Below, piece by piece: positions 1 through 64,000 of a stretch of DNA of 64,000 nt. A model generated the notes under the pieces. It searched no databases and had not been told where the DNA came from. It worked only from the letters and a program-made list of their open reading frames with translations. Location of the stretch: the IMG/VR virus record IMGVR_UViG_3300042880_000509. One strand, 5' to 3'. How positions within the stretch are numbered: position 1 is the first letter of the stretch; the number at the start of each line of letters is the position of its first letter. This stretch comes from a virus (Duplodnaviria > Heunggongvirae > Uroviricota > Caudoviricetes). Position numbers and translations under genes: made by a program.

Positions 1-2175
1 TTTTTTATCTTCAACAACATCAACCATAAAGTCATAAAAGTTTTCTGGAAATTCAACACCTCTAGTAAAATAATCAATCATTTTTTTAACCCTTTTTTCC
101 AATGTTTTGTTTTTATTGGTCTCTTCAGTTTCTTCTAATATTGTAGATCCTATTATTCCTTTAAAACTATAATTTATCGTAAAATCTTCAACATCAAGTT
201 TAATTTTTTCACATAATTCTTCTGAAAAATCTCTTAATACATCTCTAATTTCAAATTGTATTTCCCACCAGCTTTCTAGTTCTCTAACATAGTTACCAAA
301 TAAATTATATGGAGTATCATCATCAGTCATAATTAATTCAACAGTTCCTTCTTTAATAGAATAAACAAATTCATGAACATACCCATAATTTTTTACCGAC
401 AGTAGTTCAAATTTAAAATTATATCCCCCAGTTCCTCTTTGAATGTCGTTAGTGGAAAAAGTTTTTTTAGTAAGATATTTTGTTAATAACATTTCCGGAG
501 TTTCATTAAGAATCTTACCTAATCTTTCAATACCATTAACTCTTTGTATTGCCCTTATTAAACCCTCGTTATCAATAATTTTTAACATAGTTGATTTTAA
601 AGATGAACTTTTTTCTTCAGATTCATTTAATGGTTCACCACCAAACATTTTAGATTCTTTTTCCCTTCTTTTTTTTACACCAGGAAATCTGCGGAATGAC
701 CTTGAACTTTCTTTTTTGATTTGTTCTTTTGCTTTGTCCAATTCATTTTGTTTTACATATTTAATAAATTGACTCTTTTTGAAATTACCAATACCCATGT
801 TATACATCATTGAAATCATTGCATTATACATGTCTTGATCTATATCTGGTGTAATCCCGTCTTTTTCCCAATCATCAAGGATTTTATTTAATTGTTCCTT
901 TGTTTTATCAAGATCGTCTCTTAAAACTTCCTCTGCTTGTTTTTTTGTTATCTTTGTTTTACCAACAATAACTTTATTATACTTTGGAATGAATGGATAG
1001 TCTCCTCCGGTATTACCCATACTCTTGTCCCTAAAAATTGCATGACCATATCCTATTGTTTTGGCACCATCACCGATATCATATGCTGTTAAAACAGGTT
1101 CACCTCTATTTTCTATTGATCCCTCTTCATTTTTTATGTGCTGGACCAGTTTTTCATCGTAATCTCTGATTCTTTTTTTTGTTTGTATTTCAGGTTTCTT
1201 TTCGGTCTCTCCTTTTTTTTCACTACCTCCACCACCAGGAGCTTTTATTTGTTCCAAGTTTGGTTCTTCTTTTGTTAGATCATCATAGATATTATTCATT
1301 TGTGTTATTGAAAGTATCCCAACAAATGAATAAATAACATATTTTAAAATCTTATGTTTAATATTGTCACTAACATTTTTTATCTTATCAAATAATGTTT
1401 TGATATATGATATTGCTTGGTCTTTTGTTTTAACCCAATCAAGAGATTTATCAACATTCTTTTTAACTTCAAATTCCCATTCAGCGTCCGGTTTTTTTTC
1501 TTCATTAAGTATTCTACATAACTCAACAACTCTATCAAGATATCTTAAACTTTCTTCGTTCATATCTCTTGTATATTTTCTAAACCTACCAGGATTTGCT
1601 TTGATTGCCGACTTTGGGAATCTTGTTCCAACTCCTTGTCTTCTTGCCATTTTTAATGTTCTACCATATTCATCAAGATCCTTTTTCTTTCTACCTTGAC
1701 AATGTGCTTTTTGAGAAAATCCTTTTGGGTTATTACAATCAATTGATCTTTTATATTTTTCGGACCACTTCTCTGTTAATTCTTCATCTTTATGTTCTGG
1801 AAATATAAATTCAGAAAATGAACTTTTAGTTTCGGGTGTGACGTTTTTTGCAAGTTCTTTCCATTCATCACAATCTACACCACCACCCATCCATTCCCAA
1901 ACTTTAATATTGTTAGGTAAAACAGATTCAATCTTTTTTTTAATCCTTGAAAATTCACTATGTGGTGTGTGAAGTGCGGTAAAGATTGGAAAGATCTTAA
2001 CTTCATTAAAGGTTGGGAAGGCAACAATATAAAAACTACAAACTGACTTATTCGGTCTTACATGTTTTAAAATTAATTTTATTTTCCTTACATCTCGTAA
2101 AGATTTTTCATGTTGTTCTTGAGTGTATTCCTTATCCTCACCTTCTTTTAATATTTTATTCAAATAATCAAACAT
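1..2175 (-). CDS. Large (>725 aa, C-terminus beyond window) protein with internal GH24 T4-lysozyme-like domain; likely virion-associated cell-wall degrading protein
   Basis: Minus-strand ATG at 2175, open to the window edge. Translation contains EEGSIENRGEPVLTAYDIGDGAKTIGYGHAIF, matching the T4 lysozyme E..D..T-IG-GH catalytic motif, and MISMMYNMGIGNFKKSQF (GH24 helix). N-terminus MFDYLNKILKEGEDKE resembles the shared leader. A Gly-rich linker GGGGSEKKGETEKK follows. Confidence 0.7.
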   Translation of the reverse strand, partial: MFDYLNKILKEGEDKEYTQEQHEKSLRDVRKIKLILKHVRPNKSVCSFYIVAFPTFNEVKIFPIFTALHTPHSEFSRIKKKIESVLPNNIKVWEWMGGGVDCDEWKELAKNVTPETKSSFSEFIFPEHKDEELTEKWSEKYKRSIDCNNPKGFSQKAHCQGRKKKDLDEYGRTLKMARRQGVGTRFPKSAIKANPGRFRKYTRDMNEESLRYLDRVVELCRILNEEKKPDAEWEFEVKKNVDKSLDWVKTKDQAISYIKTLFDKIKNVSDNIKHKILKYVIYSFVGILSITQMNNIYDDLTKEEPNLEQIKAPGGGGSEKKGETEKKPEIQTKKRIRDYDEKLVQHIKNEEGSIENRGEPVLTAYDIGDGAKTIGYGHAIFRDKSMGNTGGDYPFIPKYNKVIVGKTKITKKQAEEVLRDDLDKTKEQLNKILDDWEKDGITPDIDQDMYNAMISMMYNMGIGNFKKSQFIKYVKQNELDKAKEQIKKESSRSFRRFPGVKKRREKESKMFGGEPLNESEEKSSSLKSTMLKIIDNEGLIRAIQRVNGIERLGKILNETPEMLLTKYLTKKTFSTNDIQRGTGGYNFKFELLSVKNYGYVHEFVYSIKEGTVELIMTDDDTPYNLFGNYVRELESWWEIQFEIRDVLRDFSEELCEKIKLDVEDFTINYSFKGIIGSTILEETEETNKNKTLEKRVKKMIDYFTRGVEFPENFYDFMVDVVEDKK

Positions 2176-3742
2176 TATTTTCAACCTTGTTTCTTAATAT
2201 TTTAATAAATTCGTTTTGGATTTCTTTAACCAAATCAACAAAAGATTTTTTAGGTGTGTCACTTGTTTGGGTTCCAAGTTTTCCTAACTTACTCATTGCA
2301 ACTTCTATTTGTTTGTCAGAAAGATTACCCCACTTTAATAATTTTCCTTTAATATCATTTAAAAAAGTATCATCACCTACATATGTTGCAATTGGTAATA
2401 GTTCTTCTGGAACATCATCTAATTTTGGTTCTTTTTTATTTCTATATAGATAATTAATTCCTGATATATTTGTTATACATTTGTGTCCACCACTATTTGC
2501 TTTTATAACATCTAAACCACTTACAGTTATTTTATCAAGTAATACTCTTTGTTTTTCAGATAGACTTCTGTATAGCTTTTCAGATACATTATCAAGTATT
2601 TCAAGTAATTTACTTCCACCATCAACTTTGAATGATGGTCTGTCGCTATATATTGCCATTAAGTCTTTTAATGTAAAACCAACTGAACTATATTCTGTTT
2701 CTAATTCTGCAATTCTTTTAAGATCACCGAATGTTATTTTTAAATTACTTAATTCGTTTGAAAATTTATCTAAAACCTCATCTTTGATTTCACCTAGATC
2801 AACACCTTTTAATGCTCTTTCTTTTTTAAATGGATTACAAGATGCTTGGACCATACCCATTGGCATACCAGTAACTAAAAAGTCTGCGTCCGGATTGTTT
2901 TTAAATGGTGTATAACGATCATAAGCTCCAGCTTTTGATGTACCACCAAAACCATATTGTGTAATTATATTTCCAAAAGTTTCAACACCTTTTTCTTTTC
3001 TACTTTGAATATAGTTTTCTTTATTTTTTGTCATCTGTTCAGGATTTGCGTATCCTTTTTCAGTCGCCTCTTTTCTAATGTTATTTAGAATACTAAGTAG
3101 TGATGGTTGTGAATTTAATACTAAACTATCTAAAAACCCTGGTTTATTTTTATATGCTAAAAGTAACTTGTTAACAACAAGACCCATCATCATTTTATTT
3201 CTTTTTAAACTCTCATCTTTGTTGTAATTAAACAAGTAATTCATAACCATTTCTGGTGTTATATCGTGTTTAACAAAGTCAGCAGAGTCAACCGTTGAGA
3301 TTAATAGAATATCTTCAGATGGAAATATCTCTTTTGGTGATATAGATTGAGATATTGTTTCTACATTTGACCTTGACTGTTTAAAGTTTGTTGATGTATT
3401 TTTTTCAACACCGGCTTGCGTATCGTGGTGATCTGTATGTATGACAAACATTGGTTTACCGTGAGCAAAATCAACAAGAACTGGCATCACATCACCTGAA
3501 GCGTCTGGTTTTTTAATTGCAAATTCTTTATTACCATATTGTATTAATTCAGCATCAACAACTTTAATTCCGTTTTGTTCCAAATAATTTTTCATAGCAA
3601 TTGCTGTTGTCACACCATCTAAATCCATGTGATAATAGATCTTTGCTTTCTTATATCTTCTAGCAAGATCTTTTATTCCTCTGATTCCACTCTCAAGAAG
3701 TAATGTTTCTTCTTTAAGTATTTTTCTAATAAGTTCTTTCAT
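2168..3742 (-). CDS. DHH-family phosphoesterase (524 aa) with shared N-terminal leader
   Basis: Motifs HMDLDGVTTAIA (DHH motif I), VLVDFAHG (II), HTDHHD (III) and a C-terminal SGGH (IV). N-terminus MKELIRKILKEET is the leader. Confidence 0.65.
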   Translation of the reverse strand: MKELIRKILKEETLLLESGIRGIKDLARRYKKAKIYYHMDLDGVTTAIAMKNYLEQNGIKVVDAELIQYGNKEFAIKKPDASGDVMPVLVDFAHGKPMFVIHTDHHDTQAGVEKNTSTNFKQSRSNVETISQSISPKEIFPSEDILLISTVDSADFVKHDITPEMVMNYLFNYNKDESLKRNKMMMGLVVNKLLLAYKNKPGFLDSLVLNSQPSLLSILNNIRKEATEKGYANPEQMTKNKENYIQSRKEKGVETFGNIITQYGFGGTSKAGAYDRYTPFKNNPDADFLVTGMPMGMVQASCNPFKKERALKGVDLGEIKDEVLDKFSNELSNLKITFGDLKRIAELETEYSSVGFTLKDLMAIYSDRPSFKVDGGSKLLEILDNVSEKLYRSLSEKQRVLLDKITVSGLDVIKANSGGHKCITNISGINYLYRNKKEPKLDDVPEELLPIATYVGDDTFLNDIKGKLLKWGNLSDKQIEVAMSKLGKLGTQTSDTPKKSFVDLVKEIQNEFIKILRNKVENNV

Positions 3743-3793
3743 ATAAATAATAAATATAAATTAATATCAAATTGTCTATGATATTGATATTTT

Positions 3794-4117
3794 TTGTATA
3801 TTTGTATTATGATAAAGTTAATATTAAAAAACCTATATAGTTTTGTTTTAGAATCTGAAAATGAAAAACAAGAAAAATTAATCGGTAAATGTGTTAATGG
3901 ACATTTCTATAAATTAAATTATGGTTTTTGTAAGTATTGTAACTCAAAAACTAAAACTAAAGAAGTTTTCATACAACCGGTTGTTGAATCTAAAGTAAAA
4001 TCTAAAAAAGATGAACTTATGGAGTCTCTTAACTATTTGAAAAGTAAATCAAAAAGAACTAAACAAGACAATGAGTCTATATACACTCTTGAGATGGTAT
4101 TGAAAAATATGAAATGA
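3794..4117 (+). CDS. Hypothetical small protein with CxxGH...CxxC zinc-ribbon-like motif
   Basis: Plus-strand ORF fills an otherwise empty gap between two minus-strand genes. Contains CVNGH...CKYC. True start may be the internal Met at 3809. Confidence 0.35.
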   Translation: MYICIMIKLILKNLYSFVLESENEKQEKLIGKCVNGHFYKLNYGFCKYCNSKTKTKEVFIQPVVESKVKSKKDELMESLNYLKSKSKRTKQDNESIYTLEMVLKNMK

Positions 4118-4510
4118 TTACCAGTTTCTTTCTGTGTTGGTATTAATTTCTTCCTGGACTCTTACTAATGTTTTAATTTTATACTTTTTGAACATTCTTT
4201 CACCGATTGCGTATCCTATGTTATATAAACCAATTGCGTTTGTCCCACTATAATAATACACATTAATCCACACGATAAACCTTGGGTATTTATTACCGTA
4301 AATATCAAATCTTGATTCTTCTTTATTAATATCATTAATTTCAATTTTATCAATTAAGTTTGCAGCTTCACAATCATCAAATCCCAACCAACCAGGAAAA
4401 GTATCAGCATCCGGATCTTCCTCACAAATACTTTTAATTTCATCAAAGGTTGATAGAACTAATCTTTTAATTGTGTTTGAGAATTGACTTTCAGTTATTA
4501 GAAATTTCAT
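4118..4510 (-). CDS. Hypothetical protein with shared leader (MKFLITESQ...)
   Basis: 130 aa ORF. The N-terminal 20 aa match the leader seen on at least 10 other proteins. Confidence 0.6.
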   Translation of the reverse strand: MKFLITESQFSNTIKRLVLSTFDEIKSICEEDPDADTFPGWLGFDDCEAANLIDKIEINDINKEESRFDIYGNKYPRFIVWINVYYYSGTNAIGLYNIGYAIGERMFKKYKIKTLVRVQEEINTNTERNW

Positions 4511-4555
4511 ACTAATAAGTATTTCTATTGTTGAATAAATTTTTTATACTTTAGT

Positions 4556-4894
4556 ATGTCTTGTTTTAGTTTATACAATTTAACGATTCCAAATGTGAAA
4601 GTTGATCTTAAAGAAGAAAAGGTTAATAGAATTATTACTAATTTTTTAAGAAAAACTAGTAAAGGAAATATAATCGGTATTCGTTCAATAAAATATAAAC
4701 GAACTGTTCTTTATTCTGAAAATGAACCATTTAAAAATGAATTGATTCTTGAGTGTCATTGTAGAGATGGTTTAGGATTTCCAGGTATGAACACTTTACC
4801 CGAAAATATGCACGCAGTACTTAAACCTATCTTGAAAGATTTTTCTGATATAAAACTAGAGTATCATTACTCAATGTACTATTCTCGTGATTAA
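4556..4894 (+). CDS. Hypothetical protein
   Basis: 112 aa plus-strand ORF in a gap between minus-strand genes. Followed by a perfect 16-nt palindrome. Confidence 0.4.
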   Translation: MSCFSLYNLTIPNVKVDLKEEKVNRIITNFLRKTSKGNIIGIRSIKYKRTVLYSENEPFKNELILECHCRDGLGFPGMNTLPENMHAVLKPILKDFSDIKLEYHYSMYYSRD

Positions 4895-4934
4895 CAGATC
4901 CATATGCTTCACAACCAGCTTTTGATGATTTACA

Positions 4935-4950
4935 ACTTGTGATCACAAGT
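4935..4950. terminator. Perfect 16-nt palindrome ACTTGTGATCACAAGT between convergent genes; possible bidirectional terminator
   Basis: Exact inverted repeat read directly. T-rich sequence follows on the plus strand. Confidence 0.3.
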
Positions 4951-4975
4951 AATGTAATTATTAATATTATTTTTT

Positions 4976-5257
4976 TCATATAAATGATTTAGAGTGTATT
5001 TTATATATTAAATATCCTTCAATGTCACGTATCATCTGATCCACTATTGGATATGATTTATTATGACTCACAACCGATCTTGATGATAAGTACTTCATTC
5101 CGTTAGATAGGGTTTTGATTGATACAATGACACCATTTGAGAAATGTATCCTCTTAGGTGTTCTTTTTGTTATTTCAACTTTTTCTCCTCCGGATAAATA
5201 ATAGTCACCAACTTTACCGTTGTAAATAAACAAATTAGATTCTAAATTTAAATTCAT
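4976..5257 (-). CDS. Hypothetical protein
   Basis: 93 aa ORF with non-repetitive composition. Confidence 0.45.
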   Translation of the reverse strand: MNLNLESNLFIYNGKVGDYYLSGGEKVEITKRTPKRIHFSNGVIVSIKTLSNGMKYLSSRSVVSHNKSYPIVDQMIRDIEGYLIYKIHSKSFI

Positions 5258-5436
5258 TGTTCTGTAGTTATAAAGTCCACTAATCCTGGCATATCTTGTT
5301 TAACAAAGTAAAAACAAAATATAAAACCCATTGAAATATAGGTTAAAGGATTTATTCTATTTATGAAAACTCCTTTGTCTTTGAAGTTTTTTAAAATTTT
5401 GGTTTTGAATAAGAATGATTTAATCTGTTTTTTCAT
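5254..5436 (-). CDS. Hypothetical small protein, possible membrane segment
   Basis: 60 aa ORF whose start overlaps the stop of the downstream gene (ATGA). Has a hydrophobic stretch MGFIFCFYFV. Confidence 0.35.
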   Translation of the reverse strand: MKKQIKSFLFKTKILKNFKDKGVFINRINPLTYISMGFIFCFYFVKQDMPGLVDFITTEQ

Positions 5437-5474
5437 ATTTTTTATTTATACAAAGATAATAAAAAATATGAATC

Positions 5475-6395
5475 CTACATCCTGTCTGAATACATTTCGT
5501 AAAACTTTTCTGGCATTTTTAAATGGTCAAGATTTATAGGTTCTGATTGTCCTTTATTTTCCAATCTTTTTATAAATTCACGGATTCTAGGATAACCGCT
5601 CCAGTTTTGCCATTTTGAAATTATTTTTACATTACTAGGTATTGATTCATACGTTTGTTTTGTTGTTGGGTCAATAAGTCCAACAAAGTCAAAATCATCT
5701 TTAATATGTTTCCAAGCTTGTGTTCCTCCAGCAGAAAAACCACTTACAGATTTTATCTTATAATCATTTATTCCATTTTTAGTTAAAACATTTTTTAAAG
5801 TATCCAATGAATTTTCAAAATTACTATAAACTACATTTCTATCCGAAAAATATTTATCACCACCATTATTTTTCATCCATTTTGCACCATAAGTAGAGCT
5901 AGGATAACCGCCCCAAATAACAGTAATATCATCCGAATCGGGATCGTTCATTTCTATAATATATGTTCCACCATTTATTGTTTTACTTTCTTTTTTTGTT
6001 TCTTGTTTTTTTGGTTCTGATTTTTTATTTTTTTCTTCAGTATCTTTTTCTTCTGTTTTTTTTGAGAGTATTGATTTTAATTTTTCAATATCTTCAGTAT
6101 TCATTGTTCCGGTAACTTCTAGTCCTTCTTCTTCTTGGAATTTTTTTACATTTTTTTCTGTTTCATTTCCGTATTTACCATCAATACCAAATTTACCAAA
6201 ACTATAACCTAATTTATCAAGACCGGCTTGAATTGCAGCAACACCTTTAGTAAATGAGTAATTATTCATTCCTTTTCTATGGATTTCTCCACCGTCAATA
6301 ATTTCATCTAAATCATTTATGTAATCTTCAAATGATTTATTTTCAAGTAATCTTATCAATCTAGAAGTTTGACTTTCAGTTAGTATTATTTTCAT
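5475..6395 (-). CDS. Peptidoglycan-binding domain plus serine hydrolase (alpha/beta, G-F-S-A-G nucleophile elbow) with shared leader
   Basis: PG_binding_1-like GLDKLGYSFGKFGIDGKYGNETEKNVKKFQEEEGLEVTG. Lys/Glu-rich linker. C-terminal domain with GFSAGG (GxSxG). N-terminus MKIILTESQTSRLIRLLE. Confidence 0.65.
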   Translation of the reverse strand: MKIILTESQTSRLIRLLENKSFEDYINDLDEIIDGGEIHRKGMNNYSFTKGVAAIQAGLDKLGYSFGKFGIDGKYGNETEKNVKKFQEEEGLEVTGTMNTEDIEKLKSILSKKTEEKDTEEKNKKSEPKKQETKKESKTINGGTYIIEMNDPDSDDITVIWGGYPSSTYGAKWMKNNGGDKYFSDRNVVYSNFENSLDTLKNVLTKNGINDYKIKSVSGFSAGGTQAWKHIKDDFDFVGLIDPTTKQTYESIPSNVKIISKWQNWSGYPRIREFIKRLENKGQSEPINLDHLKMPEKFYEMYSDRM

Positions 6396-6397
6396 AG

Positions 6398-7936
6398 TTA
6401 TGGTTGCATTATTGTTGAAACATATTCATATGTTTCTTTTGGTAATTTATCTTTAAGGTCTTTAAATGATGTCTTGTTTTTTAATGCGTCAAAATAAACT
6501 TGTTTACCTGACTTTGGTGGGTATTGATACCATGCTCCACTATTATATGCGGCAATAGCAAGATCTAATCTTCCTGGGAATCTTCTAACATTTTCTGACA
6601 TTAGTTTTACATAAGCAGGTAAAGCGTCTTCAACCTTACAAGGATCACCTTTACCATATGAAGGCCAAGTTGTTGGCATAAATTGTGCGATACCTCTTGC
6701 TCCGGCTGTAGATGTATTTTTACAACTTATAACAGATGGTGAAAAAGCAGATTCGGCATATAATTGTCTCATGGCATATTTTATTGGGATTCCACCACTT
6801 TCAACCTCTGATTTAAATTTATTAAAATTAACGCCTTGTATATTTTTAAATTGTTCTTCTAAGTTTGATGGTATACTTCTTATTTTCACACCTGGATTTG
6901 TTATAACAAAAGATGTATTTTCTTCTGAACCACCTGACCCTTTTTTAACATCTTCAATTTGTCTACCAGAATATGTTTTAAATATCTTTTGGGTTAATTT
7001 ATCTTGGGTTTTTAAATCAAAAATTCCACTTTCGTTTAATCCATTATTTTTTTGGAATTTAGTAATTGCAACTTTAGTATTTCCATCAAGAATCCCATTA
7101 ATTTCTATTGAGTTATCTTTTGTTACGATAAACAATATTACTTGCATCATTCTTATTTTTTTGTCAGAACTATTTTGGTCAACAACTTCATTAGTTTTTA
7201 AAAATTCAAAGTATCTTTCAAAAAACTTTTTAAACTTTTCTTTTTTATCGTCATTAGTATTACCAGTTGTTTGGGTTTGGTTTGTCTTTTTTGTTTCTTT
7301 GATATAAGTCTCAACATGATCTTTAATTGTTTTGTGGTTTGATGGTCCTATGTGTATTCCATCTCCTGCCGCCCAATTACCATCACCACTTACCGTTGGT
7401 ATTATAATAGCATTTTTAATTTGTGAAGAAAGATCTTTTTGTAATTGGATCATTCTTTCTCTTCCTTTATACATACAATTTTGATCACAAAGGACTCTAC
7501 CATCTGGATATTTAGTTGGTTTTAAATTCTTATCTGTCATAACAGAACCCGCTTCATATCCTAAAAAAACATAAGCCTGACCACCTTGTTCATTAACAAC
7601 ATCTACCATTTTTTGGATGTTTGTTACGGCATTTGATAAATTGGTTCCTACCCAAAAAGCATCATTTGTTCCGCCGTATATGAATACTTTATCGTATTTT
7701 TTTTCTTTTAGTTTTGGTAACATATTACTCAACATCCAGTCTGTTTTTTTTCCTCCTTCAACAACATGAGTAACATTCCAGTCTGGGTGTGCTTTTGATA
7801 ACAAATAATTCCAGGTTTTTCCTCCGGTACTTAAACTGTCGCCAACAAACATGACATTTTCTTTAACTCTATCGTCATTTTCAGTTATTAAATTAACAAG
7901 AAATTTGAATTGGTTTTCAGAGACAAGTATTTTCAT
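6398..7936 (-). CDS. Three-domain cell-wall enzyme: SGNH/GDSL hydrolase, peptidoglycan-binding domain and SLT lytic transglycosylase, with shared leader
   Basis: FVGDSLS (GDS motif) and GGTND (SGNH block III). PG_binding_1-like VAITKFQKNNGLNESG. C-terminal ES...GARGIAQFMPTTW...AAYNSG (SLT family 1). N-terminus MKILVSENQFKFLVNLITE. Confidence 0.75.
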   Translation of the reverse strand: MKILVSENQFKFLVNLITENDDRVKENVMFVGDSLSTGGKTWNYLLSKAHPDWNVTHVVEGGKKTDWMLSNMLPKLKEKKYDKVFIYGGTNDAFWVGTNLSNAVTNIQKMVDVVNEQGGQAYVFLGYEAGSVMTDKNLKPTKYPDGRVLCDQNCMYKGRERMIQLQKDLSSQIKNAIIIPTVSGDGNWAAGDGIHIGPSNHKTIKDHVETYIKETKKTNQTQTTGNTNDDKKEKFKKFFERYFEFLKTNEVVDQNSSDKKIRMMQVILFIVTKDNSIEINGILDGNTKVAITKFQKNNGLNESGIFDLKTQDKLTQKIFKTYSGRQIEDVKKGSGGSEENTSFVITNPGVKIRSIPSNLEEQFKNIQGVNFNKFKSEVESGGIPIKYAMRQLYAESAFSPSVISCKNTSTAGARGIAQFMPTTWPSYGKGDPCKVEDALPAYVKLMSENVRRFPGRLDLAIAAYNSGAWYQYPPKSGKQVYFDALKNKTSFKDLKDKLPKETYEYVSTIMQP

Positions 7937-7985
7937 TATATTGTGTTATTAACAATAAATACTATAAAAAATATAATGTTAAAGT

Positions 7986-8183
7986 TTAGTGATTCAATTT
8001 TACTTTCCAGAAGTTGAAAAGTTCTTTATTGTTATAGTTATTTTTTTTACTGTCCCAACCACACATGTGGCAAAGGTATGGATGTTGATCTTCTTTTTCT
8101 TTACTCCAAGAATGACCACATTTACATTTGATCTTCTCACCAAAAAGTTTTTCAGCTTGTTTTTCTGTGATTAGAATTTTCAT
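7986..8183 (-). CDS. Small Cys/His-rich protein with shared leader
   Basis: MKILITEKQAEKL leader. CKCGH...CHMCGW suggests a zinc-binding fold. Confidence 0.5.
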   Translation of the reverse strand: MKILITEKQAEKLFGEKIKCKCGHSWSKEKEDQHPYLCHMCGWDSKKNNYNNKELFNFWKVKLNH

Positions 8184-9034
8184 AGGTTGTTAAAATTTCC
8201 TTTTTTGATTTTTTTATCGTCCAAAATAAAACATTTGTTTTCAACATCAATTTTATAACTTTTGTTTGGAAATGAAATATAATCACCGGTTGTAATATCA
8301 ACCAACATAATGTTTTCAACCTTCATACCAAGATAATTCTTTGGTAGTGGTGTGTTTAATATTAATTTTCCATCTTCTTCTGACATACCAGTTAATTCCT
8401 TTACTTGGAAACTCTTTCCGTTAATCTCCAAATCAATTCCGTGATCTCTATCTTGTTTAGATCCTGGAGGAAAATATTTGATATCGTATTTAGAGTTTTT
8501 TAATTTGTCAATAACATATTTTTCAGTGATACTTCCTTTATTGTAGGTATTCATATTAGCCCTAATAAGTTCTTTTAAAATAGGACCTTCATTTAATAAC
8601 CTTTCTTTATTATCAACTAACCATTTATAAAAATCTTTTGGTGTTTCACCTTTCTTTTCTTTTTTGAATATGTTTAGCAATCTATCTTTAACAAATTTGT
8701 GACCACCAAAATAATTTAAAATTGACCAACTTGTTAGTTCGTTAAGTGGATGTATGTCAATAATACCGCGTTTACTTTTATCTTCGTTCCAATCCAAATT
8801 ATCTTTATAAATTTCAAACAATAATTTATTTAAAAATTTAGCAAACCTACTATTATTTTGGATAAATTCAATATTTAAATTTCCTGGGTTGTTATCTTCT
8901 GAATCCACAATATTAATATAACCTTCTAATGATTTATCATTATTATTTTGATTAAAGTCAATTTCCATTTGATTTTCTGTTAGTCCCATCAAACTCAAAT
9001 TTCTTTTTATTTCGTTAATTATTGTTTTTTCCAT
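8180..9034 (-). CDS. Hypothetical protein (284 aa)
   Basis: Long ORF in coding-like sequence. Start overlaps the upstream gene stop (ATGA), suggesting translational coupling with the paralog array. Confidence 0.55.
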   Translation of the reverse strand: MEKTIINEIKRNLSLMGLTENQMEIDFNQNNNDKSLEGYINIVDSEDNNPGNLNIEFIQNNSRFAKFLNKLLFEIYKDNLDWNEDKSKRGIIDIHPLNELTSWSILNYFGGHKFVKDRLLNIFKKEKKGETPKDFYKWLVDNKERLLNEGPILKELIRANMNTYNKGSITEKYVIDKLKNSKYDIKYFPPGSKQDRDHGIDLEINGKSFQVKELTGMSEEDGKLILNTPLPKNYLGMKVENIMLVDITTGDYISFPNKSYKIDVENKCFILDDKKIKKGNFNNL

Positions 9035-9705
9035 TATTCAAAATTCTCCTCTTTTAATATTATTGGTTCACCTTTTGTAGTATTTCTTTCAACCCATACA
9101 TGATATAAATAACCATTATTATTTTGATTGTATAATTTTAATACTCCGTTACCACCGGCGTCTTCATCCCAACTATCGGTTTCTAATACTTCACTAATCA
9201 TCATTATTACGTCATAAGCAAAAAATCTGGTGTCTTGACGATTTAATTCCTTATTATTATATGTTATTGTACAGTCAAAATTATTTTCGTGTCCAGAATA
9301 ATCAATTATAAGTTCTTCAAGTTCCATATCTTCCATAAATTTTGATAGTGAATAATAGTCTCTTAATTGTCTCCAATCAAATTTCCTATTATCTTTTGAT
9401 TCTGTATATGTAAAATATTTTGGTATTAACATTATTTCTCTTTTTTTTGGATAAACACTAAAATCAACCCAGTATGCTGGTTCGTGTTTATCTGTTCTAT
9501 TATAAAGTTCTTCACCATAATTGGTTAGTATTGAATGAAAAAACTTTTTAAATATATCAATAATTGTAAATCTATGAGTTCTTTCTGTTACCCAATTTTC
9601 AGGAAAATGCTCAATATCACCAATCAACATATCAATATTTGTTCCTATTGGCCCAATTGGATTAAGGTATGCCATTAGTGCTCTAAATGTTCTTTTTTTT
9701 AACAT
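9034..9705 (-). CDS. Tandem-paralog family member 1 (223 aa), most divergent copy
   Basis: N-terminus MLKKRTFRALMAYLNPIG. Shares the YPKK..I and W-x-DAGGNG motifs with the neighbouring copies. Confidence 0.6.
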   Translation of the reverse strand: MLKKRTFRALMAYLNPIGPIGTNIDMLIGDIEHFPENWVTERTHRFTIIDIFKKFFHSILTNYGEELYNRTDKHEPAYWVDFSVYPKKREIMLIPKYFTYTESKDNRKFDWRQLRDYYSLSKFMEDMELEELIIDYSGHENNFDCTITYNNKELNRQDTRFFAYDVIMMISEVLETDSWDEDAGGNGVLKLYNQNNNGYLYHVWVERNTTKGEPIILKEENFE

Positions 9706-9710
9706 ATTAT

Positions 9711-10388
9711 TTAAGGTAAAGAATCTTCTGTTATTTCAATATCAATTTCATTTGAATCATCGTCCTCAGTATTCCACTCGTGATTAACACTTATTTCATC
9801 TTTTGTAAATACAATATTTCCTTGTGATCCTTCATTTATTTCCCAGCCCCCATATTCTTCGAGTAAATCATAGCAAATATGTTCAATATCTTCATCTATT
9901 TGTCCATTCTTATTTTTAGATGTATAATCACTTTCAATGTATCCGGAATCACCACCACCATTATAACTTATAGTCATATCTTCAATTCCTTCGTGTTCTA
10001 AGAATTTTCTTACTTCCATAAATGTAGAATACATACCATCATCTTCTTCATAATCATCAATATATACTTCATATCCACTATCTGATGTGCCGTATGATGT
10101 AAACCTAACTTGGTTAAAAACAATTTTATTTTCAAACGGATAAATCTCTCCATCAACATAAAAATAATCACTTGCACTTTGTACAGAGCCAGGACCTTCA
10201 TCGTATAATTCATTGGTATATAGTTCAAGAATTGTTTGGAGATGTGATTCAAAATTTGATGTAATATCAACACCGTAATAAATATTTATATCTTCAATAT
10301 GAGTTTCACTTATTGTAATTTCAAAAGGTATTGATTCCTTTTTAAACCCTTTCAGGTATGCCATTAACATTTTAAATTTTTTTTTCAT
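9711..10388 (-). CDS. Tandem-paralog family member 2 (225 aa)
   Basis: MKKKFKMLMAYLKGFKK. Contains IYPFENKIVF, NGGGDSGYIES, GGWEINEGSQGNIVF and HEWNTED. Confidence 0.65.
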   Translation of the reverse strand: MKKKFKMLMAYLKGFKKESIPFEITISETHIEDINIYYGVDITSNFESHLQTILELYTNELYDEGPGSVQSASDYFYVDGEIYPFENKIVFNQVRFTSYGTSDSGYEVYIDDYEEDDGMYSTFMEVRKFLEHEGIEDMTISYNGGGDSGYIESDYTSKNKNGQIDEDIEHICYDLLEEYGGWEINEGSQGNIVFTKDEISVNHEWNTEDDDSNEIDIEITEDSLP

Positions 10389-11086
10389 TATTGGTAAGTA
10401 TCTAAATTTATTTCTAATCTCATATCAGTTGGTTCGTAATCTTGATCTTTGGTAAAACCTTTTACAAAAATACTGTCACCCCAAACTATAATGTTTCCTT
10501 CAGCACCGGCTTCCATATTCCAAAACCTACTATTAGTTATTTTTTGCATAAGTTCATTAGTAATCATCCATAAATCTTCACTCATTTGATTGGTAATTTT
10601 AATTAGTTGTCCATCAAGTTCAAGATCGTAAATATGACCATCATCCCAACGACCATAAAAATCAAATTCAAATTTTACTAGGTCTTCATTATCTTCATAA
10701 AATGATAATATTCTTTCTTTACTTTCTTTTGACATATCACCATAATATGTATCATATTTAAATCTTTCTCTATTTTCAACTTTACATGAAGATGTAAAAA
10801 TAATTTTATTTTCAAATGGATGTATTTCAATATTCAAATACCAATATTCGTCAATATCTAAATCAAGATAGTTATAAAAATCATCCATGTGATTTTTAAT
10901 TAATTCTTCTATGAATTTTTCAAAATGTGATGGTAATAATAGTCTTTTTGTATTTCTTTGTTCATTTGTCACATCAAATCTACCCCAATCTTCAATGTGA
11001 GTCCTATCCATTACAATAGAAGTATCAACAAGATGTCCTTTGAGTCCTCTTAAAAAAGCAAAAAATAATTTTAATCTTTGTTTCAT
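10388..11086 (-). CDS. Tandem-paralog family member 3 (232 aa)
   Basis: MKQRLKLFFAFLRGLKG. Contains IHPFENKIIF and WNMEAGAEGNIIVWG. Shares 1 nt with the neighbouring gene. Confidence 0.65.
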   Translation of the reverse strand: MKQRLKLFFAFLRGLKGHLVDTSIVMDRTHIEDWGRFDVTNEQRNTKRLLLPSHFEKFIEELIKNHMDDFYNYLDLDIDEYWYLNIEIHPFENKIIFTSSCKVENRERFKYDTYYGDMSKESKERILSFYEDNEDLVKFEFDFYGRWDDGHIYDLELDGQLIKITNQMSEDLWMITNELMQKITNSRFWNMEAGAEGNIIVWGDSIFVKGFTKDQDYEPTDMRLEINLDTYQ

Positions 11087-11772
11087 TCTTCTATATTGTC
11101 CGGTGTTACATTTATATTCATTTCTGTCATCTCATGATCTTTGGATTTTGTAAAAAATTCCATTCTTATTGATTTATCTTTCTCAACGTAAATTGTACCG
11201 TAACTACCAGGTCCATCAGTCCACCATCTGTCAAGAATATTTGTCATTAATTGATCTGTTAACTCAATATAATTTATATCGTCATTTATAAAAATATAAA
11301 AATCAAGGTTAACATCTATTTGATCATAATTACCATTAAATTCAAAATTAAATTTATCTTTATCTTTTAGATCTTCATTAAATATTGTATCAACTAAATC
11401 AAGAGTAGTTGTTGATAATTGTGTATTTTTTCTATTTAAACTAAATGTTTGTTGGCCATCATATTCGCTTACTATCTCACATTCGCTTTGAAAATTTATT
11501 CTATTTTGTTTTGGGTAAACATATACAAGTAATGTCCACCATTCACTTTCATCATAATCGTTTTCTCTGTGAAACTTTTGCATATATGATTTTAATATGT
11601 CCTCAAATGTCTCTTGTAATTTTGTTGGTAATTCTATTTCTTTACCTTCTTTGGTTGTAAATTTTAAATCCCAACTTTCCATATGGTTATAGTCAAAATT
11701 GATATATGTATCCAATACATCTGTTTTAAATGCTCTAAAATATGCAAGTAATAATTTTAATTTTTGTTTCAT
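11083..11772 (-). CDS. Tandem-paralog family member 4 (229 aa)
   Basis: MKQKLKLLLAYFRAFKT. Contains VYPKQNRINF and WWTDGPGSYGTIYVE. 4-nt overlap with the neighbouring gene. Confidence 0.65.
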   Translation of the reverse strand: MKQKLKLLLAYFRAFKTDVLDTYINFDYNHMESWDLKFTTKEGKEIELPTKLQETFEDILKSYMQKFHRENDYDESEWWTLLVYVYPKQNRINFQSECEIVSEYDGQQTFSLNRKNTQLSTTTLDLVDTIFNEDLKDKDKFNFEFNGNYDQIDVNLDFYIFINDDINYIELTDQLMTNILDRWWTDGPGSYGTIYVEKDKSIRMEFFTKSKDHEMTEMNINVTPDNIEE

Positions 11773-12437
11773 TCTTCCAGGTCATCTTCTTTAATTTCAA
11801 TTGTATCATGACAATCAACCATTTCTCTCATATTCCATTCGTGAGAAATTACAATTTCCAAATTATTATTTAATTCAATTGTTCCGACAGATCCGTCATC
11901 TATCTCCCAACCACCGTAAGCGTTTTCTAGATTATCATAAAGTGTGTTCCAAATTAATTTATTGTCATCACTATCTGAATGCCAGGTAATGTTTGAACTT
12001 TCACCATCAACTGTTATTGAATCGATATCTCCGCTGTCTCCACCACCACTATATCTTGCTTCAATTATTTCAACACCAGTTGTTTTAAAATAATCTTCTA
12101 ATTCTGGGTTTTTTAATTTTCTTTCATAAGTTTCAGCTTGTGATGTATATTCTTCTGCTTTCATTGAAACCACAATTTTTTTATCTTTCGGGTATATGTC
12201 GGCAATTACATTATAGTAATCGCTTTCACTCCAGCAATCTATATCATTTATTTGATCTTCTATTGACTCTAAAATATCAGTAATAAGGTTAACAATATTT
12301 TTAGGTAGTGATTGTATTTCAACACCAAAAGGCCATTGCCATTCAGTATTACCATCATAATTGTTCCATATAACAGATATTTTGTCCTTTTTGAGTTTAG
12401 ACAAAAAAGACATTAACATTCTAAATTTTCTTTTCAT
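11769..12437 (-). CDS. Tandem-paralog family member 5 (222 aa)
   Basis: MKRKFRMLMSFLSKLKK. Contains IYPKDKKIVV, YSGGGDSGDIDS, GGWEIDDGSVGTIEL and SHEWNMRE. 4-nt overlap with the neighbouring gene. Confidence 0.65.
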   Translation of the reverse strand: MKRKFRMLMSFLSKLKKDKISVIWNNYDGNTEWQWPFGVEIQSLPKNIVNLITDILESIEDQINDIDCWSESDYYNVIADIYPKDKKIVVSMKAEEYTSQAETYERKLKNPELEDYFKTTGVEIIEARYSGGGDSGDIDSITVDGESSNITWHSDSDDNKLIWNTLYDNLENAYGGWEIDDGSVGTIELNNNLEIVISHEWNMREMVDCHDTIEIKEDDLEE

Positions 12438-12450
12438 ATTTTATAAATAC

Positions 12451-12804
12451 TTAGTCATCAAATTTAAGATCAAGTGTTCTCATCATCCACATAGGTTTTT
12501 CTTTGGCTTCAATTGCTTTTATCCATTCTTTTGCCGATGGAATATAATTAAAACAATCTTCTTTTACGTGATCCTCACCAACATATCTGGTATAAACCTT
12601 TTTTCCGTCACTATTTTCAAATGATTCTCCGAATATTTTTTCACATTCAAATATACCTTCTGAATGGTGTCTAAACATTCTGTGTGTTGAATGTCCTATC
12701 CAGGATTTTGTTTGATCAAACCAATTATGGATGTGAATGTAGTCTTCTACTTTTCCCCCGTATTTCTTAACGGAACTTTTTGCATGAATTAATGGGTGTG
12801 CCAT
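12451..12804 (-). CDS. His-rich hypothetical protein (117 aa), first gene of the minus-strand operon containing the paralog array
   Basis: Non-repetitive ORF with multiple His (IHIHNWF, HSTHRMFRHHSEG). Divergent from the plus-strand gene at 12867. Confidence 0.55.
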   Translation of the reverse strand: MAHPLIHAKSSVKKYGGKVEDYIHIHNWFDQTKSWIGHSTHRMFRHHSEGIFECEKIFGESFENSDGKKVYTRYVGEDHVKEDCFNYIPSAKEWIKAIEAKEKPMWMMRTLDLKFDD

Positions 12805-12866
12805 AAGTATTTCTTTTTTTAATAAGTATAGATTTCACAACCCATTTTTGTAGTATTTATATTAAT
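12805..12866. promoter_or_regulatory. Divergent intergenic region between the 12804 (-) and 12867 (+) gene starts; presumed bidirectional promoter region
   Basis: 62-nt AT-rich gap between divergent start codons. No promoter motif was confidently identified. Confidence 0.3.
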
Positions 12867-13559
12867 ATGAAAAACCTTATTAGGAAAATATTAAAAGAAG
12901 AGACATCTGACAGAGCAAAAGAAAAACTTGTAAAGCCATATCTTTCAAAATTTGAAAATGTTGGTTATGTTGAAAACGATGATATACCATATTTTGAATC
13001 TAATAGTTTAAATGAGAATAGTAATCCAGTCAAAAACTTTTGGTTTAAAAAATGGACCAAACAAAAAGAAAAGGGTGAGAATCCATCAATTTATGATATT
13101 GAAAAGTTAGGGTTTTCTAATAAAAGAAATGAGATTGTTCAATACTTTGTAGATTTTATGGGTTACGGTGATGGAAACACAAGATCTAACGCTATTAAAC
13201 AATATCTCTTAAATCATACTTTTACGGAGAAAGAAATTACCGAAATGGATAACTTTGATCAGGGTAAAATTCAAATAAGATTTAATAAAGTTCAATTTTT
13301 AGAAAGTCAAAATAATTACGGTAAAAACTTTTTAGATTTAGATTGCGAATTTGTTGTTTTAAGTGGTTCATTTTATAATAGTGAAGAAGGTGAAACTTAT
13401 AACTTTTCAAGTGACGATAATCCATTTGATGATTTTGTAACATACTTTGAGTTTAAAGAAGAAATAGAACAAGTTGTTGAGAGTTTTGTACATAAAGTTG
13501 TTGAGTTGTTTGGTTTTAATATAAACAATGATTTTGATTATATCAGTGTAAAATGGTAA
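12867..13559 (+). CDS. Hypothetical protein with shared leader (MKNLIRKILKEET)
   Basis: 230 aa. Leader nearly identical to that of the DHH protein. Stop overlaps the next start (TAATG). Confidence 0.6.
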   Translation: MKNLIRKILKEETSDRAKEKLVKPYLSKFENVGYVENDDIPYFESNSLNENSNPVKNFWFKKWTKQKEKGENPSIYDIEKLGFSNKRNEIVQYFVDFMGYGDGNTRSNAIKQYLLNHTFTEKEITEMDNFDQGKIQIRFNKVQFLESQNNYGKNFLDLDCEFVVLSGSFYNSEEGETYNFSSDDNPFDDFVTYFEFKEEIEQVVESFVHKVVELFGFNINNDFDYISVKW

Positions 13560-14134
13560 TGAAAAATTTAATTAAAAAAATATTAAAGGAAGAGGAAGGT
13601 AATAAGGTTGTAAAAAACTATGTTACTAAAATGTTTAAAAAACAAGTTGATTCTGGTTTAACACCACGCATACCATATGAAGATTTACGAAAAAAAAAAC
13701 TTACCCAACATATTGAGCTAATTGATAAATGGTATTTTGAATTTTTGGAAAATCATTATGGTGTTAGTAGTGGTTTTGAAAAAGCTAAAACTTTATATGA
13801 AGAAGCGGTTAAGACTGTTACTGAAAAGGATTTAAAAAGTGTTGACATTGATACTGGCCAAGACAAATTTTTGGTATCAATTCCCTGGATAGAGTTTTAT
13901 GATATAGATTCTGAAAGAAGAAATGTTGTTTTTGGTTTTGCGATAATTGACTGTTATTTAGAAACTGATAATGGAATGAAAACATATGAAGAAATGTTAG
14001 ATAATACGTTTCCAGATTACATGTGGAATGATGTAACTGATATTTTAAGACAACAAATTGAGGAATATGTTCAAATTAGGGGTTACGATTTTGGTCTTGA
14101 TATTCTTGTTTCAGAATCGGTTTGGTCTGATTAA
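13559..14134 (+). CDS. Hypothetical protein with shared leader (MKNLIKKILKEEE)
   Basis: Start taken at the second ATG (13559), overlapping the upstream stop. Followed by a hairpin terminator. Confidence 0.6.
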   Translation: MKNLIKKILKEEEGNKVVKNYVTKMFKKQVDSGLTPRIPYEDLRKKKLTQHIELIDKWYFEFLENHYGVSSGFEKAKTLYEEAVKTVTEKDLKSVDIDTGQDKFLVSIPWIEFYDIDSERRNVVFGFAIIDCYLETDNGMKTYEEMLDNTFPDYMWNDVTDILRQQIEEYVQIRGYDFGLDILVSESVWSD

Positions 14135-14140
14135 AAATAA

Positions 14141-14170
14141 AAAAACCGGACTTTTGATCCGGTTTTAATT
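14141..14170. terminator. Intrinsic terminator hairpin (AACCGGA...TCCGGTT) flanked by A/T runs, between convergent genes
   Basis: Stem of 7 bp with a 7-nt loop. A-run upstream and T-run downstream allow function on both strands. Confidence 0.6.
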
Positions 14171-14419
14171 TTAAAGTGAGTAATTTACTCTTTTATTACC
14201 CAAAGCTTCAATCGCATGTTGTACAGCTTCATCTTTGGTTTTGAAGTTTCCTTTAACTAGTTTTTTTGCATGAAGGATGTTATAAACTGTTGATTTAACA
14301 TCTGGCATTACAAACTTGTACTTTGATTCTTTTTTTGGTTTAAAACTGTCTTTTGCATAAACATCCAAGTAACCAACTTTTGTGATGTAACGTCCTTTGT
14401 TTCCTGATTTTGTTGCCAT
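14171..14419 (-). CDS. Small basic hypothetical protein (82 aa)
   Basis: ORF immediately after the terminator. Lys-rich. Confidence 0.5.
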   Translation of the reverse strand: MATKSGNKGRYITKVGYLDVYAKDSFKPKKESKYKFVMPDVKSTVYNILHAKKLVKGNFKTKDEAVQHAIEALGNKRVNYSL

Positions 14420-14464
14420 TTTTTATTTTTTTGTTTTAATTAATACTTCTACAAATCTACAAAT

Positions 14465-14833
14465 TTATATTTGATCTGACAACATAAAATTTAAAAATTT
14501 TCTAATTGTTCTCATAAATTTTTGTCTTTCTGGGTTATTAACATTTTCAGGACCAAAAAACCAATCACCAACCATATCAGTTTCTTCAACTAACATTTCA
14601 ACAATTTTATATTCCATTTGTTTTTTACTATTAAAAGTATTAAAACCAAACCCAGGAAATCCATCAAAAGTATATTCGGTAACACTTAAAGGTTCAAAAT
14701 CTCCAAAATCACCACCGAGGTTTCTTTTATTTTTTTGAACTCTTCTAATTAAAAAATTAAATATACTAGAATCAAACTCCTCGTTTTGTGAGGAGTTTGA
14801 ATCATTGTTATTTTCTCTTATTCTATATCTCAT
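14465..14833 (-). CDS. Hypothetical protein (122 aa)
   Basis: ORF with a 4-nt start/stop overlap with the upstream gene. Confidence 0.5.
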   Translation of the reverse strand: MRYRIRENNNDSNSSQNEEFDSSIFNFLIRRVQKNKRNLGGDFGDFEPLSVTEYTFDGFPGFGFNTFNSKKQMEYKIVEMLVEETDMVGDWFFGPENVNNPERQKFMRTIRKFLNFMLSDQI

Positions 14834-15372
14834 TTAAGAAATCTTAATTTATAGATTGTTGAGTTAATTAGTTCTTGAACTGTATCAATTTGATTTTGAA
14901 TGTAGCTGTCTTCAACAGAATCTCTATTTTCTTCAATTATATCAAGTAGTCTTTCAAAATAAGAAATTGTTTTCTTTCCATTTCTATATTGTTCTACTTT
15001 GAAAGTTTTGAAATTTTTAATAATTCCATACTTTCCTTGGTATGATTCAACAATCCCATCAAACAATGCTACAACCGCATCATAATAACCATTCAACGCA
15101 ATGTGTTCGGCGTAAGATTTTGTTTGTAAGTGAAACACATGAGCCTGATTTCTTGAGTGTAAGATATTACATACCATTTCACAAAAATCATCATTTGATT
15201 CGTTTTCTACATCATCATCCTCTTCCTCTTGATCATCTTCTTCATCATCAATATCTTCTTCATCCCCTTCGTTTTCATCATCTTCAAAATCCTCATCTTC
15301 TTCATCTTCTTCTTCAAAGATGTTTCTTTTTTTGAGTTCTTCATAAAGTTTTTCTGTTAAATTCTTTTCCAT
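14830..15372 (-). CDS. Highly acidic protein (about 50-aa D/E tract) with a structured C-terminal domain
   Basis: EEDEEDEDFEDDENEGDEEDIDDEEDDQEEEDDDVENESNDD followed by a non-repetitive 120-aa C-terminus. Confidence 0.55.
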   Translation of the reverse strand: MEKNLTEKLYEELKKRNIFEEEDEEDEDFEDDENEGDEEDIDDEEDDQEEEDDDVENESNDDFCEMVCNILHSRNQAHVFHLQTKSYAEHIALNGYYDAVVALFDGIVESYQGKYGIIKNFKTFKVEQYRNGKKTISYFERLLDIIEENRDSVEDSYIQNQIDTVQELINSTIYKLRFLK

Positions 15373-15425
15373 AATTTTATATTTTAATTTATTATAAATA
15401 TTACGGAATTTGTGAATTTAGTAAA

Positions 15426-16124
15426 TTATACTTCAACAAACTCAATTTCATTTGTTTCTGGATCCCAATCAATAGTCAAAGGACGATTACGAAATTCATA
15501 ACGACCATTAAGAACTGCAGCATTTATGTAGTGAGTTGTACCATCAAAAACATAACCATAACCTTCGTGGATGTGACCAAATACGTGGATTTTTGGTTTG
15601 ATTTCTTGAACTTTTAACAACAATTCCTCACAACCAACATTTACATTATCGTATCGTACATAATCTAATTTACCCATTGGTGGTCCGTGAGTGATAAGAA
15701 TGTCAGTATCAACAGGTATCATGTCCCATTTTTCTTTTATCTTTTCACCACGAGGAAGATTGAATGCCCAATTATGAAATTCCGGTTGCCAAGGACTACC
15801 CCAGATTTTAACCATTTTTTCATATTCTTCACCAGCCATCATCCAATCGTCTTGAAGATACTCTATAGTTTTGTAACCGGTAAGGATTCCTTTAACTTTT
15901 TCGTTGTCATCTTGGAACCCAAAATCGTGATTACCACATATGAATACTTTGGTATCGTAGTTATTGATTTTATCATACCACTTAGCGAAGTTTTCTATTT
16001 CAGTAAGATATCCTCGGCTAGTTAAATCACCAGCATGTATTAATATATCACCACCAATCAAGAAACCGTTAAGTTTATCGTGTTTGGTGTGAGTGTCGCT
16101 TATAAATGTGATTCTTTTTTTCAT
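15426..16124 (-). CDS. Calcineurin-like metallophosphoesterase
   Basis: Motifs ISDTHTKHD (DxH), GGDILIHAGDLTSRG (GDxxD), ICGNHD (GNHD/E), ITHGPP and VFGHIHEGYG (GHxH). Confidence 0.8.
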   Translation of the reverse strand: MKKRITFISDTHTKHDKLNGFLIGGDILIHAGDLTSRGYLTEIENFAKWYDKINNYDTKVFICGNHDFGFQDDNEKVKGILTGYKTIEYLQDDWMMAGEEYEKMVKIWGSPWQPEFHNWAFNLPRGEKIKEKWDMIPVDTDILITHGPPMGKLDYVRYDNVNVGCEELLLKVQEIKPKIHVFGHIHEGYGYVFDGTTHYINAAVLNGRYEFRNRPLTIDWDPETNEIEFVEV

Positions 16125-16141
16125 AATACAAATATAGTAAA

Positions 16142-16570
16142 TTATTCTTGATTAATTAAAGTTGATTTGATATTTTGTTCAATTAAAGTTTCAATTCTTC
16201 TTCTACCTTTTTCTCCAACTGGAATTGGGTTACCTTCTTCATCAATATGAACAAATTTTATATTTGTTCTTAATACAATATGTTGTTTTCCGGTATAAAC
16301 ATTATGAGCTCTAGCTTCCATGTATAATGTAATAGATGAGTTTCCGACTTTACTTGGATAACCGTATATTTTTAATAACTGACTTTCTTTTGCTGGTTTT
16401 TCAAAATTACATTTATCTATTGATACTGTAACCATTCTTGGTGTGTCACATAGTTGCATTGCGTAACCAGCAGCTGAAGCGTCAATCCAGGCAAGTAATT
16501 TTCCACCGAAAAGATTTCCGTGAAAACCTAGATCTGATTTTTTAATTGGGTGTGAGTTTAGAAATTCCAT
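16142..16570 (-). CDS. Hotdog-fold acyl-CoA thioesterase (YciA-like)
   Basis: HGNLFGGKLLAWIDASAAGYA matches the YciA/4HBT thioesterase N-terminal signature. Length 142 aa. Confidence 0.65.
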   Translation of the reverse strand: MEFLNSHPIKKSDLGFHGNLFGGKLLAWIDASAAGYAMQLCDTPRMVTVSIDKCNFEKPAKESQLLKIYGYPSKVGNSSITLYMEARAHNVYTGKQHIVLRTNIKFVHIDEEGNPIPVGEKGRRRIETLIEQNIKSTLINQE

Positions 16571-16890
16571 TAGTAAGTATCAATTTGTTTTTTAATTTTA
16601 TTTAATAATTCTTCAGATATATTCTCAACACTTAAAACCTCTTCCAAGAGTTCTTTTATTTCTTTCTTTGATCTTTCTTTTGATTTATGTCTTGTTTTTA
16701 ATTCAACCTGATATAAATGAAATGCTATCTCATCTACAGTTCTAAGCTTAATTAAATACTTTTCAACTCTTTGGTCTAGTTTTCTACTTCTACTAACATC
16801 AACAACTGTTGGTAATGCCTTAAATAGTTCATCTAACCGACCTTTAAGGTATTGTATTTCTCCGAATTTTGAAATTTCTTTATCTGTCAT
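16570..16890 (-). CDS. Hypothetical coiled-coil protein (start reassigned to Met30 of the track ORF)
   Basis: The first 29 codons of the track ORF are F/Y-rich, low-complexity read-through. MTDKEISKFGEIQ looks like a genuine start. Confidence 0.45.
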   Translation of the reverse strand: MTDKEISKFGEIQYLKGRLDELFKALPTVVDVSRSRKLDQRVEKYLIKLRTVDEIAFHLYQVELKTRHKSKERSKKEIKELLEEVLSVENISEELLNKIKKQIDTY

Positions 16891-16981
16891 AACATAAAAA
16901 TAGAATAATTTTACTTTGTAATCAATAAAGAAATTGATCAATTTTAAAATGTGAATATATTTATTAGTTAAAAACATTTAT
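16891..16981. promoter_or_regulatory. Divergent intergenic region (presumed promoters for the 16890 (-) and 16982 (+) genes)
   Basis: About 90-nt AT-rich gap between divergent starts. Confidence 0.3.
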
Positions 16982-17593
16982 ATGAATAGTTGGGTTGAGT
17001 TAGGAGTTGCTTTTACAACAGGTGTGCTGGGTCCTATTTCTGTAATTTTAGTTAAAAATTACATAGATAAGAGAAAGAAAAAACCAGATATGGTTAAAGA
17101 AACTTTAAAAGTTAGTGAATTAATTAATCAAAAAATTGAACATATAAAAGACGAATTTAATGTTGATAGAGTTTGGGTAACCCAATTTCATAATGGTGGT
17201 AACTTCTATCCTACCGGTAAATCAATGGCGAAGTTTTCAGTTATGTATGAATCAGTTAATCCTGGTGTTTCCTCAATTCAAAGTAATTTTCATAATATCC
17301 CAGTTAATTTATTTTCAAAATCAATAAATGAACTTTTACAAAATGACTCAATTGAAATACCTGATTATAAAGATGAGACTATAGGTACGTATGGTTTGAA
17401 ATATATTGCCGAAGAGTCCGGTTGTAAGTCTAGTTACCTTTTTGCAATCAAAACAATTGATGGTAGGTTTATCGGAACATTAGGTCTTGACTATACCAAA
17501 AGAAAAACAAAATTGGATATGGAGTCAATTAACCACCTTATGGTTCATGCGTCATCAATTGGTGGTGTATTAATGACGCATCTTGAACAATAA
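16982..17593 (+). CDS. Hypothetical protein with N-terminal hydrophobic segment (203 aa)
   Basis: ORF. N-terminus GVAFTTGVLGPISVILV is hydrophobic. Confidence 0.55.
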   Translation: MNSWVELGVAFTTGVLGPISVILVKNYIDKRKKKPDMVKETLKVSELINQKIEHIKDEFNVDRVWVTQFHNGGNFYPTGKSMAKFSVMYESVNPGVSSIQSNFHNIPVNLFSKSINELLQNDSIEIPDYKDETIGTYGLKYIAEESGCKSSYLFAIKTIDGRFIGTLGLDYTKRKTKLDMESINHLMVHASSIGGVLMTHLEQ

Positions 17594-17602
17594 GTTATAG
17601 AA

Positions 17603-18208
17603 TTATTTAATATCTGTTGACTCTAATAGAGTGTATGAAAATTTGTTTCCGTGAATTTTAGATGCCTTTTTACATAAAGACATAAATACGTCAAAGTCTT
17701 TTACTCTTTTAAATACCTGACATCCTTCACTCCAATTTTCAACCCATTGTGAATCTTGACCTGCTTTGTGGATGTTAATACCAAAAATACCTGTGTCAGT
17801 TTTTGTTTCTTCAAAAATAAGATCTTTGTTTGCGTCTCTCCAAACAGTTACATTTCCTAATCTCTGACAAAGTGCTTCGTATTTTCCTTGGTGTAAATCA
17901 ATTTTCCACACACCTCTATATTGTCCTGGTACTAACCTTGCAACACCATTTTTATTATGGAATTGTTGAACACCTTTTTTACCTGGGTCACACGTTGCCA
18001 CCCAACAATAGTATTGCCAAACACCTTTTTCATCTTTAAATGATAATGTAAGGTGATCGTCAAATACGTTTGTTACTTTTTTTGCAACTGAAGGTGCGTT
18101 GTTTCTTACTCCTACGATATTCACATCGTAACTTTTGTTTGATGTATCTTCAAACCAAACATAACCTTTGGCTTTTACGGCAGCCTCAACCTGTTCTCTT
18201 GTGTACAT
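17603..18208 (-). CDS. Putative peptidoglycan-active enzyme with YkuD-like (L,D-transpeptidase fold) catalytic motif
   Basis: GINIHKAG...(11 aa)...SEGCQVF fits the YkuD pattern IHGT...S-x-GC-[IV]-[RN], with His then Cys. Weak assignment. Confidence 0.45.
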   Translation of the reverse strand: MYTREQVEAAVKAKGYVWFEDTSNKSYDVNIVGVRNNAPSVAKKVTNVFDDHLTLSFKDEKGVWQYYCWVATCDPGKKGVQQFHNKNGVARLVPGQYRGVWKIDLHQGKYEALCQRLGNVTVWRDANKDLIFEETKTDTGIFGINIHKAGQDSQWVENWSEGCQVFKRVKDFDVFMSLCKKASKIHGNKFSYTLLESTDIK

Positions 18209-18275
18209 AATTTATAATTTTTATTATAAATATATCTTGATTTGAAAAGTAAAGAGTTGGGACATATTTATTAGT
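18209..18275 (+). promoter_or_regulatory. Upstream region of the plus-strand sensor-kinase/lysis operon (presumed promoter)
   Basis: 67-nt AT-rich gap preceding four co-directional, tightly spaced plus-strand genes. No motif called. Confidence 0.3.
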
Positions 18276-19874
18276 ATGATACATTCACGTAAACTAATAT
18301 TATTTTCATCAATATCTTTGATGTTCATATTCCTATTAACTAAAACATTAATTTTATTAAATTTAGTTAGTCCTAGCGACATCACAAGGGTTATTGAAAT
18401 GTTTTGTTTTTTAACATTTTCACCATTATTTTATTTTTTAATGAAAAAACAAAATGTGGACTTGAAAAGTGGTTTATTAAAACAAATTAAAGATAGTGAA
18501 GAATTTATTGATTCCGCAACAATTGTTTCTGTTGCCGATAAGTATGGTAAAATCACATACGTTAATAAAAAATTTGAAGAAGTTTCTGGGTGGTCTTTAG
18601 ATGAGGTTAAAGGTATGGATCATAGTGTTGTTAACTCTGGCTTGCAACCTGATGGGTATTGGGGAAAGATGTATGAGACTGTAATGAAAGGTGAGATATG
18701 GAATGATGTTGTTACAAATAAAGGAAAGTCGGGTGAACTATATTATGTTGATACATACATCAAAGCAAAATTTGATAAGAAGGGTAAGTTAGATGGGTTT
18801 TCATCCATCAGACAAGATGTTACAGAACTTAAAAGAAAAGAAATGGAAATCCGTAATAGAATGAACGCAATAAATAAATCTAATGCTGTTATTGAGTTTG
18901 ATTTAGAAGGAAACATCATTTTTGCTAATGAATTGTTTTTAAATACTATGGGTTATTCTTCGCCGGATGAAGTAATTGGGAAACACCACAGAATTTTTAT
19001 TGATGAAGATCACTTAAAAAGTGAGGAATATTCTATTTTTTGGAAAAAACTAAATGATGGTATATTATTTACTGGTGAAATTACTAGAGTCAAAAAAGAC
19101 GGGTCTTTAGTTTATTTACAAGCAACTTACAACCCAATTATTGGTGTGGATGGTAAGATTTATCGTGTTATGAAAATAGCAACAGACGTAACCAATTCTT
19201 ATGAACAAAAGAAAGAGATAGAAAAGAAAAATACCTATTTAGAACACGCTGCTAAAATATTAAGACACGATATGCACTCTGGTATTAACACATATATGCC
19301 AAGAGGGTTAAGTTCTTTAGAAAGAAGGTTAAGTTCTGAAGATATTACATCGTTAAAGATTGAAGCTCCAATTAGAATGATTAAAGAAGGATTAAAACAT
19401 TCTCAAAAAGTATATAAAGGAGTTTATGAATTTACCAATCTAGTTAAAAAAGATGTTGTTTTAAATAAAACTGAATGTAATTTAAAATCAATTTTATCTG
19501 ATTACCTATCATCAACAGCATATTTAAGTCAAGTAATTATTGAAGACTTACCTACAATAGAAGTAAACGAAGCGTTATTTTGTACCGCAGTTGATAATTT
19601 AATTAGAAACGGTTTAAAATATAACGATTCAGATACCAAATTTGTTAAAATTTATTCCGATGAGAATAATATTTACATACAAGATAACGGTAGAGGAATC
19701 ACACAAGAAGATTTTGATCACTTATCTAAACCATACACAAGAAAAGAAGGGCAAAAAGAATCTGGTACTGGTTTAGGTTTAAATATTTGCGTTGCTATTT
19801 TAGAAGAGCACGGGTTTAATATTACTTGTGAGAAAAATGAAATAGGAACAAAAATGAAAATAAAAATAAAATAA
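18276..19874 (+). CDS. Membrane-anchored sensor histidine kinase with two PAS domains
   Basis: Two N-terminal hydrophobic helices. PAS 1: ATIVSVADKYGKITYVNKKFEEVSGWS...DGFSSIRQDVTE. PAS 2: AVIEFDLEGNIIFANELF...DGKIYRVMKIATDVT. H-box region AAKILRHDMHSG. HATPase_c N-box NLIRNGLKYN, G1 DNGRGI, G2 GTGLGLNI. Confidence 0.8.
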   Translation: MIHSRKLILFSSISLMFIFLLTKTLILLNLVSPSDITRVIEMFCFLTFSPLFYFLMKKQNVDLKSGLLKQIKDSEEFIDSATIVSVADKYGKITYVNKKFEEVSGWSLDEVKGMDHSVVNSGLQPDGYWGKMYETVMKGEIWNDVVTNKGKSGELYYVDTYIKAKFDKKGKLDGFSSIRQDVTELKRKEMEIRNRMNAINKSNAVIEFDLEGNIIFANELFLNTMGYSSPDEVIGKHHRIFIDEDHLKSEEYSIFWKKLNDGILFTGEITRVKKDGSLVYLQATYNPIIGVDGKIYRVMKIATDVTNSYEQKKEIEKKNTYLEHAAKILRHDMHSGINTYMPRGLSSLERRLSSEDITSLKIEAPIRMIKEGLKHSQKVYKGVYEFTNLVKKDVVLNKTECNLKSILSDYLSSTAYLSQVIIEDLPTIEVNEALFCTAVDNLIRNGLKYNDSDTKFVKIYSDENNIYIQDNGRGITQEDFDHLSKPYTRKEGQKESGTGLGLNICVAILEEHGFNITCEKNEIGTKMKIKIK

Positions 19875-19891
19875 AAAACAAAAAAAGAAAA

Positions 19892-20329
19892 ATGATTGAT
19901 TCAATTTTATTGGTGGATGATGAGGATTTATTCCATTTGGTGTTTGAGGATGCTTGTTCGTTATTAGACATAAGTTTGTCTTTAAATGCGTTAAATAGTT
20001 CTGACGAGGCAGCAAAACTATTTCAAAAATGGTTCCAGGATGGTGACAATAATGATAAACCTGAATGTGTGTTTGTTGACTTAAACATAATTGGTAGTTC
20101 TTTTGATGGTATAGAGTTAATTAGAAAAGTTAATTTTGAATATGGTAATCACGTAGTTATTGGTATCATATCATCATCAAACGAACCGGAAGAACAAGCA
20201 AAAGCGCTCCAGGCTGGTGCTCAATTCTGGATTATTAAATCAGATGATATTGAACCTCGTTTAGAAGAGTTCAGAAAAGATTATGATGGGTATAAAAATA
20301 GAACAGCACCATTTAAAGTATATAAATGA
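19892..20329 (+). CDS. Stand-alone response-regulator receiver (REC) domain protein
   Basis: ILLVDDE (acidic pocket), VFVDLNIIG (phospho-acceptor Asp), GIISSS (conserved S/T) and FWIIKS (conserved Lys). No output domain. Confidence 0.75.
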   Translation: MIDSILLVDDEDLFHLVFEDACSLLDISLSLNALNSSDEAAKLFQKWFQDGDNNDKPECVFVDLNIIGSSFDGIELIRKVNFEYGNHVVIGIISSSNEPEEQAKALQAGAQFWIIKSDDIEPRLEEFRKDYDGYKNRTAPFKVYK

Positions 20330-21000
20330 TAAGGTTAGATAAAAATAGTGAAACAGATTTAATTAAACTCTTTGAGTCCAAGAACGTTGGGCTTGAGGGG
20401 AATGTTATTAAATTAATTGAGTCTGATAACGACGAATTTAAAACCTATCTAACTAAATGTACTGATAAAGATAAAGATTCCAGACGTAAACGATTAGAGA
20501 TAACAAAAAAAATACAATTACAAAACAATGAATTATCTGATCTAAACGAACAGAATCAAAAGATGATGGAGGATCTTCAGTCCACACTAAAAGAAGCTGA
20601 AGAACAAAAAGTAAAAATTGAGGCTCAGAATGGTGAGTTAGTCGCTTGGAGAGAAGAGAACGAAAAGATACAACAGGAATTACAAAAGGAGATGATTAAA
20701 TCTGAAAGTGCAAGAATACGTGCCGAAGAAGCAAAGACAAACGCAATCAACGATCTTGACATCCTCCAAAAGAAAAACCAAACGGAATTAATATCAACAA
20801 TTGTAAGGGTTGCCCTTTATATTATTGTTGGTGTTGGTATTGTTACTACCGGAGTATATGTATTCACTATTGTTATGGGTAAAGACACACAAGTTATTAG
20901 TGCCGCTTGGTCAAACATATTTGGTATACTTCTAACAAACGCATTCTCAATTGTGGGAACCATTATGGGTATTAAATACGCAACAGAAAATAAACAATAA
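20326..21000 (+). CDS. Coiled-coil protein with two C-terminal transmembrane helices; possible lysis regulator/holin-like component
   Basis: About 150 aa of heptad-like E/K/Q-rich sequence, then IVRVALYIIVGVGIVTTGVYVFTIVMG and WSNIFGILLTNAFSIVGTIMGI. 4-nt overlap with the REC gene. Lies immediately upstream of the endolysin. Confidence 0.55.
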   Translation: MIRLDKNSETDLIKLFESKNVGLEGNVIKLIESDNDEFKTYLTKCTDKDKDSRRKRLEITKKIQLQNNELSDLNEQNQKMMEDLQSTLKEAEEQKVKIEAQNGELVAWREENEKIQQELQKEMIKSESARIRAEEAKTNAINDLDILQKKNQTELISTIVRVALYIIVGVGIVTTGVYVFTIVMGKDTQVISAAWSNIFGILLTNAFSIVGTIMGIKYATENKQ

Positions 21001-21010
21001 AATAAAAACT

Positions 21011-21835
21011 ATGTTATTAAAAGTAGGATCGAAAGGAGACGATGTAAAAAAACTTCAAGAAAAATTAGGATTAACGGCTGATGGTTCTTTTGGACCTAAA
21101 ACTGAAACGGTGGTAAAAGAATGGCAAACTAAAAACGGATTAACCGCTGATGGTATTGTTGGTGATGGTACTTGGGCTAAAATGTTCGGAACAACTCAAG
21201 TAGTTAAAGAAGATGTTGTGATTACACCAGTTGTAGGACTAAACGTTGAGAAACTAAAAGGTCACATTCCTGATGTTGTTATTGCACAGATAGCGGAAAC
21301 CGCAAAGAAATTTAACATTACAACAAATCTTAGACTTGCTCACTTTTTATCACAATGTGGACATGAGTCAGGAGGATTTAAAGCGGTATCAGAAAATTTA
21401 AACTATTCGGCTGACGGATTAAAAAGAACGTTTGGTAAATACTTTCCTGGTAACTTGGCAGAATCATATGCTAAACAACCAGAAAAGATTGCATCAAGAG
21501 TTTATGCTAACCGTATGAGTAACGGAGATGAAGCGTCAAAAGAGGGTTATAAATTTAGAGGGAGAGGTTATATTCAGTTGACAGGCAAAGGAAACTACAC
21601 AAGTTTTACTAAATTTATTGGTGAAGATTGTGTTGCAAATCCTGATCTTGTTGCTACTAAATACCCATTGGCATCTGCCGCATTTTTCTTTGATTCAAAT
21701 AAACTTTGGTCAATATGTGATAAAGGTGCTGATGATGCTGCGGTAACTGCGGTAACAAAACGAGTAAATGGGGGAACCATAGGACTTGCTGATAGAATCA
21801 AACACTTTAAAGAGTATTATAATTTGTTAAAATAA
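21011..21835 (+). CDS. Endolysin: N-terminal peptidoglycan-binding domain plus GH19 glycoside hydrolase domain
   Basis: PG_binding_1 motif KLQEKLGLTADGSFGPKTETVVKEWQTKNGLTADGIVG. GH19 motifs FLSQCGHESGGF and YKFRGRGYIQLTGKGNY. Start chosen at 21011 (MLLKVGSKGDD). Confidence 0.85.
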   Translation: MLLKVGSKGDDVKKLQEKLGLTADGSFGPKTETVVKEWQTKNGLTADGIVGDGTWAKMFGTTQVVKEDVVITPVVGLNVEKLKGHIPDVVIAQIAETAKKFNITTNLRLAHFLSQCGHESGGFKAVSENLNYSADGLKRTFGKYFPGNLAESYAKQPEKIASRVYANRMSNGDEASKEGYKFRGRGYIQLTGKGNYTSFTKFIGEDCVANPDLVATKYPLASAAFFFDSNKLWSICDKGADDAAVTAVTKRVNGGTIGLADRIKHFKEYYNLLK

Positions 21836-21840
21836 AAAGA

Positions 21841-21868
21841 AAACCCACTTAATCGGTGGGTTTTTTTT
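21841..21868 (+). terminator. Intrinsic terminator after the endolysin (AAACCCAC-TTAATCG-GTGGGTTT plus T8)
   Basis: 8-bp stem followed by TTTTTTTT. Confidence 0.75.
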
Positions 21869-22103
21869 ATGATATAATTTTTATTTCACTATCCGTTTCA
21901 ATAACTACTCTGGCACCACAACTTAATAATGGTTTCTTATCTCCACTACCACAATACTTTATCTTACTCGGTCCAAGTATTTCTACTTCATTACAGTAAG
22001 TATTTGTTTTACCTTCCTTAATTGTAATAACTGGAAGATCTGTGTCCTTTGTTTTATTGGACCTAACGTGGTGTTGGTTAACGTGTATTCGTTTTTTTGA
22101 CAT
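21867..22103 (-). CDS. Small conserved-looking protein (78 aa)
   Basis: ORF containing HVNQHHVRSN...PVITIKEGK...YCNEVEILGPS. Family not identified with certainty. Confidence 0.5.
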   Translation of the reverse strand: MSKKRIHVNQHHVRSNKTKDTDLPVITIKEGKTNTYCNEVEILGPSKIKYCGSGDKKPLLSCGARVVIETDSEIKIIS

Positions 22104-22105
22104 AA

Positions 22106-22738
22106 CTATTCATTATCATAAAACATTCTGTCAGAATCTTCTGTATGCCATTTCTCGTAATCTTCTACATTATAGTTTTCATTACAAACCAGATAGTCAG
22201 GTTTATCTGGAAAAGGTTTGGTAACAAATGAAGGTTCAGACCATTTAATCCTATTGTTTGGTTGAAGGGCAATCTGTCCATTGTCAAGAAGTATAATATG
22301 ATGAGACTTATGTTCATCAGGAGTTTCTGATAATGTAAGATCAGTGTTCATATCATTACTACCCCAGTTAATAGTAGCATAATAACTTCCTTTATACCAC
22401 TTTTTATCTTTAGCATAAAATTCTACGGGAGCGTCTTTTAAATAATTGAGTTGTAACAATGTAAAGTTATACGAGAAACAATTCCATATCTGTAAGTAAT
22501 GAAATGGTAAATCTAAATCTGGTAGTTGAGGTTTGGTCATTAGGGCATGTGAGGGGAGTTTATCTCTAAGCACTCCATTCTCTAATAGTACTTGGAATAA
22601 TGCTGCCTGTCCCGGCATACATCTAACAGAAATTATAACCCCTGGTGTAAATTCTCCTAAACCTTTAGTTTTTTGATATAAATACTCATCCCTAACAAAG
22701 ACCTTCAAAGGAAAAAAATTGTGTTCTATATATGCCAT
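22106..22738 (-). CDS. Hypothetical protein (210 aa)
   Basis: Non-repetitive ORF. No recognised motif. Confidence 0.55.
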   Translation of the reverse strand: MAYIEHNFFPLKVFVRDEYLYQKTKGLGEFTPGVIISVRCMPGQAALFQVLLENGVLRDKLPSHALMTKPQLPDLDLPFHYLQIWNCFSYNFTLLQLNYLKDAPVEFYAKDKKWYKGSYYATINWGSNDMNTDLTLSETPDEHKSHHIILLDNGQIALQPNNRIKWSEPSFVTKPFPDKPDYLVCNENYNVEDYEKWHTEDSDRMFYDNE

Positions 22739-22828
22739 AGTATTTAATAAAATCCTTTACCGGTGTGGATCATCGCGTTTATTCTTTGTTGTTCTAACCA
22801 ACCTAAAAATTTGAATAGCTTTTTCATT

Positions 22829-23146
22829 TTATTCTACTGATTCGCACATATTAGTTATATCGTCTTCAACCTCATCAATCATAGGTTGATTTTCCAATTC
22901 TTCAATTACGATGTTAATTGCTTCTGGATAATGATTTGCACTTCCTGGTTGGAAGTAAATACTGGTAAGACCCAACACTTCATTATTTATGTAATGTCTA
23001 AATTTTCCTTTTGCTTTATTAACTTCCCAGTCCATTGATACATCATTCCAATCTTCTAAAACAAGTCGGTTTCCACCTTTTATCTTGTAATGTAATCTAA
23101 TCAAATTATTATGACTAAATTTTTCTATAAATTCTCTTAGTTTCAT
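22829..23146 (-). CDS. Hypothetical protein (105 aa)
   Basis: ORF. Confidence 0.45.
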   Translation of the reverse strand: MKLREFIEKFSHNNLIRLHYKIKGGNRLVLEDWNDVSMDWEVNKAKGKFRHYINNEVLGLTSIYFQPGSANHYPEAINIVIEELENQPMIDEVEDDITNMCESVE

Positions 23147-23168
23147 TTTATTTATTTTTTAATTTTAT

Positions 23169-23513
23169 TTAAATAATGAATGTTCCTTTTCGGTGTTTAT
23201 CCTCAACCTCACTTGGATCATCATAATATATTGCCATATACTTTGCCAATTTATCAAATGATTCAAATACAAATGTTTGACAACCAACACTAACAATAAA
23301 CCCATTATGTACGTGTTTAATGGTTACATCATATTGAGCTAATTTATCATTCATGTCTACAACAGGCATTGGTCTGCAATCTTCTTCTCTATCATATGCT
23401 TCAAGTGCGGGTTCTTCAACCAGGATAGATTCTTCTAGGTTAATAATACTTTCAACTGCGTCGTGAAATACCCTTCCTAGATCCTCTAATCGTTCTCTTT
23501 GTCTTCTGTTCAT
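23169..23513 (-). CDS. Hypothetical protein (114 aa)
   Basis: ORF. Confidence 0.45.
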   Translation of the reverse strand: MNRRQRERLEDLGRVFHDAVESIINLEESILVEEPALEAYDREEDCRPMPVVDMNDKLAQYDVTIKHVHNGFIVSVGCQTFVFESFDKLAKYMAIYYDDPSEVEDKHRKGTFII

Positions 23514-23514
23514 T

Positions 23515-23745
23515 TTATTTATTTTTTAATTGATTTATAACTTTATTCATATATCCCTCAAGAAGAAAAAGTTTTCTTCTAATACCAATATTATCCATAT
23601 CAGCCAATAACCTCAAATAGTCGTTTAGTTCATCAAGTTGTGTTTGTGGTTCAACTTCCTTTTGAATTTCAAGGTCAGGAAATGTGTTTTTAAGTGCGTT
23701 TTTATGTCTATTTGATAGTTCTTCCATAATTATATTTTTATTCAT
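23515..23745 (-). CDS. Hypothetical protein (76 aa)
   Basis: ORF, 2-nt gap to the neighbouring gene. Confidence 0.4.
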   Translation of the reverse strand: MNKNIIMEELSNRHKNALKNTFPDLEIQKEVEPQTQLDELNDYLRLLADMDNIGIRRKLFLLEGYMNKVINQLKNK

Positions 23746-23998
23746 AAGGTATAATTGATACTTTATATTTCAAGTTAGTTTCGGTGGAAACTAAACCCCA
23801 TACAACTGATAATTCTTCTGGTTTTGCTATAATGGGTGTAACAAAATACCCTTCTACTTTATTTAAAGATTCATCAACAGTTTTAACTAAATCAACTGGT
23901 ATTTTCGTTTCAATTTCTATTTTTTCAAATGATTCGGGACTGTAAAAATCTCCTTTGTAATTTTCCATAATTATACTTTTTCGTAGGTTAATCCCCAT
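23738..23998 (-). CDS. Hypothetical protein (86 aa)
   Basis: ORF with a short overlap with neighbours. Confidence 0.4.
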   Translation of the reverse strand: MGINLRKSIIMENYKGDFYSPESFEKIEIETKIPVDLVKTVDESLNKVEGYFVTPIIAKPEELSVVWGLVSTETNLKYKVSIIPYE

Positions 23999-24264
23999 TT
24001 TTCACTTATCTCAGTGAATTTATCGTTTATTGTTTCTTCTTTAATTCCATTTAAATATGAGAAATCATTCTCAAATTGTAAACCGTGTTCTTGGTTTGCG
24101 TCCGTAATTTTTCGTTTAAGAACGGAAAGTTCGTTTGAAGTATAAAATTCTGTTCCGTGATCAATAATTTTCAGTTCCACAAGGGTCTTATCATCAAAGG
24201 TTTTTATTTGGTGTGTCATATTACTGGGCAATATAAATTTTAGTCGGTCTTTCATTTTCAACAA
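23971..24264 (-). CDS. Hypothetical protein (97 aa)
   Basis: ORF. Confidence 0.4.
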   Translation of the reverse strand: MLKMKDRLKFILPSNMTHQIKTFDDKTLVELKIIDHGTEFYTSNELSVLKRKITDANQEHGLQFENDFSYLNGIKEETINDKFTEISEKWGLTYEKV

Positions 24265-24559
24265 TACTTCCGTTGTCTGAACTGTGCCATTCCATTACTC
24301 TACCGGTGTTTGGTTTCTCTTCACATTTAATCGCATAAAAGATCTGACATCCCGCAATTATAATTTCTTTACCATTTCCACCAACAACCGCATACCAGTT
24401 GGCACTATTCCTGTTGGTTTTAACTCCAAGGATTGCGTCCTCCACGATTTTAACATCACCCCAAACCGCTTGATAGGATAATCCATCTGGTGCTGTAAAG
24501 TATTTTTCTGTTGTTATTAGGTATTTTCCTTCCATACTACTTCTTTTTGAATTGTTCAA
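24221..24559 (-). CDS. Hypothetical protein (112 aa)
   Basis: ORF. Confidence 0.45.
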   Translation of the reverse strand: MNNSKRSSMEGKYLITTEKYFTAPDGLSYQAVWGDVKIVEDAILGVKTNRNSANWYAVVGGNGKEIIIAGCQIFYAIKCEEKPNTGRVMEWHSSDNGSIVENERPTKIYIAQ

Positions 24560-24740
24560 ATAATTGTTGGGTAGTTATAACTCTGTTAGGGTATTTATTA
24601 TCTTGTACTCTACACCAATTAGCAAATTCTAACACTTCTTCCTCACTGTACACTTTTTTAGATTTTCTTTTAGTTTCAATTTTATCTCTTATGGACTTCA
24701 TTCTGTCCTGACATTTTTTCACTAATTCTGCTGTTTTCAT
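24537..24740 (-). CDS. Hypothetical small basic protein (67 aa)
   Basis: ORF. Confidence 0.4.
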   Translation of the reverse strand: MKTAELVKKCQDRMKSIRDKIETKRKSKKVYSEEEVLEFANWCRVQDNKYPNRVITTQQLFEQFKKK

Positions 24741-24857
24741 ATTCTATTTTTTTATTTCTTTTTAAGTATTTTATGGACGAAAAAATGTATTAAATAAACT
24801 GTATTAAAAATTAATATTCCTTGACATATACAAGTTACAATTTTTTCACATATCATG

Positions 24858-25085
24858 TTACTCCGATTTAAAATTAGATATATAATATTGTCCTGCACTA
24901 GAAAAACCATCTCCTCCAGCTGCGCTATTCCAAGCCTCCATTATCTGATCTTCAAACATTTTGTTGGATTGCTCTAATAACAAATCAAGTTGATTTCTAA
25001 ACTCAAGTACATCAATATTTCCTTGTTCTCTTTGTGTCATTAACTCAATTACTTTTAAGTTATACCATTCTACTGCCGTTTTCAT
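24858..25085 (-). CDS. Hypothetical protein (75 aa)
   Basis: ORF. Confidence 0.4.
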   Translation of the reverse strand: MKTAVEWYNLKVIELMTQREQGNIDVLEFRNQLDLLLEQSNKMFEDQIMEAWNSAAGGDGFSSAGQYYISNFKSE

Positions 25086-25106
25086 AATTTTTTATTTTTT
25101 AATTTG

Positions 25107-25225
25107 TAGTCAGGACAGGACTCGAACCCGTACGAATATCTTTACACCTGACCCAACCACAAGGACCAGGATTTCGGTAATATTCACTGTTTTGTCTGTT
25201 GCGTCTACCATTCCGCCACCTGACT
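25107..25225 (-). tRNA. tRNA-like element, non-canonical (about 116-118 nt); type-II (Leu-like) D-arm and canonical T-arm/acceptor but no recognisable anticodon arm
   Basis: Minus-strand read: GTCAGGTGGCGGAATGGTAGACGCA (compare E. coli tRNA-Leu GTGGCGGAATTGGTAGACGCG), then 3' ACGGGTTCGAGTCCTGT-CCTGAC (T-loop GGTTCGAGTCC). The acceptor 5' GTCAGG pairs with the 3' CCTGAC. The 8-mer GTCAGGTG recurs internally. No 7-nt U33-containing anticodon loop was found by eye. Confidence 0.4.
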
Positions 25226-25484
25226 ATAAAGTTACATATTCAATATCTTTTTTACATACAGTCATAAACACATGATGAAAAGTACTCTCTACAGGATTTG
25301 GACCAAAAGGTTGTTTGTGTGTTTTCAACTGCCCGTTAAGTTCTACATCGATAAAATCCTCGTGTAATCTTTCTTTGTATGTACTATCTTTATAAATTTT
25401 CATCTGTGGGTTTTCTTCCCAATTCCACTCTCTAATTACCAACCCTATTTGTCCGTCTTTTAATTTTACTGCTGTTTGTTTCAT
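25224..25484 (-). CDS. Hypothetical protein (86 aa)
   Basis: ORF. Its stop abuts the tRNA-like element. Confidence 0.5.
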   Translation of the reverse strand: MKQTAVKLKDGQIGLVIREWNWEENPQMKIYKDSTYKERLHEDFIDVELNGQLKTHKQPFGPNPVESTFHHVFMTVCKKDIEYVTL

Positions 25485-25508
25485 CTTAATTTATTTTACT
25501 TTTTATTA

Positions 25509-26204
25509 CTAATTTTCTAAATTCATTTTTAAAATTCCAATATGTTTTTTAATTTCATCTCTATATTGTTTAGCGATCACCCAAGGCGCCGTGGTACAAT
25601 TAAAATTATTTTCATTTATAAATTGTTTTACTCTGGTTTGTTCTTCTTCTAACAGATTTATCTGTTTTTTAATTTCTTCGCCCATATTATTTATTTTATT
25701 TAATGTTTCTTGTTTAGGTTCTTCTTGTGGAATGATGATTTTGTAATTCTCGTAAATACCTTCTTTAATAGTACCATCAGCAAATCTATCAATGTATTTA
25801 CCATCTTCCATTCTTTCAATCTCAACACACTCACAACTTGGATTCTTTACAAACCAATTCAAGAACTCATCATCAATAGCTTGAACACCATCTGCAATTA
25901 ACTCTGGGTCTGTTGTTAGAATGATTTTTTTGCAAGCATTTAATACTTCAGTAACTCCATCTTGAAATCTAATTATACCTATATTTGATTTAATTTCTAC
26001 TACTTTATGGACTAATTCTTCAGAACATAAACACCAATCTCCTTCTTTAATTTCTTCATTGGAAGTGATGTAGATATTATAATCTTGAAACCAATCTTCT
26101 TCTATTACATTTTCAAAATCATTATCTATTGTAAATATAGAATCTTTTTTATTGTAAAATAATCTACTTGGTTTTTCTGTTGGTAATAAATGTATGTTTT
26201 TCAT
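25509..26204 (-). CDS. Hypothetical protein, duplicated family (paralog of 29801..30580)
   Basis: The N-terminal 130 aa (MKNIHLLPTEKPSRL...KIILTTDPELIADGVQAIDDEFLNWFVKNPSCECVEI) align with those of the gene at 29801..30580. Confidence 0.6.
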   Translation of the reverse strand: MKNIHLLPTEKPSRLFYNKKDSIFTIDNDFENVIEEDWFQDYNIYITSNEEIKEGDWCLCSEELVHKVVEIKSNIGIIRFQDGVTEVLNACKKIILTTDPELIADGVQAIDDEFLNWFVKNPSCECVEIERMEDGKYIDRFADGTIKEGIYENYKIIIPQEEPKQETLNKINNMGEEIKKQINLLEEEQTRVKQFINENNFNCTTAPWVIAKQYRDEIKKHIGILKMNLEN

Positions 26205-26263
26205 ATTTTTTAAATTTCTTATACAAACTTAAACAATCTATTTTGATTTGAAAAGTATTTTTA

Positions 26264-26293
26264 GTTAAAATGGGTGTAAACCCCTATGAAAAT
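26264..26293 (-). repeat. 30-nt conserved intergenic element (copy 1) upstream of the duplicated gene; contains a GGGT-GTAA-ACCC hairpin
   Basis: GTTAAAATGGGTGTAAACCCCTATGAAAAT is identical at 30645..30674. Both copies lie 60-75 nt upstream of the paralog start codons on the minus strand. Confidence 0.6.
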
Positions 26294-26318
26294 TAGTATA
26301 AATACTGTTCTTAATTTA

Positions 26319-27185
26319 CTATTGACATACCCAATTCCAAGTTGGGAAGTTTTTATTTCTTATCCTATCTCTTACACTACTGTCTGGCATATTAAAATAT
26401 TTTGCAGCTTCAACCGCAGAATTAAATAACAAACCATCAATCATACATTTTTTAGCTTGTGGTTTTGGTGGTTCTATCAATGCGTATTTTTCTTTTCTTT
26501 TTTCATTCGCTAATTTTGATATTTCTTTACCACCAATTCTACCTTTTTTCCATCCCTCTTCAATAATTCTTGGATCATCAGGTAATGTCCTTAAATGTTC
26601 TCCTTTATCATTATAAAACCACAACTTATTTTTGTGTGCGATTGACATTTTTTCTTTTGTTTTGTCAGTGTGTCTGTGATCAGAACTTTTTTTTCTTAAT
26701 ATTTTTAGTGTCTCATCTGTATGTTTTTTTCCGTAGAATGAATTTTTTTCACCGCCATATTTACCAATTCTTGATAAACTAATTTTGTTTCTTTGTTCTT
26801 CTGTAAGTTTTTTACCAAAATTTGGATTATTAGTCCCTCTTATACTTTTAGAATAATCTTCCTTTATTAAATCATATAACCTTGAATTTATTTTATGTCT
26901 TTCTTGGTATTCTCTCTTAACATTACACATATTCCATAATGCAAATCTTAATTTTGTGTTTTTAGGGTAAATTTCACATAAAAGTAAATGACAGATGAAA
27001 TGTTCTCTAGCGGTTAAAACAACTAAATTCCAAACATCATTTGACCCCCCAAGACATTTTGGTATGATGTGATGTGTTTCTGTGTATCCAGTGATAGTTC
27101 TATTTTTACCTCTTTCAACAATACTATTATAAATTTTCAAATAATCCATCGGTTTCCGTATATTATATAAATATATGGAAACCAA
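26319..27185 (-). CDS. Freestanding HNH homing endonuclease with NUMOD-like DNA-binding repeats
   Basis: HNH motif ETHHIIPKCLGGSNDVWNLVVLTAREHFICH. Repeated GKK(L/H)T(E/D)E..-K(I/M)S modules (NPNFGKKLTEEQRNKISLS, NSFYGKKHTDETLKILRKK). Likely start at the internal MDYLKIYNS. Confidence 0.8.
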   Translation of the reverse strand: MVSIYLYNIRKPMDYLKIYNSIVERGKNRTITGYTETHHIIPKCLGGSNDVWNLVVLTAREHFICHLLLCEIYPKNTKLRFALWNMCNVKREYQERHKINSRLYDLIKEDYSKSIRGTNNPNFGKKLTEEQRNKISLSRIGKYGGEKNSFYGKKHTDETLKILRKKSSDHRHTDKTKEKMSIAHKNKLWFYNDKGEHLRTLPDDPRIIEEGWKKGRIGGKEISKLANEKRKEKYALIEPPKPQAKKCMIDGLLFNSAVEAAKYFNMPDSSVRDRIRNKNFPTWNWVCQ

Positions 27186-27193
27186 CGAAAAAC

Positions 27194-28024
27194 CTAAATT
27201 GCCAACTCTAATTTTGAATTTATTTTAGTTATACCGTCAATACCGGTAATCTCAAAATCATCAATTGTATAGTCGTAGAAGTTTTTATTTTCCTTTAAAA
27301 TTAACTTTGGTTGTGTGTCTAATGGTTCCTTGTTTAATAGTTCTGAAACACCATCAAAATGTCTATCATATATATGAAGGTTTTGGACTAAATGACAGAA
27401 CTTACCAACTTTATAACCACAATGTCCCGCAACCATCATTTGTAAAGCCAAATATTGCACTTTATTAATATAACCCGCAACCAAATAATCGTTTGATCTT
27501 TGGACCAACGTCATATCCAAAACCTTATCTTTATCAACTTTTCTAACCGAACAGAGTATTTCATAAGCACAAGGAAATAAACCATTTGTTTCTTCTAAAT
27601 CAACATATTGATACATACTAATAATATGCCTTCTACCAAATGGATCATTAACTAATCCATCAAGTAGTTTATTCATCAAATCATATCTTTTGATTGTTGC
27701 ACCATATCTCTGACCAATACTATTATCTCCAATATTCCATTCTTCCCACCAGTTAATACCCATCTCACGAGCAACATCAAGTGATGAAGTTTGTTTTTGG
27801 TATATCCAAAGTATTTCTTTAATTCCGGTTTTAATTGCAGTATTCCTTAATGTTGTAATTGGAAACTCACCTTTTAAAATATCATATTCTTCAAATACCT
27901 GTGTGATAAACTTTGAGTGTGATGGTGTCCCATCCTCGTATTTTGGTCTTGGGTTTTCATCCCAAGAACCTTCTGACATAATCTTTGATAAGTTCTGAAT
28001 ATAATATTTGTCGGCTTTACTCAT
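27194..28024 (-). CDS. thyA: Thymidylate synthase (ThyA; long T4-td-like form)
   Basis: FPITTLRNTAIKTGIKEILWIYQ. RRHIISMYQ...FPCAYE (catalytic Cys). QRSNDYLVAGYINKVQYLALQMMVAGHCGYKVGKFCHLVQNLHIYDRH matches the ThyA C-terminal block. Confidence 0.9.
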   Translation of the reverse strand: MSKADKYYIQNLSKIMSEGSWDENPRPKYEDGTPSHSKFITQVFEEYDILKGEFPITTLRNTAIKTGIKEILWIYQKQTSSLDVAREMGINWWEEWNIGDNSIGQRYGATIKRYDLMNKLLDGLVNDPFGRRHIISMYQYVDLEETNGLFPCAYEILCSVRKVDKDKVLDMTLVQRSNDYLVAGYINKVQYLALQMMVAGHCGYKVGKFCHLVQNLHIYDRHFDGVSELLNKEPLDTQPKLILKENKNFYDYTIDDFEITGIDGITKINSKLELAI

Positions 28025-28586
28025 AACTTTCTATTGTTTTATCGTTGTATGTCACTGTGATTAGTTTGGTTGGAATATTATAAGGTGTGTTATCTACATT
28101 AGTAGGAACCATCATATTAGCTAAAAGACCGTATTTTTCTTTCCATATTGGGAGGGCTATTTTATACCTTTCTTCCAAACTCAACTCTCGTTCTTCAATT
28201 TTTAATCCCCACTTTTCAGAGAACTCTTTATTGGTTTTACATTTATCGATGAACTCTTCTTTCGATAAAAGTTTTATTAGATCCACTTTAAGACGTTTTC
28301 GTTGACTTCTCAATCTATTAACTTCTTCTTTCTGTAATTCTCTTTGTCTTATAATTTCCTTTTTATAGTTCTCATAAGCCTCATTCAATAAATCTGGTTG
28401 TTCCTCATTATAATGTTCCAATTGATTTTCGTTGAAGATATGTAATAATCCGTATTCATCCATTTCACCAATCACCCGGATGTCGCCATTAATTGTTTCA
28501 AATACACCTACAATTGTACAAGGAAATTTATAACCTTTTGGTTTGTGAGCCTTGTCTCCCACTTTAAATTTTGTTTCTTTATTCAT
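28017..28586 (-). CDS. Hypothetical protein (189 aa) with central coiled-coil
   Basis: ORF. 8-nt overlap with thyA. Confidence 0.5.
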   Translation of the reverse strand: MNKETKFKVGDKAHKPKGYKFPCTIVGVFETINGDIRVIGEMDEYGLLHIFNENQLEHYNEEQPDLLNEAYENYKKEIIRQRELQKEEVNRLRSQRKRLKVDLIKLLSKEEFIDKCKTNKEFSEKWGLKIEERELSLEERYKIALPIWKEKYGLLANMMVPTNVDNTPYNIPTKLITVTYNDKTIESYE

Positions 28587-28594
28587 CTTTTATT

Positions 28595-28822
28595 TTATTT
28601 GTATATTGATGGTCTTGAATTAAGTCTTTGACTCAATAATGTTTCCTTGAAGCACTTAACAAATTCTTCTTTTATGTCTTCAACAACATTATCATTACCC
28701 CACACCATTACATCTTTTTTAACCCTATCTTTCCAGTGATAATTTGTTGGGTAGTTATATAAAAGGAAGTTCTCCATTTCTTCCATAGTAAATGAAAGTT
28801 CTATTTTAATTTGTTCACTCAT
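28595..28822 (-). CDS. Hypothetical protein (75 aa)
   Basis: ORF. Confidence 0.4.
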   Translation of the reverse strand: MSEQIKIELSFTMEEMENFLLYNYPTNYHWKDRVKKDVMVWGNDNVVEDIKEEFVKCFKETLLSQRLNSRPSIYK

Positions 28823-29306
28823 AATCTTTATAATAGTATTTGTCTAATAATTCTCTACATTTTTTTGTAACATATTCCAATGTCCAATTTTGTTTAAAAC
28901 CATCTTTAAATCCTTCTTCACCTTTTGAAATCCATTCAATTGCAAATGCGAAGTTTTCAAAATCTTTTTCCATTTGGCTAAGGTAAGAATTTGTTTCAAG
29001 TAATTCTGTAATATCATAACCATTCTTATGTAACCATAAAACCACTTTGGAATTATCAAAATGTAATATGCAATTGTCCTGACCATCGTGAAACTCAATG
29101 CCTATAATTGAACGGCCACCAAATGTTATTTGTTGTTTACCATTTTCAGTAATCACCGGTTCAAATGATAGTTTCTTAAACCAATAATATTTCTCATTTG
29201 GATAGACAAATTTTAAAATATCTTTTGCTTCGTCTTCTGTTAGTTCTTTAATGTTTTTCATATTTATTTCATTAAAATTCGTGTTTTCCTGGTTTAATTT
29301 TTCCAT
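28815..29306 (-). CDS. Hypothetical protein (163 aa)
   Basis: ORF. Confidence 0.5.
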   Translation of the reverse strand: MEKLNQENTNFNEINMKNIKELTEDEAKDILKFVYPNEKYYWFKKLSFEPVITENGKQQITFGGRSIIGIEFHDGQDNCILHFDNSKVVLWLHKNGYDITELLETNSYLSQMEKDFENFAFAIEWISKGEEGFKDGFKQNWTLEYVTKKCRELLDKYYYKDYE

Positions 29307-29559
29307 CCAGAATATCTTTCATAACTTTTGGTTGGTAATCTTCAAGTAATTGTTTTTGCGTTACTTCCCACCCAATTGGTGGTAATGAATAATCTTCAAA
29401 ATATGTATACCTGATCATTCCTTGAATGTTTTCACCACACTCTTTAACTTCTTCGGTTTCGTGGATTGTTGCCTCAAATTTACCTTCCCCAATATGTTTA
29501 ATTGTGTAACCCATCTTCATCTTTGCTTTGTTATTTAATACCAATTCCCTCTCCGTCAA
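29272..29559 (-). CDS. Hypothetical protein (95 aa; may start at the internal Met, 29523)
   Basis: ORF. Uncertainty over the start comes from a possible small overlapping gene at 29531..29710. Confidence 0.4.
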   Translation of the reverse strand: MTERELVLNNKAKMKMGYTIKHIGEGKFEATIHETEEVKECGENIQGMIRYTYFEDYSLPPIGWEVTQKQLLEDYQPKVMKDILDGKIKPGKHEF

Positions 29560-29710
29560 GGTATATTAACTTTACCGTTTCACCATCACCTATAATTGTT
29601 AAAGTGGGATATTCATCATCTGGAACAGGATGGGTGGGTTTTATTTCATAACGATATTCATAACAAAGTTTATCCACTTTATCAAGAAACTCTTTCATTT
29701 TATTTGTCAT
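29531..29710 (-). CDS. Possible small ORF (59 aa) in an otherwise unannotated 240-nt gap
   Basis: Manual translation gives MTNKMKEFLDKVDKLCYEYRYEIKPTHPVPDDEYPTLTIIGDGETVKLIYLDGEGIGIK. It falls below the track's 60-aa cutoff. Confidence 0.3.
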   Translation of the reverse strand: MTNKMKEFLDKVDKLCYEYRYEIKPTHPVPDDEYPTLTIIGDGETVKLIYLDGEGIGIK

Positions 29711-29800
29711 CTCTTAAATTTTGATTTGAATTTCATCCACACTATTTCAGGATAATTCCATAACCACCAAAAAAATATATAAAATTTTTTCATCAGTCAA

Positions 29801-30580
29801 TCATTTTATATGTTGTTTCTTTTTAAATTGTTCAAATGATTCTTCATTTATTGTAAAGCTCATTACACCAAGTGCTTTAGCAACAGATATTTCAATTGCA
29901 TTCTTTAGTTCTTCCTCACTATACATTCTTTCAGATTGGTATTTAGCACCTAACCTAACTCCATCATAAAAAGATAAATCTATATCATCTTGTAATCCCT
30001 TTTGGTAAGTTCTTTCAGCAGCTTCTTCAAGTGTTTCATCTTTACTAGTACCTGACTTCTCTCTCATCTCTTGTAAGTCCTTAGTAACTTTTTCCTTGTT
30101 TGTTAAAAGATATTCCCTAAGTGCTAATTTAGCATTTTCTAGTGTAGGATCTTGTTTAGGTTTTTCTTGTGGAATGATGATTTTTAGAAAAGAAGTAATT
30201 TCGGAAATATCACTTAAAACGCCACTATGATATTTTCTAATCTCTACAAACTCACAACTTGGATTCTTTACAAACCATTCTAAGAACTCATCATCAATAC
30301 TCTGAACACCCTCTTCAATTAACTCTTGGTCTGTTGTTAGAATAATTTTCTTACCATTATAATTAACACCTGATACTAAACAATATATATTACTATCCTC
30401 ACCTAAATAATATTCGTCAAATTTAATTTCTTCATCAGAAGTTATGTATAAATGATAATTCTTACAATGTCCTTTTGGTGTGTTAGTTAATCCATTAGTA
30501 TAAAGTTTAATGGATGAACTCCCACCAGGTTTAGTTAACCTACTTGGTTTTTCTGTTGGTAATACGTGTATGTTTTTCAT
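29801..30580 (-). CDS. Hypothetical protein, duplicated family (paralog of 25509..26204)
   Basis: MKNIHVLPTEKPSRL...KIILTTDQELIEEGVQSIDDEFLEWFVKNPSCEFVEI. The C-terminal half diverges from the paralog. Confidence 0.6.
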   Translation of the reverse strand: MKNIHVLPTEKPSRLTKPGGSSSIKLYTNGLTNTPKGHCKNYHLYITSDEEIKFDEYYLGEDSNIYCLVSGVNYNGKKIILTTDQELIEEGVQSIDDEFLEWFVKNPSCEFVEIRKYHSGVLSDISEITSFLKIIIPQEKPKQDPTLENAKLALREYLLTNKEKVTKDLQEMREKSGTSKDETLEEAAERTYQKGLQDDIDLSFYDGVRLGAKYQSERMYSEEELKNAIEISVAKALGVMSFTINEESFEQFKKKQHIK

Positions 30581-30644
30581 ATTTCTTATTTTTTAATTGT
30601 TAAGACAAAATTAGGAAAAATATTTGGTTTTAAAAAATTTTTTT

Positions 30645-30674
30645 GTTAAAATGGGTGTAAACCCCTATGAAAAT
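30645..30674 (-). repeat. 30-nt conserved intergenic element (copy 2)
   Basis: Identical to 26264..26293. Flanking bases are also similar over about 45 nt. Confidence 0.6.
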
Positions 30675-30686
30675 AAGGATAAACCC

Positions 30687-31013
30687 CTACTCCTTTTCTA
30701 TTTCTATTTCCGGTTTAACTTTAGTTGGTTTGTGTCCTCGTTTTTTTGAAACAAATTTTTCTTGGAACTTTTTATCTTTCTCAAAGATTTCAATAAATTC
30801 CTCCAATGTAAATTCTCTTACTTTATACTCATTTGGGTCGTCCATCAAATAATCATAATCTGGTTCTTCCAATGTTTTACAAAACTCAAGATATCTTTCA
30901 TAAGATTTTTTAAGTTTTTCATAATCTGTATCGTCTTCAATAACGATTTTTACTGGTTCAGGGAATAACATATTCATTCCAATTCCCAAATTTACTTCTA
31001 TTACTTTTTCCAT
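30687..31013 (-). CDS. Hypothetical acidic protein (108 aa)
   Basis: ORF. Confidence 0.45.
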   Translation of the reverse strand: MEKVIEVNLGIGMNMLFPEPVKIVIEDDTDYEKLKKSYERYLEFCKTLEEPDYDYLMDDPNEYKVREFTLEEFIEIFEKDKKFQEKFVSKKRGHKPTKVKPEIEIEKE

Positions 31014-31036
31014 ATTTAAATTATAATTTATTTATA

Positions 31037-32305
31037 TTATAAAAACAACTTTTTTGATTGTTTTTCTCTGTGAAATTTAATCGCAAAACGGTGAACTTCT
31101 TCCTGGATTTTACCAAACAAAGTAAAGTTTATATCATCTTTTATGTTAAACTCGGATCCATCAATTTTATGTATGATTGATGATTTGTGATTTGAATCTT
31201 TTGAAATTGAAATAAGGTCAACTTGGTCTAAAATTCCAAGATTTTCAAATACTTTTCTGGCAACACCTAATTGACCTTTACCACCATCAATGATTACAAG
31301 ATCCGGAAGTTTTTGTTTTTCATCAAGTAATCTTTTGAATCTACGGTTTAATACCTCATCAAATGATTGGTAGTCATCAACACCGGTAAAACTTCTAATG
31401 ATATATTTACGGTACTCTGATTTATCCGGAGTTTCATTTTTAAATCTAACTGATGCTGCAACATTTGAATCGCCCTGGTTGTGTGAGTTATCAAATGCTT
31501 CAATTGATACTGGAATGTTTTTAAGACCCAGAACATTTTTAATATCAAAAGCTTTTTTGTTATATTTCTGTAATCTTATAACATTCAACTTACTATCAAT
31601 ACTTTCCAAACTTGTAAGTTTTGATAATAAGTCTTGTGCTTTTTCAAACTCCAGATTGTCAGAGTAATACTTCATAGACTTCTTCAACTTTGTTTTAAGA
31701 CTGGAAATATCAAGTGATAGAACTTTTTTCACATCACGAATAATCTCATTGTAATAAAACTTTTTGATGTTATTCACGCAAGGAGCATTACATCTTCCCA
31801 AGTGAAATTCCAAACAGGTCTTGAACTTTTCTTTTGTGATATTTTCTTCCGTTAAATCATAAGAACAACTACGAAGTTCAAAGACATCGTGAATAAGATT
31901 ATAGATCTCACGACATAACATTCCGGAAGTAAAATCCAAACTTACTCTGTCGTCTTGTTTGTCTCTTACAATCTCTAGTTTTGGAAATTCTTCTTCTGTA
32001 AAGCACAAAGACCATTTTCTGGTCTTATCATCTTTTCCTTTGATGTTGAACTTTGGTTTGTATAACTTGATTAGTTCTTCTTCTAGGATAATTGCTTCTT
32101 GTTCTGATGATGTAATCTTGAACTCAACATCAACAATGTTTTCAACAAGGGTTTTTGTTTTGCCTGTATGATTTTTTTGAAAATAAGATGAAACCCTTTT
32201 TGGTAAAAACTTGGACATACCAACATAGATGATTTGTTCTTTGTCGTTTTTGAACAAATAACAACCTGCATTTTTTGGTATGTCTTTAAGTTTTTCTAAT
32301 ATCAT
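31037..32305 (-). CDS. UvrC-like nuclease (GIY-YIG domain plus UvrC RNase-H-like endonuclease domain), lacking the C-terminal HhH region
   Basis: GIY-YIG motif GCYLFKN...IIYVGMSKFLPKRVSSYF. UvrC-homology region LIKLYKPKFN. Cys-rich motif RSCSY...GRCNAPCV. C-terminal IEAFDNSH...YRKY...DDYQSFDEV...PDLVIIDGGKGQL. Only 422 aa compared with about 610 for bacterial UvrC. Confidence 0.8.
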   Translation of the reverse strand: MILEKLKDIPKNAGCYLFKNDKEQIIYVGMSKFLPKRVSSYFQKNHTGKTKTLVENIVDVEFKITSSEQEAIILEEELIKLYKPKFNIKGKDDKTRKWSLCFTEEEFPKLEIVRDKQDDRVSLDFTSGMLCREIYNLIHDVFELRSCSYDLTEENITKEKFKTCLEFHLGRCNAPCVNNIKKFYYNEIIRDVKKVLSLDISSLKTKLKKSMKYYSDNLEFEKAQDLLSKLTSLESIDSKLNVIRLQKYNKKAFDIKNVLGLKNIPVSIEAFDNSHNQGDSNVAASVRFKNETPDKSEYRKYIIRSFTGVDDYQSFDEVLNRRFKRLLDEKQKLPDLVIIDGGKGQLGVARKVFENLGILDQVDLISISKDSNHKSSIIHKIDGSEFNIKDDINFTLFGKIQEEVHRFAIKFHREKQSKKLFL

Positions 32306-32317
32306 TTAACAAAGATA

Positions 32318-32548
32318 CTAAAAAATATCTTCCAAAGTGTCTGTATCACAAAATATTGTTCCACAATTTTTACAGGCCATAATTTCAAATGGTTTGACTT
32401 TGTATGTATCAGTTCTTCTCATTGTTTCAAATACTACTTTACCTGTGTATTGACAATTTGGACATTCAATAGTTTCTGTTCTTGAGATTTCTTCAGATTG
32501 TTCTTCATTTAAGTTTTCTTGTTCTTCTGGTGTGTTTAATTCTTCCAT
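32318..32548 (-). CDS. Zinc-ribbon protein (76 aa)
   Basis: CPNC...(27 aa)...CKNC. Confidence 0.5.
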   Translation of the reverse strand: MEELNTPEEQENLNEEQSEEISRTETIECPNCQYTGKVVFETMRRTDTYKVKPFEIMACKNCGTIFCDTDTLEDIF

Positions 32549-32570
32549 TTTTTATTTTTATTTTAGTTTA

Positions 32571-32777
32571 TTAAAACATTAAACCGACTAGTAAACCAAT
32601 ACCAAATCCGGCTAACATTAAAAGACCTGCTAGAGCTATAATATATTTTTTGAGTTTACCAAACTGAAAAATGTCAGTTGGTTTCGGAACTAGGTTTTTA
32701 TAAGCGTTTGGTTGTAGATTATTCATCATCTCATTGAGATTCTTCATCATGTTTGGGTCAAACATATTTTTATTCAT
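32571..32777 (-). CDS. Small membrane protein (68 aa)
   Basis: C-terminal helix IIALAGLLMLAGFGIGLLVGLMF. Confidence 0.45.
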   Translation of the reverse strand: MNKNMFDPNMMKNLNEMMNNLQPNAYKNLVPKPTDIFQFGKLKKYIIALAGLLMLAGFGIGLLVGLMF

Positions 32778-32778
32778 A

Positions 32779-33006
32779 TCAATTATTTATTACAATGTTA
32801 TTTTGTATTAGATCTCTTCTTTTAAAATCTATTTTGGTTTTTAAGTCAACAATAAACGGTAAAGATAACATACCATCATAATCTTCTTTTTTCATTTGAT
32901 TTTTAAAATTTTCAATCAACTTTTCACAAGTTACCAATTGATCCCATGTGTTGGAAGATTTAATAATATTTTCAATCCACTTTTTAATTTGATATTTTTC
33001 TGTCAT
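32779..33006 (-). CDS. Small protein, paralog of 33313..33540
   Basis: KKWIENIIKSSNTWDQLVTCEKLIENFKNQ aligns with NWIEKIIDSCETIEQTFTAKRLIRNFRKQ. Confidence 0.45.
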   Translation of the reverse strand: MTEKYQIKKWIENIIKSSNTWDQLVTCEKLIENFKNQMKKEDYDGMLSLPFIVDLKTKIDFKRRDLIQNNIVINN

Positions 33007-33310
33007 TTTTTATTATTTTATAATTGTTCAACTTTAACCATTCTAAAAAATCAAGCGCTGTCCATTTATCTGGATCCAGTTCACCTAATGGTCCGTCTCC
33101 GAACTGATCAATAAATCCTTGTAAATAATCTTGTTCAATTTCAAACCCACCTTCTTCACTTTTAATTATTTTAGTTCTAACCATTTCAATAGCACAAGGT
33201 TCACACTGAACGGACCTTTTATCTCCGTGAAATTGTTCTTTACAGGTTACGCATTTACACATATAGTCACCAGGCGCAAAACCACCGATTGGGTATTTTA
33301 TTTCTTCCAT
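32984..33310 (-). CDS. Cys-rich (zinc-binding) protein (108 aa)
   Basis: CKCVTCKEQFHGDKRSVQCEPC. Confidence 0.5.
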   Translation of the reverse strand: MEEIKYPIGGFAPGDYMCKCVTCKEQFHGDKRSVQCEPCAIEMVRTKIIKSEEGGFEIEQDYLQGFIDQFGDGPLGELDPDKWTALDFLEWLKLNNYKIIKNDRKISN

Positions 33311-33312
33311 TA

Positions 33313-33540
33313 TTATTTTAATAATTCTCTTCTTTTATTTTCTATACTCTCTTCAAGTGGCCAAATTACATCATATTGATATGTATTCCAATATTTATCT
33401 GGAGTATTTTTCATCAATTGTTTTCTAAAGTTTCTAATTAATCTCTTAGCGGTAAATGTTTGTTCTATTGTTTCACAAGAATCAATTATCTTTTCAATCC
33501 AGTTTGATACGTCTCCGTAGTGTGTGCTTCTATTTTCCAT
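33313..33540 (-). CDS. Small protein, paralog of 32779..33006
   Basis: See 32779..33006. Confidence 0.45.
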   Translation of the reverse strand: MENRSTHYGDVSNWIEKIIDSCETIEQTFTAKRLIRNFRKQLMKNTPDKYWNTYQYDVIWPLEESIENKRRELLK

Positions 33541-33560
33541 AAGTCAAAGATACAAAACTT

Positions 33561-33600
33561 TTTTTAAAAAAACAAACCCCAACTTTTAGAATTGGGGTTA
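33561..33600 (-). terminator. Intrinsic terminator (AACCCCAA...TTGGGGTT plus T-run on the minus strand)
   Basis: 8-bp stem. Minus-strand downstream sequence is TTTGTTTTTTTAAAAAAAG. Confidence 0.65.
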
Positions 33601-33604
33601 AATA

Positions 33605-33856
33605 TTATTTCTCAATAGGTTTGACCATCTTTATATTGACGGTTGGTGTGTCCATCCATTGTCCGTTACACATTTTTATGGTACTCATTCCACTTTCATA
33701 TGATAATACCTGTGTTGCTTCAATTTGTGATCCGTCATTTAATATTACTAACTCATCACAAACTTTATCATTTTGGATTGAGATGTACACAAACCAACTA
33801 AATAATACAGATGTTAATATTATAAATAAAATTATAAAACTAAAATTTCTTATCAT
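33605..33856 (-). CDS. Small membrane protein (83 aa), co-transcribed with the SPFH protein
   Basis: N-terminal helix FSFIILFIILTSVLFSWFVYISI. 2-nt gap to the SPFH gene. Confidence 0.5.
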   Translation of the reverse strand: MIRNFSFIILFIILTSVLFSWFVYISIQNDKVCDELVILNDGSQIEATQVLSYESGMSTIKMCNGQWMDTPTVNIKMVKPIEK

Positions 33857-33857
33857 A

Positions 33858-34805
33858 TTATTTAATGTTTAAAAATGTTCCTGATCCACCCGCAACTGTT
33901 GTAGGAAGTTTTCCGTCCCAACTTTGTGCTTTCAAATATTCAACATAAAGAGGAGTTATTTCTTTTTGTTTTAATTTCATTGCCAAGGCCAAAGCTTGTG
34001 CGTCAATTATAACTTTTGCCGAATCACCACGGGCAATCGCGATTTTTTCTTGAGCTTCAGCTTCAGCAACTAACTTACGTTGTGTTGCAGCTTGTGCTTC
34101 CTGGACTGCTTTTGTTTTACCTTCAATTGCCTTTTGAAGAGACTCTGGCGGTGTGATATTAGTTCTTAACTGTGATACTTCAAACCATTTAGATAATCTT
34201 TTATTACACTCAGCAACAATTGCAGCTTCAAATTCTTCACGTTTATTAAAAATTGCATCTACCTCCCACTTATTGGCCACGTCATTCACTGAACTAACAA
34301 TCGCATTCATTAACCATCCTTGTTCAATTTGTTTTATATCCAATCTCAAGTTCTCAAACATATTCCCGATTGCTGTTGGTTTAAGTGAGTAGTTAAAACT
34401 TGGTTTAATTGTTGCTGCGAACCCACCTTTTGTAATTACAGTTTGATCCTTGTATTCAATATGTTGTTGGAATGTTGGAAACTCTAACATCTGTTCAGTC
34501 CAGGTATTATACATTACCCAACCAGTTTTATATTCATAACTTGATACACCTCGTTTGTCTCCAGTCAAATTAACTTTGATTCCAACGTGTCCTGCATCAA
34601 CTCTTTCAAGTGCGAATGGTTGAATACTAGAAATTACAATGCCTAACACAAAGATACCAATTGGTTTGAGTATCCACATTGTGTTAAACATTTGTTTACT
34701 ATCGCCCCATCTGTCTGTTCCTGTTACATACATTCGGTCTCTTGTTGTAAATACCACAAACCCGGCAATTACCAATCCTAAAATAAAAATTAAAGTACTA
34801 ATCAT
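33858..34805 (-). CDS. SPFH/Band-7 (HflK/C-prohibitin-like) membrane protein
   Basis: N-terminal TM helix, then ERVDAGHVGIKVN... and a long Ala/Gln/Glu-rich coiled region (KAVQEAQAATQRKLVAEAEAQEKIAIARGDSAKVIIDAQA) typical of the PHB domain and its C-terminal helix. Confidence 0.75.
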   Translation of the reverse strand: MISTLIFILGLVIAGFVVFTTRDRMYVTGTDRWGDSKQMFNTMWILKPIGIFVLGIVISSIQPFALERVDAGHVGIKVNLTGDKRGVSSYEYKTGWVMYNTWTEQMLEFPTFQQHIEYKDQTVITKGGFAATIKPSFNYSLKPTAIGNMFENLRLDIKQIEQGWLMNAIVSSVNDVANKWEVDAIFNKREEFEAAIVAECNKRLSKWFEVSQLRTNITPPESLQKAIEGKTKAVQEAQAATQRKLVAEAEAQEKIAIARGDSAKVIIDAQALALAMKLKQKEITPLYVEYLKAQSWDGKLPTTVAGGSGTFLNIK

Positions 34806-35004
34806 TTTTTTCTTCTTTTTTGTTAAATAATTTTATTGTTTCGTTTATTACATACATAAGGACCCCAACCAACCCAACGAAACTTAACAGTTGGAGGAAC
34901 CCGTTTACTTCTCTGCTGACGATGTATTCGCCAAACATTGTTCCGATTGCGATGAAGCCTAACCACATCAAAAAAACTTTAAAAAACTTCATTTTATTTT
35001 CCAT
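34798..35004 (-). CDS. Small membrane protein (68 aa)
   Basis: Two hydrophobic helices (FKVFLMWLGFIAIGTMFG, LLSFVGLVGVLMYVI). Confidence 0.45.
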   Translation of the reverse strand: MENKMKFFKVFLMWLGFIAIGTMFGEYIVSREVNGFLQLLSFVGLVGVLMYVINETIKLFNKKEEKND

Positions 35005-35006
35005 AT

Positions 35007-35405
35007 TTAATCATTTATAAAAACACAATTCTTAAACTCATAAACTTGTCCGGATCTTGAAGATATTACATCCAATTCAATACTATATCCGATAATGTTT
35101 AATTTTTCCGCCTTAAAGTTTTTACCTATTCCTATTGCTTTTAAATCAAATGGTGGATCAAATACAATCCCCTGTCTATATGATATCCTTTTAACAGTAT
35201 CGGTCCAAGTTGATAATCCGTATTTTCCTTTATACCTAAACTTTCTACCAACAAATCTTGGAATATCAAAACTTTCATCTTCAACATCTTTTGATAGTGG
35301 ATTTTTCTCACCTGTTAATTCTTCGTAATACGGATTAAGTTCTCCTGTGTATGGGTCGTGTGTTGGTATATTATTCATTATAAAGTCTATATAAACTTTC
35401 AGCAA
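35007..35405 (-). CDS. Hypothetical protein (132 aa)
   Basis: ORF. Confidence 0.5.
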   Translation of the reverse strand: MLKVYIDFIMNNIPTHDPYTGELNPYYEELTGEKNPLSKDVEDESFDIPRFVGRKFRYKGKYGLSTWTDTVKRISYRQGIVFDPPFDLKAIGIGKNFKAEKLNIIGYSIELDVISSRSGQVYEFKNCVFIND

Positions 35406-35556
35406 CTAATTTTAATCTTTTCTCAAGTTCGTTAACTTTTTTTCTATCTTCATCAGATATTTCAAAATTCTTTTGTTTAATATCTGAAATTTCATTGATG
35501 ATTTTTGTGTGCATTGTCATCAACTTTCCTTGTAATTCTCTTTTGTCTTGTGCCAT
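35371..35556 (-). CDS. Small coiled-coil protein (61 aa)
   Basis: ORF. Confidence 0.35.
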   Translation of the reverse strand: MAQDKRELQGKLMTMHTKIINEISDIKQKNFEISDEDRKKVNELEKRLKLVAESLYRLYNE

Positions 35557-35559
35557 ATC

Positions 35560-35847
35560 TTATTTTTTTACAATAGCTTTTGTGAGCTGGTTTATCAGTC
35601 CTTGGACTTCTCCGAAATTATTGAACCGGATTTGTGGATCGGTATTAAAAACCTCAACATACCAATTGTCTTCTTTTATTTCTTCATTTGTTGGTGTGAT
35701 AAATGTCAACCCATCAACAATATCAAGGGCATAGTAATACGAATCATCTTCATCGTGTTCTTTAATTTCTTCACTTTTAAAACCTAAAAGTATTAATTCT
35801 CTTTCTGTCATATTATTTTGTTTCAACAATGTTATAAGTTCCTTCAA
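35560..35847 (-). CDS. Hypothetical protein (95 aa)
   Basis: ORF. Confidence 0.45.
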   Translation of the reverse strand: MKELITLLKQNNMTERELILLGFKSEEIKEHDEDDSYYYALDIVDGLTFITPTNEEIKEDNWYVEVFNTDPQIRFNNFGEVQGLINQLTKAIVKK

Positions 35848-36076
35848 TTACCCCATAAGATGATTCTTCCTGAAACTGGTATGTTTCAGCAACATCACTA
35901 GAATCCATAGGTCTTGTTAAGTACCAGACTTGAGTTTCTTTCCAAGTCACTGTAACTAACTTTCTTCCTTTAGGTAGGTTGATTGTTCCTTTTCCACCCC
36001 AAGTTTTTACTCTTTCGTTCTCCGTACAAGATGTTATCATAACACCCATTAAAACCGTTAAAAATACTTTTTTCAT
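35813..36076 (-). CDS. Small lipoprotein (lipobox ITSC)
   Basis: MKKVFLTVLMGVMITSCTE is a signal peptide with a lipobox Cys. Confidence 0.55.
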   Translation of the reverse strand: MKKVFLTVLMGVMITSCTENERVKTWGGKGTINLPKGRKLVTVTWKETQVWYLTRPMDSSDVAETYQFQEESSYGVIEGTYNIVETK

Positions 36077-36327
36077 TTTATTAATTTTACTTTTATTATT
36101 TCACCTTTTCTATTTGTCTTATATTTCATTCTAAACGTGTCAACTAATATTGCGTTTTGTTCTTTCAGATACAAACAATTCCATTCACAACTATCATGAT
36201 GGTATAAATGTACATGTATTTCTTTTAATTTACCACACCTCAAATAGGTTATATCTTTGTAATTCCAATTTGAACAACTGGATAATACCAACAATACAAG
36301 TATAAGGATTTTATTTATCATAATCAA
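36073..36327 (-). CDS. Small lipoprotein (lipobox LSSC)
   Basis: MIMINKILILVLLVLSSCSNW. Confidence 0.55.
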   Translation of the reverse strand: MIMINKILILVLLVLSSCSNWNYKDITYLRCGKLKEIHVHLYHHDSCEWNCLYLKEQNAILVDTFRMKYKTNRKGEIIKVKLIK

Positions 36328-36539
36328 TTAGTTTGTTTAATTACGTATGGAGGACTAATTCTTACTTCACTACTATCGCTATTAAAGTAGTATACCGTAT
36401 CACCATCAAAACTAATTGTGTCTGTGTACCAGATTGCTGGATGTGGTCCTTCTTTAGTTTCAACAGTTCCTTCTATCTTATATTTGTATTCAGTCTGAGT
36501 ACAAGAAGTTAAAAATAATAATGCTAATAATTTTTTCAT
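36324..36539 (-). CDS. Small lipoprotein (lipobox LTSC)
   Basis: MKKLLALLFLTSCTQ. Confidence 0.55.
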   Translation of the reverse strand: MKKLLALLFLTSCTQTEYKYKIEGTVETKEGPHPAIWYTDTISFDGDTVYYFNSDSSEVRISPPYVIKQTN

Positions 36540-36802
36540 ATATCTCTTGATGTTAATTCGTTTAATATTTCTTCAACTTTTAGTTCACATTCTTTTATTT
36601 TTTTTGTGTGTAAAATGTATATCCCAATAATTAAAACCCAAAAAATAACAAAAAATAAAACAGTTGTAAGGTTAAAAATTAAAAGAATAGACTGTATAAT
36701 ACCCAAAATTGAAATTACAATCTGTGACCAGCAATGTGTATCCATTTTACGAACTTCAATGTATGCCATATCAATTAATTCACTATCCGTTAGATTCTTC
36801 AT
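36536..36802 (-). CDS. Small membrane protein (88 aa)
   Basis: Two TM helices (IVISILGIIQSILLIF, VLFFVIFWVLIIGIYIL). Confidence 0.5.
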   Translation of the reverse strand: MKNLTDSELIDMAYIEVRKMDTHCWSQIVISILGIIQSILLIFNLTTVLFFVIFWVLIIGIYILHTKKIKECELKVEEILNELTSRDI

Positions 36803-37037
36803 TTTTATTTTCTTTTGTGATTTTTTTGTGTTTAGTATAAAATTTCATCAATATCCCAATTAACTCTGGAATATTATCAAAGGCCCATCTTTCTGTTTCT
36901 ATAACATAGAAATCACCACCACCACCATCTTGAGTTTTAATTGTAAGATATTGTTCTTCACTACTACAACAATCTGCTTCTTGTGTGAAAGTCATCTGTA
37001 GTTCTTGATTTAAAAGATATGTTTTCTTATCTGTCAT
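36783..37037 (-). CDS. Hypothetical protein (84 aa)
   Basis: ORF. Confidence 0.4.
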   Translation of the reverse strand: MTDKKTYLLNQELQMTFTQEADCCSSEEQYLTIKTQDGGGGDFYVIETERWAFDNIPELIGILMKFYTKHKKITKENKNEESNG

Positions 37038-37139
37038 GGTTTATTCTTTAGACAAATATAATTCTTTTTTTTTGATTACACAAGTTTTATAATAATTTCC
37101 TAAGTAAAACAATTTAAATGTTTTTGTAAGTCCGAGTGT

Positions 37140-37346
37140 TTAATCCCGTGTAGATCCAACGAGTTCGTCTTTGAATAGTTCTTTTGTAAAAATGTTGTTC
37201 TTTGGGTCGTGTTCACCAAGATTGTATCCGGTAAAGGTACCATCATCAAAAGCAAACTTAACCATTAAAAAACCAAGTTCTGACACATAGATCTTATCTA
37301 GCTTACCAACTCCTTTTGGTGTTTCAATTAAAACTTCTTTTATCAT
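37140..37346 (-). CDS. Hypothetical protein (68 aa)
   Basis: ORF. Confidence 0.4.
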   Translation of the reverse strand: MIKEVLIETPKGVGKLDKIYVSELGFLMVKFAFDDGTFTGYNLGEHDPKNNIFTKELFKDELVGSTRD

Positions 37347-37648
37347 ATCACGTAAGTTATAACACCATTTTCTTCAACTACTTCTAAAACCCCATCATTT
37401 TCTGAAAGTTTTTCTAATTGATCTGGAGTTAAATTCACACTATCTGGTCCTTGAAACACTTTAAATGGTTGTGTTAATTTTAATCTTGAATCTGTAATCA
37501 AATTCAAAGTCATTTCATTTTCGCATTCAACCAAAGTTGGGTATTGTCCTCCAACTGTAACAATTACCTTATCACCAACATTAATTTCATCAAGAGATGC
37601 TAGGTATGGTTTTTCATCAACGATGAATAATTTTACTTTCTTTGTCAT
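37343..37648 (-). CDS. Hypothetical protein (101 aa)
   Basis: ORF. Confidence 0.45.
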   Translation of the reverse strand: MTKKVKLFIVDEKPYLASLDEINVGDKVIVTVGGQYPTLVECENEMTLNLITDSRLKLTQPFKVFQGPDSVNLTPDQLEKLSENDGVLEVVEENGVITYVI

Positions 37649-38031
37649 TTTTCAATATTAAAATTTAATAGAGTTTCAACTTCTTGATTTTTTGTTTCAA
37701 CAATTGGTCCCCACTCTCCTTTATACGTTATACCTCTTACAGGTTTATTATCAATCCAAACATATTCTTCATCTTCAGAACATCTTGGTTTATCAGTTAT
37801 CAAATCATTAAACTTAAATCCGTGTCTCCATAACCAGGCGAGTGTAGTTCCTTTATCTTTATATTCTCTGGCGGTAAAGAAAACTATTTTATTTCCTTCA
37901 TCATAAAGTTTATTTATTTCTTCTTTGGATCCTTCGTATGGTTTTGCGATTGGGTATAGATAGCTATCCTCATTTTTAATGTCGTCACATACAGTTCCAT
38001 CAATGTCAATTAAATAAACTCTTTTTTTCAT
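37645..38031 (-). CDS. HAD-superfamily phosphatase (small, 128 aa)
   Basis: Motif I LIDIDGTV (DxDGT). Motif II VFFTAR. Confidence 0.55.
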   Translation of the reverse strand: MKKRVYLIDIDGTVCDDIKNEDSYLYPIAKPYEGSKEEINKLYDEGNKIVFFTAREYKDKGTTLAWLWRHGFKFNDLITDKPRCSEDEEYVWIDNKPVRGITYKGEWGPIVETKNQEVETLLNFNIEK

Positions 38032-38342
38032 AACCTCAAATCGTTTTTAGCGTTCATAGTTATAATATAATCCATTAAATTTTTAACTAAAGAATCGGCA
38101 TCAACTTTTTCGTATAATTCTGGGTATCTGTCTTGAAGTAGTTTATTCTCTTCATACTCTCTACAACTTGAGAGGATGTCTGAAAGCATTGATCTTAACA
38201 TATGTTCTTTATCATATGTATCTTCAACTTTTCTTTCCAATACTTGACCTTCAAGTTCTTGAGTATATTCAATAAGTTCTTGGACTTCAGGTTTTTCAAG
38301 AAGATCAGGTCGTCTACGAAATAGTTGTTTTATGTTTTTCAT
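38028..38342 (-). CDS. Hypothetical protein (104 aa)
   Basis: ORF. Confidence 0.45.
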   Translation of the reverse strand: MKNIKQLFRRRPDLLEKPEVQELIEYTQELEGQVLERKVEDTYDKEHMLRSMLSDILSSCREYEENKLLQDRYPELYEKVDADSLVKNLMDYIITMNAKNDLRL

Positions 38343-38884
38343 TCCAAAAACTTTAATATTTTTTCTTTAATACCTGATTGTTTTATTCCTTCGTTGTGTG
38401 GTCGTTTACAATGAATAAAGTTCTCAAGTCCCCAACCATCTCGTTTTGACATATCAAGATCATCAACAGCAACCCAATTTGTTACTTCCGGATGTTCTTT
38501 TAACCAATGTAAAATTTCAATATGTCGTTCGTATTCTATTTTATTAAAATATGGTAAAAGAAAATCATCCGGCAATTTACCTTCACGAAATAGAACACTA
38601 CAAAATGCTGTTATATCAATTGGTGGTTTAATTCCACGAGTAACAAACATTTCTTTTATTTGTTCTAATGTTCCGTGTTTTTTCCAATCAGATGAAATAA
38701 CTAATTCACAACCGGTTTTTTCTACGATTTCATTTAATACTTTAACAGCTTTTTGATTGAAGCTGTCCATTCGGATATCCATGGGAGTTTCCGGATTTGA
38801 GTCAAATCCTTTTTTCTTGTATCGTCCGCCCCATTCAGAAGAAAGACAAATTACACCATCGTGATCTAAGAACATTACTTTCAT
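38339..38884 (-). CDS. Putative HAD-like phosphatase (181 aa)
   Basis: N-terminal MFLDHDGVI fits DxDG[TV]. The rest is unassigned. Confidence 0.4.
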   Translation of the reverse strand: MKVMFLDHDGVICLSSEWGGRYKKKGFDSNPETPMDIRMDSFNQKAVKVLNEIVEKTGCELVISSDWKKHGTLEQIKEMFVTRGIKPPIDITAFCSVLFREGKLPDDFLLPYFNKIEYERHIEILHWLKEHPEVTNWVAVDDLDMSKRDGWGLENFIHCKRPHNEGIKQSGIKEKILKFLE

Positions 38885-38921
38885 AGATACAAAGATAATA
38901 AATTAAAATTGAATTTACAAA

Positions 38922-39650
38922 TTAATAAATGTTAAACTTAATTGGTATGTTTAACCTTGATCTAACATTCACTTTATTAATTCTACCTGGAATCCATTTA
39001 GGCGAACTTTTAATTACCCTTCTTGCTTCTCTGTCTACTTCAAAGCTAACCCCTTTTGTTACTTTTACATCACCAATACTTCCATCAGTTTCAACTATAA
39101 ACATAACATATACAGTTCCTTGATCCCCATTCTCAATTGCAATCTCAGGATATTTCATTTCCTTTAAAAGATATTTTTTCCATTCCTCATATCCTCCAGG
39201 AAATTCAGCTTCAATATCAGGAAAATCCTCAACCTTATCTGGAGCCACAACAGGGACAGGATCTACATTAACAAGTACAGTTGTATCTCCTTTTGGTAAA
39301 CCTAAATCAACAAAAGGATTGTTATCGGTGGGTCCGGTGTTTGATGTAGTGTCAACATCACTATTTAAATCCAAAGTTTCATCTTTTTGTGATTCTGATT
39401 GTGGTTGTGGTTGTTCTTTTGGTGGTTCAACAACTGGTGGTTTTTCGGTTGCGTCAACCAATAAATTGGTGTTTTCGGGTGATAATCTTTTGAATTTTTC
39501 TTCAATTGGTTCTGTTTTTCCGTATGAGACTGCAGCTAAAACAATCCCGCTAATAAAACAAAGACCAGCCATAAAATTACCTAATTTTTTTTCTTCTAAA
39601 TTGTGATTACTTTTCTTTTCCATAACTATTATTTTCGTTATGGAATACAA
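38922..39650 (-). CDS. TonB-like protein: N-terminal TM anchor, Pro-rich spacer, TonB C-terminal domain
   Basis: TM helix LGNFMAGLCFISGIVLAAV. Spacer KPPVVEPPKEQPQPQSESQ. C-terminus EFPGGYEEWKKYLLKEMKYPEIAIENGDQGTVYVMFIVETDGSIGDVKVTKGVSFEVDREARRVIKSSPKWIPG matches the TonB_C signature. Confidence 0.6.
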   Translation of the reverse strand: MYSITKIIVMEKKSNHNLEEKKLGNFMAGLCFISGIVLAAVSYGKTEPIEEKFKRLSPENTNLLVDATEKPPVVEPPKEQPQPQSESQKDETLDLNSDVDTTSNTGPTDNNPFVDLGLPKGDTTVLVNVDPVPVVAPDKVEDFPDIEAEFPGGYEEWKKYLLKEMKYPEIAIENGDQGTVYVMFIVETDGSIGDVKVTKGVSFEVDREARRVIKSSPKWIPGRINKVNVRSRLNIPIKFNIY

Positions 39651-39668
39651 TTAGAGTGCCAAGAATCT

Positions 39669-39971
39669 TTATTCTTGTGGTTTAACACCAACTAAATCAA
39701 TACAATCTACTCCGAATTTACATTTGATCCAATCTTTAACAAAATCATATGTTTCGGAGTAATCAGTTTTAAATATTTTAAGTATTGGATCAATAACAAC
39801 ATCAGAATTACAAAAAATCATATCGTGTTTTTCTTCATAAAGAAATATATTTTTTTTGGAGTTTTTTAACTTCAAGGTTTTGTATTTACCATCCTTAAAT
39901 TCAGACAATGTCAGATCACCAAACCTACGGTTAAGGAATTTTTCTACAAGTATTTTTTCTTTATCGGTCAT
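39669..39971 (-). CDS. Hypothetical protein (100 aa)
   Basis: ORF. Confidence 0.45.
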   Translation of the reverse strand: MTDKEKILVEKFLNRRFGDLTLSEFKDGKYKTLKLKNSKKNIFLYEEKHDMIFCNSDVVIDPILKIFKTDYSETYDFVKDWIKCKFGVDCIDLVGVKPQE

Positions 39972-39983
39972 TTAGTTTAACTA

Positions 39984-40018
39984 AATAAACCCCCACTTTT
40001 TACGTTGGGGGTTTTTAT
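39984..40018. terminator. Bidirectional intrinsic terminator (AAACCCCCAC-TTTTTACG-TTGGGGGTTT with T/A runs on both sides)
   Basis: 9-10 bp G/C-rich stem, which is rare in this AT-rich sequence. TTTTTAT follows on the plus strand and TTTATTT on the minus. Confidence 0.7.
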
Positions 40019-40186
40019 GAGTTGAGTCGATTATGTCTATCTGTTTTAAATGAATTTTAAGATTTGACACGAAGACCTTTGAATTGTTGACTTTTGAGTT
40101 TTGACTGGTTAATCAAATCATATTATCAAGAAGTTCTGAACAATTGTAGTTTTTTAATAAACAAAAATCTATCAACTCAATATTTA
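40019..40186 (-). promoter_or_regulatory. Non-coding gap with three spaced GTCAA/TTGAC direct repeats; candidate regulatory region
   Basis: TTGAC occurs at 40064, 40087 and 40101. No ORF is present. The largest gene-free stretch adjacent to a strong terminator. Confidence 0.25.
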
Positions 40187-40627
40187 TTACCCAATCTGGG
40201 TTGCGATATTATGTTCGTCTAACTCGTCTTGGAGTTGTTCAATTCTTGACTCCAAGAACTTAATCTCATTATCTCTTTCTACCACTGAAATCTCAGAGTT
40301 TTTAGTAACTGTTGATTCAGATCTACGGCTGTAAAAATCAGTGTCAACACCTTCAGCACAGTCCATCATTTTAAGATGTTTAATTAATGATTTTAATTCT
40401 GCCATTAAGAAAATCTTATCATACACCGGAGCGTTTGCTCTATGTATTTGTGTTTTTAACACGTTTATTTCTTCTATTTTTTTATAAACCTGACCCAAGG
40501 TTTCTTTTGAGGAATATGGTCTTTGGTTACCTTCAATAACTGTGTTATTGATTACCATTCTTTGAACTAATTGGTTTAGTTCCTGAACCAACTTATTCTT
40601 TTGTTTTAGTGCGTTTTTTATATTCAT
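40187..40627 (-). CDS. Coiled-coil hypothetical protein (146 aa)
   Basis: ORF. Confidence 0.5.
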   Translation of the reverse strand: MNIKNALKQKNKLVQELNQLVQRMVINNTVIEGNQRPYSSKETLGQVYKKIEEINVLKTQIHRANAPVYDKIFLMAELKSLIKHLKMMDCAEGVDTDFYSRRSESTVTKNSEISVVERDNEIKFLESRIEQLQDELDEHNIATQIG

Positions 40628-40651
40628 AATTCAATTATAGATTTTTTATTT

Positions 40652-40993
40652 TTAATAGTCAACATCTTTTGTTAAACAAATTTCGGTTTTTGCTAAATCA
40701 TTATAAACCCAAATATCCCAACCTAATCCACCGGTTGATTTGAAGGTGTAATCAAAGTTGCCATACTTACCATAAACACCTCTAATATGTCCCATCCAAT
40801 TATTTAATATTTCAACCTCATTTGGATGAATAGTAAATGTCATTGGTACAAATTTGTTATCAACTTCTTTTTTTTCTTGGTATTTTTTTGTGGTTTCCTC
40901 ACTTGTAAAATATGAAAGGTCTACAATTCTTTCCTCCATCTTTGAAAGTCTCTCATTTTCTTTTTCAATAATTTTTTCTTCAAACTTACTCAT
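40652..40993 (-). CDS. Hypothetical protein (113 aa)
   Basis: ORF. Confidence 0.5.
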   Translation of the reverse strand: MSKFEEKIIEKENERLSKMEERIVDLSYFTSEETTKKYQEKKEVDNKFVPMTFTIHPNEVEILNNWMGHIRGVYGKYGNFDYTFKSTGGLGWDIWVYNDLAKTEICLTKDVDY

Positions 40994-41002
40994 ATAAAAA
41001 TT

Positions 41003-41590
41003 TTAATCATTATTTTTTATAACTTCAATAACTTTTAAGGACCAGGGATCAAAAAAGTTATCAGTTTTACAAATTTCAATTGTATTTGTTAGTGCGTTAA
41101 AGTAAATGTCACCGTTTTTAATTGGTTCCATAAGTTTTTTTAGATATCTTTTTCCTTCATATTCAACATAAAGTTTTTCATTTCTATGTTCATCACAAAG
41201 GGTATAAACCCACCCATTAATTTTGTGTTGTTCTCCAGGTTCACCACACACTTCACAAACTTGGAATGTTTCTCTTTCGGCTTCAGCAACAAAATAAAAT
41301 CCATTTTCTGGTAGGTTATCCAAAAATATACTCATACCACCAAATTTTTCTTTTACATTAATAAAACTTTTATCCCAACCAAGTTTTATTAAAACTTCAA
41401 ATAATCTTTGTACTATACCCAACCAACCATTACCAATTCCAAATTGATTTCGTTTAAGGATTGGTCCTTTATCTACCCTATATGTTCTTTGAAGTCCCTC
41501 AATTTTTTCAAGGAAGTTTTCAAACTCTGCGTCTGTTCTATGATTATTGTTCATTCGTATTCCCATCTTTTCTTTGGTGTCTAACAACAC
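41003..41590 (-). CDS. Hypothetical protein with CxxC...C..H motif (195 aa)
   Basis: CEVCGEPGEQHKINGWVYTLCDEH. Confidence 0.5.
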   Translation of the reverse strand: MLLDTKEKMGIRMNNNHRTDAEFENFLEKIEGLQRTYRVDKGPILKRNQFGIGNGWLGIVQRLFEVLIKLGWDKSFINVKEKFGGMSIFLDNLPENGFYFVAEAERETFQVCEVCGEPGEQHKINGWVYTLCDEHRNEKLYVEYEGKRYLKKLMEPIKNGDIYFNALTNTIEICKTDNFFDPWSLKVIEVIKNND

Positions 41591-41975
41591 TTAAAGCATT
41601 TGATAGTGTCCAGTAAGCATCCCAAAATCCACCACGGTCATCAAGGAAGATATTTGCATACAACTTTCCGTTAACACCATAAGGTTTATTCCATTCTGGG
41701 TGCATTTCATTTACTCCGTGTACTTCAATACCTAAAGCTTCAACCTGTTCTTTTCCTTTCTGTAATTGATCCTTACTTCTTGCAGTATTTATCAAAAAGT
41801 ATATACCTTCTTCTTGACACTCCAAAATTAAATCAACCATTTTTTTACAGTTTTCTTTAAGTTCTTCATTGTAAGGAATGATTGTATCATCAAGATCACA
41901 AGCTATAATAATCTTACCATTTCTCAACCATTCCTTGACTAATCTGTTTGTATAAAAATTTGCGTGATGTCTCAT
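41544..41975 (-). CDS. HAD-like phosphatase (143 aa)
   Basis: IIACDLDDTII (DxDxT motif I). FLINTARS (motif II). Confidence 0.5.
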   Translation of the reverse strand: MRHHANFYTNRLVKEWLRNGKIIIACDLDDTIIPYNEELKENCKKMVDLILECQEEGIYFLINTARSKDQLQKGKEQVEALGIEVHGVNEMHPEWNKPYGVNGKLYANIFLDDRGGFWDAYWTLSNALSVVRHQRKDGNTNEQ

Positions 41976-41991
41976 TTTACAAATATATTAA

Positions 41992-43029
41992 TTAATTTCC
42001 AAACCCTACTTTACCACCACCTTTAATTGTTGGTGTTTTTTTCAACCCTTCAAGATTATCAATTGTTTCTTCAAAAGTTCTACCCATAACAATAACAGAA
42101 ATTACAACTTCTTTTAAGTGCGACAAAGACATTCCTTCAGTTTTTTTAATCCACTCTTCAATATCAATACCTTTCAAATCATCCTCACTTAATTTGTGTT
42201 CAATATATGCTCTTCTAATATCTTCATTTGGGAGTTCCACTTTATATCTTCTATCAAAACGAGATGGTCTATTTGTAATTCTTTCCTGTAGTTTCTCCGG
42301 GTAGTTTGTTGTTGCAATATAAACAACACCTTCAATTTGTTTTACACCATCAAGAATGTTTAATAATCTGGCGGTCTGACTTCTTCCTTCACCAGCGAGT
42401 GAATCAATATCTTCTAATAAAACAATTAATGGTCTGTTAGGTTCAATTTTTCTAAATGTTGCAATAAATGATGTAAACCTTTCAACATCTTCTTCATCTT
42501 TAACATTGATCACAATACCATCTTTTTCAATTATTTGTTGCGATATTAGTTGAATGATACCTGACTTACCACAACCTGGTTCACCATACATCAATATACC
42601 TCTTTTGTGGATATAGTTATACTTCTTATAGTTGTCCGCTCTATTCCAGAAATTATCAATATCTTTTAAAATGTCTGTAATTTCATATGACGGTAAATGG
42701 TATAACTCATCTGTCTTGAATGGTTGTTTCTTAACAGTATATGTTGATAGACTACTATTCCAGCCTATTTCATAAACACCGGCAGGAACCTTTGGTACTG
42801 TTTGGTACGCTGGAGCGTATTCATTATTTTTTAAATTACTCCAACAAGAAGGAATATCTAAATCTTTTTTTTCTTCTTCAACCGGTTTACTGATAATAGG
42901 TTCGTCCATTCTTTCATCATCAGTATATTCTACCGTTTCTTCAATATATTCTTCACTCATATTATTTTTTATTAAAATTTTTCTTAATTCTTTTTTCCAG
43001 TTTATTTCCATTGTTCTAACGTATTCCAA
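41992..43029 (-). CDS. AAA+ ATPase (classic AAA family)
   Basis: Walker A ILMYGEPGCGKSG. Walker B LIVLLEDIDSL. Sensor/second region of homology ILDGV...ATTNYPEKL...RPSRFDRR. Confidence 0.8.
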   Translation of the reverse strand: MEYVRTMEINWKKELRKILIKNNMSEEYIEETVEYTDDERMDEPIISKPVEEEKKDLDIPSCWSNLKNNEYAPAYQTVPKVPAGVYEIGWNSSLSTYTVKKQPFKTDELYHLPSYEITDILKDIDNFWNRADNYKKYNYIHKRGILMYGEPGCGKSGIIQLISQQIIEKDGIVINVKDEEDVERFTSFIATFRKIEPNRPLIVLLEDIDSLAGEGRSQTARLLNILDGVKQIEGVVYIATTNYPEKLQERITNRPSRFDRRYKVELPNEDIRRAYIEHKLSEDDLKGIDIEEWIKKTEGMSLSHLKEVVISVIVMGRTFEETIDNLEGLKKTPTIKGGGKVGFGN

Positions 43030-43253
43030 TCTTCTTTTTTCATTGCCACCCTAATACCGTCAATTGTTACAAATACCTCATCTGTAAAAACCATTGGGTC
43101 TTCCATTTTTGTGGGGTCTATTTTAATTTTATTGTAATAGACACTCTCATTTGCAAACCTAACTAATACTTCAACTTTCTCTGACATAACTTTTGTGAAA
43201 TGATATATGTTCTTCAATTTGTTTTTCCAATTCCTCTTTAGCAATTTCAACAC
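43002..43253 (-). CDS. Hypothetical small protein (83 aa; possibly starting at the internal Met)
   Basis: ORF overlapping the end of 43171..44310. Confidence 0.35.
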   Translation of the reverse strand: MLKLLKRNWKNKLKNIYHFTKVMSEKVEVLVRFANESVYYNKIKIDPTKMEDPMVFTDEVFVTIDGIRVAMKKEDWNTLEQWK

Positions 43254-44310
43254 GAATTTTTAAATCTTCATCAAATTTCTTTTTTTCTTCCATTATTTCT
43301 TCCGTTTCAGATTCAACATCTTCTTCGTATGGTTCAAGAACGGGCATTGGTATTAATCTTGCGGTTCTTCTTAAACGACGAAGTGCTGGTGCTGGTGCGT
43401 CTATATATCCTGGTAATTCATCCGATATCTTCATTTCTTCTACACAAAGATTATCTTCCGGTAATGATCCATTGTATTTTCTCATTTCATTTTTTTCATC
43501 TTCAGAAAATAACCTATAATTTGGAATTGTTGTTGGTGATTTTAAATCACATTCCATTAAAATTATCTGGAGGATATTCATTGGAAGACCGGTCTGTATT
43601 GTATCAATTTGTTTATCTTCCTGGTTATATGTTTTAAACACATATTGTTCGTGATCATCCATCATTTCATATGGTTGTGGGAAACTTCTATAAAAAGCAA
43701 ACTTTTTATTTTCTTTTTTATCAATAAGATAAATTAAGATTCCTCTTGAATGGTTGTAGAAATAACCGGGATCATTAATCATTGCTGTACACCATTTTGT
43801 TTGATACCCATATGAACAAGATGACGCATAGGTCAATGGTTTAAAAATCATATAATTATCGTCTTCAAAAATCTTGTGAATTTCTTTTTTTGATTTTTTA
43901 AACAACTCACGATTCTTGGCTTCAAATAATTGTGTTTCCAACATATCCCAGGAATCGTATTTACTGATGTCTTTTTCATCAATCACACCTTTTTCCATTA
44001 ATTCTGTAAACTCAACAAATCTTTCCATACTATTCCAAGTAAATACGAAATCACAAAAAAAGATTCTTGATAACATGTTTTCAAAAGAATTATTTGGTAC
44101 AACTCTTTCTAATGGAGGTTGGTTTGTTTCTTGTATTCTAAATTTTCTATTTTCATCTTGTTCTTTTTGCCACGATTCAATTCTTTTATTAATCATTTTA
44201 ACCAAAAACTGTGAATATTTTTTGGTTTTACTTGTATCAAATCTTTCCAACATATTGGCAAGATTTAAATTTAAAATTTCATTTTCTTTTTTTAATTTCT
44301 TAATTCCCAT
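43171..44310 (-). CDS. Hypothetical protein (379 aa), paralog of 54542..55603; acidic C-terminal tail
   Basis: Shared block FEDDNYMIFKPLTYASSCSYGYQTKWCT vs HEDDTWLVLTPLSFDASRVYGSNTKWCT. N-terminal blocks are also similar. Confidence 0.6.
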   Translation of the reverse strand: MGIKKLKKENEILNLNLANMLERFDTSKTKKYSQFLVKMINKRIESWQKEQDENRKFRIQETNQPPLERVVPNNSFENMLSRIFFCDFVFTWNSMERFVEFTELMEKGVIDEKDISKYDSWDMLETQLFEAKNRELFKKSKKEIHKIFEDDNYMIFKPLTYASSCSYGYQTKWCTAMINDPGYFYNHSRGILIYLIDKKENKKFAFYRSFPQPYEMMDDHEQYVFKTYNQEDKQIDTIQTGLPMNILQIILMECDLKSPTTIPNYRLFSEDEKNEMRKYNGSLPEDNLCVEEMKISDELPGYIDAPAPALRRLRRTARLIPMPVLEPYEEDVESETEEIMEEKKKFDEDLKIRVEIAKEELEKQIEEHISFHKSYVRES

Positions 44311-44506
44311 TTTCTTCTTTATTTTCTATTAAACAACTTCCTAACACATATAACTGAAATAATACGAATATAACAATCATAAAAAAATTATTCCAGATTG
44401 TCCAATTCAAAGGATTAAATTCATCCTGAAAAAAACATATAATTGCATACCAAAAAAATTCTTTGGCAAAAAACTCTTGTTTATTAAGTTTATGTTGATT
44501 TTCCAC
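44300..44506 (-). CDS. Small membrane protein (68 aa)
   Basis: Hydrophobic FFWYAIICFF...FFMIVIFVLFQLYVLG. Confidence 0.35.
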   Translation of the reverse strand: MENQHKLNKQEFFAKEFFWYAIICFFQDEFNPLNWTIWNNFFMIVIFVLFQLYVLGSCLIENKEENGN

Positions 44507-44748
44507 TATCTTAAAACAAAAGGATGAATAATAACCACAATTTGCTCAACTCTACCTTCCTGTGGTATTATGGCTCTATCTTCTTTTACAATAATATCCA
44601 TAAATCCAAGATCTTCTTTTAATCTATTGGCTTGGATTTCAACTTCTTTTTTTGCTTCTTCTTCATTTTTAAAGAACCCAAAATATGAATCACAATTTCC
44701 GGTTTTATCACAAACTCCAAAAATCACTTCTCTTGCTGGTTTTATCAT
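44506..44748 (-). CDS. Hypothetical protein (80 aa)
   Basis: ORF. Confidence 0.45.
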   Translation of the reverse strand: MIKPAREVIFGVCDKTGNCDSYFGFFKNEEEAKKEVEIQANRLKEDLGFMDIIVKEDRAIIPQEGRVEQIVVIIHPFVLR

Positions 44749-44885
44749 AATCTATTTGCTATTTGTTTTATTAATAATTCTTCTTCATTTGTTAATCGGT
44801 AATAAGAGTTCCATATTTTACTTAAATCGTCTCTTAATTCTTTTTCTCCGTTTGATTCTTCATCACCCCTAACAATTTTTCTTAT

Positions 44886-44944
44886 TCATCTTTAAAACCT
44901 TGTTTTTCAGTTGTTTTTAAATGGGTGTTGATATATATTAGTTA
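44886..44944 (-). repeat. 59-nt intergenic repeat, copy 1 (begins exactly at the stop codon of the methyltransferase gene)
   Basis: TCATCTTTAAAACCTTGTTTTTCAGTTGTTTTTAAATGGGTGTTGATATATATTAGTTA on the plus strand. The copy at 50801..50859 differs at one position. Confidence 0.7.
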
Positions 44945-45736
44945 GTTGCAATACTGCGAAGCCCTCCGAACAGCAACATCGTAATATTGTTTTTCCTTTT
45001 CTATTCCAATTGATTTGCGATTTAATTTGATACAAGCCAAATTGGTAGTTCCTGAACCCATTGTATTATCCAATACCATATCACCTTCGTTTGTGTATGA
45101 TTTCACAAGCATTTCAAGTAAAGCAAGCGGCTTCTGAGTTGGATGTATCGTTCCATCAAGCTTTGTTTTTTGTTTATCTGAAGCAAAAACTTGTACACTT
45201 CTTGGGTATCTGTCAGTTTCTCCACCACCACTTACATCTTGCTTTACTTTCCCATACACTTCTGTTTTATTACAAACTTCGGCTTTCTTGGTATAGGTAT
45301 TTACAGGCTTATGTCCTTCTGTTTTTTGTGGATTAAACTTTGGGGTTTTATTGTAAAATACTAAAATATTTTCGTGTGCTTTCATAGGCATTTTCTTTGC
45401 ATTAAAATATCCTGTTGCTTGTGTTTTCTCCCAAATCCATTCGTATTTTAACCATTCCAAATTTGAGCAACCAAGCACTTTATCAAATGGTGTTTGTGCA
45501 AATAAAACTACCACTCCATTATCTTTTAGTATTCTTTTGTATTGCTCCCAAAGTTTATTTAAGTCTAAAACAGAATCCCATTTGCAGTTAGTAGTTCCAT
45601 AAGGCAAATCGCAAATAATAGCATCAATTGATTTATCATCAATAAAAGGAAAAACATCAAAGCAATCAGCTTTCACAAAAGTACTGCCACTAACACGTGT
45701 TTGGCAAAATGGCTGTTCAGTAATTCTATCAATCAT
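44942..45736 (-). CDS. DNA methyltransferase (N6-adenine/N4-cytosine family, beta-class order)
   Basis: Motif IV DAIICDLPYGT (DPPY-like) is N-terminal. The C-terminal AdoMet motif VLDNTMGSGTT places it in PF01555-like architecture. Confidence 0.8.
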   Translation of the reverse strand: MIDRITEQPFCQTRVSGSTFVKADCFDVFPFIDDKSIDAIICDLPYGTTNCKWDSVLDLNKLWEQYKRILKDNGVVVLFAQTPFDKVLGCSNLEWLKYEWIWEKTQATGYFNAKKMPMKAHENILVFYNKTPKFNPQKTEGHKPVNTYTKKAEVCNKTEVYGKVKQDVSGGGETDRYPRSVQVFASDKQKTKLDGTIHPTQKPLALLEMLVKSYTNEGDMVLDNTMGSGTTNLACIKLNRKSIGIEKEKQYYDVAVRRASQYCN

Positions 45737-45919
45737 TCGTTCTTAATTTTAAAGTTTAGTAATTCTATTTAAGTTCTGGTTCAGCCACTTCGCCAAGCCC
45801 GATAACGTTATAACCATTCGGCCATATTATTTTTATCACTTCTACCCATTTGGTCATAAACCTCATCCAAATAAACATCTATTCTAACGTAACTCATTTT
45901 TTATCTTTTTACAAAGTTA

Positions 45920-45958
45920 ATAAAAAAAAGTGACTCAACCAAGTTAATGGGAGTCACC
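45920..45958 (-). terminator. Intrinsic terminator overlapping the last codons of the RNA ligase gene (GTGACTC...GAGTCAC plus T8)
   Basis: 7-bp stem with a 14-nt loop. The minus strand continues with TTTTTTTT. Confidence 0.65.
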
Positions 45959-47077
45959 TACGTTATTTTTTTCACCATATATCAAGTAATCAGGATTTAT
46001 TACCTTACTTACTTTTCTACGGTCACCAGTTATAGATTTAACAACAACACCTTCGTGTGGTACTTTGGTGCCTTCTATGTTATTATTGAAGACGAATTTA
46101 TCTTGTTCTTCTTTATTCCAATTACCCTGGTATAACAATTCAACTTGTGGTAATTGTAAACAATCAAAATGTACGGTTTCATTTATGTAAGGCTGGTATA
46201 CACCATCAACTTCAACATCAAACCCGGCGAATTTAACATCAGTTAAACCGTACTCATAGTTTTTTTGTATACCAGCTCCATATATCTCACCATATATTAC
46301 AACACCTTCAGTTAGGTCAGATGGTTCGTAAGTATCTTTTACGTGATCCCACAATTTACCTCTTATGTCGTATGTGCTACCAACAGTTTTCCATACATCG
46401 GTGTCATAGAAGCCTTGAGAATCGGATCCTTTCTCAACATTATGTGAGCCGTAAACATATTCAAATGCAACCCATTGATTTCCGAAAAACATTTTAACAC
46501 GGTCCCATAGAGAAAGTTTTTTCTTTCTAACTATTCCGTAACGAGCATTGGTTCCGTGAAGTTTACGAGTTATAACAACTTCGTCTTCTTCACTAAACAT
46601 ATCCGGAACATTCTTCTGGTTTGGAAATTTGTAATAAACATGGAAGTTAGGGTTTTGATGGTATTTTACTTTACGTCCACCAACACTTAACTGAACGGTT
46701 TTAACTGGTGGTTCGTATTTAGTTATACCAAGTATTCCCATCATATCATCGCCTTCGTTTACGTTATTCTCCAAAGATTTTGGAGCTAAGTACTTGAATG
46801 GTATTAACAAACATTCAGAGTAAACACCACGAAGTTTTACGGTTCTAACTCTTTGCCCTTTACGAAGGTAATTAGTTACACCCATTAAATCAGATAAATC
46901 CTGTGGTATTACAGCATCGGTAGTTGCTACAACAACCTTATCACCAACCTGGTATTCTCCTTTTTTAGTTATGGCGTTCCATCCACCAACAGTTACTAAT
47001 TCTATATTATCAGCACCCGGTATTTCAGACACGGATCCTATTTTTCCTACGTATGCAACACTATTTAAATTTTTCAT
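45944..47077 (-). CDS. RNA ligase (Rnl2-like nucleotidyltransferase) with N-terminal tRNA-binding OB-fold (Myf/Trbp111-like) domain
   Basis: N-terminus AYVGKIGSVSEIPGADNIELVTVGGW...KGEYQVGDKVVVA matches the tRNA_bind fold. Motif I KLHGTN (Rnl2 KIHGTN). EGVVIYGE, GFDV and a C-terminal PHEGVVVKS...RRKVSKV (motifs IV/V). Confidence 0.6.
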   Translation of the reverse strand: MKNLNSVAYVGKIGSVSEIPGADNIELVTVGGWNAITKKGEYQVGDKVVVATTDAVIPQDLSDLMGVTNYLRKGQRVRTVKLRGVYSECLLIPFKYLAPKSLENNVNEGDDMMGILGITKYEPPVKTVQLSVGGRKVKYHQNPNFHVYYKFPNQKNVPDMFSEEDEVVITRKLHGTNARYGIVRKKKLSLWDRVKMFFGNQWVAFEYVYGSHNVEKGSDSQGFYDTDVWKTVGSTYDIRGKLWDHVKDTYEPSDLTEGVVIYGEIYGAGIQKNYEYGLTDVKFAGFDVEVDGVYQPYINETVHFDCLQLPQVELLYQGNWNKEEQDKFVFNNNIEGTKVPHEGVVVKSITGDRRKVSKVINPDYLIYGEKNNVGDSH

Positions 47078-47079
47078 TT

Positions 47080-47340
47080 TTATATATTTTCAAATTCTTC
47101 TTTTACTGAATCAATTTCTTCTTTCAATCTTTCAAGTTCTTTGGATAACATCTCTTTAATGGCTCCTTTGTTATAAAGACTAACCTCATCTTTTCTTGGA
47201 AAAGATCCTCCTATTGAGTAACCAATTGTCACACCTAAAGAACAAGATTTTAACGCAGATTCCAATTTATACTTCTGTCTTTCCAACCTATCAAGATCTT
47301 CTTTAATTTTTTTTGCTTTTTCAAATTTTTCTAATTCCAT
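47080..47340 (-). CDS. Small coiled-coil protein (86 aa)
   Basis: ORF. Heptad-rich. Confidence 0.45.
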   Translation of the reverse strand: MELEKFEKAKKIKEDLDRLERQKYKLESALKSCSLGVTIGYSIGGSFPRKDEVSLYNKGAIKEMLSKELERLKEEIDSVKEEFENI

Positions 47341-47495
47341 CAGTCATTCATTTTTAAACTAGGTGTTAATAACAAGGCAAAAAGACACATAGCACTTCCT
47401 GTAAAGTAAACCGCGGTTCCTATTAATCCAAAGAAACCTAAATAAATCAAACTAATTCCTAAATATTTCATATCACAAAGGTATAAATAATTTTT

Positions 47496-48305
47496 TTAAT
47501 TATCACTATCTTCTTCAAAATTTATCAATAAATCAAACTCTTTTTCTTTTCTTTTTTCTTCCACCCTCTTTAAAGAAATATTAAAATAATCCATACTATT
47601 CTCAATTCCGATAAAGTTTCGGTTGGTATTTATACAAGCAATTCCTGTTGTACAACTACCAAATGTATTATCTAAAATAGTATCACCATCATTACTGTAT
47701 GAGTTTATCAACCATTCAATCAATTCAACAGGTTTTTGTGTGCTATGTAATTGGTCTTGTCTTCTCCATTTTTGTTGAAAAAATTGTACAGTTGAAGGAT
47801 ACCTAAATCCATCATTAATAGTTTCACTTTCAGAAATTACACCAAGTTTATGATTGTTTGGTTTATCTCCTTTATTCGCTTTTCGCTTTCTATAATATGG
47901 TTTGCCTTCTTCAAGTTGTGGATTATAAACAACTTTACCTTTACCAAATATTAAAATGTTTTCGTGTTTTTGAACAGGTCTATATTTAGCGGTAAATGAA
48001 CTACCACTTTTAGATTTGTGCCAAATTATTTCATACTTATACATTTTTTCATTCGATAATGCTAATTTGTAAGCAAACAAACCTGTTCCAAATAAAGCAA
48101 TAGCACCATCATCTTTTATAATCCTTTTATATTGTTCCCAAAGTTGTTCAAATGGAATTACAATATCCCAATAGTTTTTAGTTGAACCATAAGGTAAATC
48201 ACAGCAAATAAAGTCAATACTTTTATCAGGTATCAATTTCATTTGTTCTATTGTATCTCCGTATCTTAAATCTATTGTCATAATTTTATTCAACGTCGTC
48301 TTCAA
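47496..48305 (-). CDS. DNA methyltransferase, second copy of the same family
   Basis: DFICCDLPYGST and ILDNTFGSCTT. About 35-40% identical by eye to 44942..45736 over conserved blocks. Confidence 0.8.
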   Translation of the reverse strand: MKTTLNKIMTIDLRYGDTIEQMKLIPDKSIDFICCDLPYGSTKNYWDIVIPFEQLWEQYKRIIKDDGAIALFGTGLFAYKLALSNEKMYKYEIIWHKSKSGSSFTAKYRPVQKHENILIFGKGKVVYNPQLEEGKPYYRKRKANKGDKPNNHKLGVISESETINDGFRYPSTVQFFQQKWRRQDQLHSTQKPVELIEWLINSYSNDGDTILDNTFGSCTTGIACINTNRNFIGIENSMDYFNISLKRVEEKRKEKEFDLLINFEEDSDN

Positions 48306-48804
48306 AATATTTCTTCATAGATCTTGGTTCGGTAAAATCCCACTTCTTACTTTCAAATTCTTCAATCCATTCTTTCAAATCTTCTCTTGTCCATATTGGC
48401 CCAAAAGAAGGTCTGTATTGGAATGGTACATTATCTTTATTTTCCCACTCATCAAGTCGTTGTGTTACATCATCAATAAAGTTTTTAGTTTTAGTGTGTT
48501 TAATCCACTCTCTGTAATCGTCTTCAGATTTAATAAACATAACATCACCATAATTATAAAACTCCATTTCAGGAAATTCCAAATTGGGGTTGTTGGTATA
48601 AACATCAACAATACCATTGTCACCGTAATATGAATCACAAAGTTCTCTTAAAGCATATATACTACTTGGTCTTTCTTCCCATACACTACCGAACTGACGT
48701 ACAGAACAAATATACAAATAACCATCTTCATAAGAATTTATTTTATATTCAATTTTATTTCGTAATGAAATAAGTTCGTCCATTGTTAGTTTATCTAAGT
48801 TCAT
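48286..48804 (-). CDS. Hypothetical protein (172 aa)
   Basis: ORF. Confidence 0.5.
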   Translation of the reverse strand: MNLDKLTMDELISLRNKIEYKINSYEDGYLYICSVRQFGSVWEERPSSIYALRELCDSYYGDNGIVDVYTNNPNLEFPEMEFYNYGDVMFIKSEDDYREWIKHTKTKNFIDDVTQRLDEWENKDNVPFQYRPSFGPIWTREDLKEWIEEFESKKWDFTEPRSMKKYFEDDVE

Positions 48805-49049
48805 ATTATTTGTGAGCTATTTGCGTTTCTAATTAATCTAATTTTTTCAATTATTTCTTCAGGTGTTTCTTCAACTTTGAATCCTCCGTTATTATGTGTT
48901 GTTACACCAACCACAGTATGTTTTTTTGATGTTGGTTCTCCTTGATGCCACATTTGACTTGCCTTTACTTCGTAAAAATGTCCAATTTCATTAATATTAA
49001 CATAAATGAAACTATCGTCTTTATGGGATGTTAATTTAATTATTTTCAT
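48801..49049 (-). CDS. Hypothetical protein (82 aa)
   Basis: ORF. Confidence 0.45.
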   Translation of the reverse strand: MKIIKLTSHKDDSFIYVNINEIGHFYEVKASQMWHQGEPTSKKHTVVGVTTHNNGGFKVEETPEEIIEKIRLIRNANSSQII

Positions 49050-49054
49050 CTTTT

Positions 49055-49468
49055 TTATTTATACACACCATGCTCTGTCATCTCGGCGTTTGTTTGTTCT
49101 ACAATTTCAATTAACTTTTCAAGACAAGCAAGTTCTGCTTCTTCATATGAATCATAAACTTCTGAAGTCCAACTTCCCCAATTTGCCCACCATTTAGTTT
49201 CATCATATTTTTCAATTCTGATATGGATATTATACTTCTCTCTAAACCATCTAAATGCTTGTGAGTAGGTTGGTGCCGATGTAAAATGTTCAGGAATTTC
49301 AGAGTTCTTACAAGTGGCAAAACCTGTTCTAATATACTCATCTCTATCATCAACACCACAAGGTTTTTCTTCAAAGTTCTCTACTTGATAAAAAGCAAAA
49401 CAAGGACCATTATACCCAAGTTTTTTCATCCTTAATGCAAGTGAGTATATAACAAATTCTTTTTCCAT
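49055..49468 (-). CDS. Hypothetical protein (137 aa; start reassigned to MEKEF)
   Basis: The first about 90 codons of the track ORF overlap the upstream gene out of frame and look like read-through. MEKEFVIYSLALRMKKLGYNGPC reads as a genuine start. Confidence 0.5.
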   Translation of the reverse strand: MEKEFVIYSLALRMKKLGYNGPCFAFYQVENFEEKPCGVDDRDEYIRTGFATCKNSEIPEHFTSAPTYSQAFRWFREKYNIHIRIEKYDETKWWANWGSWTSEVYDSYEEAELACLEKLIEIVEQTNAEMTEHGVYK

Positions 49469-49469
49469 A

Positions 49470-49883
49470 TCACAAAGATAAATGTTTTTTTGCATTTTCC
49501 AAAAATAATTCAATATTTTTTTTACCAACAGGATTTGCCGAATGGACCAAATATTCCGGCAATGGTTGGTTCTCATCCGCACAGTATTCAACAAGAAATT
49601 TAGCACAGTCAAGTCCAGTTTTTTCTTTGATGTTGTCGTAATCCAAAGTTCCTTTGGTTGCAACATTTCTAAAATATTCATCCATTGCAGTATCACCAAG
49701 ATCGTGATCAAATGAAACAAATTCAGGAGCACCATTTACTTCTAAGTATTGTACGAACTCGTCATAGTTTCTTACAACATCCCAATCATTCTCCCAATAA
49801 AATTTATTATGTTTATCCGGAACCAATCCAATTGCGTCTTTTGGTGAACGCACATCATCCAAGAACAATTTATTATTTTTCAT
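49470..49883 (-). CDS. Hypothetical protein (137 aa)
   Basis: ORF. Confidence 0.55.
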   Translation of the reverse strand: MKNNKLFLDDVRSPKDAIGLVPDKHNKFYWENDWDVVRNYDEFVQYLEVNGAPEFVSFDHDLGDTAMDEYFRNVATKGTLDYDNIKEKTGLDCAKFLVEYCADENQPLPEYLVHSANPVGKKNIELFLENAKKHLSL

Positions 49884-50145
49884 TTTCTAATTCTTTTAGT
49901 TGTTTTTGTAAAGGTTCCATATAAGATTCAAAAGTTTCAAATCCTACACCATCATTGAAATGGGTTCTTAATTGGTTTAACTGTTCAATCTTTGCTTTAA
50001 TTTTTTCAACTTGGACCCATTTTGATTCTCTAACAAAATTTGCTATTTGAAATGGTAGTTCTTCGTAATCGTTTGACCAAAGTTCACCTAATTCTTCATC
50101 TTTTTTAAAGCACCAACCCATAGCTTCATCTTCAAGTGTTTTCAT
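49873..50145 (-). CDS. Hypothetical protein (90 aa)
   Basis: ORF. Confidence 0.45.
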   Translation of the reverse strand: MKTLEDEAMGWCFKKDEELGELWSNDYEELPFQIANFVRESKWVQVEKIKAKIEQLNQLRTHFNDGVGFETFESYMEPLQKQLKELENEK

Positions 50146-50158
50146 CTTCTAATCTCTT

Positions 50159-50692
50159 TTAAATTTCTTCATAAAATCCATTTTCTTCGTCATCTTTCAT
50201 CATTTGAATCAACCTAGCTTCTCTCGAATACTTTCGTATAAGTTTGAATATCTCTGTAATATCTGTAAATTCAGATACAGGACTATCGTTTCTACCAGGA
50301 AGAAATATTAAAGTGAATCCGTGGTTTGCTTGAAATCTTTCTGTAACTCTAATTCCACAGATTTCATCAATATAAACCCAAGGAAAGTTTCCTGATAGTT
50401 TTACGTCAATACCAATTTTTTTCAATCTTTCAACAAACCTTGTGATTTTATCACCGGTTAGTTTTGTTGGGCTTTCTTTTTCCATATAAGTTCCAAATTT
50501 AGTTTCTTTTGTTTTCATACTAGAATTTTTCCATTCTTTCCAAACATCAAAGTCTTTAAGTTTTTCTAAAAACTCATCATCCATTTCTTTGGCCTTTCTA
50601 AATAGAGTGTCCGTATATTCTTTATCTTCTTTATTTAAGTAAGGATATAGAGTGTCTTTTAACCATTCTACTGTTGTCTGTTTTACTTCCAT
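50159..50692 (-). CDS. Hypothetical protein (about 177 aa, start at MEVKQTT)
   Basis: ORF. The upstream 15 codons overlap the terminator. Confidence 0.5.
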   Translation of the reverse strand: MEVKQTTVEWLKDTLYPYLNKEDKEYTDTLFRKAKEMDDEFLEKLKDFDVWKEWKNSSMKTKETKFGTYMEKESPTKLTGDKITRFVERLKKIGIDVKLSGNFPWVYIDEICGIRVTERFQANHGFTLIFLPGRNDSPVSEFTDITEIFKLIRKYSREARLIQMMKDDEENGFYEEI

Positions 50693-50720
50693 ATTACAAA
50701 GATATAAAACTTTTTTTAAT

Positions 50721-50753
50721 AAAACAAAAAACCCCAATTTTTATTTTTGGGGC
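50721..50753 (-). terminator. Intrinsic terminator (CCCCAA-AAATAAAAA-TTGGGG plus T-run on the minus strand)
   Basis: 6-bp G/C stem. Minus-strand TTTTTTGTTTT follows. Confidence 0.6.
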
Positions 50754-50800
50754 TGGTGTTTTCAATTTTTAATCACAAATTTTGTAATAATTTGTCTTAG

Positions 50801-50859
50801 TCATCTTTAAAACCTTGTTTTTCAGTTGTTTTTGAATGGGTGTTGATATATATTAGTTA
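50801..50859 (-). repeat. 59-nt intergenic repeat, copy 2 (begins exactly at the stop codon of the Cys-rich protein gene)
   Basis: 58/59 identical to 44886..44944. Confidence 0.7.
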
Positions 50860-51153
50860 TGCCCCATTGTAGTGGACACAACCGAAGTGACTGTGAAACC
50901 TTAGACTATTTGCCAAAAATCGAGCATTTGACTTCTTGTCTTTATCAGTATCCCCAGCCACAAATCTTTCAATCAATTCTTCGCTCATCATTGATACTTG
51001 CTCTATGACAATTGGATTATCACATTTACCAATACCTTCATCGCCATCCCATCCTTTATCTCGCCAAAAACGACAAGAAGAACAACGGGGCATAACAGCA
51101 CCTAAACAAGATGGCTGGCTTTCTGTTTCTAATGAAGTTTTTTCTGTATTCAT
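50857..51153 (-). CDS. Cys-rich small protein (98 aa) in a locally GC-richer segment
   Basis: CLGAVMPRCSSCRFW...GKCDNP...HSHFGCVHY. Local base composition is visibly less AT-rich than the flanks. Confidence 0.5.
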   Translation of the reverse strand: MNTEKTSLETESQPSCLGAVMPRCSSCRFWRDKGWDGDEGIGKCDNPIVIEQVSMMSEELIERFVAGDTDKDKKSNARFLANSLRFHSHFGCVHYNGA

Positions 51154-51200
51154 AATTTAGTTTCGAGGTGTAATCAGCCACCTCGTTTAGCTGCAATCCG

Positions 51201-51470
51201 TTAGTGAGAATAAAGAAGAATATAGATTTTATCATCTTCTGGTAGTTTTATATAACCAACATCTTCCATAATAGGAATACCAGATTTTATTTTATCATGT
51301 AAATTTGATATTTCAGATAAAGATGATAAAATCTTCTTGTATTTTTTACCACCGATTTTAATCGTTTCTTCTTTACTCTCACTAACATCAGATATATTCA
51401 ATTTTTCCTTTGAATTTTCAATTAAGAAGTCCTTAAATTTGTTAATTTCTTTTCTCATTTCGTGTTCCAT
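51201..51470 (-). CDS. Hypothetical protein (89 aa)
   Basis: ORF. Confidence 0.45.
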   Translation of the reverse strand: MEHEMRKEINKFKDFLIENSKEKLNISDVSESKEETIKIGGKKYKKILSSLSEISNLHDKIKSGIPIMEDVGYIKLPEDDKIYILLYSH

Positions 51471-51946
51471 AATTTTCTTTTATATATAAATATCAGAAAA
51501 CCTAAATATATCTGAGCATCGTTAGGTTCAATCATTAATTTGTTTTGAGTTTATTTCTTTTTTCATATAATACATTGCAAAACCACACCAAATTAATTGT
51601 AGTGTTAAATAAATAATTATTCCTTTTTCCATACTTATATTTTTTACAAAGGTAAAACAAATTAATGACAAAACCTAACAAATGATAAACAACATTAAAA
51701 CGATTGTTTATCATCGGACGTTAGAGATAATATTAAAAATCCAAAAACGATTTTAAGAATTCATTTCTACTTTCCATATCTTCTATATGACTTTGTATTT
51801 TGGTATTGATATGAAATCATTGTACCATTTAAAATTATCTAAATCCTCGTCCTTCATTGTAACTAAAAGACTTTGGTATTCCATACCACTCTCATAATAG
51901 TTTTCAACAAACCATGCGATTCTTTCTTCGTATGTCAATTCAGTTT

Positions 51947-52129
51947 TCATACCATTTTATTTTTACTTCCATAACATTCTAATTTTTTATCTTTAACATT
52001 CCATAAATCTTTTTTCCCTTCTGTCATATGACAATTGTGTTTCTTACCGGTTCTATCGGCAAAATCAACAATCATATCGTTGTGACGATTACGAATAAAG
52101 TGAGGACATTCTTTACAGGGTTTTTTCAC
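51947..52129 (-). CDS. Small Cys/His-rich protein (60 aa)
   Basis: CKECPHF...HNCHM...LECYG. Confidence 0.4.
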   Translation of the reverse strand: MKKPCKECPHFIRNRHNDMIVDFADRTGKKHNCHMTEGKKDLWNVKDKKLECYGSKNKMV

Positions 52130-52165
52130 CTTACAAAGGTAAGAAACTAATTTGAATTAAACAAA

Positions 52166-52600
52166 TTATTTTGGTGTGATTCTATATTTGAAGAAGGGTA
52201 TGTTTGTTTTTACTTTTTTTACATCGTGATGATCATTATAATCCATCTTAACCATTTCTTCATAATCAATGGTGTATTTGTTGTCATTATAATTTGATGT
52301 TAATTCATCGCCTTTTTTAATATCTTTGATTGTTTTACCATAAATTTTATTACCAACTTTGGTATTTTTGATATTTGGATCAAAACTATGATTAAGGTAT
52401 CTAACCGGTTCTCCACCAAAATAGGACCCATCTTTGATTATAACATAAAGATATTCAGTATTTTTTTTAATATCTTCTTTAGCAAAAACACCTTTTCCGG
52501 CAATTTTACTTTTTTTTACTTCAATTTTATCATAAAAAGAATTATCTAACTTTTTTTTATTAGTCTCCTCAGTTAAAATTCTTTTTATAATTGATTTCAT
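52166..52600 (-). CDS. SET-domain protein (putative protein-lysine methyltransferase) with shared leader
   Basis: SKIAGKGVFAKEDIKKNTEY (GxG motif), RYLNHSFDPN (NHSxxPN) and GDELTSNY (ELxxxY). N-terminus MKSIIKRILTEET. Confidence 0.65.
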   Translation of the reverse strand: MKSIIKRILTEETNKKKLDNSFYDKIEVKKSKIAGKGVFAKEDIKKNTEYLYVIIKDGSYFGGEPVRYLNHSFDPNIKNTKVGNKIYGKTIKDIKKGDELTSNYNDNKYTIDYEEMVKMDYNDHHDVKKVKTNIPFFKYRITPK

Positions 52601-52611
52601 AATAATAAATA

Positions 52612-53847
52612 TTATGATCTACGAAAATTATATGTGGTTTGAATCGGCCTTTTACCATATCTTTTTTCCATAAGTTTTTGGTGTAGTTCCCAATCTAATA
52701 TAGATTCATTTGTTTGTTCTTTTTCATCTGGGATTAATGAATAAACTTTTGATATTCTTTTAATTAGTTTTGTTGCAACATAATTAAATCTTTCACATTC
52801 ATCTTTAAAAAAGTCCATCTCTCTATCAGCGTATTTTGTAACGTGATTTTTATATTTTTTAAGAACTTTTGATTTATCTTCTGTTGGTTCTTTTCCACCA
52901 AAAAGTTGTGATAAAGGTCCCATTTTTGAAAACATTTGTTCTTCGTGTGACAATACCATATTTTCAAAAAACCCAACTTTAAGACCTGATAAGTTAATAT
53001 AAACCAATTCTAAGACTATTTTTATATTTTCTTCGGGTGAGTTTTCTTTTGGTTTTTCTCCAGCATGTTCAAGTAATTCAAATACTTTATCCATTTGATT
53101 ATATAAACTTTGAATCAAGTATTCAAATGAAAAGTTTTGTATTTTTTTTAATTCTTTAATTGTTTCATCTTTCATTATAAACTCATAAAACTTTTCTTTT
53201 GTTATTCCATTTTGTATCATTCTTGATGCAATCTCTGTCGGCCTAACAACATTTTCTTCGTTCTGAATAAAATAACTATATCTCATAAATTCATTTATAA
53301 CTGGTATTCCAAAATTTAACCTTCCAGATGCGTATGTCTGATAATCGGCGGTATTGCCGGCCAAACCTTTTGACTTTTTAGTTCTTCTAAATCTGTGCAT
53401 TAATTCGTGGGCCATTATAGAAGTATTATGTATTTTTTGTTCTATAAAAACCATATATAAATCACTTGCTTCCCAACCTTCAGGAACTACGAAATGGATG
53501 TGTAAATCTATTGTTGATGTTTCTTTATTTAATTGCATCAATATACCTTCATCAAAATCAAATTCATTTCCAACACCCATAGCGGCAATTACAGGTTCAA
53601 CACCTTCGTAACCCTCTAATTCATCAACTCTAACAATTAAATTTAAATGTGTAAAATTTACATCAGAAACAGTTAAATCAATTTTAATATCCTCAAACAA
53701 ATATTCTTCTTTATCGGTTGAGTTTATTTCCTTTAATTTATCTTTAACAATATTGTATAATACTCTGGCTTCGTTTAGAATATTTTCTGGAACACCTGCA
53801 GCTTCTTTAATTAATTTCAATTGACTTTCTGTTATAATGATTTTCAT
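52612..53847 (-). CDS. Putative zinc metalloprotease (HEXXH) with shared leader
   Basis: SIMAHELMHRF, a single HExxH. N-terminus MKIIITESQLKLIKE. Length 411 aa. Confidence 0.55.
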   Translation of the reverse strand: MKIIITESQLKLIKEAAGVPENILNEARVLYNIVKDKLKEINSTDKEEYLFEDIKIDLTVSDVNFTHLNLIVRVDELEGYEGVEPVIAAMGVGNEFDFDEGILMQLNKETSTIDLHIHFVVPEGWEASDLYMVFIEQKIHNTSIMAHELMHRFRRTKKSKGLAGNTADYQTYASGRLNFGIPVINEFMRYSYFIQNEENVVRPTEIASRMIQNGITKEKFYEFIMKDETIKELKKIQNFSFEYLIQSLYNQMDKVFELLEHAGEKPKENSPEENIKIVLELVYINLSGLKVGFFENMVLSHEEQMFSKMGPLSQLFGGKEPTEDKSKVLKKYKNHVTKYADREMDFFKDECERFNYVATKLIKRISKVYSLIPDEKEQTNESILDWELHQKLMEKRYGKRPIQTTYNFRRS

Positions 53848-53873
53848 AATAATAAATATAATGGAGTTGTGAT

Positions 53874-54527
53874 TTAACCCACAACTCCAATTAAATCATC
53901 TAGGTGGTGATCTCCAGACATATCTGATCCTACTGGTCTTTTATCCATCATTTTAATGATATCGTCAATACTATATGGATCCATACCATTTCCATCCATT
54001 CCAACATCCAATCTTTTTCCGTTACCAAATTTCTTTTCTCTACCTAAATGTACGTGACCGTGCAAATGGATTACGCCTTTATTTAGACCATGCCAGCTCT
54101 GTAATGGATAATGACATAAAACAAAGTTTCTATCATTTATTTTAACTTCAAGGTAGTGGTTTACACTTAAAAACTTACGTTGTATGGCCATTCTATCATT
54201 TTCAATATGGTGATCGTGATTTCCTAATATAAGATGAATGTTTTTACAAACCAATCTATCAAGAAATAATCCGATATTATCAAAACCACCAAATGAAACA
54301 TCGCCTAACATTATTAGTGTGTCGTCTTGTCCTACCATATTGTTAATGCCATCAATAAGTCTTTCGTTCATTTGTTCAATAGTTTCAAAATCCCTCACCG
54401 AATCAACTGGTATTTGTCCATCCTGGGTTCTCCAGTTTGTTACACCTCGTACAATATTTTTGTGTCCGTAATGTGTATCCGATGTTATGAATACTTTTCC
54501 TGTTGTTAATATTTTTTTAAAACTCAT
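53874..54527 (-). CDS. Calcineurin-like metallophosphoesterase (second one in the window)
   Basis: VFITSDTHYGH, IMLGDVSFGG, LILGNHDHH, HLHGHVH. Confidence 0.8.
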   Translation of the reverse strand: MSFKKILTTGKVFITSDTHYGHKNIVRGVTNWRTQDGQIPVDSVRDFETIEQMNERLIDGINNMVGQDDTLIMLGDVSFGGFDNIGLFLDRLVCKNIHLILGNHDHHIENDRMAIQRKFLSVNHYLEVKINDRNFVLCHYPLQSWHGLNKGVIHLHGHVHLGREKKFGNGKRLDVGMDGNGMDPYSIDDIIKMMDKRPVGSDMSGDHHLDDLIGVVG

Positions 54528-54541
54528 AATTTTTTTTATTC

Positions 54542-55603
54542 CTAATAATTAATTGTTCCACCAGTAAATGAAGTTATTGGTCTTACGTCATGTTCTGACA
54601 CTAAACTTGGTGTTGTATGATTAAAATATGTTAAATAATCATTAATATCCATAGTCATATTTCTAGGATAGTCTGTAATTCTTCTTCTTATAACAGTTTC
54701 TCCATTCACAATTTGTTCAGTTTGTTCTTCTGTTGGTAAATCATCGTTTGGTCCTACTGGTGCCATATACGGTTCAGATATCCACGTGCTTTTATAACGA
54801 TTAAGATCCATTAAACTTCTTATTCTGTCAACTATGTTTGAATGGTCAGTTGTTTCATTATTGCCTTGGTAAGTATTAATTATATCTGAAACAGAAACTG
54901 GTTTATTTCTTTTTTTACCATAAATCAAATCAATTGTTCTTTCATTTTTTTGTAATTCTTTTCTAATCTTTAAAAAGATTTCATCCGGAATAAAATTCAC
55001 AAACATTGGACTAACTTCACTATCGTCCGCGGTCCAAGCTTGGAATTTATCATCACCGTAATCTCTTGAAAAAGCTATTTTAGTATCAGTTTTTTTATTA
55101 ATACAATAAACTAACCTATGTGTTTTTAAATATTTGTCCCAATATCTTTCTTGTGTTGTACACCATTTTGTATTTGATCCATAAACTCTTGAGGCATCAA
55201 AACTTAAAGGTGTTAATACTAACCAGGTATCATCTTCGTGTATTTTCAAAATTTGTTTTTCAACTTCTTTTTGTTTTTCAATATCTTTGGCAATCTTAAC
55301 TTGTTCGTTTAACTCTTTAAAATTTTTATATTTACTAATGTCTTTTTCTTTTATTCTATTAGCTCTTGAGTGTCTTTCAAATTCATTTAAAACTTCAATT
55401 TCATTTGAACCGAACAAAAATACTCCCAGATAACCTTTAAGCTCATCCAAATTTGGACTGTAATATTGGTTATCCCTTTTAAAGTTTTTAATTAAAAACT
55501 CGGTATACTTGTAAGTGCCAGTCGGATCTAATGATGTTATGATATCAATTAATGATACATTTAAATCCGGATGTTGTTCTTTAAGTTTGTCTAATCTACT
55601 CAT
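54542..55603 (-). CDS. Hypothetical protein (353 aa), paralog of 43171..44310
   Basis: See 43171..44310. Confidence 0.6.
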   Translation of the reverse strand: MSRLDKLKEQHPDLNVSLIDIITSLDPTGTYKYTEFLIKNFKRDNQYYSPNLDELKGYLGVFLFGSNEIEVLNEFERHSRANRIKEKDISKYKNFKELNEQVKIAKDIEKQKEVEKQILKIHEDDTWLVLTPLSFDASRVYGSNTKWCTTQERYWDKYLKTHRLVYCINKKTDTKIAFSRDYGDDKFQAWTADDSEVSPMFVNFIPDEIFLKIRKELQKNERTIDLIYGKKRNKPVSVSDIINTYQGNNETTDHSNIVDRIRSLMDLNRYKSTWISEPYMAPVGPNDDLPTEEQTEQIVNGETVIRRRITDYPRNMTMDINDYLTYFNHTTPSLVSEHDVRPITSFTGGTINY

Positions 55604-55992
55604 AACTTTACTTCAAATCTATTTTTCATTTGTTCTATTTTATCTTCTGGAACATTGTGAACATTTGTTCCTCCGTGTCTATTTTCAACAATTATAGTAA
55701 AAACTTTATAACCATATTTTTTTGCTAATTCAAAATATTTTTCTAACTCCCATTCTTGTGTAAAGGTGTTAGAAACAACTATTTTATCCACATTTAATAC
55801 CATATCCCCTTCTACTCGGTTTTGACACCATTCGTGTGCTAGTTTAATTTTGGATCCGTCAAATTTATATTCTCCCGAAATTGGATCTATAAAAAACATA
55901 TCAGCTTCGTAGTGTCTCCCACCTAATGTTTTAGCAAATGTTGATTTTCCTGATCCTACAACCCCTCTAACACAGTATAATATTTTTTCCAT
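55600..55992 (-). CDS. Small P-loop kinase (AAA_33/polynucleotide-kinase-like)
   Basis: Walker A GVVGSGKST four residues from the N-terminus. 130 aa. Resembles the T4 Pnk kinase module and zeta-toxin/AAA_33 kinases. Confidence 0.6.
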   Translation of the reverse strand: MEKILYCVRGVVGSGKSTFAKTLGGRHYEADMFFIDPISGEYKFDGSKIKLAHEWCQNRVEGDMVLNVDKIVVSNTFTQEWELEKYFELAKKYGYKVFTIIVENRHGGTNVHNVPEDKIEQMKNRFEVKL

Positions 55993-56026
55993 ATTACAAA
56001 ATTAAGAAATAAAGTTTAATAAAACA

Positions 56027-56058
56027 AGAAAGGGAACAAATTTGTTCCCTTAATTTGG
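56027..56058 (-). terminator. Intrinsic terminator (AGGGAACAA-AT-TTGTTCCCT plus T-run on the minus strand)
   Basis: 9-bp stem. Minus-strand TTCTTGTTTTATT follows. A second imperfect hairpin (GTCGACATT/AATGTCAAC) lies at 56059-56080. Confidence 0.6.
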
Positions 56059-56110
56059 GTCGACATTGAATGTCAACTCTCCACCACCTTGTTTTTATAG
56101 AACAAGGAAA

Positions 56111-56401
56111 CTAGTTTGTAACCAACGCCTCAATCTTACTCTTAACCTGTTCGGTTATTGATATTTCTTTTGTATTTGTAACTATAATACAGTCAACCAA
56201 AGTTTTTGCTGGTATGTTTACATAAAATGTATCTCCATTAAAAAAAGATAAATTTTCTTTTAACTCAACACTTGCATGGACCATTTTCAAAAACAATCTA
56301 AATTGTGTTTGATCCATAAATGTTTCATTCAATAACTCACCAAAGTTTTCGTGTAATATTCTTATGTTAAATCCTATTTTCATAATACAAATATAGAACA
56401 A
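56111..56401 (-). CDS. Hypothetical protein (96 aa)
   Basis: ORF. Confidence 0.45.
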   Translation of the reverse strand: MFYICIMKIGFNIRILHENFGELLNETFMDQTQFRLFLKMVHASVELKENLSFFNGDTFYVNIPAKTLVDCIIVTNTKEISITEQVKSKIEALVTN

Positions 56402-56410
56402 ATTTTAATA

Positions 56411-56453
56411 TAAAACAAAAAATCCCATGAATTATTTTACTAATCTATGGGAT
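56411..56453 (-). terminator. Intrinsic terminator after the Nudix gene (ATCCCAT...ATGGGAT, long loop, T-run)
   Basis: 7-bp stem. Minus-strand TTTTTTGTTTT follows. Confidence 0.45.
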
Positions 56454-56544
56454 TATTTTTTTAGTAACCAACTAATAAATTTGAAAGGGGTGGTTTTTTT
56501 GTTTTGTGTATTATAAATACATCTAAATTTTCAAAAATTCAATT

Positions 56545-56964
56545 TTAATTGAAGATTTTTTCAATTATTTTCTTTAATTGATCATTATTTTTGTTAATTG
56601 GTATCTCATCTTTACCAAAATACTCACACATAGTGTGTTCGTGTCCATCTTTTGCTTTTTCAAGATCTGGTTCCAACTTACTTTTTGAGTTATGGTAAAA
56701 TACAAACATTACACCTTTTTTATCTTTTAGATTGTTTTTATAGATATGTAATAACCCTGCCAGATCTAGCTTACCATTTATTTTTAAATTGGTCTCTTCT
56801 TTAAATTCTCTTAAAGCACCATCCTTTGGGTCCTCACCTTTTTCTAGGTGTCCTGAAGGAACTGACCACTCATTTGGTAACGACTCCTTTGGTCCTCTTT
56901 TACAAAGAAGAACTTTATCTCTGTATTTTACTATTATACCACCGTATCTTTTGAATTGACTCAT
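56545..56964 (-). CDS. Nudix hydrolase (139 aa; start reassigned to MSQFKRYGG)
   Basis: Nudix box GHLEKGEDPKDGALREFKEETNL (G-x5-E-x7-REUxEExGU). The upstream 70 codons of the track ORF are low-complexity read-through. Confidence 0.75.
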   Translation of the reverse strand: MSQFKRYGGIIVKYRDKVLLCKRGPKESLPNEWSVPSGHLEKGEDPKDGALREFKEETNLKINGKLDLAGLLHIYKNNLKDKKGVMFVFYHNSKSKLEPDLEKAKDGHEHTMCEYFGKDEIPINKNNDQLKKIIEKIFN

Positions 56965-56974
56965 ATTTATAAAT

Positions 56975-57322
56975 ATGGAATTAGTTATAAATAATAATTT
57001 ATTTAATGTAAAGACTGTCATGACCCGAAAAGATATTGAAAGGGGTATGATGGGTAAAAAATTCAATAAAGATTTTAATGGTATGTTATTTTTAATGGAT
57101 GATAAAGAACATTCTTTCTGGATGAAGGATTGTATTACATCACTTGATATAATCTTTATTAAAAATAATAAGATAACCAAAATCCATAAAAATTGTAAAC
57201 CGTGTAGAACTGATGATTGTGAAAGATATACCGGTAAAGGTGATATGATCTTAGAAATAAATGGTGGTGACTGCGATAAATACGATATTGTTGTTGGTGA
57301 TAAACTAATTTTCCAGGATTAA
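56975..57322 (+). CDS. DUF192-like protein (COG1430 family)
   Basis: MLFLMDDKEHSFWMKDCITSLDIIFIKNNKITKI...CKPC...ILEINGG matches the DUF192 signature. Lone plus-strand gene. Confidence 0.5.
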   Translation: MELVINNNLFNVKTVMTRKDIERGMMGKKFNKDFNGMLFLMDDKEHSFWMKDCITSLDIIFIKNNKITKIHKNCKPCRTDDCERYTGKGDMILEINGGDCDKYDIVVGDKLIFQD

Positions 57323-57973
57323 TTATTTTATACTCACAGTATTATCTAATATATTTGGGTTTTCAATTAATTTATCCGGAGTTGTTTTAACCATTAAAGC
57401 TGTCCCACTTTTAGATTTAGTTGCCAACTTATTTGTATAATTATCAATCAAATTATCAAATCTTACAATAGAAGTATATGTTCCAGCTTTCAACTTTTCA
57501 TAATGGTTTCCTGTGATTTTATTTAAAAAAGTTAATGAATAATCAGGAACCGATTTTGAAAGTTTTTTATCGGAATACTTAACCCATGTTTTATCATCTT
57601 GTTTAATATTCTTATCCATTTTAGAAATCGCTCCTTTGATTGCCCTTTCAAGAATTTCAATATTTTTGAATTTACACTCAATTTTAATTATGTATTCAGT
57701 ATAATTTTCAGTTATAATAACATTTGAAATTCCCTCTTCTTTTGATAAATGTTCTTTGAATGTTTTAATATTCTCTTTTATTTCAGGAAGTTTCATAACC
57801 TTTTTCCCATCCAAACTATCTAAAGCAAGTATTGATGTTACACTTGTTTTACTTTGACTTAAATTGATTGTGTATTTAAAAACACCACTACCATCAAGGT
57901 TTAATTTTATGTCGTCAATAATTTCAACACAAGAAGTTAAGGTAAAGATTAAAAGTAGATAAAGGTATTTCAT
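57323..57973 (-). CDS. Lipoprotein (216 aa)
   Basis: MKYLYLLLIFTLTSCVE is a signal peptide with a lipobox. Confidence 0.6.
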   Translation of the reverse strand: MKYLYLLLIFTLTSCVEIIDDIKLNLDGSGVFKYTINLSQSKTSVTSILALDSLDGKKVMKLPEIKENIKTFKEHLSKEEGISNVIITENYTEYIIKIECKFKNIEILERAIKGAISKMDKNIKQDDKTWVKYSDKKLSKSVPDYSLTFLNKITGNHYEKLKAGTYTSIVRFDNLIDNYTNKLATKSKSGTALMVKTTPDKLIENPNILDNTVSIK

Positions 57974-58227
57974 TTTTGTTCTAATTGGTTGATGTGATGT
58001 TCCAAATACCAGGCCGCTTTCTTCAAATCTTCCAATTCTTTTTCTTTATTTTTTTTACCAGCTCTTGAGATATATTTTACCGTATTACCTAAAGCAAATC
58101 CTAATTGCCAGGCATCTATCACTTTTATTGCTTCGTAAAGATTTTCTTCACCACCATAATGATTTGGGTGGTTTACCATTTCATTTTCAGAATTATGTTT
58201 CTTGTGTTTTCCCATAGTGCGTTTCAA
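57970..58227 (-). CDS. DUF3310-like small phage protein
   Basis: VNHPNHYGGEENLYEAIKVIDAWQLGFALGNTVKYISRAGKK...LEDLKKAAWYLE matches the DUF3310 signature common in phages. Confidence 0.55.
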   Translation of the reverse strand: MKRTMGKHKKHNSENEMVNHPNHYGGEENLYEAIKVIDAWQLGFALGNTVKYISRAGKKNKEKELEDLKKAAWYLEHHINQLEQK

Positions 58228-58969
58228 TAACTTGTTTTTGGCTCACATATGAAATCAATTTTCTTTTGAAAAGTGGTAATAATGTTTCATTTATTGGAAA
58301 ATTTCCTCTACTTATCATTTCAACCACCGGAAGTTTTGATTTACCTTCTGTGTTCCATTGACTAAATGTAGTTATTATTTTGGGTATTGTCAAATCATTT
58401 TTTTCTTCACCATAAATAAGATTAACAACTACTTTGTTTTCTGGTGATCCTTTGGCCGCTGGTTTATTCTCATATTCCCAAACAAATAATTTATTTATTT
58501 CTTTATCAAAATAATAAAAATAACCTTTTGATGATAAAACATTTTTAATGTTCTTTTTAACTTTCAAATGAATACTATCAAAAACTAATTCCCAAACCGA
58601 TTTTGCAATTCCAAAATACTCAAACATTCTTGGTGCTGAGTAAGTTAAAATCTTAATAAATTCTTCATACTCATCATGTGACATTTGTGGTACTTCTTTT
58701 ATTTTAAGATCCTTAACAAGTAACTCATCATCAACCGATGTAAATCTTTTTGTTGTATATAAGAGTTTTTTATCTTTGACTAAAGTTTGTAAGTTTGCTA
58801 AATGTAATGACAACTCAATAAAACTTGGATATAACTCCATTTTATCTAGTTTTTCACCCATTTTTTGGAAGTATGATAGTAACTTGTATTCTTTGTGTTC
58901 TCTGTCAATTGGTTTTTCAAACATCCAGTCGGTGCTCATCAAAAATTCTATTTTCTTTTTTCTTGCCAT
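58193..58969 (-). CDS. Hypothetical protein (258 aa)
   Basis: ORF. Confidence 0.55.
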   Translation of the reverse strand: MARKKKIEFLMSTDWMFEKPIDREHKEYKLLSYFQKMGEKLDKMELYPSFIELSLHLANLQTLVKDKKLLYTTKRFTSVDDELLVKDLKIKEVPQMSHDEYEEFIKILTYSAPRMFEYFGIAKSVWELVFDSIHLKVKKNIKNVLSSKGYFYYFDKEINKLFVWEYENKPAAKGSPENKVVVNLIYGEEKNDLTIPKIITTFSQWNTEGKSKLPVVEMISRGNFPINETLLPLFKRKLISYVSQKQVIETHYGKTQET

Positions 58970-59007
58970 TTGACATAATAATAATCATTTAATATAACCT
59001 GTAAATA

Positions 59008-60534
59008 TTAATTAGTTCTCATTACAATATAATCATTACCATTTATTCTTATTTCGTCATAACCTCCATCGTAACTATTTAAAACATTACCATAATCAGC
59101 GTCATTAACTAATTGTTCTTTTAACTTTCTGGTGTCAATATAATCTCCAATATCATAACCATAATTTTTTAACCAACGATATGGGTCGTCACCGATCTCA
59201 TCATCTAGATAGTTTTCAACAGCATCATTAATACTATCTTCATCTGGATCACCATCTGGATTATCTTTTATTTCTTGGATTTCATATTCAATGTCTGATA
59301 TTCTACTTTCTTTATCATCTTGTTGGTCACTAGTATCTTCATCATCATATATTTTGTTAGGATCTACTCTCACACCATCTTTATCTAAAACCCAATTACC
59401 ACCTTCATTATAATATTGGAACCCATTATCTTCTTCATCCGTAAAATCAAATACATTGCCATCCTCTTTAGTTTGGTATTTAATTGGAAATCTTACACCG
59501 GTATTTTCAAAGATATATTTTTCCATTTCAAGTAACCAAATTTCTTCTTTTTGACTTCTACTTAATTCTTTATCCACCCCATAGTCTTCAGGAGAATCTC
59601 TAATCCAATCTTCAACAACATGTCTAAATTGGTCTTTAATTTCTTCTTCGTCAATGTAGTAGGAAAGATAATCTTTGGAAAAATAATCCGTTGGTCTTTC
59701 TATAATCTCTTCATAATAATCTTCAACTGATTGATCTGCTTCATCTATTGTTCCAACAGCATATTCTTGACCAGTTGATAAAGATTCAAAAGAAGTCATG
59801 TTATAATGACTACCACTTGGATATAAATCATAAACATCAACTTTATCTGTTAATAATTCTTCCATCTCTTCATTTAAATTATCTATCCTTTCTTCAATTG
59901 CCGACCACTCATCATCATAACTTTCTTCTCCAGCATCAAGATTTTTTTGTTGTTCTTCTAATTCAGTAATTTCAATTTTTATTTCATTAACTCTTTCTTT
60001 TTCTTCATCCTTTAACACTTCAAGGTCACCTTGTTGTTCGGCATATTCAAAAGCAGCATGCGCCTTTTCTCCTTCTTCATCCGTATCATTTAAATTCCAT
60101 TCATCGTCTTCTCTTTTAGAATCCTGCTCTCTTTCCTTAACTTTTTGTCTTCTTGCTTTCATCACACCGTCATATGGTGTTTGGAAATAACTACTATATC
60201 CGGTAATTTCAACATTGTCTAAAGATTTAATGTTAGTATAGCTAATATCAATGTTTCCAATAACTTTAATTGGTCCAAGATCTGTTAAAAATTTTTGATG
60301 TCTAAAAGTTCTTAAATCAAGATTACCAACAATTACTAGTTTTTTTCCTTTAAATCTGGATAATCTAGGAATTGCTTGTGATTTATAATAAACAGCTTTT
60401 AAAAAATCATAATATTGTTGGGGGGTAATTCTTACTTCCTCCAATTCTTCCTCCTTTATTAATCTTTTAATTCTTTTAATTAAAAATGACTCTGTTATTT
60501 TTGATAACTTTTTCATATAATAATAAATACCCAA
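59008..60534 (-). CDS. Large acidic protein (508 aa) with leader-like N-terminus
   Basis: MKKLSKITESFLIKRIKRLIKEEE combines both leader variants. Asp/Glu-rich throughout. Confidence 0.6.
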   Translation of the reverse strand: MGIYYYMKKLSKITESFLIKRIKRLIKEEELEEVRITPQQYYDFLKAVYYKSQAIPRLSRFKGKKLVIVGNLDLRTFRHQKFLTDLGPIKVIGNIDISYTNIKSLDNVEITGYSSYFQTPYDGVMKARRQKVKEREQDSKREDDEWNLNDTDEEGEKAHAAFEYAEQQGDLEVLKDEEKERVNEIKIEITELEEQQKNLDAGEESYDDEWSAIEERIDNLNEEMEELLTDKVDVYDLYPSGSHYNMTSFESLSTGQEYAVGTIDEADQSVEDYYEEIIERPTDYFSKDYLSYYIDEEEIKDQFRHVVEDWIRDSPEDYGVDKELSRSQKEEIWLLEMEKYIFENTGVRFPIKYQTKEDGNVFDFTDEEDNGFQYYNEGGNWVLDKDGVRVDPNKIYDDEDTSDQQDDKESRISDIEYEIQEIKDNPDGDPDEDSINDAVENYLDDEIGDDPYRWLKNYGYDIGDYIDTRKLKEQLVNDADYGNVLNSYDGGYDEIRINGNDYIVMRTN

Positions 60535-60598
60535 AACTTGACAAATATGAATGGTGTATGATATTTATAATAAAATAAACATAATAAAAACAATTGTT

Positions 60599-60742
60599 AT
60601 GGGATGTGGCTGCAAAAACAAAGGAAATCAACAAGCTGCTCAAACAGCTAGACCAGTTCAGGAACAAAAAAATACCGTTCCTAATCAAACTGTTCAAGAT
60701 TCAGTTAAAAAAATAGTTGAGAAATACTATAATAAAAAATAA
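60599..60742 (+). CDS. Possible small peptide (47 aa, MGCGCKNKG...) followed by a strong terminator
   Basis: The internal ATG of the track ORF gives a compact peptide. A hairpin plus T7 lies immediately downstream. Confidence 0.3.
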   Translation: MGCGCKNKGNQQAAQTARPVQEQKNTVPNQTVQDSVKKIVEKYYNKK

Positions 60743-60764
60743 TTTCCTTTGCGCAAAGAAAACT

Positions 60765-60793
60765 AAAGGTGGATAATTTTCCACCTTTTTTTG
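60765..60793 (+). terminator. Intrinsic terminator (AGGTGGA-TAATTT-TCCACCT plus T7), preceded by the palindrome TTTGCGCAAA
   Basis: 7-bp stem followed by TTTTTTT. Confidence 0.7.
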
Positions 60794-60805
60794 TATTTAT
60801 AATAT

Positions 60806-61915
60806 ATGGCAAGTTTAGATAGATTTATTGAGTGGTTTCATTCCGGCTATGATGAAGATTTTGAAAAGGTTTTAAAAGTATTTAAAAGAACCAGAAATTT
60901 TTTAAAATTGGTTGCTAGTCGTAAAATGCAAGATAAGATTGATATTGGTTATATTCCAAATAGAGAATTTAAAAATGATCCGGAACTTTTTAATTACCTA
61001 GGTGAAAATGGGTTTTTAGACAATGTAAGTTATACAAATATTTATGAAGAACAAAAAAATTACTACCTACTTTGGTTAATTGAAAAGGATCAAACTGAGG
61101 GTTTAAAATTTATATGTGACAATATATTATCTGATGTTGAAATAAGGTCAGACGGTTACTGGTTAAAGTTAGCTGGAAGAGAAGAGCTTGCAGAATTTTT
61201 TAGAAGCTATAGTAGAGAGACAAGTCCGGAAGATATTGCAAAACAAGTTTTCAGTGAAGAAGGTTTAGATTATGGTAGGTTTTGGGACACATCAGATGAT
61301 GTCTATGTGGATGTCATTGAAACTCTTGATGGTGCAAATACGGAAATTCTTAAAAAATACATAATTAGACATATTGGAAACCAGGATTTAAACATTGAGA
61401 ATTATAGTGCTGATTTTTTTCATGAACTTATGAAATCTCAAGGAAGAGAAGATTTTTTTCAAATAACGGACAATGATGTAAAAAATTTAATTGATGATTC
61501 GGAAGCTATGAATGAATTACTTGATGGTGATTTATCTGAGTTGGAGGGTGAGTTATATTCTATTCATAGTAACGCATACAATGCTGCTTATGAATCCGAA
61601 GTATATGATCTTGTAATGGGAGGTCTTGGTGAGTATTTTTCATCTAGAATTAATGAGGTTGAAAAACAGATTGGTGAAAAAACAAGATATATTCCATATA
61701 TTAAAATAAGTGATTTTTACAATAATGTTATGACTTTTTTAAATGAATATAAAGGTTATACAGATACATTAGAATATTATGGTAATTATACTGAAATGAT
61801 GAAACAATTATTTAATGATGGTACATATGAACCTATTGATTTTAGAATCCCTGAATATGCTGACTGGAGTTTAATTGATAAGTACATAAATGAAATTTTT
61901 CCAGATTATATATAA
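60806..61915 (+). CDS. Hypothetical protein (369 aa)
   Basis: ORF. First gene of a plus-strand block. Confidence 0.55.
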   Translation: MASLDRFIEWFHSGYDEDFEKVLKVFKRTRNFLKLVASRKMQDKIDIGYIPNREFKNDPELFNYLGENGFLDNVSYTNIYEEQKNYYLLWLIEKDQTEGLKFICDNILSDVEIRSDGYWLKLAGREELAEFFRSYSRETSPEDIAKQVFSEEGLDYGRFWDTSDDVYVDVIETLDGANTEILKKYIIRHIGNQDLNIENYSADFFHELMKSQGREDFFQITDNDVKNLIDDSEAMNELLDGDLSELEGELYSIHSNAYNAAYESEVYDLVMGGLGEYFSSRINEVEKQIGEKTRYIPYIKISDFYNNVMTFLNEYKGYTDTLEYYGNYTEMMKQLFNDGTYEPIDFRIPEYADWSLIDKYINEIFPDYI

Positions 61916-62892
61916 TGAATTTAGATAATTTAATAACTGGTTTAAACCAAGGAGATAACAAGGCTGTTAATAGAATTAGGGATATGTTTGGTTCTCTAAC
62001 CAAGTTTGTTAAATATTATGTAAAAAAAAGAAAAAAATTAACGGAAATAAATCTTAACAGTTATTGGCAACAGTGTAATTCTGATGAAGAACGCTATTTT
62101 AACACACTTTGTTTAGATATATTAAATGAAGCTGGTCCAAGTTATTTTATTCATTATTTATCGGATGTTGTTTACGAAAATGAAACGTATTATGTTACAC
62201 CTTGGCATTTAAAAGATTTATCCTCTTTATTTTTAAGAAACGAATCGGAAATTGTTGATAGTGTTTTTGATAGTGACAATTACGAACATTTTAATATTGA
62301 ACCTAGATATATTAATTACTACTACGATATTGTAAACATTCTTAATGATAGGAACAAAAAATACTTAAAAGAAAGGATTTTAGAACTAACAGATGGTCAT
62401 AATTTTAGTGAGGATGATTTTGAGAACCCGCCTTATGATTATTTTGTTGAAAAGGAATATTTTAAAATTTCTGAAAATATTGACGATATATTAAAAATAA
62501 GTGATTTATTTAATGAAATTATGGAATTAGAACCTCTATTTAATATAAAACTTGAGATGGAAAATTTGTATAATTACGCATACAATGAATCCTGGGGTGA
62601 GGTTATGTTTAAAAGGATTTTTGATTCAATGTCTGATATTTTTTATCCTGATTTTACTTGGGAGGGTGACAAACCAAAAATTAGAATAGTTGACTTTCCA
62701 GGATTTTTAAGAACATTTTTTAATTGTGCAGACGAAGAAAATATAATAGATCAGTATGATTTTATATCATTTCTTTATACGATTATGGGTCTCGGTTGTA
62801 TTGAACGCCCAGATTTTAGAACCCTTGATTATCCCCCAACAGATAAAGTTGATGAGTATATCAACGATTTATTTATTGATTATCTCTCCTAA
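61915..62892 (+). CDS. Hypothetical protein (325 aa)
   Basis: ORF. Start overlaps the upstream stop (ATGA). Confidence 0.55.
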   Translation: MNLDNLITGLNQGDNKAVNRIRDMFGSLTKFVKYYVKKRKKLTEINLNSYWQQCNSDEERYFNTLCLDILNEAGPSYFIHYLSDVVYENETYYVTPWHLKDLSSLFLRNESEIVDSVFDSDNYEHFNIEPRYINYYYDIVNILNDRNKKYLKERILELTDGHNFSEDDFENPPYDYFVEKEYFKISENIDDILKISDLFNEIMELEPLFNIKLEMENLYNYAYNESWGEVMFKRIFDSMSDIFYPDFTWEGDKPKIRIVDFPGFLRTFFNCADEENIIDQYDFISFLYTIMGLGCIERPDFRTLDYPPTDKVDEYINDLFIDYLS

Positions 62893-62942
62893 CTATTTAA
62901 TTATTTAATTAAAACCTATATCCATTATAAAAAAAATGGAAT

Positions 62943-63638
62943 ATGAGAAAAATTAACAAAAATTCAAGAAGAGGTATTGTAAATTTACTTGCCGATTTTA
63001 TTCTTACAAGAATAGACAAAAAAGAAAACTCAATTATCCAGGTTACAGATTGTGAAGCTTTTATGGTTATTCATGGTCAAACAACATCAAAAGATGTTCT
63101 GGATCTGGATAAGATTAAAGCTGACTTCTTTGAGTGGTTCAAAGACATACTAGATGAGGTTGGAATTGAAAACATAAATACTATTGATATTATCAGATAC
63201 GATCAAGAAGTTAATAGTATTGAAAAAGGTTGGGTTAATGTAAATAAGGAGGTCTTTGTTGAGGAACTAGAACCGGTCCATGAGTTAAACGTATCTTCAG
63301 AATTTCCTTATGGGTATAGTTTAAATTGTGGTCGCTTAATGACATACTACTCACACTATGTTTTTAACCATATGTATAGTTTAATGGGTGTTGATAATGT
63401 AAAGTTTTATTTTACAAAGGAAGAAGATGAAAATGAAGATCTTAAAATAAAGATTGTTTCTGATTCCAAATATAATAAAGACATTATTAACTCTTTGGTT
63501 TTAGATGTATTTTCCTTTGATCTAGAAAACTTTAAAGACTATGTTAAGGATTATGACCTATTACAAGATATTCTCTTTCCTGGTAAAGATAAACCCTACA
63601 CAAAACAAGATAAGTTAGAACACGTAATAGTATTTTAA
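62943..63638 (+). CDS. Hypothetical protein (231 aa)
   Basis: ORF. Confidence 0.55.
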   Translation: MRKINKNSRRGIVNLLADFILTRIDKKENSIIQVTDCEAFMVIHGQTTSKDVLDLDKIKADFFEWFKDILDEVGIENINTIDIIRYDQEVNSIEKGWVNVNKEVFVEELEPVHELNVSSEFPYGYSLNCGRLMTYYSHYVFNHMYSLMGVDNVKFYFTKEEDENEDLKIKIVSDSKYNKDIINSLVLDVFSFDLENFKDYVKDYDLLQDILFPGKDKPYTKQDKLEHVIVF

Positions 63639-63698
63639 TAAAACCTCCGGTTTGGAATGTTTTTTTATCTTTTAATGTATTTATTAAAAAACGCATTA

Positions 63699-64000
63699 AT
63701 GAATAAAGATAGGTTTTTACAACTTTTAGAGTCTAAACTAGGTAATGTTAAGCCATTACTTAATGAAACCTATGTTAATTATGCCGGTCAAACACAAAAT
63801 GTTGGAACCGTTGACCCTTATGGTGGCATGGCTAAAGTTGACACAAAAAACGGTACAGTAACATTAAATATACGAGTTGATTTTGAAGCTCAAGAGGATG
63901 GGGGATGGCCAGAAATGAGATTATCTAAAGGAACAACTTTTAAAAAACAAAATAACGGCACACTAGTTAGCTCAAATCAAACATATCAACTTGTTTCTGA
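63699..64000 (+). CDS. Hypothetical protein, partial (continues past window end)
   Basis: ATG at 63699 (MNKDRFLQLLESKLGN...). Open to the window edge. Confidence 0.45.
   Translation, partial: MNKDRFLQLLESKLGNVKPLLNETYVNYAGQTQNVGTVDPYGGMAKVDTKNGTVTLNIRVDFEAQEDGGWPEMRLSKGTTFKKQNNGTLVSSNQTYQLVS

Follow-up and report, generated by a model that had tools for sequence, protein, structure and literature searches.

N-terminal leaders in the window

The window, the whole 64,000-nt stretch of phage DNA that we analysed, has about 117 genes, and 12–13 of them open with an N-terminal leader drawn from four interchangeable types (classes A–D; Φ denotes a hydrophobic residue and a slash the presumed cut). 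Class A reads MKxΦITESQ (wider form MKxΦΦTESQ..) and class B MKxLI[KR]KILKEE (wider form MKxΦI[KR][KR]ILKEE), while in one gene both halves are joined (A+B). The class-C-like leader has the pattern ..I.R....MGL.E and class D reads ..LLESKLGNVKPLLNE. The leader genes, neighbouring motifs and one leader-less contrast case are as follows:

1..2175, minus strand: large GH24-lysozyme-domain protein; weak class-B leader MFDYLNKILKE (2143–2175)
2168..3742, minus strand: DHH/DHHA1-fold phosphoesterase; class-B leader MKELIRKILKEETLLLE/SG (3692–3742)
3746..3756, minus strand: promoter-like motif TATTTATTATT, 3 nt 5' of the DHH gene ATG
4118..4510, minus strand: 130-aa protein, no assigned function; class-A leader MKFLITESQFSNTIKRLV
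5475..6395, minus strand: 306-aa PG_binding_1 protein; class-A leader MKIILTESQTSRLIRLLE
6398..7936, minus strand: 512-aa SGNH esterase + PG_binding_1 + SLT lytic transglycosylase; variant class-A leader MKILVSENQFKFLVNLITE
7951..7961: motif GTATTTATTGT, near the 512-aa gene
7986..8183, minus strand: 65-aa zinc-ribbon protein; variant class-A leader MKILITEKQAEKLFGE
8180..9034, minus strand: 284-aa protein; class-C-like leader MEKTIINEIKRNLSLMGLTE
12867..13559, plus strand: 230-aa protein; class-B leader MKNLIRKILKEE, with GTATTTATATTAAT just before
13559..14134, plus strand: 191-aa protein; class-B leader MKNLIKKILKEEE
21011..21835, plus strand: leader-less peptidoglycan hydrolase (contrast case), homologous (E 6e-69) to gp191 of Flavobacterium phage immuto
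52166..52600, minus strand: 144-aa SET-domain protein; class-B leader MKSIIKRILTEE
52601..52611: TATTTATTATT, abutting the ATG of the SET-domain gene
52612..53847, minus strand: 411-aa protein with an HELMH (HExxH) motif; class-A leader MKIIITESQLKLIKE
53848..53858: TATTTATTATT, abutting the ATG of the 411-aa HELMH gene
59008..60516, minus strand: 502-aa protein, no assigned function; bipartite A+B leader MKKLSKITESFLIKRIKRLIKEEE
60519..60529: TATTTATTATT, near the 60516 start of the 502-aa gene
63699..64000, plus strand: N-terminal part of a roughly 289-aa protein; class-D leader MNKDRFLQLLESKLGNVKPLLNE

A preliminary description of this DNA had reported one leader on about 11 proteins. The shared N-terminal motif is real, but it is a family of four classes, and two carriers had been missed (8180..9034, class C-like, and the class-D ORF, whose start codon is uncertain between 63657, 63675 and 63699). 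The genes listed there are all present and start as described, except that the one given as 59008..60534 most likely begins at the ATG at 60516 (MKKLSKITESFLIKRIKRLIKEEE), which matches a 502-aa public gene call, and that 13559..14134 may begin two codons earlier, at 13553. The cargo annotations also stand (GH24 lysozyme, PG_binding_1, SGNH+PG_binding+SLT, SET, HELMH in the 411-aa protein and the DHH/DHHA1 fold), and the statement that the leader does not belong to a described system agrees with our literature searches, which found no description of such a leader.

The protein at 1..2175 is 790 aa long on related contigs, its C-terminus lying beyond the window edge. Orthologues of the zinc-ribbon protein are plentiful in metagenomes, and those of the 411-aa HELMH protein on contigs L021, L093 and L120 retain the leader. 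The immuto gp191 is annotated as an endolysin and adjoins that phage's holin; the window has a leader-less endolysin homologue alongside three leader-bearing peptidoglycan hydrolases.

Specificity and spread of the leaders

Two regular expressions, written after the sequences had been seen, were run over the six reading frames of the window; they matched 11 times, in 11/11 cases at the N-terminus of a called gene. Within-protein residue shuffles returned a mean of 0.13 matches, and 0.018 at N-termini against 10 observed there, while mononucleotide shuffles gave 0.47 six-frame matches against the 11 observed. A chance origin of the matches is excluded, subject to the post hoc choice of the expressions.

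Scans of IMG/VR placed each leader class on hundreds of unrelated proteins, with several per locus, and of about 170 matches 158 open an ORF of 50 aa or more. Counts at N-termini and at other positions in 3271 dereplicated genes of leader-centred loci were 150 and 8 for ITESQ, 136 and 3 for ILKEE, and 104 and 1 for MNLQE. Leader-bearing genes make up about 10% of the window genes and 17% of those in the leader-centred loci, which are a biased sample. A further, lineage-specific leader type, MKYLKxFE, occurs in 640-kb phages. The leaders are restricted to viruses: in cellular genomes (596 Gb), where the DNA pattern gives only chance matches, just about 5 of 120 were leader-like, on short phage-looking contigs, and a host sorting signal was rejected on that ground.

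Serine in class A is encoded by TCA (0.55), AGT (0.19) and TCT (0.21). As these codons come from two separate families, conservation acts at the protein level, confirming what had been proposed earlier. Classes B and C show codon preferences far from background (Leu CTA 0.80 against 0.09; Ile ATA 0.95), which may reflect some nucleotide-level constraint, or recent spread; conservation of the leaders may therefore have a nucleotide-level share.

Modular leaders on unrelated cargo

Pfam domains in leader proteins begin after about residue 16 and no Pfam family spans the leader; a set of 122 diverse class-A proteins carries unrelated domains. Orthologues exchange leader class. Members of the DHH family have bodies 64–100% identical but differ in leader, which may be class B, class A, A+B or as short as MKRLIKE (range 7 to 25 residues); it always ends in ΦΦxE/SG, and all 30 homologues share E17. 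Among the tagged proteins are a sigma factor, one with a primase-like domain, a HAD-like enzyme whose gene lies between those for sheath and tube, and apparent ADP-ribosyltransferase-like proteins recognised only by a YHG[ST] sequence motif. Many leader proteins are small with no assigned function, and the mature portions of leader proteins are more acidic, on average, than proteins that have no leader.

Every leader class ends in an almost invariant Φ-x-E, and conservation collapses right after it. The boundary Glu is kept in 42/43 class A+B, 27/28 unbiased class-B and 47/72 class-C (G[VL]I[NS]E) sequences. Because [ILV]xE is common in this proteome (1.9% of positions, and within residues 3–25 in 42% of non-leader genes), its mere presence is weak evidence and only invariance at the boundary counts.

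The leaders are amphipathic with helical periodicity. AlphaFold2 modelling of the DHH protein predicts a helix at residues 2–11, a flexible stretch at 8–18 with a low-confidence linker around the E17–S18 site, and the fold from near residue 23; in this model the leader stands apart from the fold as a helix, tethered by a flexible linker. A membrane-spanning-like or long hydrophobic stretch was found in 0/595 leader proteins. Sec, Tat and lipoprotein signal peptides, which have a 7–15-residue hydrophobic h-region behind a basic n-region and a lipobox or AxA site, were rejected as explanations, the leaders having E, S, Q, K and R throughout and no long hydrophobic stretch. True lipoprotein signals do occur in the window, for example at 35813–36539, and differ from the leaders.

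A promoter-like motif shared with structural genes

A promoter-like motif, ATATTTAT, is over-represented in front of leader genes and is also found 5' of structural genes. In the 30 nt upstream of the gene, TATTTAT was present for 44% of leader genes and 18% of the others (p 3e-36, odds ratio 3.5); the remaining 56% of leader genes lack it there. The same element precedes 15/20 sheath genes, as well as tube, terminase, portal, protease and scaffold genes; expression of the leader genes appears to be late. In most leader genes that have ATATTTAT it stands 4–6 nt from the ATG, a spacing that implies near-leaderless transcripts. A second lineage has a different, equally conserved upstream context, AACGAATTTAGAGGNNTATA-ATG.

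T4-like head machinery in relatives

Homologues of structural genes were found in leader loci for sheath (20), tube (8), terminase large subunit (3) and portal (2). One contig, L407, carries an A+B-like leader gene and shares an exact 40-nt stretch with the class-C-bearing contig L270. Its head module is complete and comprises, in order, portal, gp21-like protease, acidic scaffold and gp23-like capsid protein. The protease is 34% identical to T4 gp21 and keeps the catalytic motifs ELNHP and GVSSRGVGS. The presumed maturation site of the capsid protein, ..SYLINE/AAS, resembles T4 ..SFLTE/AEIGG by visual comparison, BLAST having left this stretch unaligned.

The cultured Flavobacterium phage immuto (vB_FspM_immuto) has 9 window genes in common and the same head module, gp21-family protease included. 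Its gp072 and gp071 (MRTLQE..HFIAE/A) have related N-terminal motifs and are encoded between portal and protease, the position of the T4 core proteins gp67 and gp68. No recognisable head genes, a gp21-family protease included, were seen on the window or on the flanking contigs L128, L130 and L131; the T4-likeness of the window phage is drawn from the genes in common with immuto and the leader families in common with T4-like contigs. We assign the source fragment to a Flavobacterium-type, T4-related phage.

Capsid-targeting propeptides as the favoured interpretation

On sequence grounds we favour, with moderate confidence, a T4-type system in which the leaders serve as capsid-targeting propeptides; it would have expanded greatly in a mostly uncultivated clade of T4-related myophages whose hosts are probably Bacteroidota. 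The short amphipathic helix (A, B, A+B, C or D) would dock the new protein on the prohead scaffolding core. A gp21-family (S77) prohead protease would then cut after Φ-x-E, inside the flexible linker, and the mature cargo would remain in the head and go into the host with the DNA. This cargo would comprise peptidoglycan hydrolases, the DHH phosphoesterase, the SET-domain protein, the HExxH protein, apparent ADP-ribosyltransferase-like enzymes and small proteins, presumably made late, many of their genes lying directly behind ATATTTAT.

The preliminary description had likewise proposed a virion-packaging or ejection signal, which our analysis supports in part. In its favour are the N-terminal, swappable nature of the tag, the gp21-like Φ-x-E boundary, the head module in relatives, the promoter-like motif shared with structural genes and the leader-less endolysin homologue beside tagged hydrolases. 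Against it, the window has no recognisable head genes, the tagged share (some 10% of genes or more) is far above that in T4, the mature parts are on average acidic, and the tagged set takes in a sigma factor, a primase-like domain and the HAD-like enzyme of the tail module. The codon preferences of classes B and C and the short distance from ATATTTAT to the ATG would also suit a role of the mRNA or DNA.

That diverse cargo can have nothing but a capsid-targeting sequence in common is already known from T-even phages (PMC3012670), and the sequence on T4 internal proteins has been described (PMC8442874). Like the T4 sequences, which are carried by IPI, IPII, IPIII and Alt and cleaved by gp21, our leaders have 10–20 residues at the extreme N-terminus of unrelated proteins and end in (L/I)-x-E followed by a small residue. 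Sites read directly from T4 are MKTYQEFIAE/A in IPII/III and ..STITE/A in IPI (hence IAE/A and ITE/A); the leader ends ITE/S, LKE/E, VI.E/S, GVINE/S and LL.E/SG resemble them as a sequence match only. The parallel extends to the gp21-family protease, portal, scaffold and gp23-like capsid protein encoded by a leader-bearing relative and by immuto, which were not found on the window or its flanks, to tagged genes that include hypervariable small-protein arrays and host-modifying enzymes, and to apparently late expression. There are differences, however. Classes A–D have only a general resemblance, without detectable homology, to MKTYQEFIAE, and immuto gp071 (MRTLQEKY..HFIAEA) is the sole one similar to it. 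T4 has one such sequence and about five tagged genes, compared to at least four interchangeable classes and an expected tens of genes per genome here. The leaders are often longer (12–24 aa) and may hold two Φ-x-E boxes, and T4 internal proteins are basic whereas leader cargo is on average acidic.

Several of these features could also suit a docking tag whose destination is not the capsid but another phage-built structure (a compartment for replication or assembly, a condensate, the tail lumen, the membrane periphery) or a phage-encoded chaperone, much as encapsulation peptides act at the N-terminus of bacterial microcompartment enzymes. We presume a resemblance of the leaders to the encapsulation peptides of PduP, PduD and EutC. 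Such peptides, and those of encapsulins, are likewise transferable short amphipathic helices with flexible linkers that bring unrelated enzymes into a protein shell, although these systems belong to cells, no protease removes their peptides, and encapsulin cargo usually has its peptide at the C-terminus. Our leaders do show the helix and linker, and an unsystematic look at the window revealed no microcompartment shell genes. The fold of encapsulin shells is that of the HK97 capsid (PMC8346489). Cargo such as a sigma factor, nucleotide kinases and a tail-module HAD-like enzyme would make sense inside the cell, so large a number of tagged proteins suits a compartment better than a capsid, and relatives encode DnaJ and GroEL/GroES. 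Nevertheless we think a tag of this kind unlikely: a shell, compartment or import machinery was not identified, and it leaves unexplained the Φ-x-E boundary and its identity with gp21 sites, the late promoter-like motif common to structural genes, and the fact that immuto encodes gp072 and gp071 between portal and protease.

The codon usage and upstream spacing raise a different prospect, in which ATATTTAT, the AUG and about 15 A-rich codons form a reusable start cassette and the peptide is largely a by-product. Such a module, spreading between genes by recombination, would secure translation starts in Bacteroidota hosts where mRNAs are leaderless or lack a Shine-Dalgarno site. It would account for the 4–6-nt spacing, the preference for A-ending codons, the fixation of class-C codons away from background (AAC CTA CAA GAA .. 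ATA), the constant position at codon 1, and the second lineage with AACGAATTTAGAGGNNTATA-ATG. We find it quite improbable, however, given that the amino acids are kept across synonymous changes and TCN/AGY serine family switches, that the peptide has helical amphipathic periodicity and a sharp Φ-x-E boundary, and that DHH-family leaders vary from 7 to 25 residues while E/SG is invariant. Leaders are found, too, on genes that lack the promoter motif (TATTTAT is missing from the 30 nt upstream of 56% of leader genes), on translationally coupled genes and behind Shine-Dalgarno-like sites. Some small-protein paralogues in tandem arrays are alike beyond the leader (the ..LRRR..PC[DE][YF] and ..FKYLDNQDFIQI families) and the genome is 29% GC, as might be expected if the leaders had no shared function and had either been inherited within a single paralogous family that expanded or arisen from a composition rich in A+T and in Lys, Ile and Glu. 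That account is very hard to credit, already contradicted by the unrelated Pfam domains, the exchange of leaders between close orthologues, composition-preserving shuffles (0.02 against 10 observed) and motifs 20–100 times commoner at N-termini than elsewhere.

A more far-reaching form of the capsid-targeting reading, unlikely in our judgement, is that the leaders form a phage-specific sorting code, readable from sequence, by which the interchangeable classes and lineage-specific types such as MKYLKxFE send 10% or more of all proteins of large aquatic phages into the virion. Dozens of enzymes would in that case accompany the DNA from each particle, among them sigma factors, ADP-ribosyltransferase-like proteins, nucleotide-degrading enzymes, methyltransferases and wall hydrolases, and the classes might specify virion locations or ejection order.

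Processing of head proteins is also documented in the giant phages φKZ, 201φ2-1 and SPN3US, where a gp21-related protease cuts 8–19 head-internal proteins after Glu; the propeptides are thought to target proteins to the prohead, and the cargo includes host-ejected enzymes (PMC5694885). Prohead proteases of T4 and giant phages all cleave after Glu (PMC5694885). The giant-phage propeptides (protease family S80; S/A/G-x-E or A-x-E) differ from our leaders in being mostly 80–270 residues long without a shared recognisable motif, and their P3 residue is small (A/S/G), whereas here, as in T4, it is hydrophobic.

Leader-bearing genes in the window

The window (29% GC, densely coding and phage-like) comes from an 85,435-bp metagenomic contig, and the sequenced phages match it at the nucleotide level only in methyltransferase genes, those of Flavobacterium phages. 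Checked gene calls recovered every gene that the preliminary description had listed as sharing one N-terminal leader, with the starts it gave, except that the leader gene placed at 59008..60534 most likely begins at an ATG at 60516. The shared motif is present as claimed but is not of a single type: class A (MKxΦΦTESQ..., Φ being a hydrophobic residue) is distinct from class B (MKxΦI[KR][KR]ILKEE), and in the 59008-60516 protein the two halves stand in tandem. The earlier set gains two members:

8180-9034: leader gene, class C-like
ORF from 63699: leader gene, class D

Leader-bearing genes number 12-13 of ~117 in the window. Thymidylate synthase, a GIY-YIG protein, methyltransferases, RNA ligase, a clamp-loader-like ATPase, HNH, NUDIX and redoxins are without it. 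The leader marks a subset rather than every gene, the alternative that the preliminary description had raised against its own proposal. Two leader regexes gave 11 six-frame matches in 64 kb, all 11 at N-termini of called genes. Shuffling residues within proteins yielded a mean of 0.018 N-terminal matches against 10 observed, and mononucleotide shuffles 0.47 six-frame matches where 11 were observed. The regexes were derived post hoc from the same window N-termini, but the contrast is too large for chance, and the shuffles rule out compositional chance as the source of the leader.

A PDB sequence search with the 411-aa HExxH protein (52612..53847) returned no significant match, and tblastn against cultured phages gave nothing useful for this protein, a 353-aa protein, a leader-bearing L5-gp82-like protein or locus L035. 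Other genes in the window have N-termini of their own:

9034-12437, minus strand: five tandem paralogues of ~225 aa with a weak DUF6878 match
14465-14833, minus strand: gene with a ..FNFLIRR.. motif and, in the leader's place, an Asn/Ser-rich N-terminus unrelated to it
35813-36539 and 57323-57973, minus strand: several small proteins with Bacteroidota-type lipoprotein signal peptides, e.g. MKKLLALLFLTSC

The paralogues begin with a common MK[KQ][KR][FL]K[ML]L..[AS][YF][LF][KR], unlike the leaders, and the first gene of the array has GTATTTAT upstream. The ..FNFLIRR.. motif recurs in a class-B-bearing protein of another locus, L220 (MKHLIKKILKEETEDFDKSVFNFLIRRAK..). The lipoprotein signal peptides support a Bacteroidota host.

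Distribution and classes of the leaders

A degenerate DNA pattern for class A matched at least 120 IMG/VR loci, with up to 7 matches within 10 kb of one another; 158 of the ~170 matches listed begin ORFs of at least 50 aa, encoding proteins of 50-518 aa. Conservation extends to positions left free by the pattern, with a hydrophobic residue at position 3, Y/L/F/I at 10, L/I/V at 13 in 93% of sequences and often E at 15. The class B pattern occurred at more than 120 loci, and that of class C (MNLQEQISRIQSMMG[VL]I[NS]E), which first came to light on a related contig, immediately to the left of the window, at 39. Classes A, B and C co-occur on single contigs, such as a 214-kb contig sampled by three of our loci (L036, L139 and L261). 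Lakes and Baltic samples are the source of these contigs.

Counting 5-mers in 3271 dereplicated genes of the leader loci showed a pronounced N-terminal bias: N-terminal and other occurrences number 150 and 8 for ITESQ, 136 and 3 for ILKEE, and 104 and 1 for MNLQE. The census also revealed a full bipartite (A+B) leader, MKKI[IV][RK]LTESDLxRIVKRVIxE, C/B hybrids such as MNLQEHIRRVLREE, and class D, ..LLES.[LM]GNVKPL[IL]xE. Leaders are carried by 552 of 3258 genes (17%) of these loci, a sample biased towards leader genes.

Across 596 Gb of bacterial and archaeal genomes, the class-A pattern matched about as often as expected by chance, and only ~5 of the 120 matches listed were leader-like, on short phage-looking contigs. 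The leader is therefore a viral feature, and a host signal is ruled out. A 44-column leader profile run against a 5.8-billion-protein collection returned 96 short candidates, mostly 65-aa zinc-ribbon orthologues, and was useless as a census; cargo was instead surveyed from the IMG/VR DNA-pattern scans.

Modularity and cargo

Pfam domains in leader-bearing proteins start after about residue 16, and the leader itself lies outside every Pfam family. Among 122 diverse class-A proteins, ~80% are without annotation; the recognised domains mostly act on peptidoglycan (lysozyme 4, LysM 2, M23 2, PG_binding 2, Hydrolase_2 and GH19), the remainder comprising L5-gp82-like proteins, one sigma-70 factor, one primase-like domain and DHH.

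Leaders also differ between members of one protein family, most clearly in the DHH-like family (~4000 homologues), which is represented in the window by the class-B protein at 2168..3742 (minus strand). In 119 close homologues, with bodies 64-100% identical, the N-terminus is of class B, class A or A+B, or is just MKRLIKE, and the leader-body junction always reads ΦΦxE/SGIR (the slash marks a putative cleavage point). When 30 of these homologues were aligned, no residue ahead of G19 was invariant other than M1 and E17; after cleavage at the predicted site the DHH protein would begin SGIRGIK... AlphaFold2 predicts a helix at residues 2-11, a low-confidence linker at 8-18 and a fold from about residue 23 that matches the DHH/DHHA1 family (RecJ, the pGpG phosphodiesterase PggH, a pAp phosphatase and GdpP). 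As a module, the leader stands outside the fold. Pure paralogy or composition is contradicted by the unrelated domains, the N-terminal 5-mer bias, the leader swaps in the DHH family and the shuffles, and a secretion signal was rejected on the sequence properties of the leader.

Some DHH-like homologues (P0190, P0209, P0235-P0239, P0189, P0211 and P0246) have a C-terminal SET or GNAT acetyltransferase fusion, whereas the SET domain of the window is a separate leader-bearing gene (52166-52600), which suggests modular effector enzymes. A HAD-like gene ('YAFDWDDN') is conserved between the tail sheath and tail tube genes, with a different lineage-specific leader in each lineage:

L006:7074-7952: HAD-like gene
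L012:7800-8756: HAD-like gene
L141:8489-9349: HAD-like gene
L121:1921-2976: HAD-like gene

A hydrophobic-x-Glu boundary

In every class, sequence information drops off directly after a hydrophobic-x-Glu triplet. The boundary is ..RVIxE in class A+B (Glu in 42/43 sequences), G[VL]I[NS]E in class C (47/72), [KR]E in class B (27/28, counting only loci not selected by the class-B pattern) and PL[IL]xE in class D; class A places ITE at residues 5-7, often with LΦE as a second triplet at 13-15. As [ILV]xE occupies 1.9% of positions across this proteome and is thus common, only the invariance of the boundary is meaningful.

The likeness of these triplets to the T4 prohead protease motif, pointed out in the preliminary description, extends as a sequence match to the cleavage sites of the T4 internal proteins. 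In the T4 genome, IPII and IPIII begin MKTYQEFIAE/A and IPI reads MKTFKEFTSTTTPVSTITE/A, and gp22, gp24, gp21 and gp67 have short N-terminal segments with L/I-x-E at the end. MKTYQEFIAE is the published T4 capsid-targeting sequence (PMC8442874), and the prohead proteases of T4, φKZ, 201φ2-1 and SPN3US all cleave after Glu (PMC5694885). The C-terminal tail of T4 gp21, the prohead protease, contains ..PKEITESQTAE.. (L286:7449-8087) and with it the class-A string ITESQ; this may mark the debated C-terminal autocleavage site, or be a coincidence.

Head genes in leader carriers and cultured relatives

PHROGs and Pfam searches found no structural genes in the window. Searching the leader loci with T4 proteins (phmmer) identified homologues of the sheath in 20 loci, the tube in 8, the large terminase in 3 and the portal in 2, together with small free-standing fragments of gp23, T4's major capsid protein. 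These ORFs of 137-147 aa are homologous only to gp23 residues 244-311 (E 1e-8 to 1e-10):

L134:3099-3512, minus strand: gp23-fragment ORF, directly after a class-B leader gene
L183 near 4556, plus strand: gp23-fragment ORF

No annotation was obtained for several candidate head-region proteins of loci L138 and L006, and a regex for the gp21 catalytic motif had no match in the local gene set. A gp21-family protease was located only by walking downstream from L270, a locus with three class-C genes, to L407, which has an exact 40-nt stretch in common with L270 and an A+B-like leader gene of its own. The gene order of L407 is that of T4: portal, two small proteins, gp21-family protease, a 514-aa acidic scaffold-like protein and a gp23-like major capsid protein. 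The protease (L407:8651-9367, minus strand) shares 34% identity with T4 gp21 and keeps ELNHP and GVSSRGVGS. By eye, in a stretch that BLAST left unaligned, the capsid sequence NIAQLYENQASYLINE/AAS looks like the T4 maturation site KIAQAFGSFLTE/AEIGG.

The closest cultured relatives of the L407 capsid protein are those of Microcystis phage Mel-JY01, which ranks first, Flavobacterium phage vB_FspM_immuto (immuto) and Rhodothermus phage RM378. Immuto, whose host is Flavobacterium sp. LMO8, has 9 genes in common with the window (E-values down to 1e-74), a matching head gene order (terminase, portal, protease, scaffold, capsid) and related N-terminal motifs: MKKSQLRxIIKEEL, MKKQILSEQFRRMQKLAGIITESQ and M.NFDLKKFLVENKLT. 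Its leader-bearing proteins include gp072, gp071, gp080, gp094, gp095 and the 'FLVENKLT' proteins. Its gp072 and gp071, both with leader-like N-termini, lie between portal and protease, where T4 has the core proteins gp67 and gp68, and the gp071 start, MRTLQEKY..HFIAE/A, resembles the T4 capsid-targeting sequence. The 41 kb around the Mel-JY01 head module has no such leaders, so the system is not universal in the clade. Chaperone genes were also seen: a full-length DnaJ (J domain, zinc-finger region and C-terminal domain) at L131:6349-7281 (minus strand), on a related contig right of the window, and GroES and GroEL in immuto (NC_055915 40295-42237).

Upstream motif and codon use

The window has four exact TATTTATTATT copies, each directly adjoining the ATG of a leader gene; ATATTTAT is found at four positions:

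3746-3756: copy of ATATTTAT
52601-52611: copy of ATATTTAT
53848-53858: copy of ATATTTAT
60519-60529: copy of ATATTTAT

Taking all loci together, 44% of leader genes have TATTTAT in the 30 nt upstream, compared with 18% of others (odds ratio 3.5, p 3e-36), and its spacing to the ATG peaks at 4-6 nt. Many accessory and leader genes have ATATTTAT at 4-6 nt from their ATG. The motif is also found ahead of sheath (15/20) and tube genes, of the terminase, portal, sheath and tube genes of immuto, and of the protease and scaffold genes of L407; its distance from the ATG of structural genes is 13-35 nt, usually 20-35 nt upstream. Conserved from immuto to Mel-JY01, it probably serves this far-T4 clade as late promoter. 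The T4 late promoter is TATAAATA, of which ATATTTAT would be the counterpart. Many leader genes, we infer, are expressed late and have hardly any 5' UTR (near-leaderless mRNAs). Packaged proteins would be expected to show such late synthesis, as enzymes that could act only in a newly infected host. At 21011-21835 the window also encodes a leader-less peptidoglycan hydrolase homologous to immuto's annotated endolysin, which adjoins a holin; given this homologue, the three leader-bearing wall hydrolases would be extra enzymes, and they are plausibly virion-borne.

Codon fixation is strong in classes B and C (e.g. Leu CTA 0.80 against a background of 0.09). Across IMG/VR contigs the rare codons of class C are near-uniform (Asn AAC 0.75, Leu CTA 0.80, Ile ATA 0.95, Gly GGG 0.50), which points to a nucleotide-level constraint or recent horizontal spread of a cassette.

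Possible roles of the leader

The best-supported reading, to which we give somewhat better than even chances, is that the leaders form an expanded T4-type capsid-targeting propeptide system; beyond the motif and its gp21-type end, we infer every step. Leader-tagged proteins would be packaged in the head by a capsid-targeting propeptide ending in a gp21-type site. For T-even phages, diverse cargo with only a capsid-targeting sequence in common is established (PMC3012670). Against capsid targeting stand the lack of head genes on the window contig, the many more tagged proteins than in T4, some cytoplasm-type cargo (the sigma factor and primase-like domain) and the codon fixation in classes B and C; the cargo is also acidic on average, unlike the T4 internal proteins. 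That fixation and the 4-6 nt promoter-ATG spacing keep alive a second reading, in which the leader is a translation or transcription start cassette. We regard this as improbable, since it leaves unexplained the switches between serine codon families, the amphipathic periodicity of the leader and the invariant E/SG behind leaders of 7-25 residues. By analogy with the encapsulation peptides of microcompartments, the leader might instead dock its cargo to another assembly or a chaperone, a rather unlikely reading that accounts for neither the Φ-x-E boundary nor the link to the head module.

The preliminary description did not recognise the leader from a described system, and our literature search likewise found no account of these leader families, their interchangeable classes, scale or distribution, and no virion proteome for immuto or Mel-JY01. 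As immuto is cultured and carries related leaders, the question is directly testable. If the leaders are packaging signals, the injected protein set of an uncultivated phage could be read directly from its genome, and this possible sequence-based reading is the main, practical value of the system. It would nominate hundreds of candidate host-takeover and anti-defence effectors, most without a known function, in abundant Bacteroidota phages of freshwater and the sea, and T4-type capsid targeting would then cover a large, diversified system instead of a few internal proteins. The leaders would also provide new tags for loading foreign proteins into capsids, and the Φ-x-E boundary a simple marker for predicting mature N-termini of virion proteins.

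Leaders in huge phages

In a 462-kb phage found through a short DNA match (LR756500), the 40 kb inspected contained no leaders. The 635-642-kb huge phages LR745206 and LR756502 have a DHH orthologue with a different leader type and were therefore unsuitable for counting classes A-D over a whole genome. Large Bacteroidota-type phages may have N-terminal leaders in general. The loci sampled from these two (LR756502.1 72486-114051, L122; LR745206.1, L121) display a distinct, very frequent leader, M[KR][YH][LI]Kx[FY]xxFE, on ~17/65 genes in 41 kb of huge phage, also with Φ-F-E at its end. Their DHH orthologue begins MLRKYGQFINEE.

Follow-up and report, generated by a model that had tools for sequence, protein, structure and literature searches.

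In T4, the capsid-targeting sequences (CTS) are N-terminal propeptides of 10–20 residues; they are all that a protein requires to be packaged, and the protease gp21 removes them by cleavage after Glu (PMC9026906, PMC5694885). The T4 record lists MKTYQEFIAE|A for IPII/III, ..STITE|A for IPI, and MAKINELLRE|S for gp24. The ejection proteins of phiKZ and SPN3US are likewise head-internal, numerous, delivered to the host, and provided with propeptides cut after Glu, and the SPN3US paralogues gp53 and gp54 even have identical N-termini (PMC5694885). T7 gp16, a 1318-residue podovirus core/channel protein without a removable tag, has at its N-terminus an SLT lytic transglycosylase domain, which is kept in the capsid until ejection and then assists passage through the murein.

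We analyzed a stretch of 64,000 nucleotides (the window) from an uncultured freshwater T4-like jumbo phage, the host of which probably belongs to the Bacteroidota. At its left end, a short N-terminal leader is shared by unrelated proteins, including predicted wall-degrading enzymes. By analogy to T4, we assign a probability of roughly one half to the reading that this leader is a T4-type capsid-targeting propeptide and that the wall enzymes are virion cargo. The left end is organized as follows:

1..2175, minus strand: first 725 codons of a multi-module GH24 protein of 790–791 residues
2168..3742, minus strand: class-B leader (MKELIRKILKEETLLLE, at 3692..3742) and DHH/DHHA1-type phosphoesterase, not a wall enzyme
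4118..4510, minus strand: class-A leader (MKFLITESQ.., leader HMM 25.6 bits) and 130-residue protein without assigned function
4827..5436, minus strand: small ORFs of 50, 93, and 60 residues
5475..6395, minus strand: class-A leader (6342..6395), PG_binding_1 (6093..6245), low-complexity linker, and esterase module (5478..5984)
6398..7936, minus strand: class-A leader (7880..7936), SGNH (7346..7855), PG_binding_1 (6995..7111), and SLT (6533..6778)
7986..8183, minus strand: class-A leader (assigned by HMM) and 65-residue Cys4 zinc-ribbon-like protein
8180..9034, minus strand: 284-residue protein with a class-C-like N-terminus (..NEIKRNLSLMGLTE) and the next-best, weak leader HMM score

Region 1..8183 thus comprises nine minus-strand genes and two plus-strand genes. 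An earlier note on this DNA had placed the leader on five of six consecutive minus-strand genes; the leaders are real, but the count had skipped the three small ORFs, and five clear leaders and one weak leader (N-terminus MFDYLNKILKEGED of the GH24 protein) are distributed over nine genes. The phosphoesterase has the DHH fold with the DxD, DHH, and GGGH motifs, the 130-residue protein has no match in Pfam or PHROG, and the 8180..9034 gene is syntenic in relatives.

The full length of the GH24 protein was taken from two near-identical contigs (L001 and L002), with about 65 residues lying beyond the window. At this size, the protein is not the giant that the earlier note had described, but the GH24 assignment stands. 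The Phage_lysozyme/GH24 domain at residues 362–507 (655..1092) scored 69.9 bits against a Pfam cut-off of 22.3, the catalytic Glu/Asp/Thr residues were found intact in a motif check (NEEG..YDIGDG..KTIGYGH), and the P21/RrrD lysozymes are the nearest PDB sequences by sequence match. The protein also contains the conserved motif SIDCxxPKGFSQxAHCxGRKK (1681..1785) and two C-terminal modules (211..630 and 1..210). Module-by-module homology revealed its modules as separate leader-tagged genes in the relatives L050 and L108, and in L108 the zinc-ribbon-like protein is fused to the SIDC-motif protein.

The protein encoded at 5475..6395 matches the earlier description of a PG_binding_1 protein with a GFSAG serine hydrolase. 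PG_binding_1 scored 47.6 bits (Pfam), and structure prediction identified the esterase module as a minimal alpha/beta-hydrolase with the expected fold, the GxSxG nucleophile elbow, and the invariant triad Ser221/Asp242/His291 in the canonical Ser-Asp-His order. The module is rare, with 143 representatives in 1.84 billion proteins, and it is fused only to wall-active domains (PG_binding_1, VanY, M23, NlpC/P60, amidases, and lysozyme). Mycobacteriophage Lysin B also combines a PG_binding_1-like domain with a cutinase-like serine esterase. However, Lysin B belongs to the lysis cassette and cleaves the mycolyl-arabinogalactan ester, whereas the host considered here is Gram-negative and the module has no Pfam family.

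Of the SGNH, PG_binding_1, and SLT domains that had been noted at 6398..7936, the latter two were recovered, and the SGNH domain is probable. The SLT domain scored 43.6 bits (Pfam cut-off 21.3) and has the ES, GxxQ, and AYNxG motifs in the form of YAES, GIAQF, and AYNSG. In the SGNH domain, blocks I (GDS), II (G), III (GxND), and V (DxxH) are all present; its Lipase_GDSL_2 score of 31.8 bits lies just below the cut-off of 32.9, and the L001 orthologue is recorded with PF13472. PHROG matches of the protein are to "internal virion protein with endolysin domain" and to endolysins, and the SLT domain matches phrog_342 (T7 gp16-type internal virion protein) at 1.2e-15. Unlike the T7 domain, this SLT domain is small and C-terminal, behind SGNH and PG_binding_1. 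The O-acetylpeptidoglycan esterase Ape1, also an SGNH enzyme, works with lytic transglycosylases, which need a free MurNAc C6-OH. A similar coupling is predicted here, except that both activities are fused in one phage protein together with PG_binding_1. In the syntenic locus of relatives, the leader and PG_binding_1 are constant and the catalytic domain is swapped: SLT here, GH19 in L050, and Phage_lysozyme2 in L094. Judged by domains and catalytic motifs, the left-end run of tagged genes includes three intact wall-degrading enzymes.

The leader is N-terminal, 7–20 residues long, and occurs in several classes, with examples such as MKIIITESQ-x3-LLxE, MKxLIRKILKEE, and MNLQEQISRIQSMMG. A class-A HMM gave 25–31 bits for five window proteins, four of them within 4118..8183, and 5 bits for the next best, always matching residues 1–15. 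In related viral contigs, the leader is present on at least 66 unrelated protein families (BLAST families), among which are SET, ParB_N, a sigma factor, many without assigned function, and the DHH phosphodiesterase, which occurs more widely in tagged form than any other family; wall enzymes are the largest annotated class. A degenerate DNA pattern for MKIIITESQ matched more than 120 viral contigs, whereas 596 Gb of prokaryotic genomes yielded a single matching contig of 3 kb, and no leader was found on cultured relatives. The DHH orthologue of the 634–642-kb phages LR745206 and LR756502 has a different leader, MK[YH]LKxYxxFxE. This leader of related huge phages is closer to T4 MKTYQEFIAE.

In principle, the shared N-terminus could be a nucleic-acid-level feature with a functionless peptide, such as an AU-rich translation-initiation region for a host without Shine-Dalgarno sequences or a gene-shuffling recombination cassette. 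The leader codons are very A/U-rich, host-type promoters suggest Bacteroidota, and the left-end locus is hyperplastic, with fusions and domain swaps. However, synonymous sites vary about as much as the background, Leu13 uses all six codons, and the conservation tracks amino-acid classes out to residue 16 and ends there. Furthermore, classes A, B, and C, which differ in their DNA, replace one another within orthologous families, and the major structural genes have no leader. A nucleic-acid origin is therefore very improbable. Because synonymous codon choices are mixed, including those of Leu13, because the match is restricted to residues 1–15, and because both AF2 models show the leader as disordered or separate from the rest of the protein (pLDDT ~40), the sequence evidence indicates that the leader is a peptide-level feature and was selected as such.

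Like the T4 CTS and the gp24 propeptide, the leader is a short N-terminal extension on unrelated proteins that starts with MK and ends with hydrophobic-x-Glu (ITE, IAE, and LRE in T4), this pattern being all that it has in common with MKTYQEFIAE. The extensions of DHH orthologues, 7–20 residues in length, always end with [LIM][LI]xE ahead of the conserved SGIR, so that the junction [LIM][LI]xE|SG corresponds at the sequence level to a gp21-type site. The [LIM]xE motif occurs 1.76 times per leader versus 0.24 times in control segments (7-fold), and a second site is most frequent at E15/E16, with S or N as the next residue.

The lineage also has the matching head genes. As the window itself contains no head genes, this link runs via a relative whose cluster proteins are 57–79% identical to those of the window. 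The 257-kb contig of this relative contains the syntenic cluster (L050) together with a locus (L143) that encodes a Peptidase_S77 (80 bits; 35% identical to T4 gp21), Gp23 (246 bits), Portal_T4, and a T4-type TerL; the gp21-family protease and the T4-type head core were thus found on the relative's contig. In L040, the portal gene is separated from the protease gene by two tagged genes, and in L035 one tagged gene adjoins TerL. The promoter-like upstream motif TATTTAT, found in the window at 7955..7961 by the SGNH-PG_binding_1-SLT gene, is modestly enriched at tagged genes (48% vs 27%) and occurs also at protease and scaffold genes, while the host-type motif TAnnTTTG is depleted upstream of tagged genes. 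As in T4, cargo loci are hypervariable. The differences are the at least 66 families here versus a handful in T4, the murein hydrolases as tagged cargo versus gp5 on the T4 baseplate, and the fact that packaging and cleavage are known in T4 and are here read from sequence only. The phiKZ/SPN3US propeptides are more distant, as they are mostly longer than 100 residues, have an A/S/G-x-E motif, and include no short tag common to unrelated families; the head lineage and the protease subfamily differ as well.

Further tagged genes and the lysis genes are found elsewhere in the window:

12867..13559 and 13559..14134, plus strand: two class-B tagged genes
20326..21000, plus strand: holin-like gene with 2 TM segments
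21011..21835, plus strand: untagged endolysin with PG_binding_1 and Glyco_hydro_19 (GH19), directly after the holin-like gene
52166..52600, minus strand: class-B tagged SET-domain protein, preceded by ATATTTATTATT
52612..53847, minus strand: class-A tagged HExxH protein, preceded by ATATTTATTATT
59008..60516, minus strand: acidic 502-residue protein whose N-terminus joins both motifs (MKKLSKITESFLIKRIKRLIKEEE)

The holin-like gene and the GH19 endolysin (20326..21835) form a canonical lysis cassette, which confirms that this endolysin is separate from the tagged enzymes. The latter could nevertheless be accessory lysis enzymes, which would remain in the cytoplasm and reach the murein via holin lesions, with the leader as a non-virion, perhaps inhibitory or stabilizing propeptide. 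PG_binding_1 plus a catalytic domain is the standard layout of Gram-negative jumbo-phage endolysins and is also that of the untagged GH19 enzyme. In agreement with such a role, neither a Sec signal nor a TM anchor was found in the tagged wall enzymes, a late-type motif lies upstream, the PHROG labels are mostly "endolysin", and the T4 lysozyme gene e adjoins ipII/ipIII. We nonetheless consider this role unlikely: a full pair of holin-like protein and endolysin is already present and untagged, no TM protein flanks the tagged wall enzymes as expected for endolysins beside a holin-type membrane protein, the same tag is used by the DHH phosphodiesterase, SET, sigma factor, ParB_N, and many other proteins, the junction is shaped as a protease site in a lineage with an S77 protease, and tagged genes are found within the head module.

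Alternatively, the leader might be a generic oligomerization helix or direct proteins to another destination, with the lumen of the tail tube or baseplate, the inner membrane, and a phage compartment or complex inside the cell as candidates. Its predicted structure, a short hydrophobic strand followed by an amphipathic helix, would fit such functions, wall enzymes of myoviruses are usually tail-associated, some tagged proteins resemble multi-TM membrane proteins, and homologues of the esterase module start with either the leader or a classical Sec signal peptide. However, tail or baseplate genes, which the earlier note had proposed to look for past the window start, were found neither among the cluster neighbors on either side nor in the 10 kb past this point, where small ORFs, further tagged proteins, ParB_N, a glycosyltransferase, and a metallophosphatase are encoded, and the wall-enzyme genes are neither embedded among nor joined to genes for the tail, tape measure, or baseplate. 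The nearest formal analogues of the tag are the T4 CTS and the gp24 propeptide, the informative contexts place tagged genes between portal and protease genes, and the diversity of cargo suggests a high-capacity compartment. Another destination thus appears improbable, and by analogy to T4 the interior of the head is suggested more than the tip of the tail.

If the leader is a capsid-targeting propeptide, it would bind to the prohead core or scaffold, whereby the attached protein would be enclosed in the head. The gp21-family (S77) prohead protease would then cut after the hydrophobic-x-Glu junction, and the freed mature protein would exit the virion at infection. The left-end cluster would represent a variable cargo locus with three intact wall enzymes among its cargoes, and the GH24 muramidase, the SGNH esterase-lytic transglycosylase, and the peptidoglycan-anchored alpha/beta esterase could open the murein locally at entry. 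The pairing of SGNH and SLT would permit de-O-acetylation prior to cleavage, and the untagged GH19 endolysin and the holin would be responsible for lysis at the end of the cycle. The earlier proposal of a genome-entry apparatus apart from the lysis cassette is partly supported, in that the tagged enzymes are a distinct set without Sec or TM signals and have a tag built like a signal for loading into virions. The cluster does not amount to an apparatus for the wall alone, because the same tag occurs on at least 66 unrelated families and the tagged genes that separate the wall enzymes have no relation to the wall.

Some aspects count against capsid cargo. In T4, head cargo enters the cytoplasm and the entry lysozyme sits on the baseplate. 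To our knowledge, murein hydrolases packaged in the head have not been described for any myovirus, and at least 66 cargo types would be more than any known capsid holds. The multi-TM appearance of some tagged proteins also counts against this reading. We therefore put forward only tentatively, and with some doubt, that an abundant freshwater clade of T4-like phages of about 250 kb may load at least 60 unrelated families into the capsid by a protease-removable tag of 7–20 residues and deliver them at infection. With the same reserve, this cargo may include murein hydrolases, a sigma factor, a SET methyltransferase, the DHH phosphodiesterase, a metalloprotease-like protein, and membrane proteins.

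Regardless of the tag, the rare, unannotated alpha/beta-hydrolase module, found only in fusion with peptidoglycan-active domains, is a candidate for a new class of cell-wall esterase, and the locus shows how catalytic wall-degrading domains are exchanged behind a constant leader and binding domain. If the leader does act as a capsid-loading signal, sequence alone would reveal which proteins this abundant, uncultured group of phages carries as cargo, and T4-type loading of internal proteins, in T4 a matter of a few anti-restriction proteins, would extend to dozens of enzymes, including wall-degrading enzymes. The tag would then be a very short, natural, portable, and interchangeable means for packaging foreign proteins into phage heads. 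Should the reading with at least 60 families be correct, no phage would be known to inject a larger "effector arsenal", and delivery of wall-degrading enzymes from the head would be seen for the first time in a myovirus.

The three wall enzymes that the earlier note had placed at the left end of the window were recovered by Pfam:

1..2175, minus strand: Phage_lysozyme (GH24)
within 5475..6395, minus strand: PG_binding_1
6398..7936, minus strand: Lipase_GDSL_2 (scoring just below the cut-off), PG_binding_1 and SLT

Their signatures are intact: GH24 retains the catalytic Glu/Asp/Thr in NEEG..YDIGDG..TIGYGH, SGNH has the GDS, G, GxND and DxxH blocks, and SLT has ES, GxxQ and AYNxG. The "GFSAG serine hydrolase" was also correctly recognized, as Ser221 (GFSxG), Asp242, and His291 are invariant in 20 homologues and the AlphaFold model of residues 138-306 reaches pLDDT > 90. 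The GH24 protein had been called giant, but its actual length is 790-791 aa. Five of six consecutive genes had been said to carry a leader; there are indeed five clear leaders, but the true tally is five clear and one weak among nine minus-strand genes, three of which are small and untagged, and the interval also holds two plus-strand genes. Signal peptides and TM anchors are absent from all of the tagged wall enzymes. The GH24 protein is also too weakly hydrophobic to contain an internal TM or SAR segment, an idea that was therefore rejected. Tail or baseplate genes had been considered as possible neighbors; however, the tagged wall enzymes are neither tail, tape-measure nor baseplate proteins, nor do they adjoin such genes. 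Based on a PHROG match, they resemble internal or ejected muralytic proteins such as T7 gp16.

The separate GH19 endolysin (21011..21835) was confirmed, consists of PG_binding_1 and GH19, and is untagged. Upstream of it lies a protein with two C-terminal TM segments, in a normal holin–endolysin arrangement. A PAS histidine kinase and a response-regulator receiver protein directly precede these two genes in one co-oriented block (18276..21835, plus strand), which may represent a phage two-component system beside lysis genes.

The leader is found as class A (MKIIITESQ[YFL][KNR]x[LI][LI]E[EN]), class B (MKxLIRKILKEE), and class C (MNLQEQISRIQSMMG). A class-A profile scored five window proteins at 25-31 bits and all others at 5 bits or less, with matches confined to residues 1-15 and four of the five proteins within 4118..8183; class B leaders are found at 2168..3742, 12867.., 13559.., and 52166... 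As the leader codons are a synonymous mix, with the conserved Leu13 encoded by all six Leu codons, and as the upstream DNA shows no block conservation, the leader is conserved as a peptide, and conservation at the DNA level was rejected. The tag is modular: at least 66 BLAST-defined families carry it (about 1.1 Mb of loci), the classes interchange inside orthologous families (22 class-A and 2 class-B leaders in the DHH-like family), and in both AlphaFold models it forms a low-confidence helix that is unpacked against the fold. It is also virus-specific, as a degenerate DNA pattern for MKIIITESQ hit more than 120 IMG/VR loci, on contigs of up to 295 kb, versus a single match across 596 Gb of genomes from bacteria and archaea. 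This match (CAZGNP010000068.1), on a low-GC contig of 3 kb that was assigned to an 'Aquiluna' MAG and encodes a DNA methyltransferase and the start of a DHH-like gene, is almost certainly a mis-binned phage fragment. Queried by tblastn against GenBank phages, the 21-aa leader alone had no match at E <= 10, the leader was not found in any cultured phage, and the searchable literature yielded no description of the leader string or of such tags in huge/jumbo phages.

A Pfam census of 69 representative tagged proteins gave no match for the majority. Wall-related matches were PG_binding_1 (5), Phage_lysozyme (3), GDSL (2), SLT, Hydrolase_2, Phage_lysozyme2, and GH19, and non-wall matches comprised a sigma-70 family protein, SET, ParB_N, Pterin_4a, and others; therefore, wall enzymes are the largest identifiable tagged class, yet the tag is not wall-specific. 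Between the wall enzymes (2168..3742, minus strand) lies a tagged DHH/DHHA1 phosphoesterase with invariant DxD, DHH, and GGH motifs, whose family has at least 3994 metagenomic homologues, some with a C-terminal SET or GNAT fusion. Its fold comes nearest to that of pAp/pGpG phosphodiesterases, so that early in infection it may break down signalling or nano-oligonucleotides. Searches of PDB sequences with the DHH-like and 284-aa proteins found nothing. At 52166..53847 (minus strand), a tagged SET-domain protein is encoded directly beside a tagged 411-aa HExxH protein (AHELMHRF), which has no family match and 16 relatives among the fetched loci. Some proteins with a class-A tag resemble multi-pass membrane proteins or hydrophobic proteins rich in glycine (locus L009, 10..630, and its family; locus L066, 4281..5291). 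Should the tag serve to load the capsid, they would be candidates for ejected pores or conduits; otherwise they speak for the membrane as the destination. A tag that addresses a site other than the head interior is an alternative that we regard as rather improbable.

The left-end locus is HYPERPLASTIC, with the domain order at the syntenic position varying between relatives:

Domain order at the syntenic position
window: leader-SGNH-PG_binding_1-SLT
L050 (relative's locus): leader-PG_binding_1-GH19
L094 (relative's locus): leader-SGNH-PG_binding_1-Phage_lysozyme2

In a metagenome homologue, leader-SGNH-PG_binding_1 is followed by the alpha/beta esterase. The 790-aa GH24 protein joins in series modules that L050 and a further relative, L108, encode as individual tagged genes, and it has kept decayed internal leaders (MLKIIDNE, STILEETEE). 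A 65-aa zinc-ribbon-like protein (7986..8183, minus strand) and the strongly conserved motif SIDCxxPKGFSQxAHCxGRKK (1681..1785, minus strand), whose identity across loci reaches over 80%, are neighbors in several relatives and are fused in one protein in L108 (8674..9711).

MurNAc O-acetyl groups block lytic transglycosylases, and SGNH esterases such as Ape1 remove them; the SGNH-SLT fusion would fit this known deacetylation biochemistry. The C-terminal alpha/beta-hydrolase module at 5478..5984 (minus strand; WGG..GFSxG..LIDPST..H) belongs to no Pfam family and is rare, with 143 representatives (50% identity) in 1.84 billion proteins. Its partners in 84 members are wall-active or wall-binding domains only, namely PG_binding_1 (20), VanY (12), M23 (8), and NlpC/P60 (3), the remainder being amidases, M15 peptidases, and Phage_lysozyme2, and judging from these sequences, the module is a candidate for a new family of cell-wall esterases. 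At the N-terminus, some of its homologues have leader variants and the others classical signal peptides or anchors; therefore, the leader takes the place of the Sec signal in homologous envelope enzymes.

The leader ends in a junction of protease-site form. In the DHH-like family, the N-terminal extension varies from 7 aa (MRKLLNE) to 20 aa and always ends in [LIM][LI]xE directly before the conserved SGIR domain start. Taken over all tagged proteins, a leader contains on average 1.76 [LIM]xE sites, versus 0.24 in control segments, and a second site is most frequent at residues 15-16, with Ser or Asn coming next. These junctions have the same form as the T4 prohead-protease sites, which according to the T4 record are MKTYQEFIAE|A in IPII/III, ..STITE|A in IPI, and MAKINELLRE|S in gp24. 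In T4, propeptides of 10-20 residues target proteins to the prohead core, suffice for the packaging of foreign proteins, and are removed by gp21, which cuts after Glu (PMC9026906, PMC5694885). The function of the leader may be likened to that of this capsid-targeting sequence (CTS), although by sequence it stands outside the CTS family. In two uncultured huge phages of 634-642 kb (LR745206 and LR756502), the same DHH orthologue stands behind a different leader, MK[YH]LKxYxxFxE, which is found on many of their genes and looks closer to the T4 CTS MKTYQEFIAE than the window-type leaders do. In these phages, a gp5-like baseplate hub is encoded about 6-11 kb away from the DHH orthologue; a search for the hub of the 634-kb phage returned other contigs and not this lineage. 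The window's GH19 endolysin is 69% identical to one in LR745206.

The leader-bearing lineage has T4 head machinery, as judged by homology. With T4 proteins as queries, phmmer detected gp20 and gp21 homologues in two leader-bearing loci. In locus L040, the portal and protease genes flank two class-A genes in tandem, at the position of core genes 67 and 68 in T4, and in locus L035 a tagged gene adjoins the large terminase gene; tagged genes are thus found inside head modules. Head-module neighbors and small tagged proteins gave no informative PHROG match. The protease of these head modules had more than 600 relatives in IMG/VR, one of which (89% identity) is on the 257-kb contig 3300042455_001086. 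The same contig carries L050, the syntenic counterpart of the left-end cluster (284-aa protein 79%, 65-aa protein 71%, and GH24 57% identical). Its head region (L143) encodes Terminase_6N, Portal_T4 with inteins, Peptidase_S77 (80 bits; 35% identity to T4 gp21; ELNHP and SSRG motifs), a scaffold-like protein, and Gp23 (246 bits). The closest cultured proteases are those of Microcystis phage Mel-JY01 and Flavobacterium phage immuto. In this phage group, large terminase and portal genes are split by inteins or homing endonuclease domains (Intein_splicing, HNH_3, LAGLIDADG_3; L143, 15..3020 and 4085..8107; L040, 22..2730), and a GIY-YIG gene immediately precedes the protease gene.

Each of the window's six tagged transcription units begins with a gene that has (A/G)TATTTAT(T/A)(A/G)TT within 25 nt of its start codon, and the TATTTAT core of this motif also stands upstream of head genes in L143, among them those for the scaffold and the protease. 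In all loci, a TATTTAT-type motif is upstream of 48% of tagged genes versus 27% of others (p = 1.6e-8) and of 67 of the 82 protease genes, and the host-type TAnnTTTG is depleted upstream of tagged genes. In the window, many untagged genes are preceded by the latter:

TAnnTTTG (TATATTTGTA, TATCTTTGTA), for example at 3809, 15426, 31037, 38339, 41544, 50159, 55600 and 56111

With TAnnTTTG before untagged genes and (A/G)TATTTAT(T/A) before tagged genes and, in relatives, before head genes, the promoters may fall into two temporal classes. The enrichment is weakly suggestive of late co-expression. The lysis block appears to use the same TATTTAT-type motif; even so, in a phage with its own untagged endolysin, we consider it unlikely that the tagged wall enzymes are extra lysis enzymes.

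The window has about 29% G+C and tightly packed genes, the majority on the minus strand. Megablast with 1..9000 matched no GenBank phage, so that the window is without a close relative there, and tblastn of the SLT and HExxH proteins against GenBank phages gave a weak fragment at most, or nothing; no relative was confirmed by an IMG/VR search with the SLT protein. Exact copies of window proteins are held by freshwater metagenome contigs, among them one from a Lake Mendota series sample, and a 40.7-kb contig (L001) reaches 10 kb beyond the left end. As TAnnTTTG, a Bacteroidetes-type -7 promoter motif, is upstream of many window genes and as a TonB_C protein and several lipoproteins are encoded, the host is probably a member of the Bacteroidota. 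A giant eukaryotic virus would account for the low GC, the SET domain, and the lack of structural genes over 64 kb, but was rejected, being contradicted by the Bacteroidetes-type promoters, TonB_C, the lipoproteins, the murein enzymes, and the lineage's T4-type head genes. Five tandem paralogues of 222-232 aa (9034..12437, minus strand) with faint DUF6878 matches have a common N-terminus that differs from the leader (MKxKxKMLMAYLxxxK) and a C-terminal GGWEI/GG..G motif. A separate paralogous pair (43171..44310 and 54542..55603, minus strand) contains ..GS(N/G)TKWCT.., matches only PHROGs of unknown function, and has a short leader-tagged relative in L050 (3701..4195).

The best-supported model, to which we assign a probability of roughly 0.5, takes the leaders to be T4-type capsid-targeting propeptides and the left-end cluster to be a cargo locus. 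The leaders would bind the prohead core and be cleaved by the prohead protease, and the wall enzymes would be virion-borne, ejected, and act on murein at infection, leaving final lysis to the GH19 endolysin and the holin. The main difficulty for the virion-cargo model is that in T4 the head cargo is delivered to the cytoplasm and the entry lysozyme is a baseplate component; to our knowledge, head-borne murein hydrolases in a myovirus would be unprecedented. A candidate new wall-associated esterase module is a by-product of the tag analysis. While the T4-type CTS itself is known, the model would add a greatly expanded, sequence-distinct CTS-like tagging system with wall-degrading cargo.

Follow-up and report, generated by a model that had tools for sequence, protein, structure and literature searches.

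A phage protein that joins an SGNH esterase to a lytic transglycosylase, very likely a bifunctional cell-wall enzyme

We identified, in a 64-kb stretch of phage DNA (the whole of which is hereafter called the window), a protein in which a 20-residue N-terminal tag is followed by an SGNH esterase, a PG_binding_1 module and an SLT lytic transglycosylase (Table 1). In the window ORF list it is encoded on the minus strand by a single ATG-to-TAA frame without interruption (512 aa). The protein is very likely a bifunctional wall enzyme whose two catalytic domains both act on the envelope. We consider the chances even that the esterase removes the 6-O-acetyl group of MurNAc so that the transglycosylase can cut. 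The lineage-wide N-terminal tags are a more unusual feature than the fusion of the three domains.

Table 1. Features of the esterase-transglycosylase gene and of its surroundings (positions in the window)
Feature	Position	Strand	Remarks
Whole ORF, 512 aa plus TAA stop (6398-6400)	6398..7936	-	Tag, SGNH, PG_binding_1, SLT
N-terminal tag, 20 residues, MKILVSENQFKFLVNLITEN	7877..7936	-	M1, E7, Q9 and E19 invariant
SGNH/GDSL esterase domain, residues 25-212	7301..7864	-	
SGNH catalytic Ser34	7835-7837	-	
SGNH block II, Gly62	7751-7753	-	
SGNH block III, Gly89/Asn91	7664-7672	-	
SGNH block V, Asp192	7361-7363	-	
SGNH block V, His195	7352-7354	-	
Peptidoglycan-binding module, helical, residues 229-320	6977..7252	-	Pfam PG_binding_1 core 276-314 = 6995-7111
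SLT/GH23-type family-1 lytic transglycosylase domain, residues 343-512	6401..6910	-	Pfam core 387-468 = 6533-6778
SLT catalytic Glu395-Ser396	6749-6754	-	Further motif residues G415/Q418, Y464-N465-x-G467
Downstream gene	5475..6395	-	Same tag, PG_binding_1, C-terminal domain with GFSAG motif
Upstream Cys-rich ORF, 65 aa	7986..8183	-	Same N-terminal tag; ortholog tagged in distant genomes too
TATTTAT, candidate phage promoter element	7955..7961	-	Starts 25 nt upstream of the ATG of the esterase-transglycosylase gene
PGB-GH19 endolysin-type protein	21011-21835		Preceded by 2-TM ORF
GH24 lysozyme domain in protein of >725 aa	1-2175		

Domain architecture and catalytic sites

Pfam identifies SLT (PF01464; 43.6 bits against a cut-off of 21.3, residues 387-468) and PG_binding_1 (PF01471; 30.1 bits against 23, residues 276-314). 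Lipase_GDSL_2 (residues 30-197) scores 31.8 bits in this sequence, 1.1 bits under the cut-off of 32.9, and 33-45 bits in its homologs. NCBIfam returned weak domain-level matches and nothing more. The PHROGs matches are confined to the SLT and peptidoglycan-binding parts and include an endolysin, an internal virion protein with an endolysin domain and lytic tail proteins, the best being phrog_669 ('endolysin'). In the PDB, the binding module matches the peptidoglycan-binding domains of CtpB and 5tv7, and the best match of the SLT domain is a tape-measure protein.

AlphaFold2 predicts three confident domains for the full-length protein (mean pLDDT 82.8, pTM 0.43), with disordered linkers between them at residues 215-228 and 327-342; this pTM leaves the relative placement of the domains undefined. 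Modelled on its own, the SGNH domain has a pLDDT of 95.4 and a pTM of 0.91, and it shows blocks I, II, III and V, the alpha/beta/alpha three-layer fold and the HMM match expected of the SGNH superfamily. An earlier note on this DNA had placed the three domains in this order in one polypeptide and had proposed structure prediction and a Pfam search as a check; these identify SGNH, PGB and SLT domains, and the alignment agrees.

Conservation was read from a 30-sequence alignment with identity down to 39%. Invariant in the SGNH domain are G32-D33-S34, G88-G89-x-N91, D192 and H195, with G62 and D92 each kept in at least 90% of the sequences; in the SLT domain they are E395-S396, G415/Q418 and Y464-N465-x-G467. 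Two cysteine pairs are also invariant, the family-specific C150/C154 in the SGNH domain and C405/C433 in the SLT domain. The earlier note had named absence of the catalytic Ser, Asp and His as one point on which its reading would fail, and all three are invariant (S34, D192 and H195). The motifs that it quoted are all in the protein: VMFVGDSLS (Ser34), YGGTND (Asn91), GIAQFMPTTW and AAYNSG. Block V (D192-x-x-H195), which its motif list lacked, is present as well.

Neither catalytic centre lacks a residue, and purifying selection acts on both. Given the invariant catalytic residues and the confidently predicted domain folds, the SGNH and SLT enzymes are both very probably active, and their fusion is under selection.

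A family found in uncultured large phages

A search of a 5.8-billion-protein collection places at least 355 protein clusters in the family. Among the 120 best of these clusters, GDSL and SLT occur together in 107, with PG_binding_1 also present in 91; the binding module is missing from some family members. With the two catalytic domains joined in so many of the best clusters, the fusion is due neither to chance nor to a frame artefact.

The contigs that carry the family are phage-like and up to 292 kb long, the longest being a metagenome contig (Ga0209296_1000009), and relatives occur on IMG/VR viral contigs of up to 261 kb. Their G+C content is 27-33%, except for one contig of 41% G+C (L102), in which the SGNH part alone was matched, at 32% identity. 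Full-length tblastn against 50,697 deposited phage genomes gave SLT-domain matches only, and the SGNH domain alone had no match in these genomes at E<=1. No full-length relative was found in the GTDB genomes. Represented by at least 355 clusters from large uncultured phages but in none of the 50,697 deposited genomes, the family is therefore an untouched enzyme class.

Lipase_GDSL_2 has been listed as an odd domain, with 'no obvious role', in putative endolysins of uncultured phages (PMC5968864), and the model aligns over 520 columns to UniProt A0A6J5PIJ1. That entry is a 438-aa 'SGNH_hydrolase domain containing protein' of an uncultured Caudovirales phage, with no characterisation. In the literature and databases we found neither a characterised phage enzyme with the SGNH-PGB-SLT order nor a publication proposing a de-O-acetylation role for this architecture. 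The remark in the earlier note that it was aware of no characterised phage enzyme with this domain order stands to that extent, although co-occurrence of the domains was already in the databases (PMC5968864, A0A6J5PIJ1).

A minimal SGNH esterase outside the Ape1 family

A profile of the SGNH domain only, searched against PDB sequences, matches a putative PAF-acetylhydrolase (2hsj, E = 8.8e-7) and also Bacteroides GDSL-like and sialate-O-acetylesterase-like proteins; no Ape1 chain was among the matches, even at E<=10. Foldseek of the full model returned generic small SGNH esterases (TesA/lysophospholipase L1, acetyl-xylan esterase, sialate esterase and PAF-acetylhydrolase), with E. coli TesA/lysophospholipase L1 among the solved matches at the top (TM 0.64-0.72). 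In Ape1, the SGNH domain is combined with an extra beta-sandwich (CBM-like) domain, and this two-domain layout was sought in our protein and not found. Judged by sequence and architecture, the domain is not a member of the Ape1 family. It is a minimal SGNH esterase that stands closest to small-acyl and carbohydrate esterases, and the characterised folds nearest to it are carbohydrate acetylesterases. The modelled fold does not discriminate substrate, and the fold ranking mixes peptidoglycan enzymes with other SGNH esterases.

MurNAc is O-acetylated in a wide range of bacteria, Bacteroidota among them, and this modification blocks both lytic transglycosylases and lysozymes. Lytic transglycosylases require the free C6 hydroxyl of MurNAc, and in Neisseria the esterase Ape1 and the transglycosylase LtgA form a complex with mutual stimulation (PMC7083599, PMC1199599). 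The phage protein likewise pairs an SGNH esterase with a family-1 lytic transglycosylase, and the proposed chemistry is identical, but the Neisseria complex is non-covalent, whereas here the esterase and the transglycosylase lie in one chain. The suggestion of a built-in Ape therefore holds in part: the catalytic sites of both domains are intact and the chemistry is sound, but the domain does not belong to the Ape1 family and the module is shuffled among partners.

The SGNH module in other settings

A module 77% identical to the window copy occurs in related phages, where it lies C-terminal to a Peptidase_M23 domain in P0105. In P0104 it lies C-terminal to a sequence with the LAS-type H..D...HxH motif (read by eye), which makes an LAS-type peptidase the probable partner. 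SGNH and PGB are followed in P0101 by the C-terminal domain of the gene directly downstream of ours in the window, which replaces SLT, and in P0111 SGNH precedes a domain without assignment. SLT is by far the most frequent partner of the module. We know of no peptidases that need de-O-acetylation. Because the same module is joined to M23, to the probable LAS peptidase and to another domain, its sequence relatives mark it as a shuffled wall-acting accessory and not as a dedicated primer of transglycosylases. The 64-kb window contains no second SGNH copy and no M23 or LAS partner.

The SGNH-only profile also finds many standalone proteins of 185-240 aa. All 12 that we inspected have an export signal, either a signal peptide or a signal anchor, immediately ahead of the (L/I)LFVGDS strand. 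On the strength of these signals, we conclude that the phage-borne SGNH subfamily acts beyond the cytoplasm, on the envelope. The standalone genes are on phage-like contigs, one of 236 kb; one gene lies downstream of giant virion-type proteins, and another has a PG_binding_1 gene and a further GDSL gene next to it.

Genomic context and probable host

The window has about 29% G+C and its genes are mostly on one strand; no tRNAs were found in it. The recognised genes encode an RNA ligase, a UvrC-like nuclease, and SET-domain, Band_7 and TonB_C proteins, along with a histidine kinase with a response regulator, and there are tandem lipoprotein-like ORFs. No structural genes are among the recognised ORFs. 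A Shine-Dalgarno motif is near-absent (4 of 110 window genes).

The ATG of the downstream gene starts 2 nt after the stop codon of the esterase-transglycosylase gene, and the two are probably co-transcribed. In a PDB sequence search, the peptidoglycan-binding part of the downstream protein alone was matched, and its C-terminal GFSAG domain was without a match. The TATTTAT element sits in the 49-nt spacer upstream of the esterase-transglycosylase ORF. It occurs at 15 genes, with about 1.2 expected, and is enriched before tagged genes (5/9 vs 10/101, p=0.002). Scans of the window for sigma-70 promoters (39 vs 35.8) and for terminators (1 vs 1.5) gave numbers at the shuffle background.

The PGB-GH19 gene is kept in L094 and L095 beside a hydrophobic ORF that is holin-like as judged from sequence, and among cultured phages its product is closest to proteins of Flavobacterium and Cellulophaga phages that are annotated as endolysins. 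Because of these affinities, the TonB_C protein, the lipoprotein-like ORFs and the scarcity of Shine-Dalgarno motifs, the host is probably Gram-negative and perhaps a member of the Bacteroidota. GTDB matches had offered an Actinomycetota host. We rejected this candidate: the SLT part alone was matched, almost always in Actinomycetota, we take the result as a bias of the search pattern and the database composition, and TonB_C, the lipoproteins, the SD-less starts and GH19 all disagree with it. In Bacteroides, 27-69% of the peptidoglycan is O-acetylated (PMC1199599), and by analogy O-acetylated peptidoglycan is a plausible substrate in Bacteroidota-type hosts.

Tags at the N-termini of unrelated proteins

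Position 17 of the tag is always I or L in the 30-sequence alignment, and the AlphaFold model gives the tag as a low-confidence helix. A signal peptide was ruled out, as the tag is charged and without a hydrophobic stretch. A DNA-level cassette was ruled out too, as the tagged genes use different synonymous codons and have unrelated sequences upstream; it is the protein sequence of the tags that is conserved, not the DNA. In a search with a profile of the tag, matches to four other window ORFs coincided exactly with the start codons (i-E between 2e-4 and 4e-3; the following match had 0.3), and orthologous and unrelated ORFs in related genomes, including distant ones, were matched as well.

There are at least three tag types in the phage lineage: MKI.I(S/T)E.Q..L, MK.LIRKILKEE and MNLQENIQRI..MMG. 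MK.LIRKILKEE is found on other proteins, including SET and DHH-like ones, and a profile of it built from window sequences alone finds start-codon matches in distant genomes. MNLQENIQRI..MMG is lineage-wide and has no significant match in the window, where ORF 8180-9034 is vaguely similar. Phosphatase-like proteins carry further tag types. A literature search with the literal tag sequences returned nothing relevant. Common N-terminal tags of this kind could reveal a set of packaged or co-targeted proteins from sequence alone.

The conserved (I/L)17-x-E19 fits the cleavage consensus of the T4 prohead protease. The match is too short to prove anything, and the motif is common in AT-rich proteomes. 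The internal proteins of T4 are diverse, and the sole feature common to them is a capsid-targeting sequence (PMC3012670). The tags resemble that sequence in being short N-terminal peptides on unrelated proteins with an (I/L)-x-E site, but there is no sequence similarity.

Proposed mode of action

We infer the following substrate and order of action. In a Gram-negative host, probably of the Bacteroidota type, the enzyme would act in the periplasm, anchored to the sacculus by its PG_binding_1 module. The SGNH domain (Ser34 as the nucleophile, Gly62 and Asn91 in the oxyanion hole, Asp192-His195) would hydrolyse a small acyl ester on a wall glycan, for which the 6-O-acetyl group of MurNAc is the best candidate. 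Its loss would free the C6 hydroxyl, and the SLT domain (Glu395) would then cut MurNAc-GlcNAc bonds, leaving 1,6-anhydroMurNAc. The flexible linkers would put both catalytic domains within reach of neighbouring residues of the same strand. De-O-acetylation would also aid the GH19 and GH24 glycan-cleaving enzymes of the phage. The earlier proposal that the fusion lets the phage cut O-acetylated walls autonomously is overstated, because the window also encodes the PGB-GH19 protein, the GH24 lysozyme domain and the neighbouring PGB protein with a putative hydrolase domain.

Two other substrates were considered. The SGNH domain could be a TesA-like lipid or lysophospholipid esterase that acts on membrane lipids or the acylated envelope and aids the breach of the outer membrane while the transglycosylase cuts. 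Phages do have accessory lysis esterases, such as LysB, many family members are named 'lysophospholipase L1-like esterase' by JGI, and E. coli TesA/lysophospholipase L1 is among the top solved structural matches; we nevertheless think this function improbable. It is also quite unlikely that the SGNH domain de-O-acetylates a glycan other than peptidoglycan (capsule, LPS O-antigen or another wall polysaccharide), so that its link to the transglycosylase is merely physical. The esterases of phage tail fibres do act in this way, but our protein is without a fibre, trimerisation or beta-helix domain, its binding module puts it on the sacculus, and its standalone relatives are inner-membrane-anchored proteins that face the periplasm, not proteins of the virion exterior. 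Removal of the MurNAc 6-O-acetyl group remains the reading that we prefer. If true, a phage enzyme with its own de-O-acetylase would show a phage route past MurNAc O-acetylation, and would be a natural template for engineered lysins against O-acetylated, lysozyme-resistant walls.

Lysis or genome entry

No ORF with TM segments is predicted between 3.5 and 9.8 kb of the window, and no holin- or spanin-like genes were found near the esterase-transglycosylase gene; it therefore lacks the adjacent membrane-protein lysis gene of a canonical endolysin. The PGB-GH19 protein is probably the canonical endolysin. Because that protein exists and has a membrane-protein neighbour, and our protein has none, the latter is unlikely to be the primary endolysin and is likely either to assist in lysis or to serve entry after delivery with the virion.

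The enzyme may well be a late accessory endolysin, although we stop short of calling this probable. It would pass to the periplasm through holin lesions and complete lysis together with the GH19 enzyme, much as LysB does with LysA. It lacks a signal peptide, like canonical holin-dependent endolysins, and the combination of PGB with a catalytic domain is the modular design of Gram-negative endolysins, in keeping with the 'endolysin' phrog_669 as the top match. GDSL-containing proteins of uncultured phages have been classed as putative endolysins (PMC5968864), and the standalone SGNH relatives act from inside the infected cell. Such a role fits less well with a tag that is common to non-lytic enzymes, with the lack of an adjoining membrane-protein gene and with the conserved GH19 endolysin already there.

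More tentatively, the protein could be packaged in the capsid by means of its N-terminal tag, ejected at infection and used to open the wall locally for genome entry. The tag may be removed at (I/L)17-x-E19, other tagged effectors may accompany it, and an esterase that primes the transglycosylase would be compatible with this timing. The tags argue for delivery in the virion in that they stand at the exact N-termini of unrelated proteins in the window and in distant relatives, are kept at the protein level, and in their other types mark SET, DHH-like and phosphatase-like proteins, which have no periplasmic business. T4 offers the precedent of diverse internal proteins with a common capsid-targeting sequence (PMC3012670). 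For the SLT domain, internal virion and tail lysins are among the best PHROG matches, and a tape-measure protein is the best PDB match. In addition, a PGB-GH19 gene with a membrane-protein neighbour lies elsewhere in the window, and no gene of the holin or spanin kind was found near ours. However, the region of the window looks non-structural, with no structural gene or prohead protease recognised, (I/L)-x-E is a short motif that AT-rich proteomes often contain, and Sec export of the standalone SGNH relatives takes place from the infected cell, so that they act from within. That the tags as a class are capsid-targeting or ejection signals, marking the esterase-transglycosylase, the PGB-hydrolase and the SET methyltransferase, DHH-like and phosphatase-like proteins for injection, with our enzyme de-O-acetylating and then cutting the wall, is in our view unlikely. 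Were the tags packaging or ejection signals, they would provide a sequence-readable catalogue of the injected effectors of a jumbo phage.

Comparison with known phage enzymes

Endolysins of Gram-negative phages of the phiKZ gp144 (KZ144) type have an N-terminal PG_binding_1 module and a C-terminal lytic transglycosylase or GH19 domain. Our protein is like them in its PG_binding_1 module followed by an SLT-type domain and in the lack of a signal peptide, and the PGB-GH19 protein of the window is the GH19 version of this design. Unlike them, it has in addition an SGNH esterase and a conserved N-terminal tag, and its gene is not beside holin- or spanin-like genes.

Mycobacteriophage LysB is a cutinase-like alpha/beta hydrolase that acts on mycolyl-arabinogalactan and is a separate protein. 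It resembles our protein as an esterase of phage origin that supports a peptidoglycan hydrolase, in some cases with a PG-binding domain of its own, but the esterase described here adopts the SGNH fold and shares a chain with the transglycosylase.

The SLT domain matches the transglycosylases of internal virion and tail proteins (T7 gp16 type, phrog_342; tape-measure protein, PDB 9b45), in line with a possible role in entry. Those domains are within very large structural proteins, whereas ours is in a 512-aa soluble-type protein from a non-structural region, for which a link to the virion is hypothetical.

The SGNH esterases of tail fibres and tail spikes (G7C gp63.1, PDB 4qnl; Pectobacterium phage PP99) are receptor-binding trimers on the outside of the virion; our protein, in contrast, has no fibre domains and would be tethered to peptidoglycan. 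SGNH domains are thus known in phage tail fibres, and they also occur in tail proteins of staphylococcal phages (PMC6540549).

N-terminal tags shared among unrelated ORFs

The first ~20 residues of the esterase-transglycosylase protein form a short tag, MK(I/F)(I/L)(I/L/V)(S/T)E.Q, that opens five otherwise unrelated ORFs of the window. With a profile of the first 20 residues of the target family, every tagged window ORF is matched precisely at the start codon, with i-E values between 2e-4 and 4e-3; the next-best match is at 0.3. The tag is kept in distant relatives, both on orthologs and on other ORFs, and is conserved at the protein level, not at the DNA level.

Two further tags were identified. 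The second, MK.LI(R/K)KILKEE, is carried by a DHH-like protein of 524 aa, a SET-domain protein and two unknown proteins, and a profile built from window sequences only recovers it at start codons of a genome with a 44%-identical target homolog. The third, MNLQENIQRI..MMG(L/I), opens five consecutive ORFs of the related locus L096 and also occurs on ORFs of five other related loci; its carriers include a dual-specificity-phosphatase-like protein, and it has no significant match within the window.

Coordinates of features in the window and in related phage-like loci (L handles)
Feature	Locus	Coordinates	Strand
Target-type tag	window	4118-4510	-
Target-type tag, PG_binding_1, GFSAG domain	window	5475-6395	-
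Target-type tag (target)	window	6398-7936	-
Target-type tag	window	7986-8183	-
Target-type tag	window	52612-53847	-
Second tag	window	2168-3742	-
Second tag	window	12867-13559	+
Second tag	window	13553-14134	+
Second tag	window	52166-52600	-
Second tag	L004	14525-15115, 15340-15894, 17016-17618	
Third tag, five ORFs	L096	5628-9898	-
Third tag	L085, L087, L090, L091		
Third tag	L003/L004	21051-21497	
TATTTAT example	window	7955-7961	-
GH24-domain protein	window	1-2175	-
Five DUF6878-like paralogs	window	9034-12437	-
DUF6915	window	12451-12804	-
PAS-domain histidine kinase	window	18276-19874	+
Response regulator	window	19892-20329	+
224-aa ORF	window	20326-21000	+
PG_binding_1 + GH19	window	21011-21835	+
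Three lipoprotein-like ORFs	window	35813-36539	-
TonB_C-domain protein	window	38922-39623	-
Lipoprotein-like ORF	window	57323-57973	-
Tandem SGNH-SLT genes	L086	10001-11347, 11347-12660	
Hsp70/DnaK-like protein	L094	15004-16863	-
Hsp70/DnaK-like protein	L095	14892-16751	-

Expression signals

The heptamer TATTTAT lies within 30 nt upstream of the start codons of 15 window genes (~1.2 expected), mostly 11-25 nt ahead of the ATG. It is commoner before tagged genes (5/9 vs 10/101; Fisher p=0.002), and is a candidate phage promoter marking one expression class. Shine-Dalgarno-like motifs are almost missing across the whole window, being found at -20 to -5 in 4 of 110 genes, fewer than in a control region. 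This scarcity suggests a host with SD-independent initiation, e.g., Bacteroidota.

Other wall enzymes

The product of the gene adjoining the target starts with the tag and also has PG_binding_1; its C-terminal domain, which contains a GFSAG (GxSxG-like) motif, gave no convincing family match. In the related protein P0101 this domain stands in the place of SLT after an SGNH-PG_binding_1 unit, and thus modules have been shuffled among these enzymes. In the related locus L086, SGNH-SLT genes lacking PG_binding_1 occur as a tandem pair (448 and 437 aa), preceded by another tagged ORF of 291 aa. The gene cluster of the target encodes yet another wall enzyme, a >725-aa protein cut by the window edge, with a GH24 phage-lysozyme domain at residues 362-507.

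The PG_binding_1 + GH19 gene and the preceding ORF, with two predicted TM segments, are probably a canonical endolysin cassette. Over its full length, the GH19 protein shares 68.6% identity with one from a 635-kb uncultured huge phage (LR745206.1); with Flavobacterium phage endolysins the figure is 60.7%.

Other genes

The histidine kinase and response regulator constitute a phage-borne two-component system; their genes lie in a stretch of raised G+C (~34%) and are read from the opposite strand. The lipoprotein-like ORFs (the three small tandem ones with a lipobox ending in SC) and the TonB_C-domain protein are envelope-related, Gram-negative genes in a phage. Upstream of the target, the tandem DUF6878-like paralogs (~225 aa each) and adjoining DUF6915 gene keep their arrangement in L001, L003 and L004; the window DUF6915 protein shares 61-66% identity with proteins from large Bacillus phages. 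Near the target gene, the distant relatives L094 and L095 encode a 619-aa protein that is Hsp70/DnaK-like, a likeness seen in its N-terminal sequence only.
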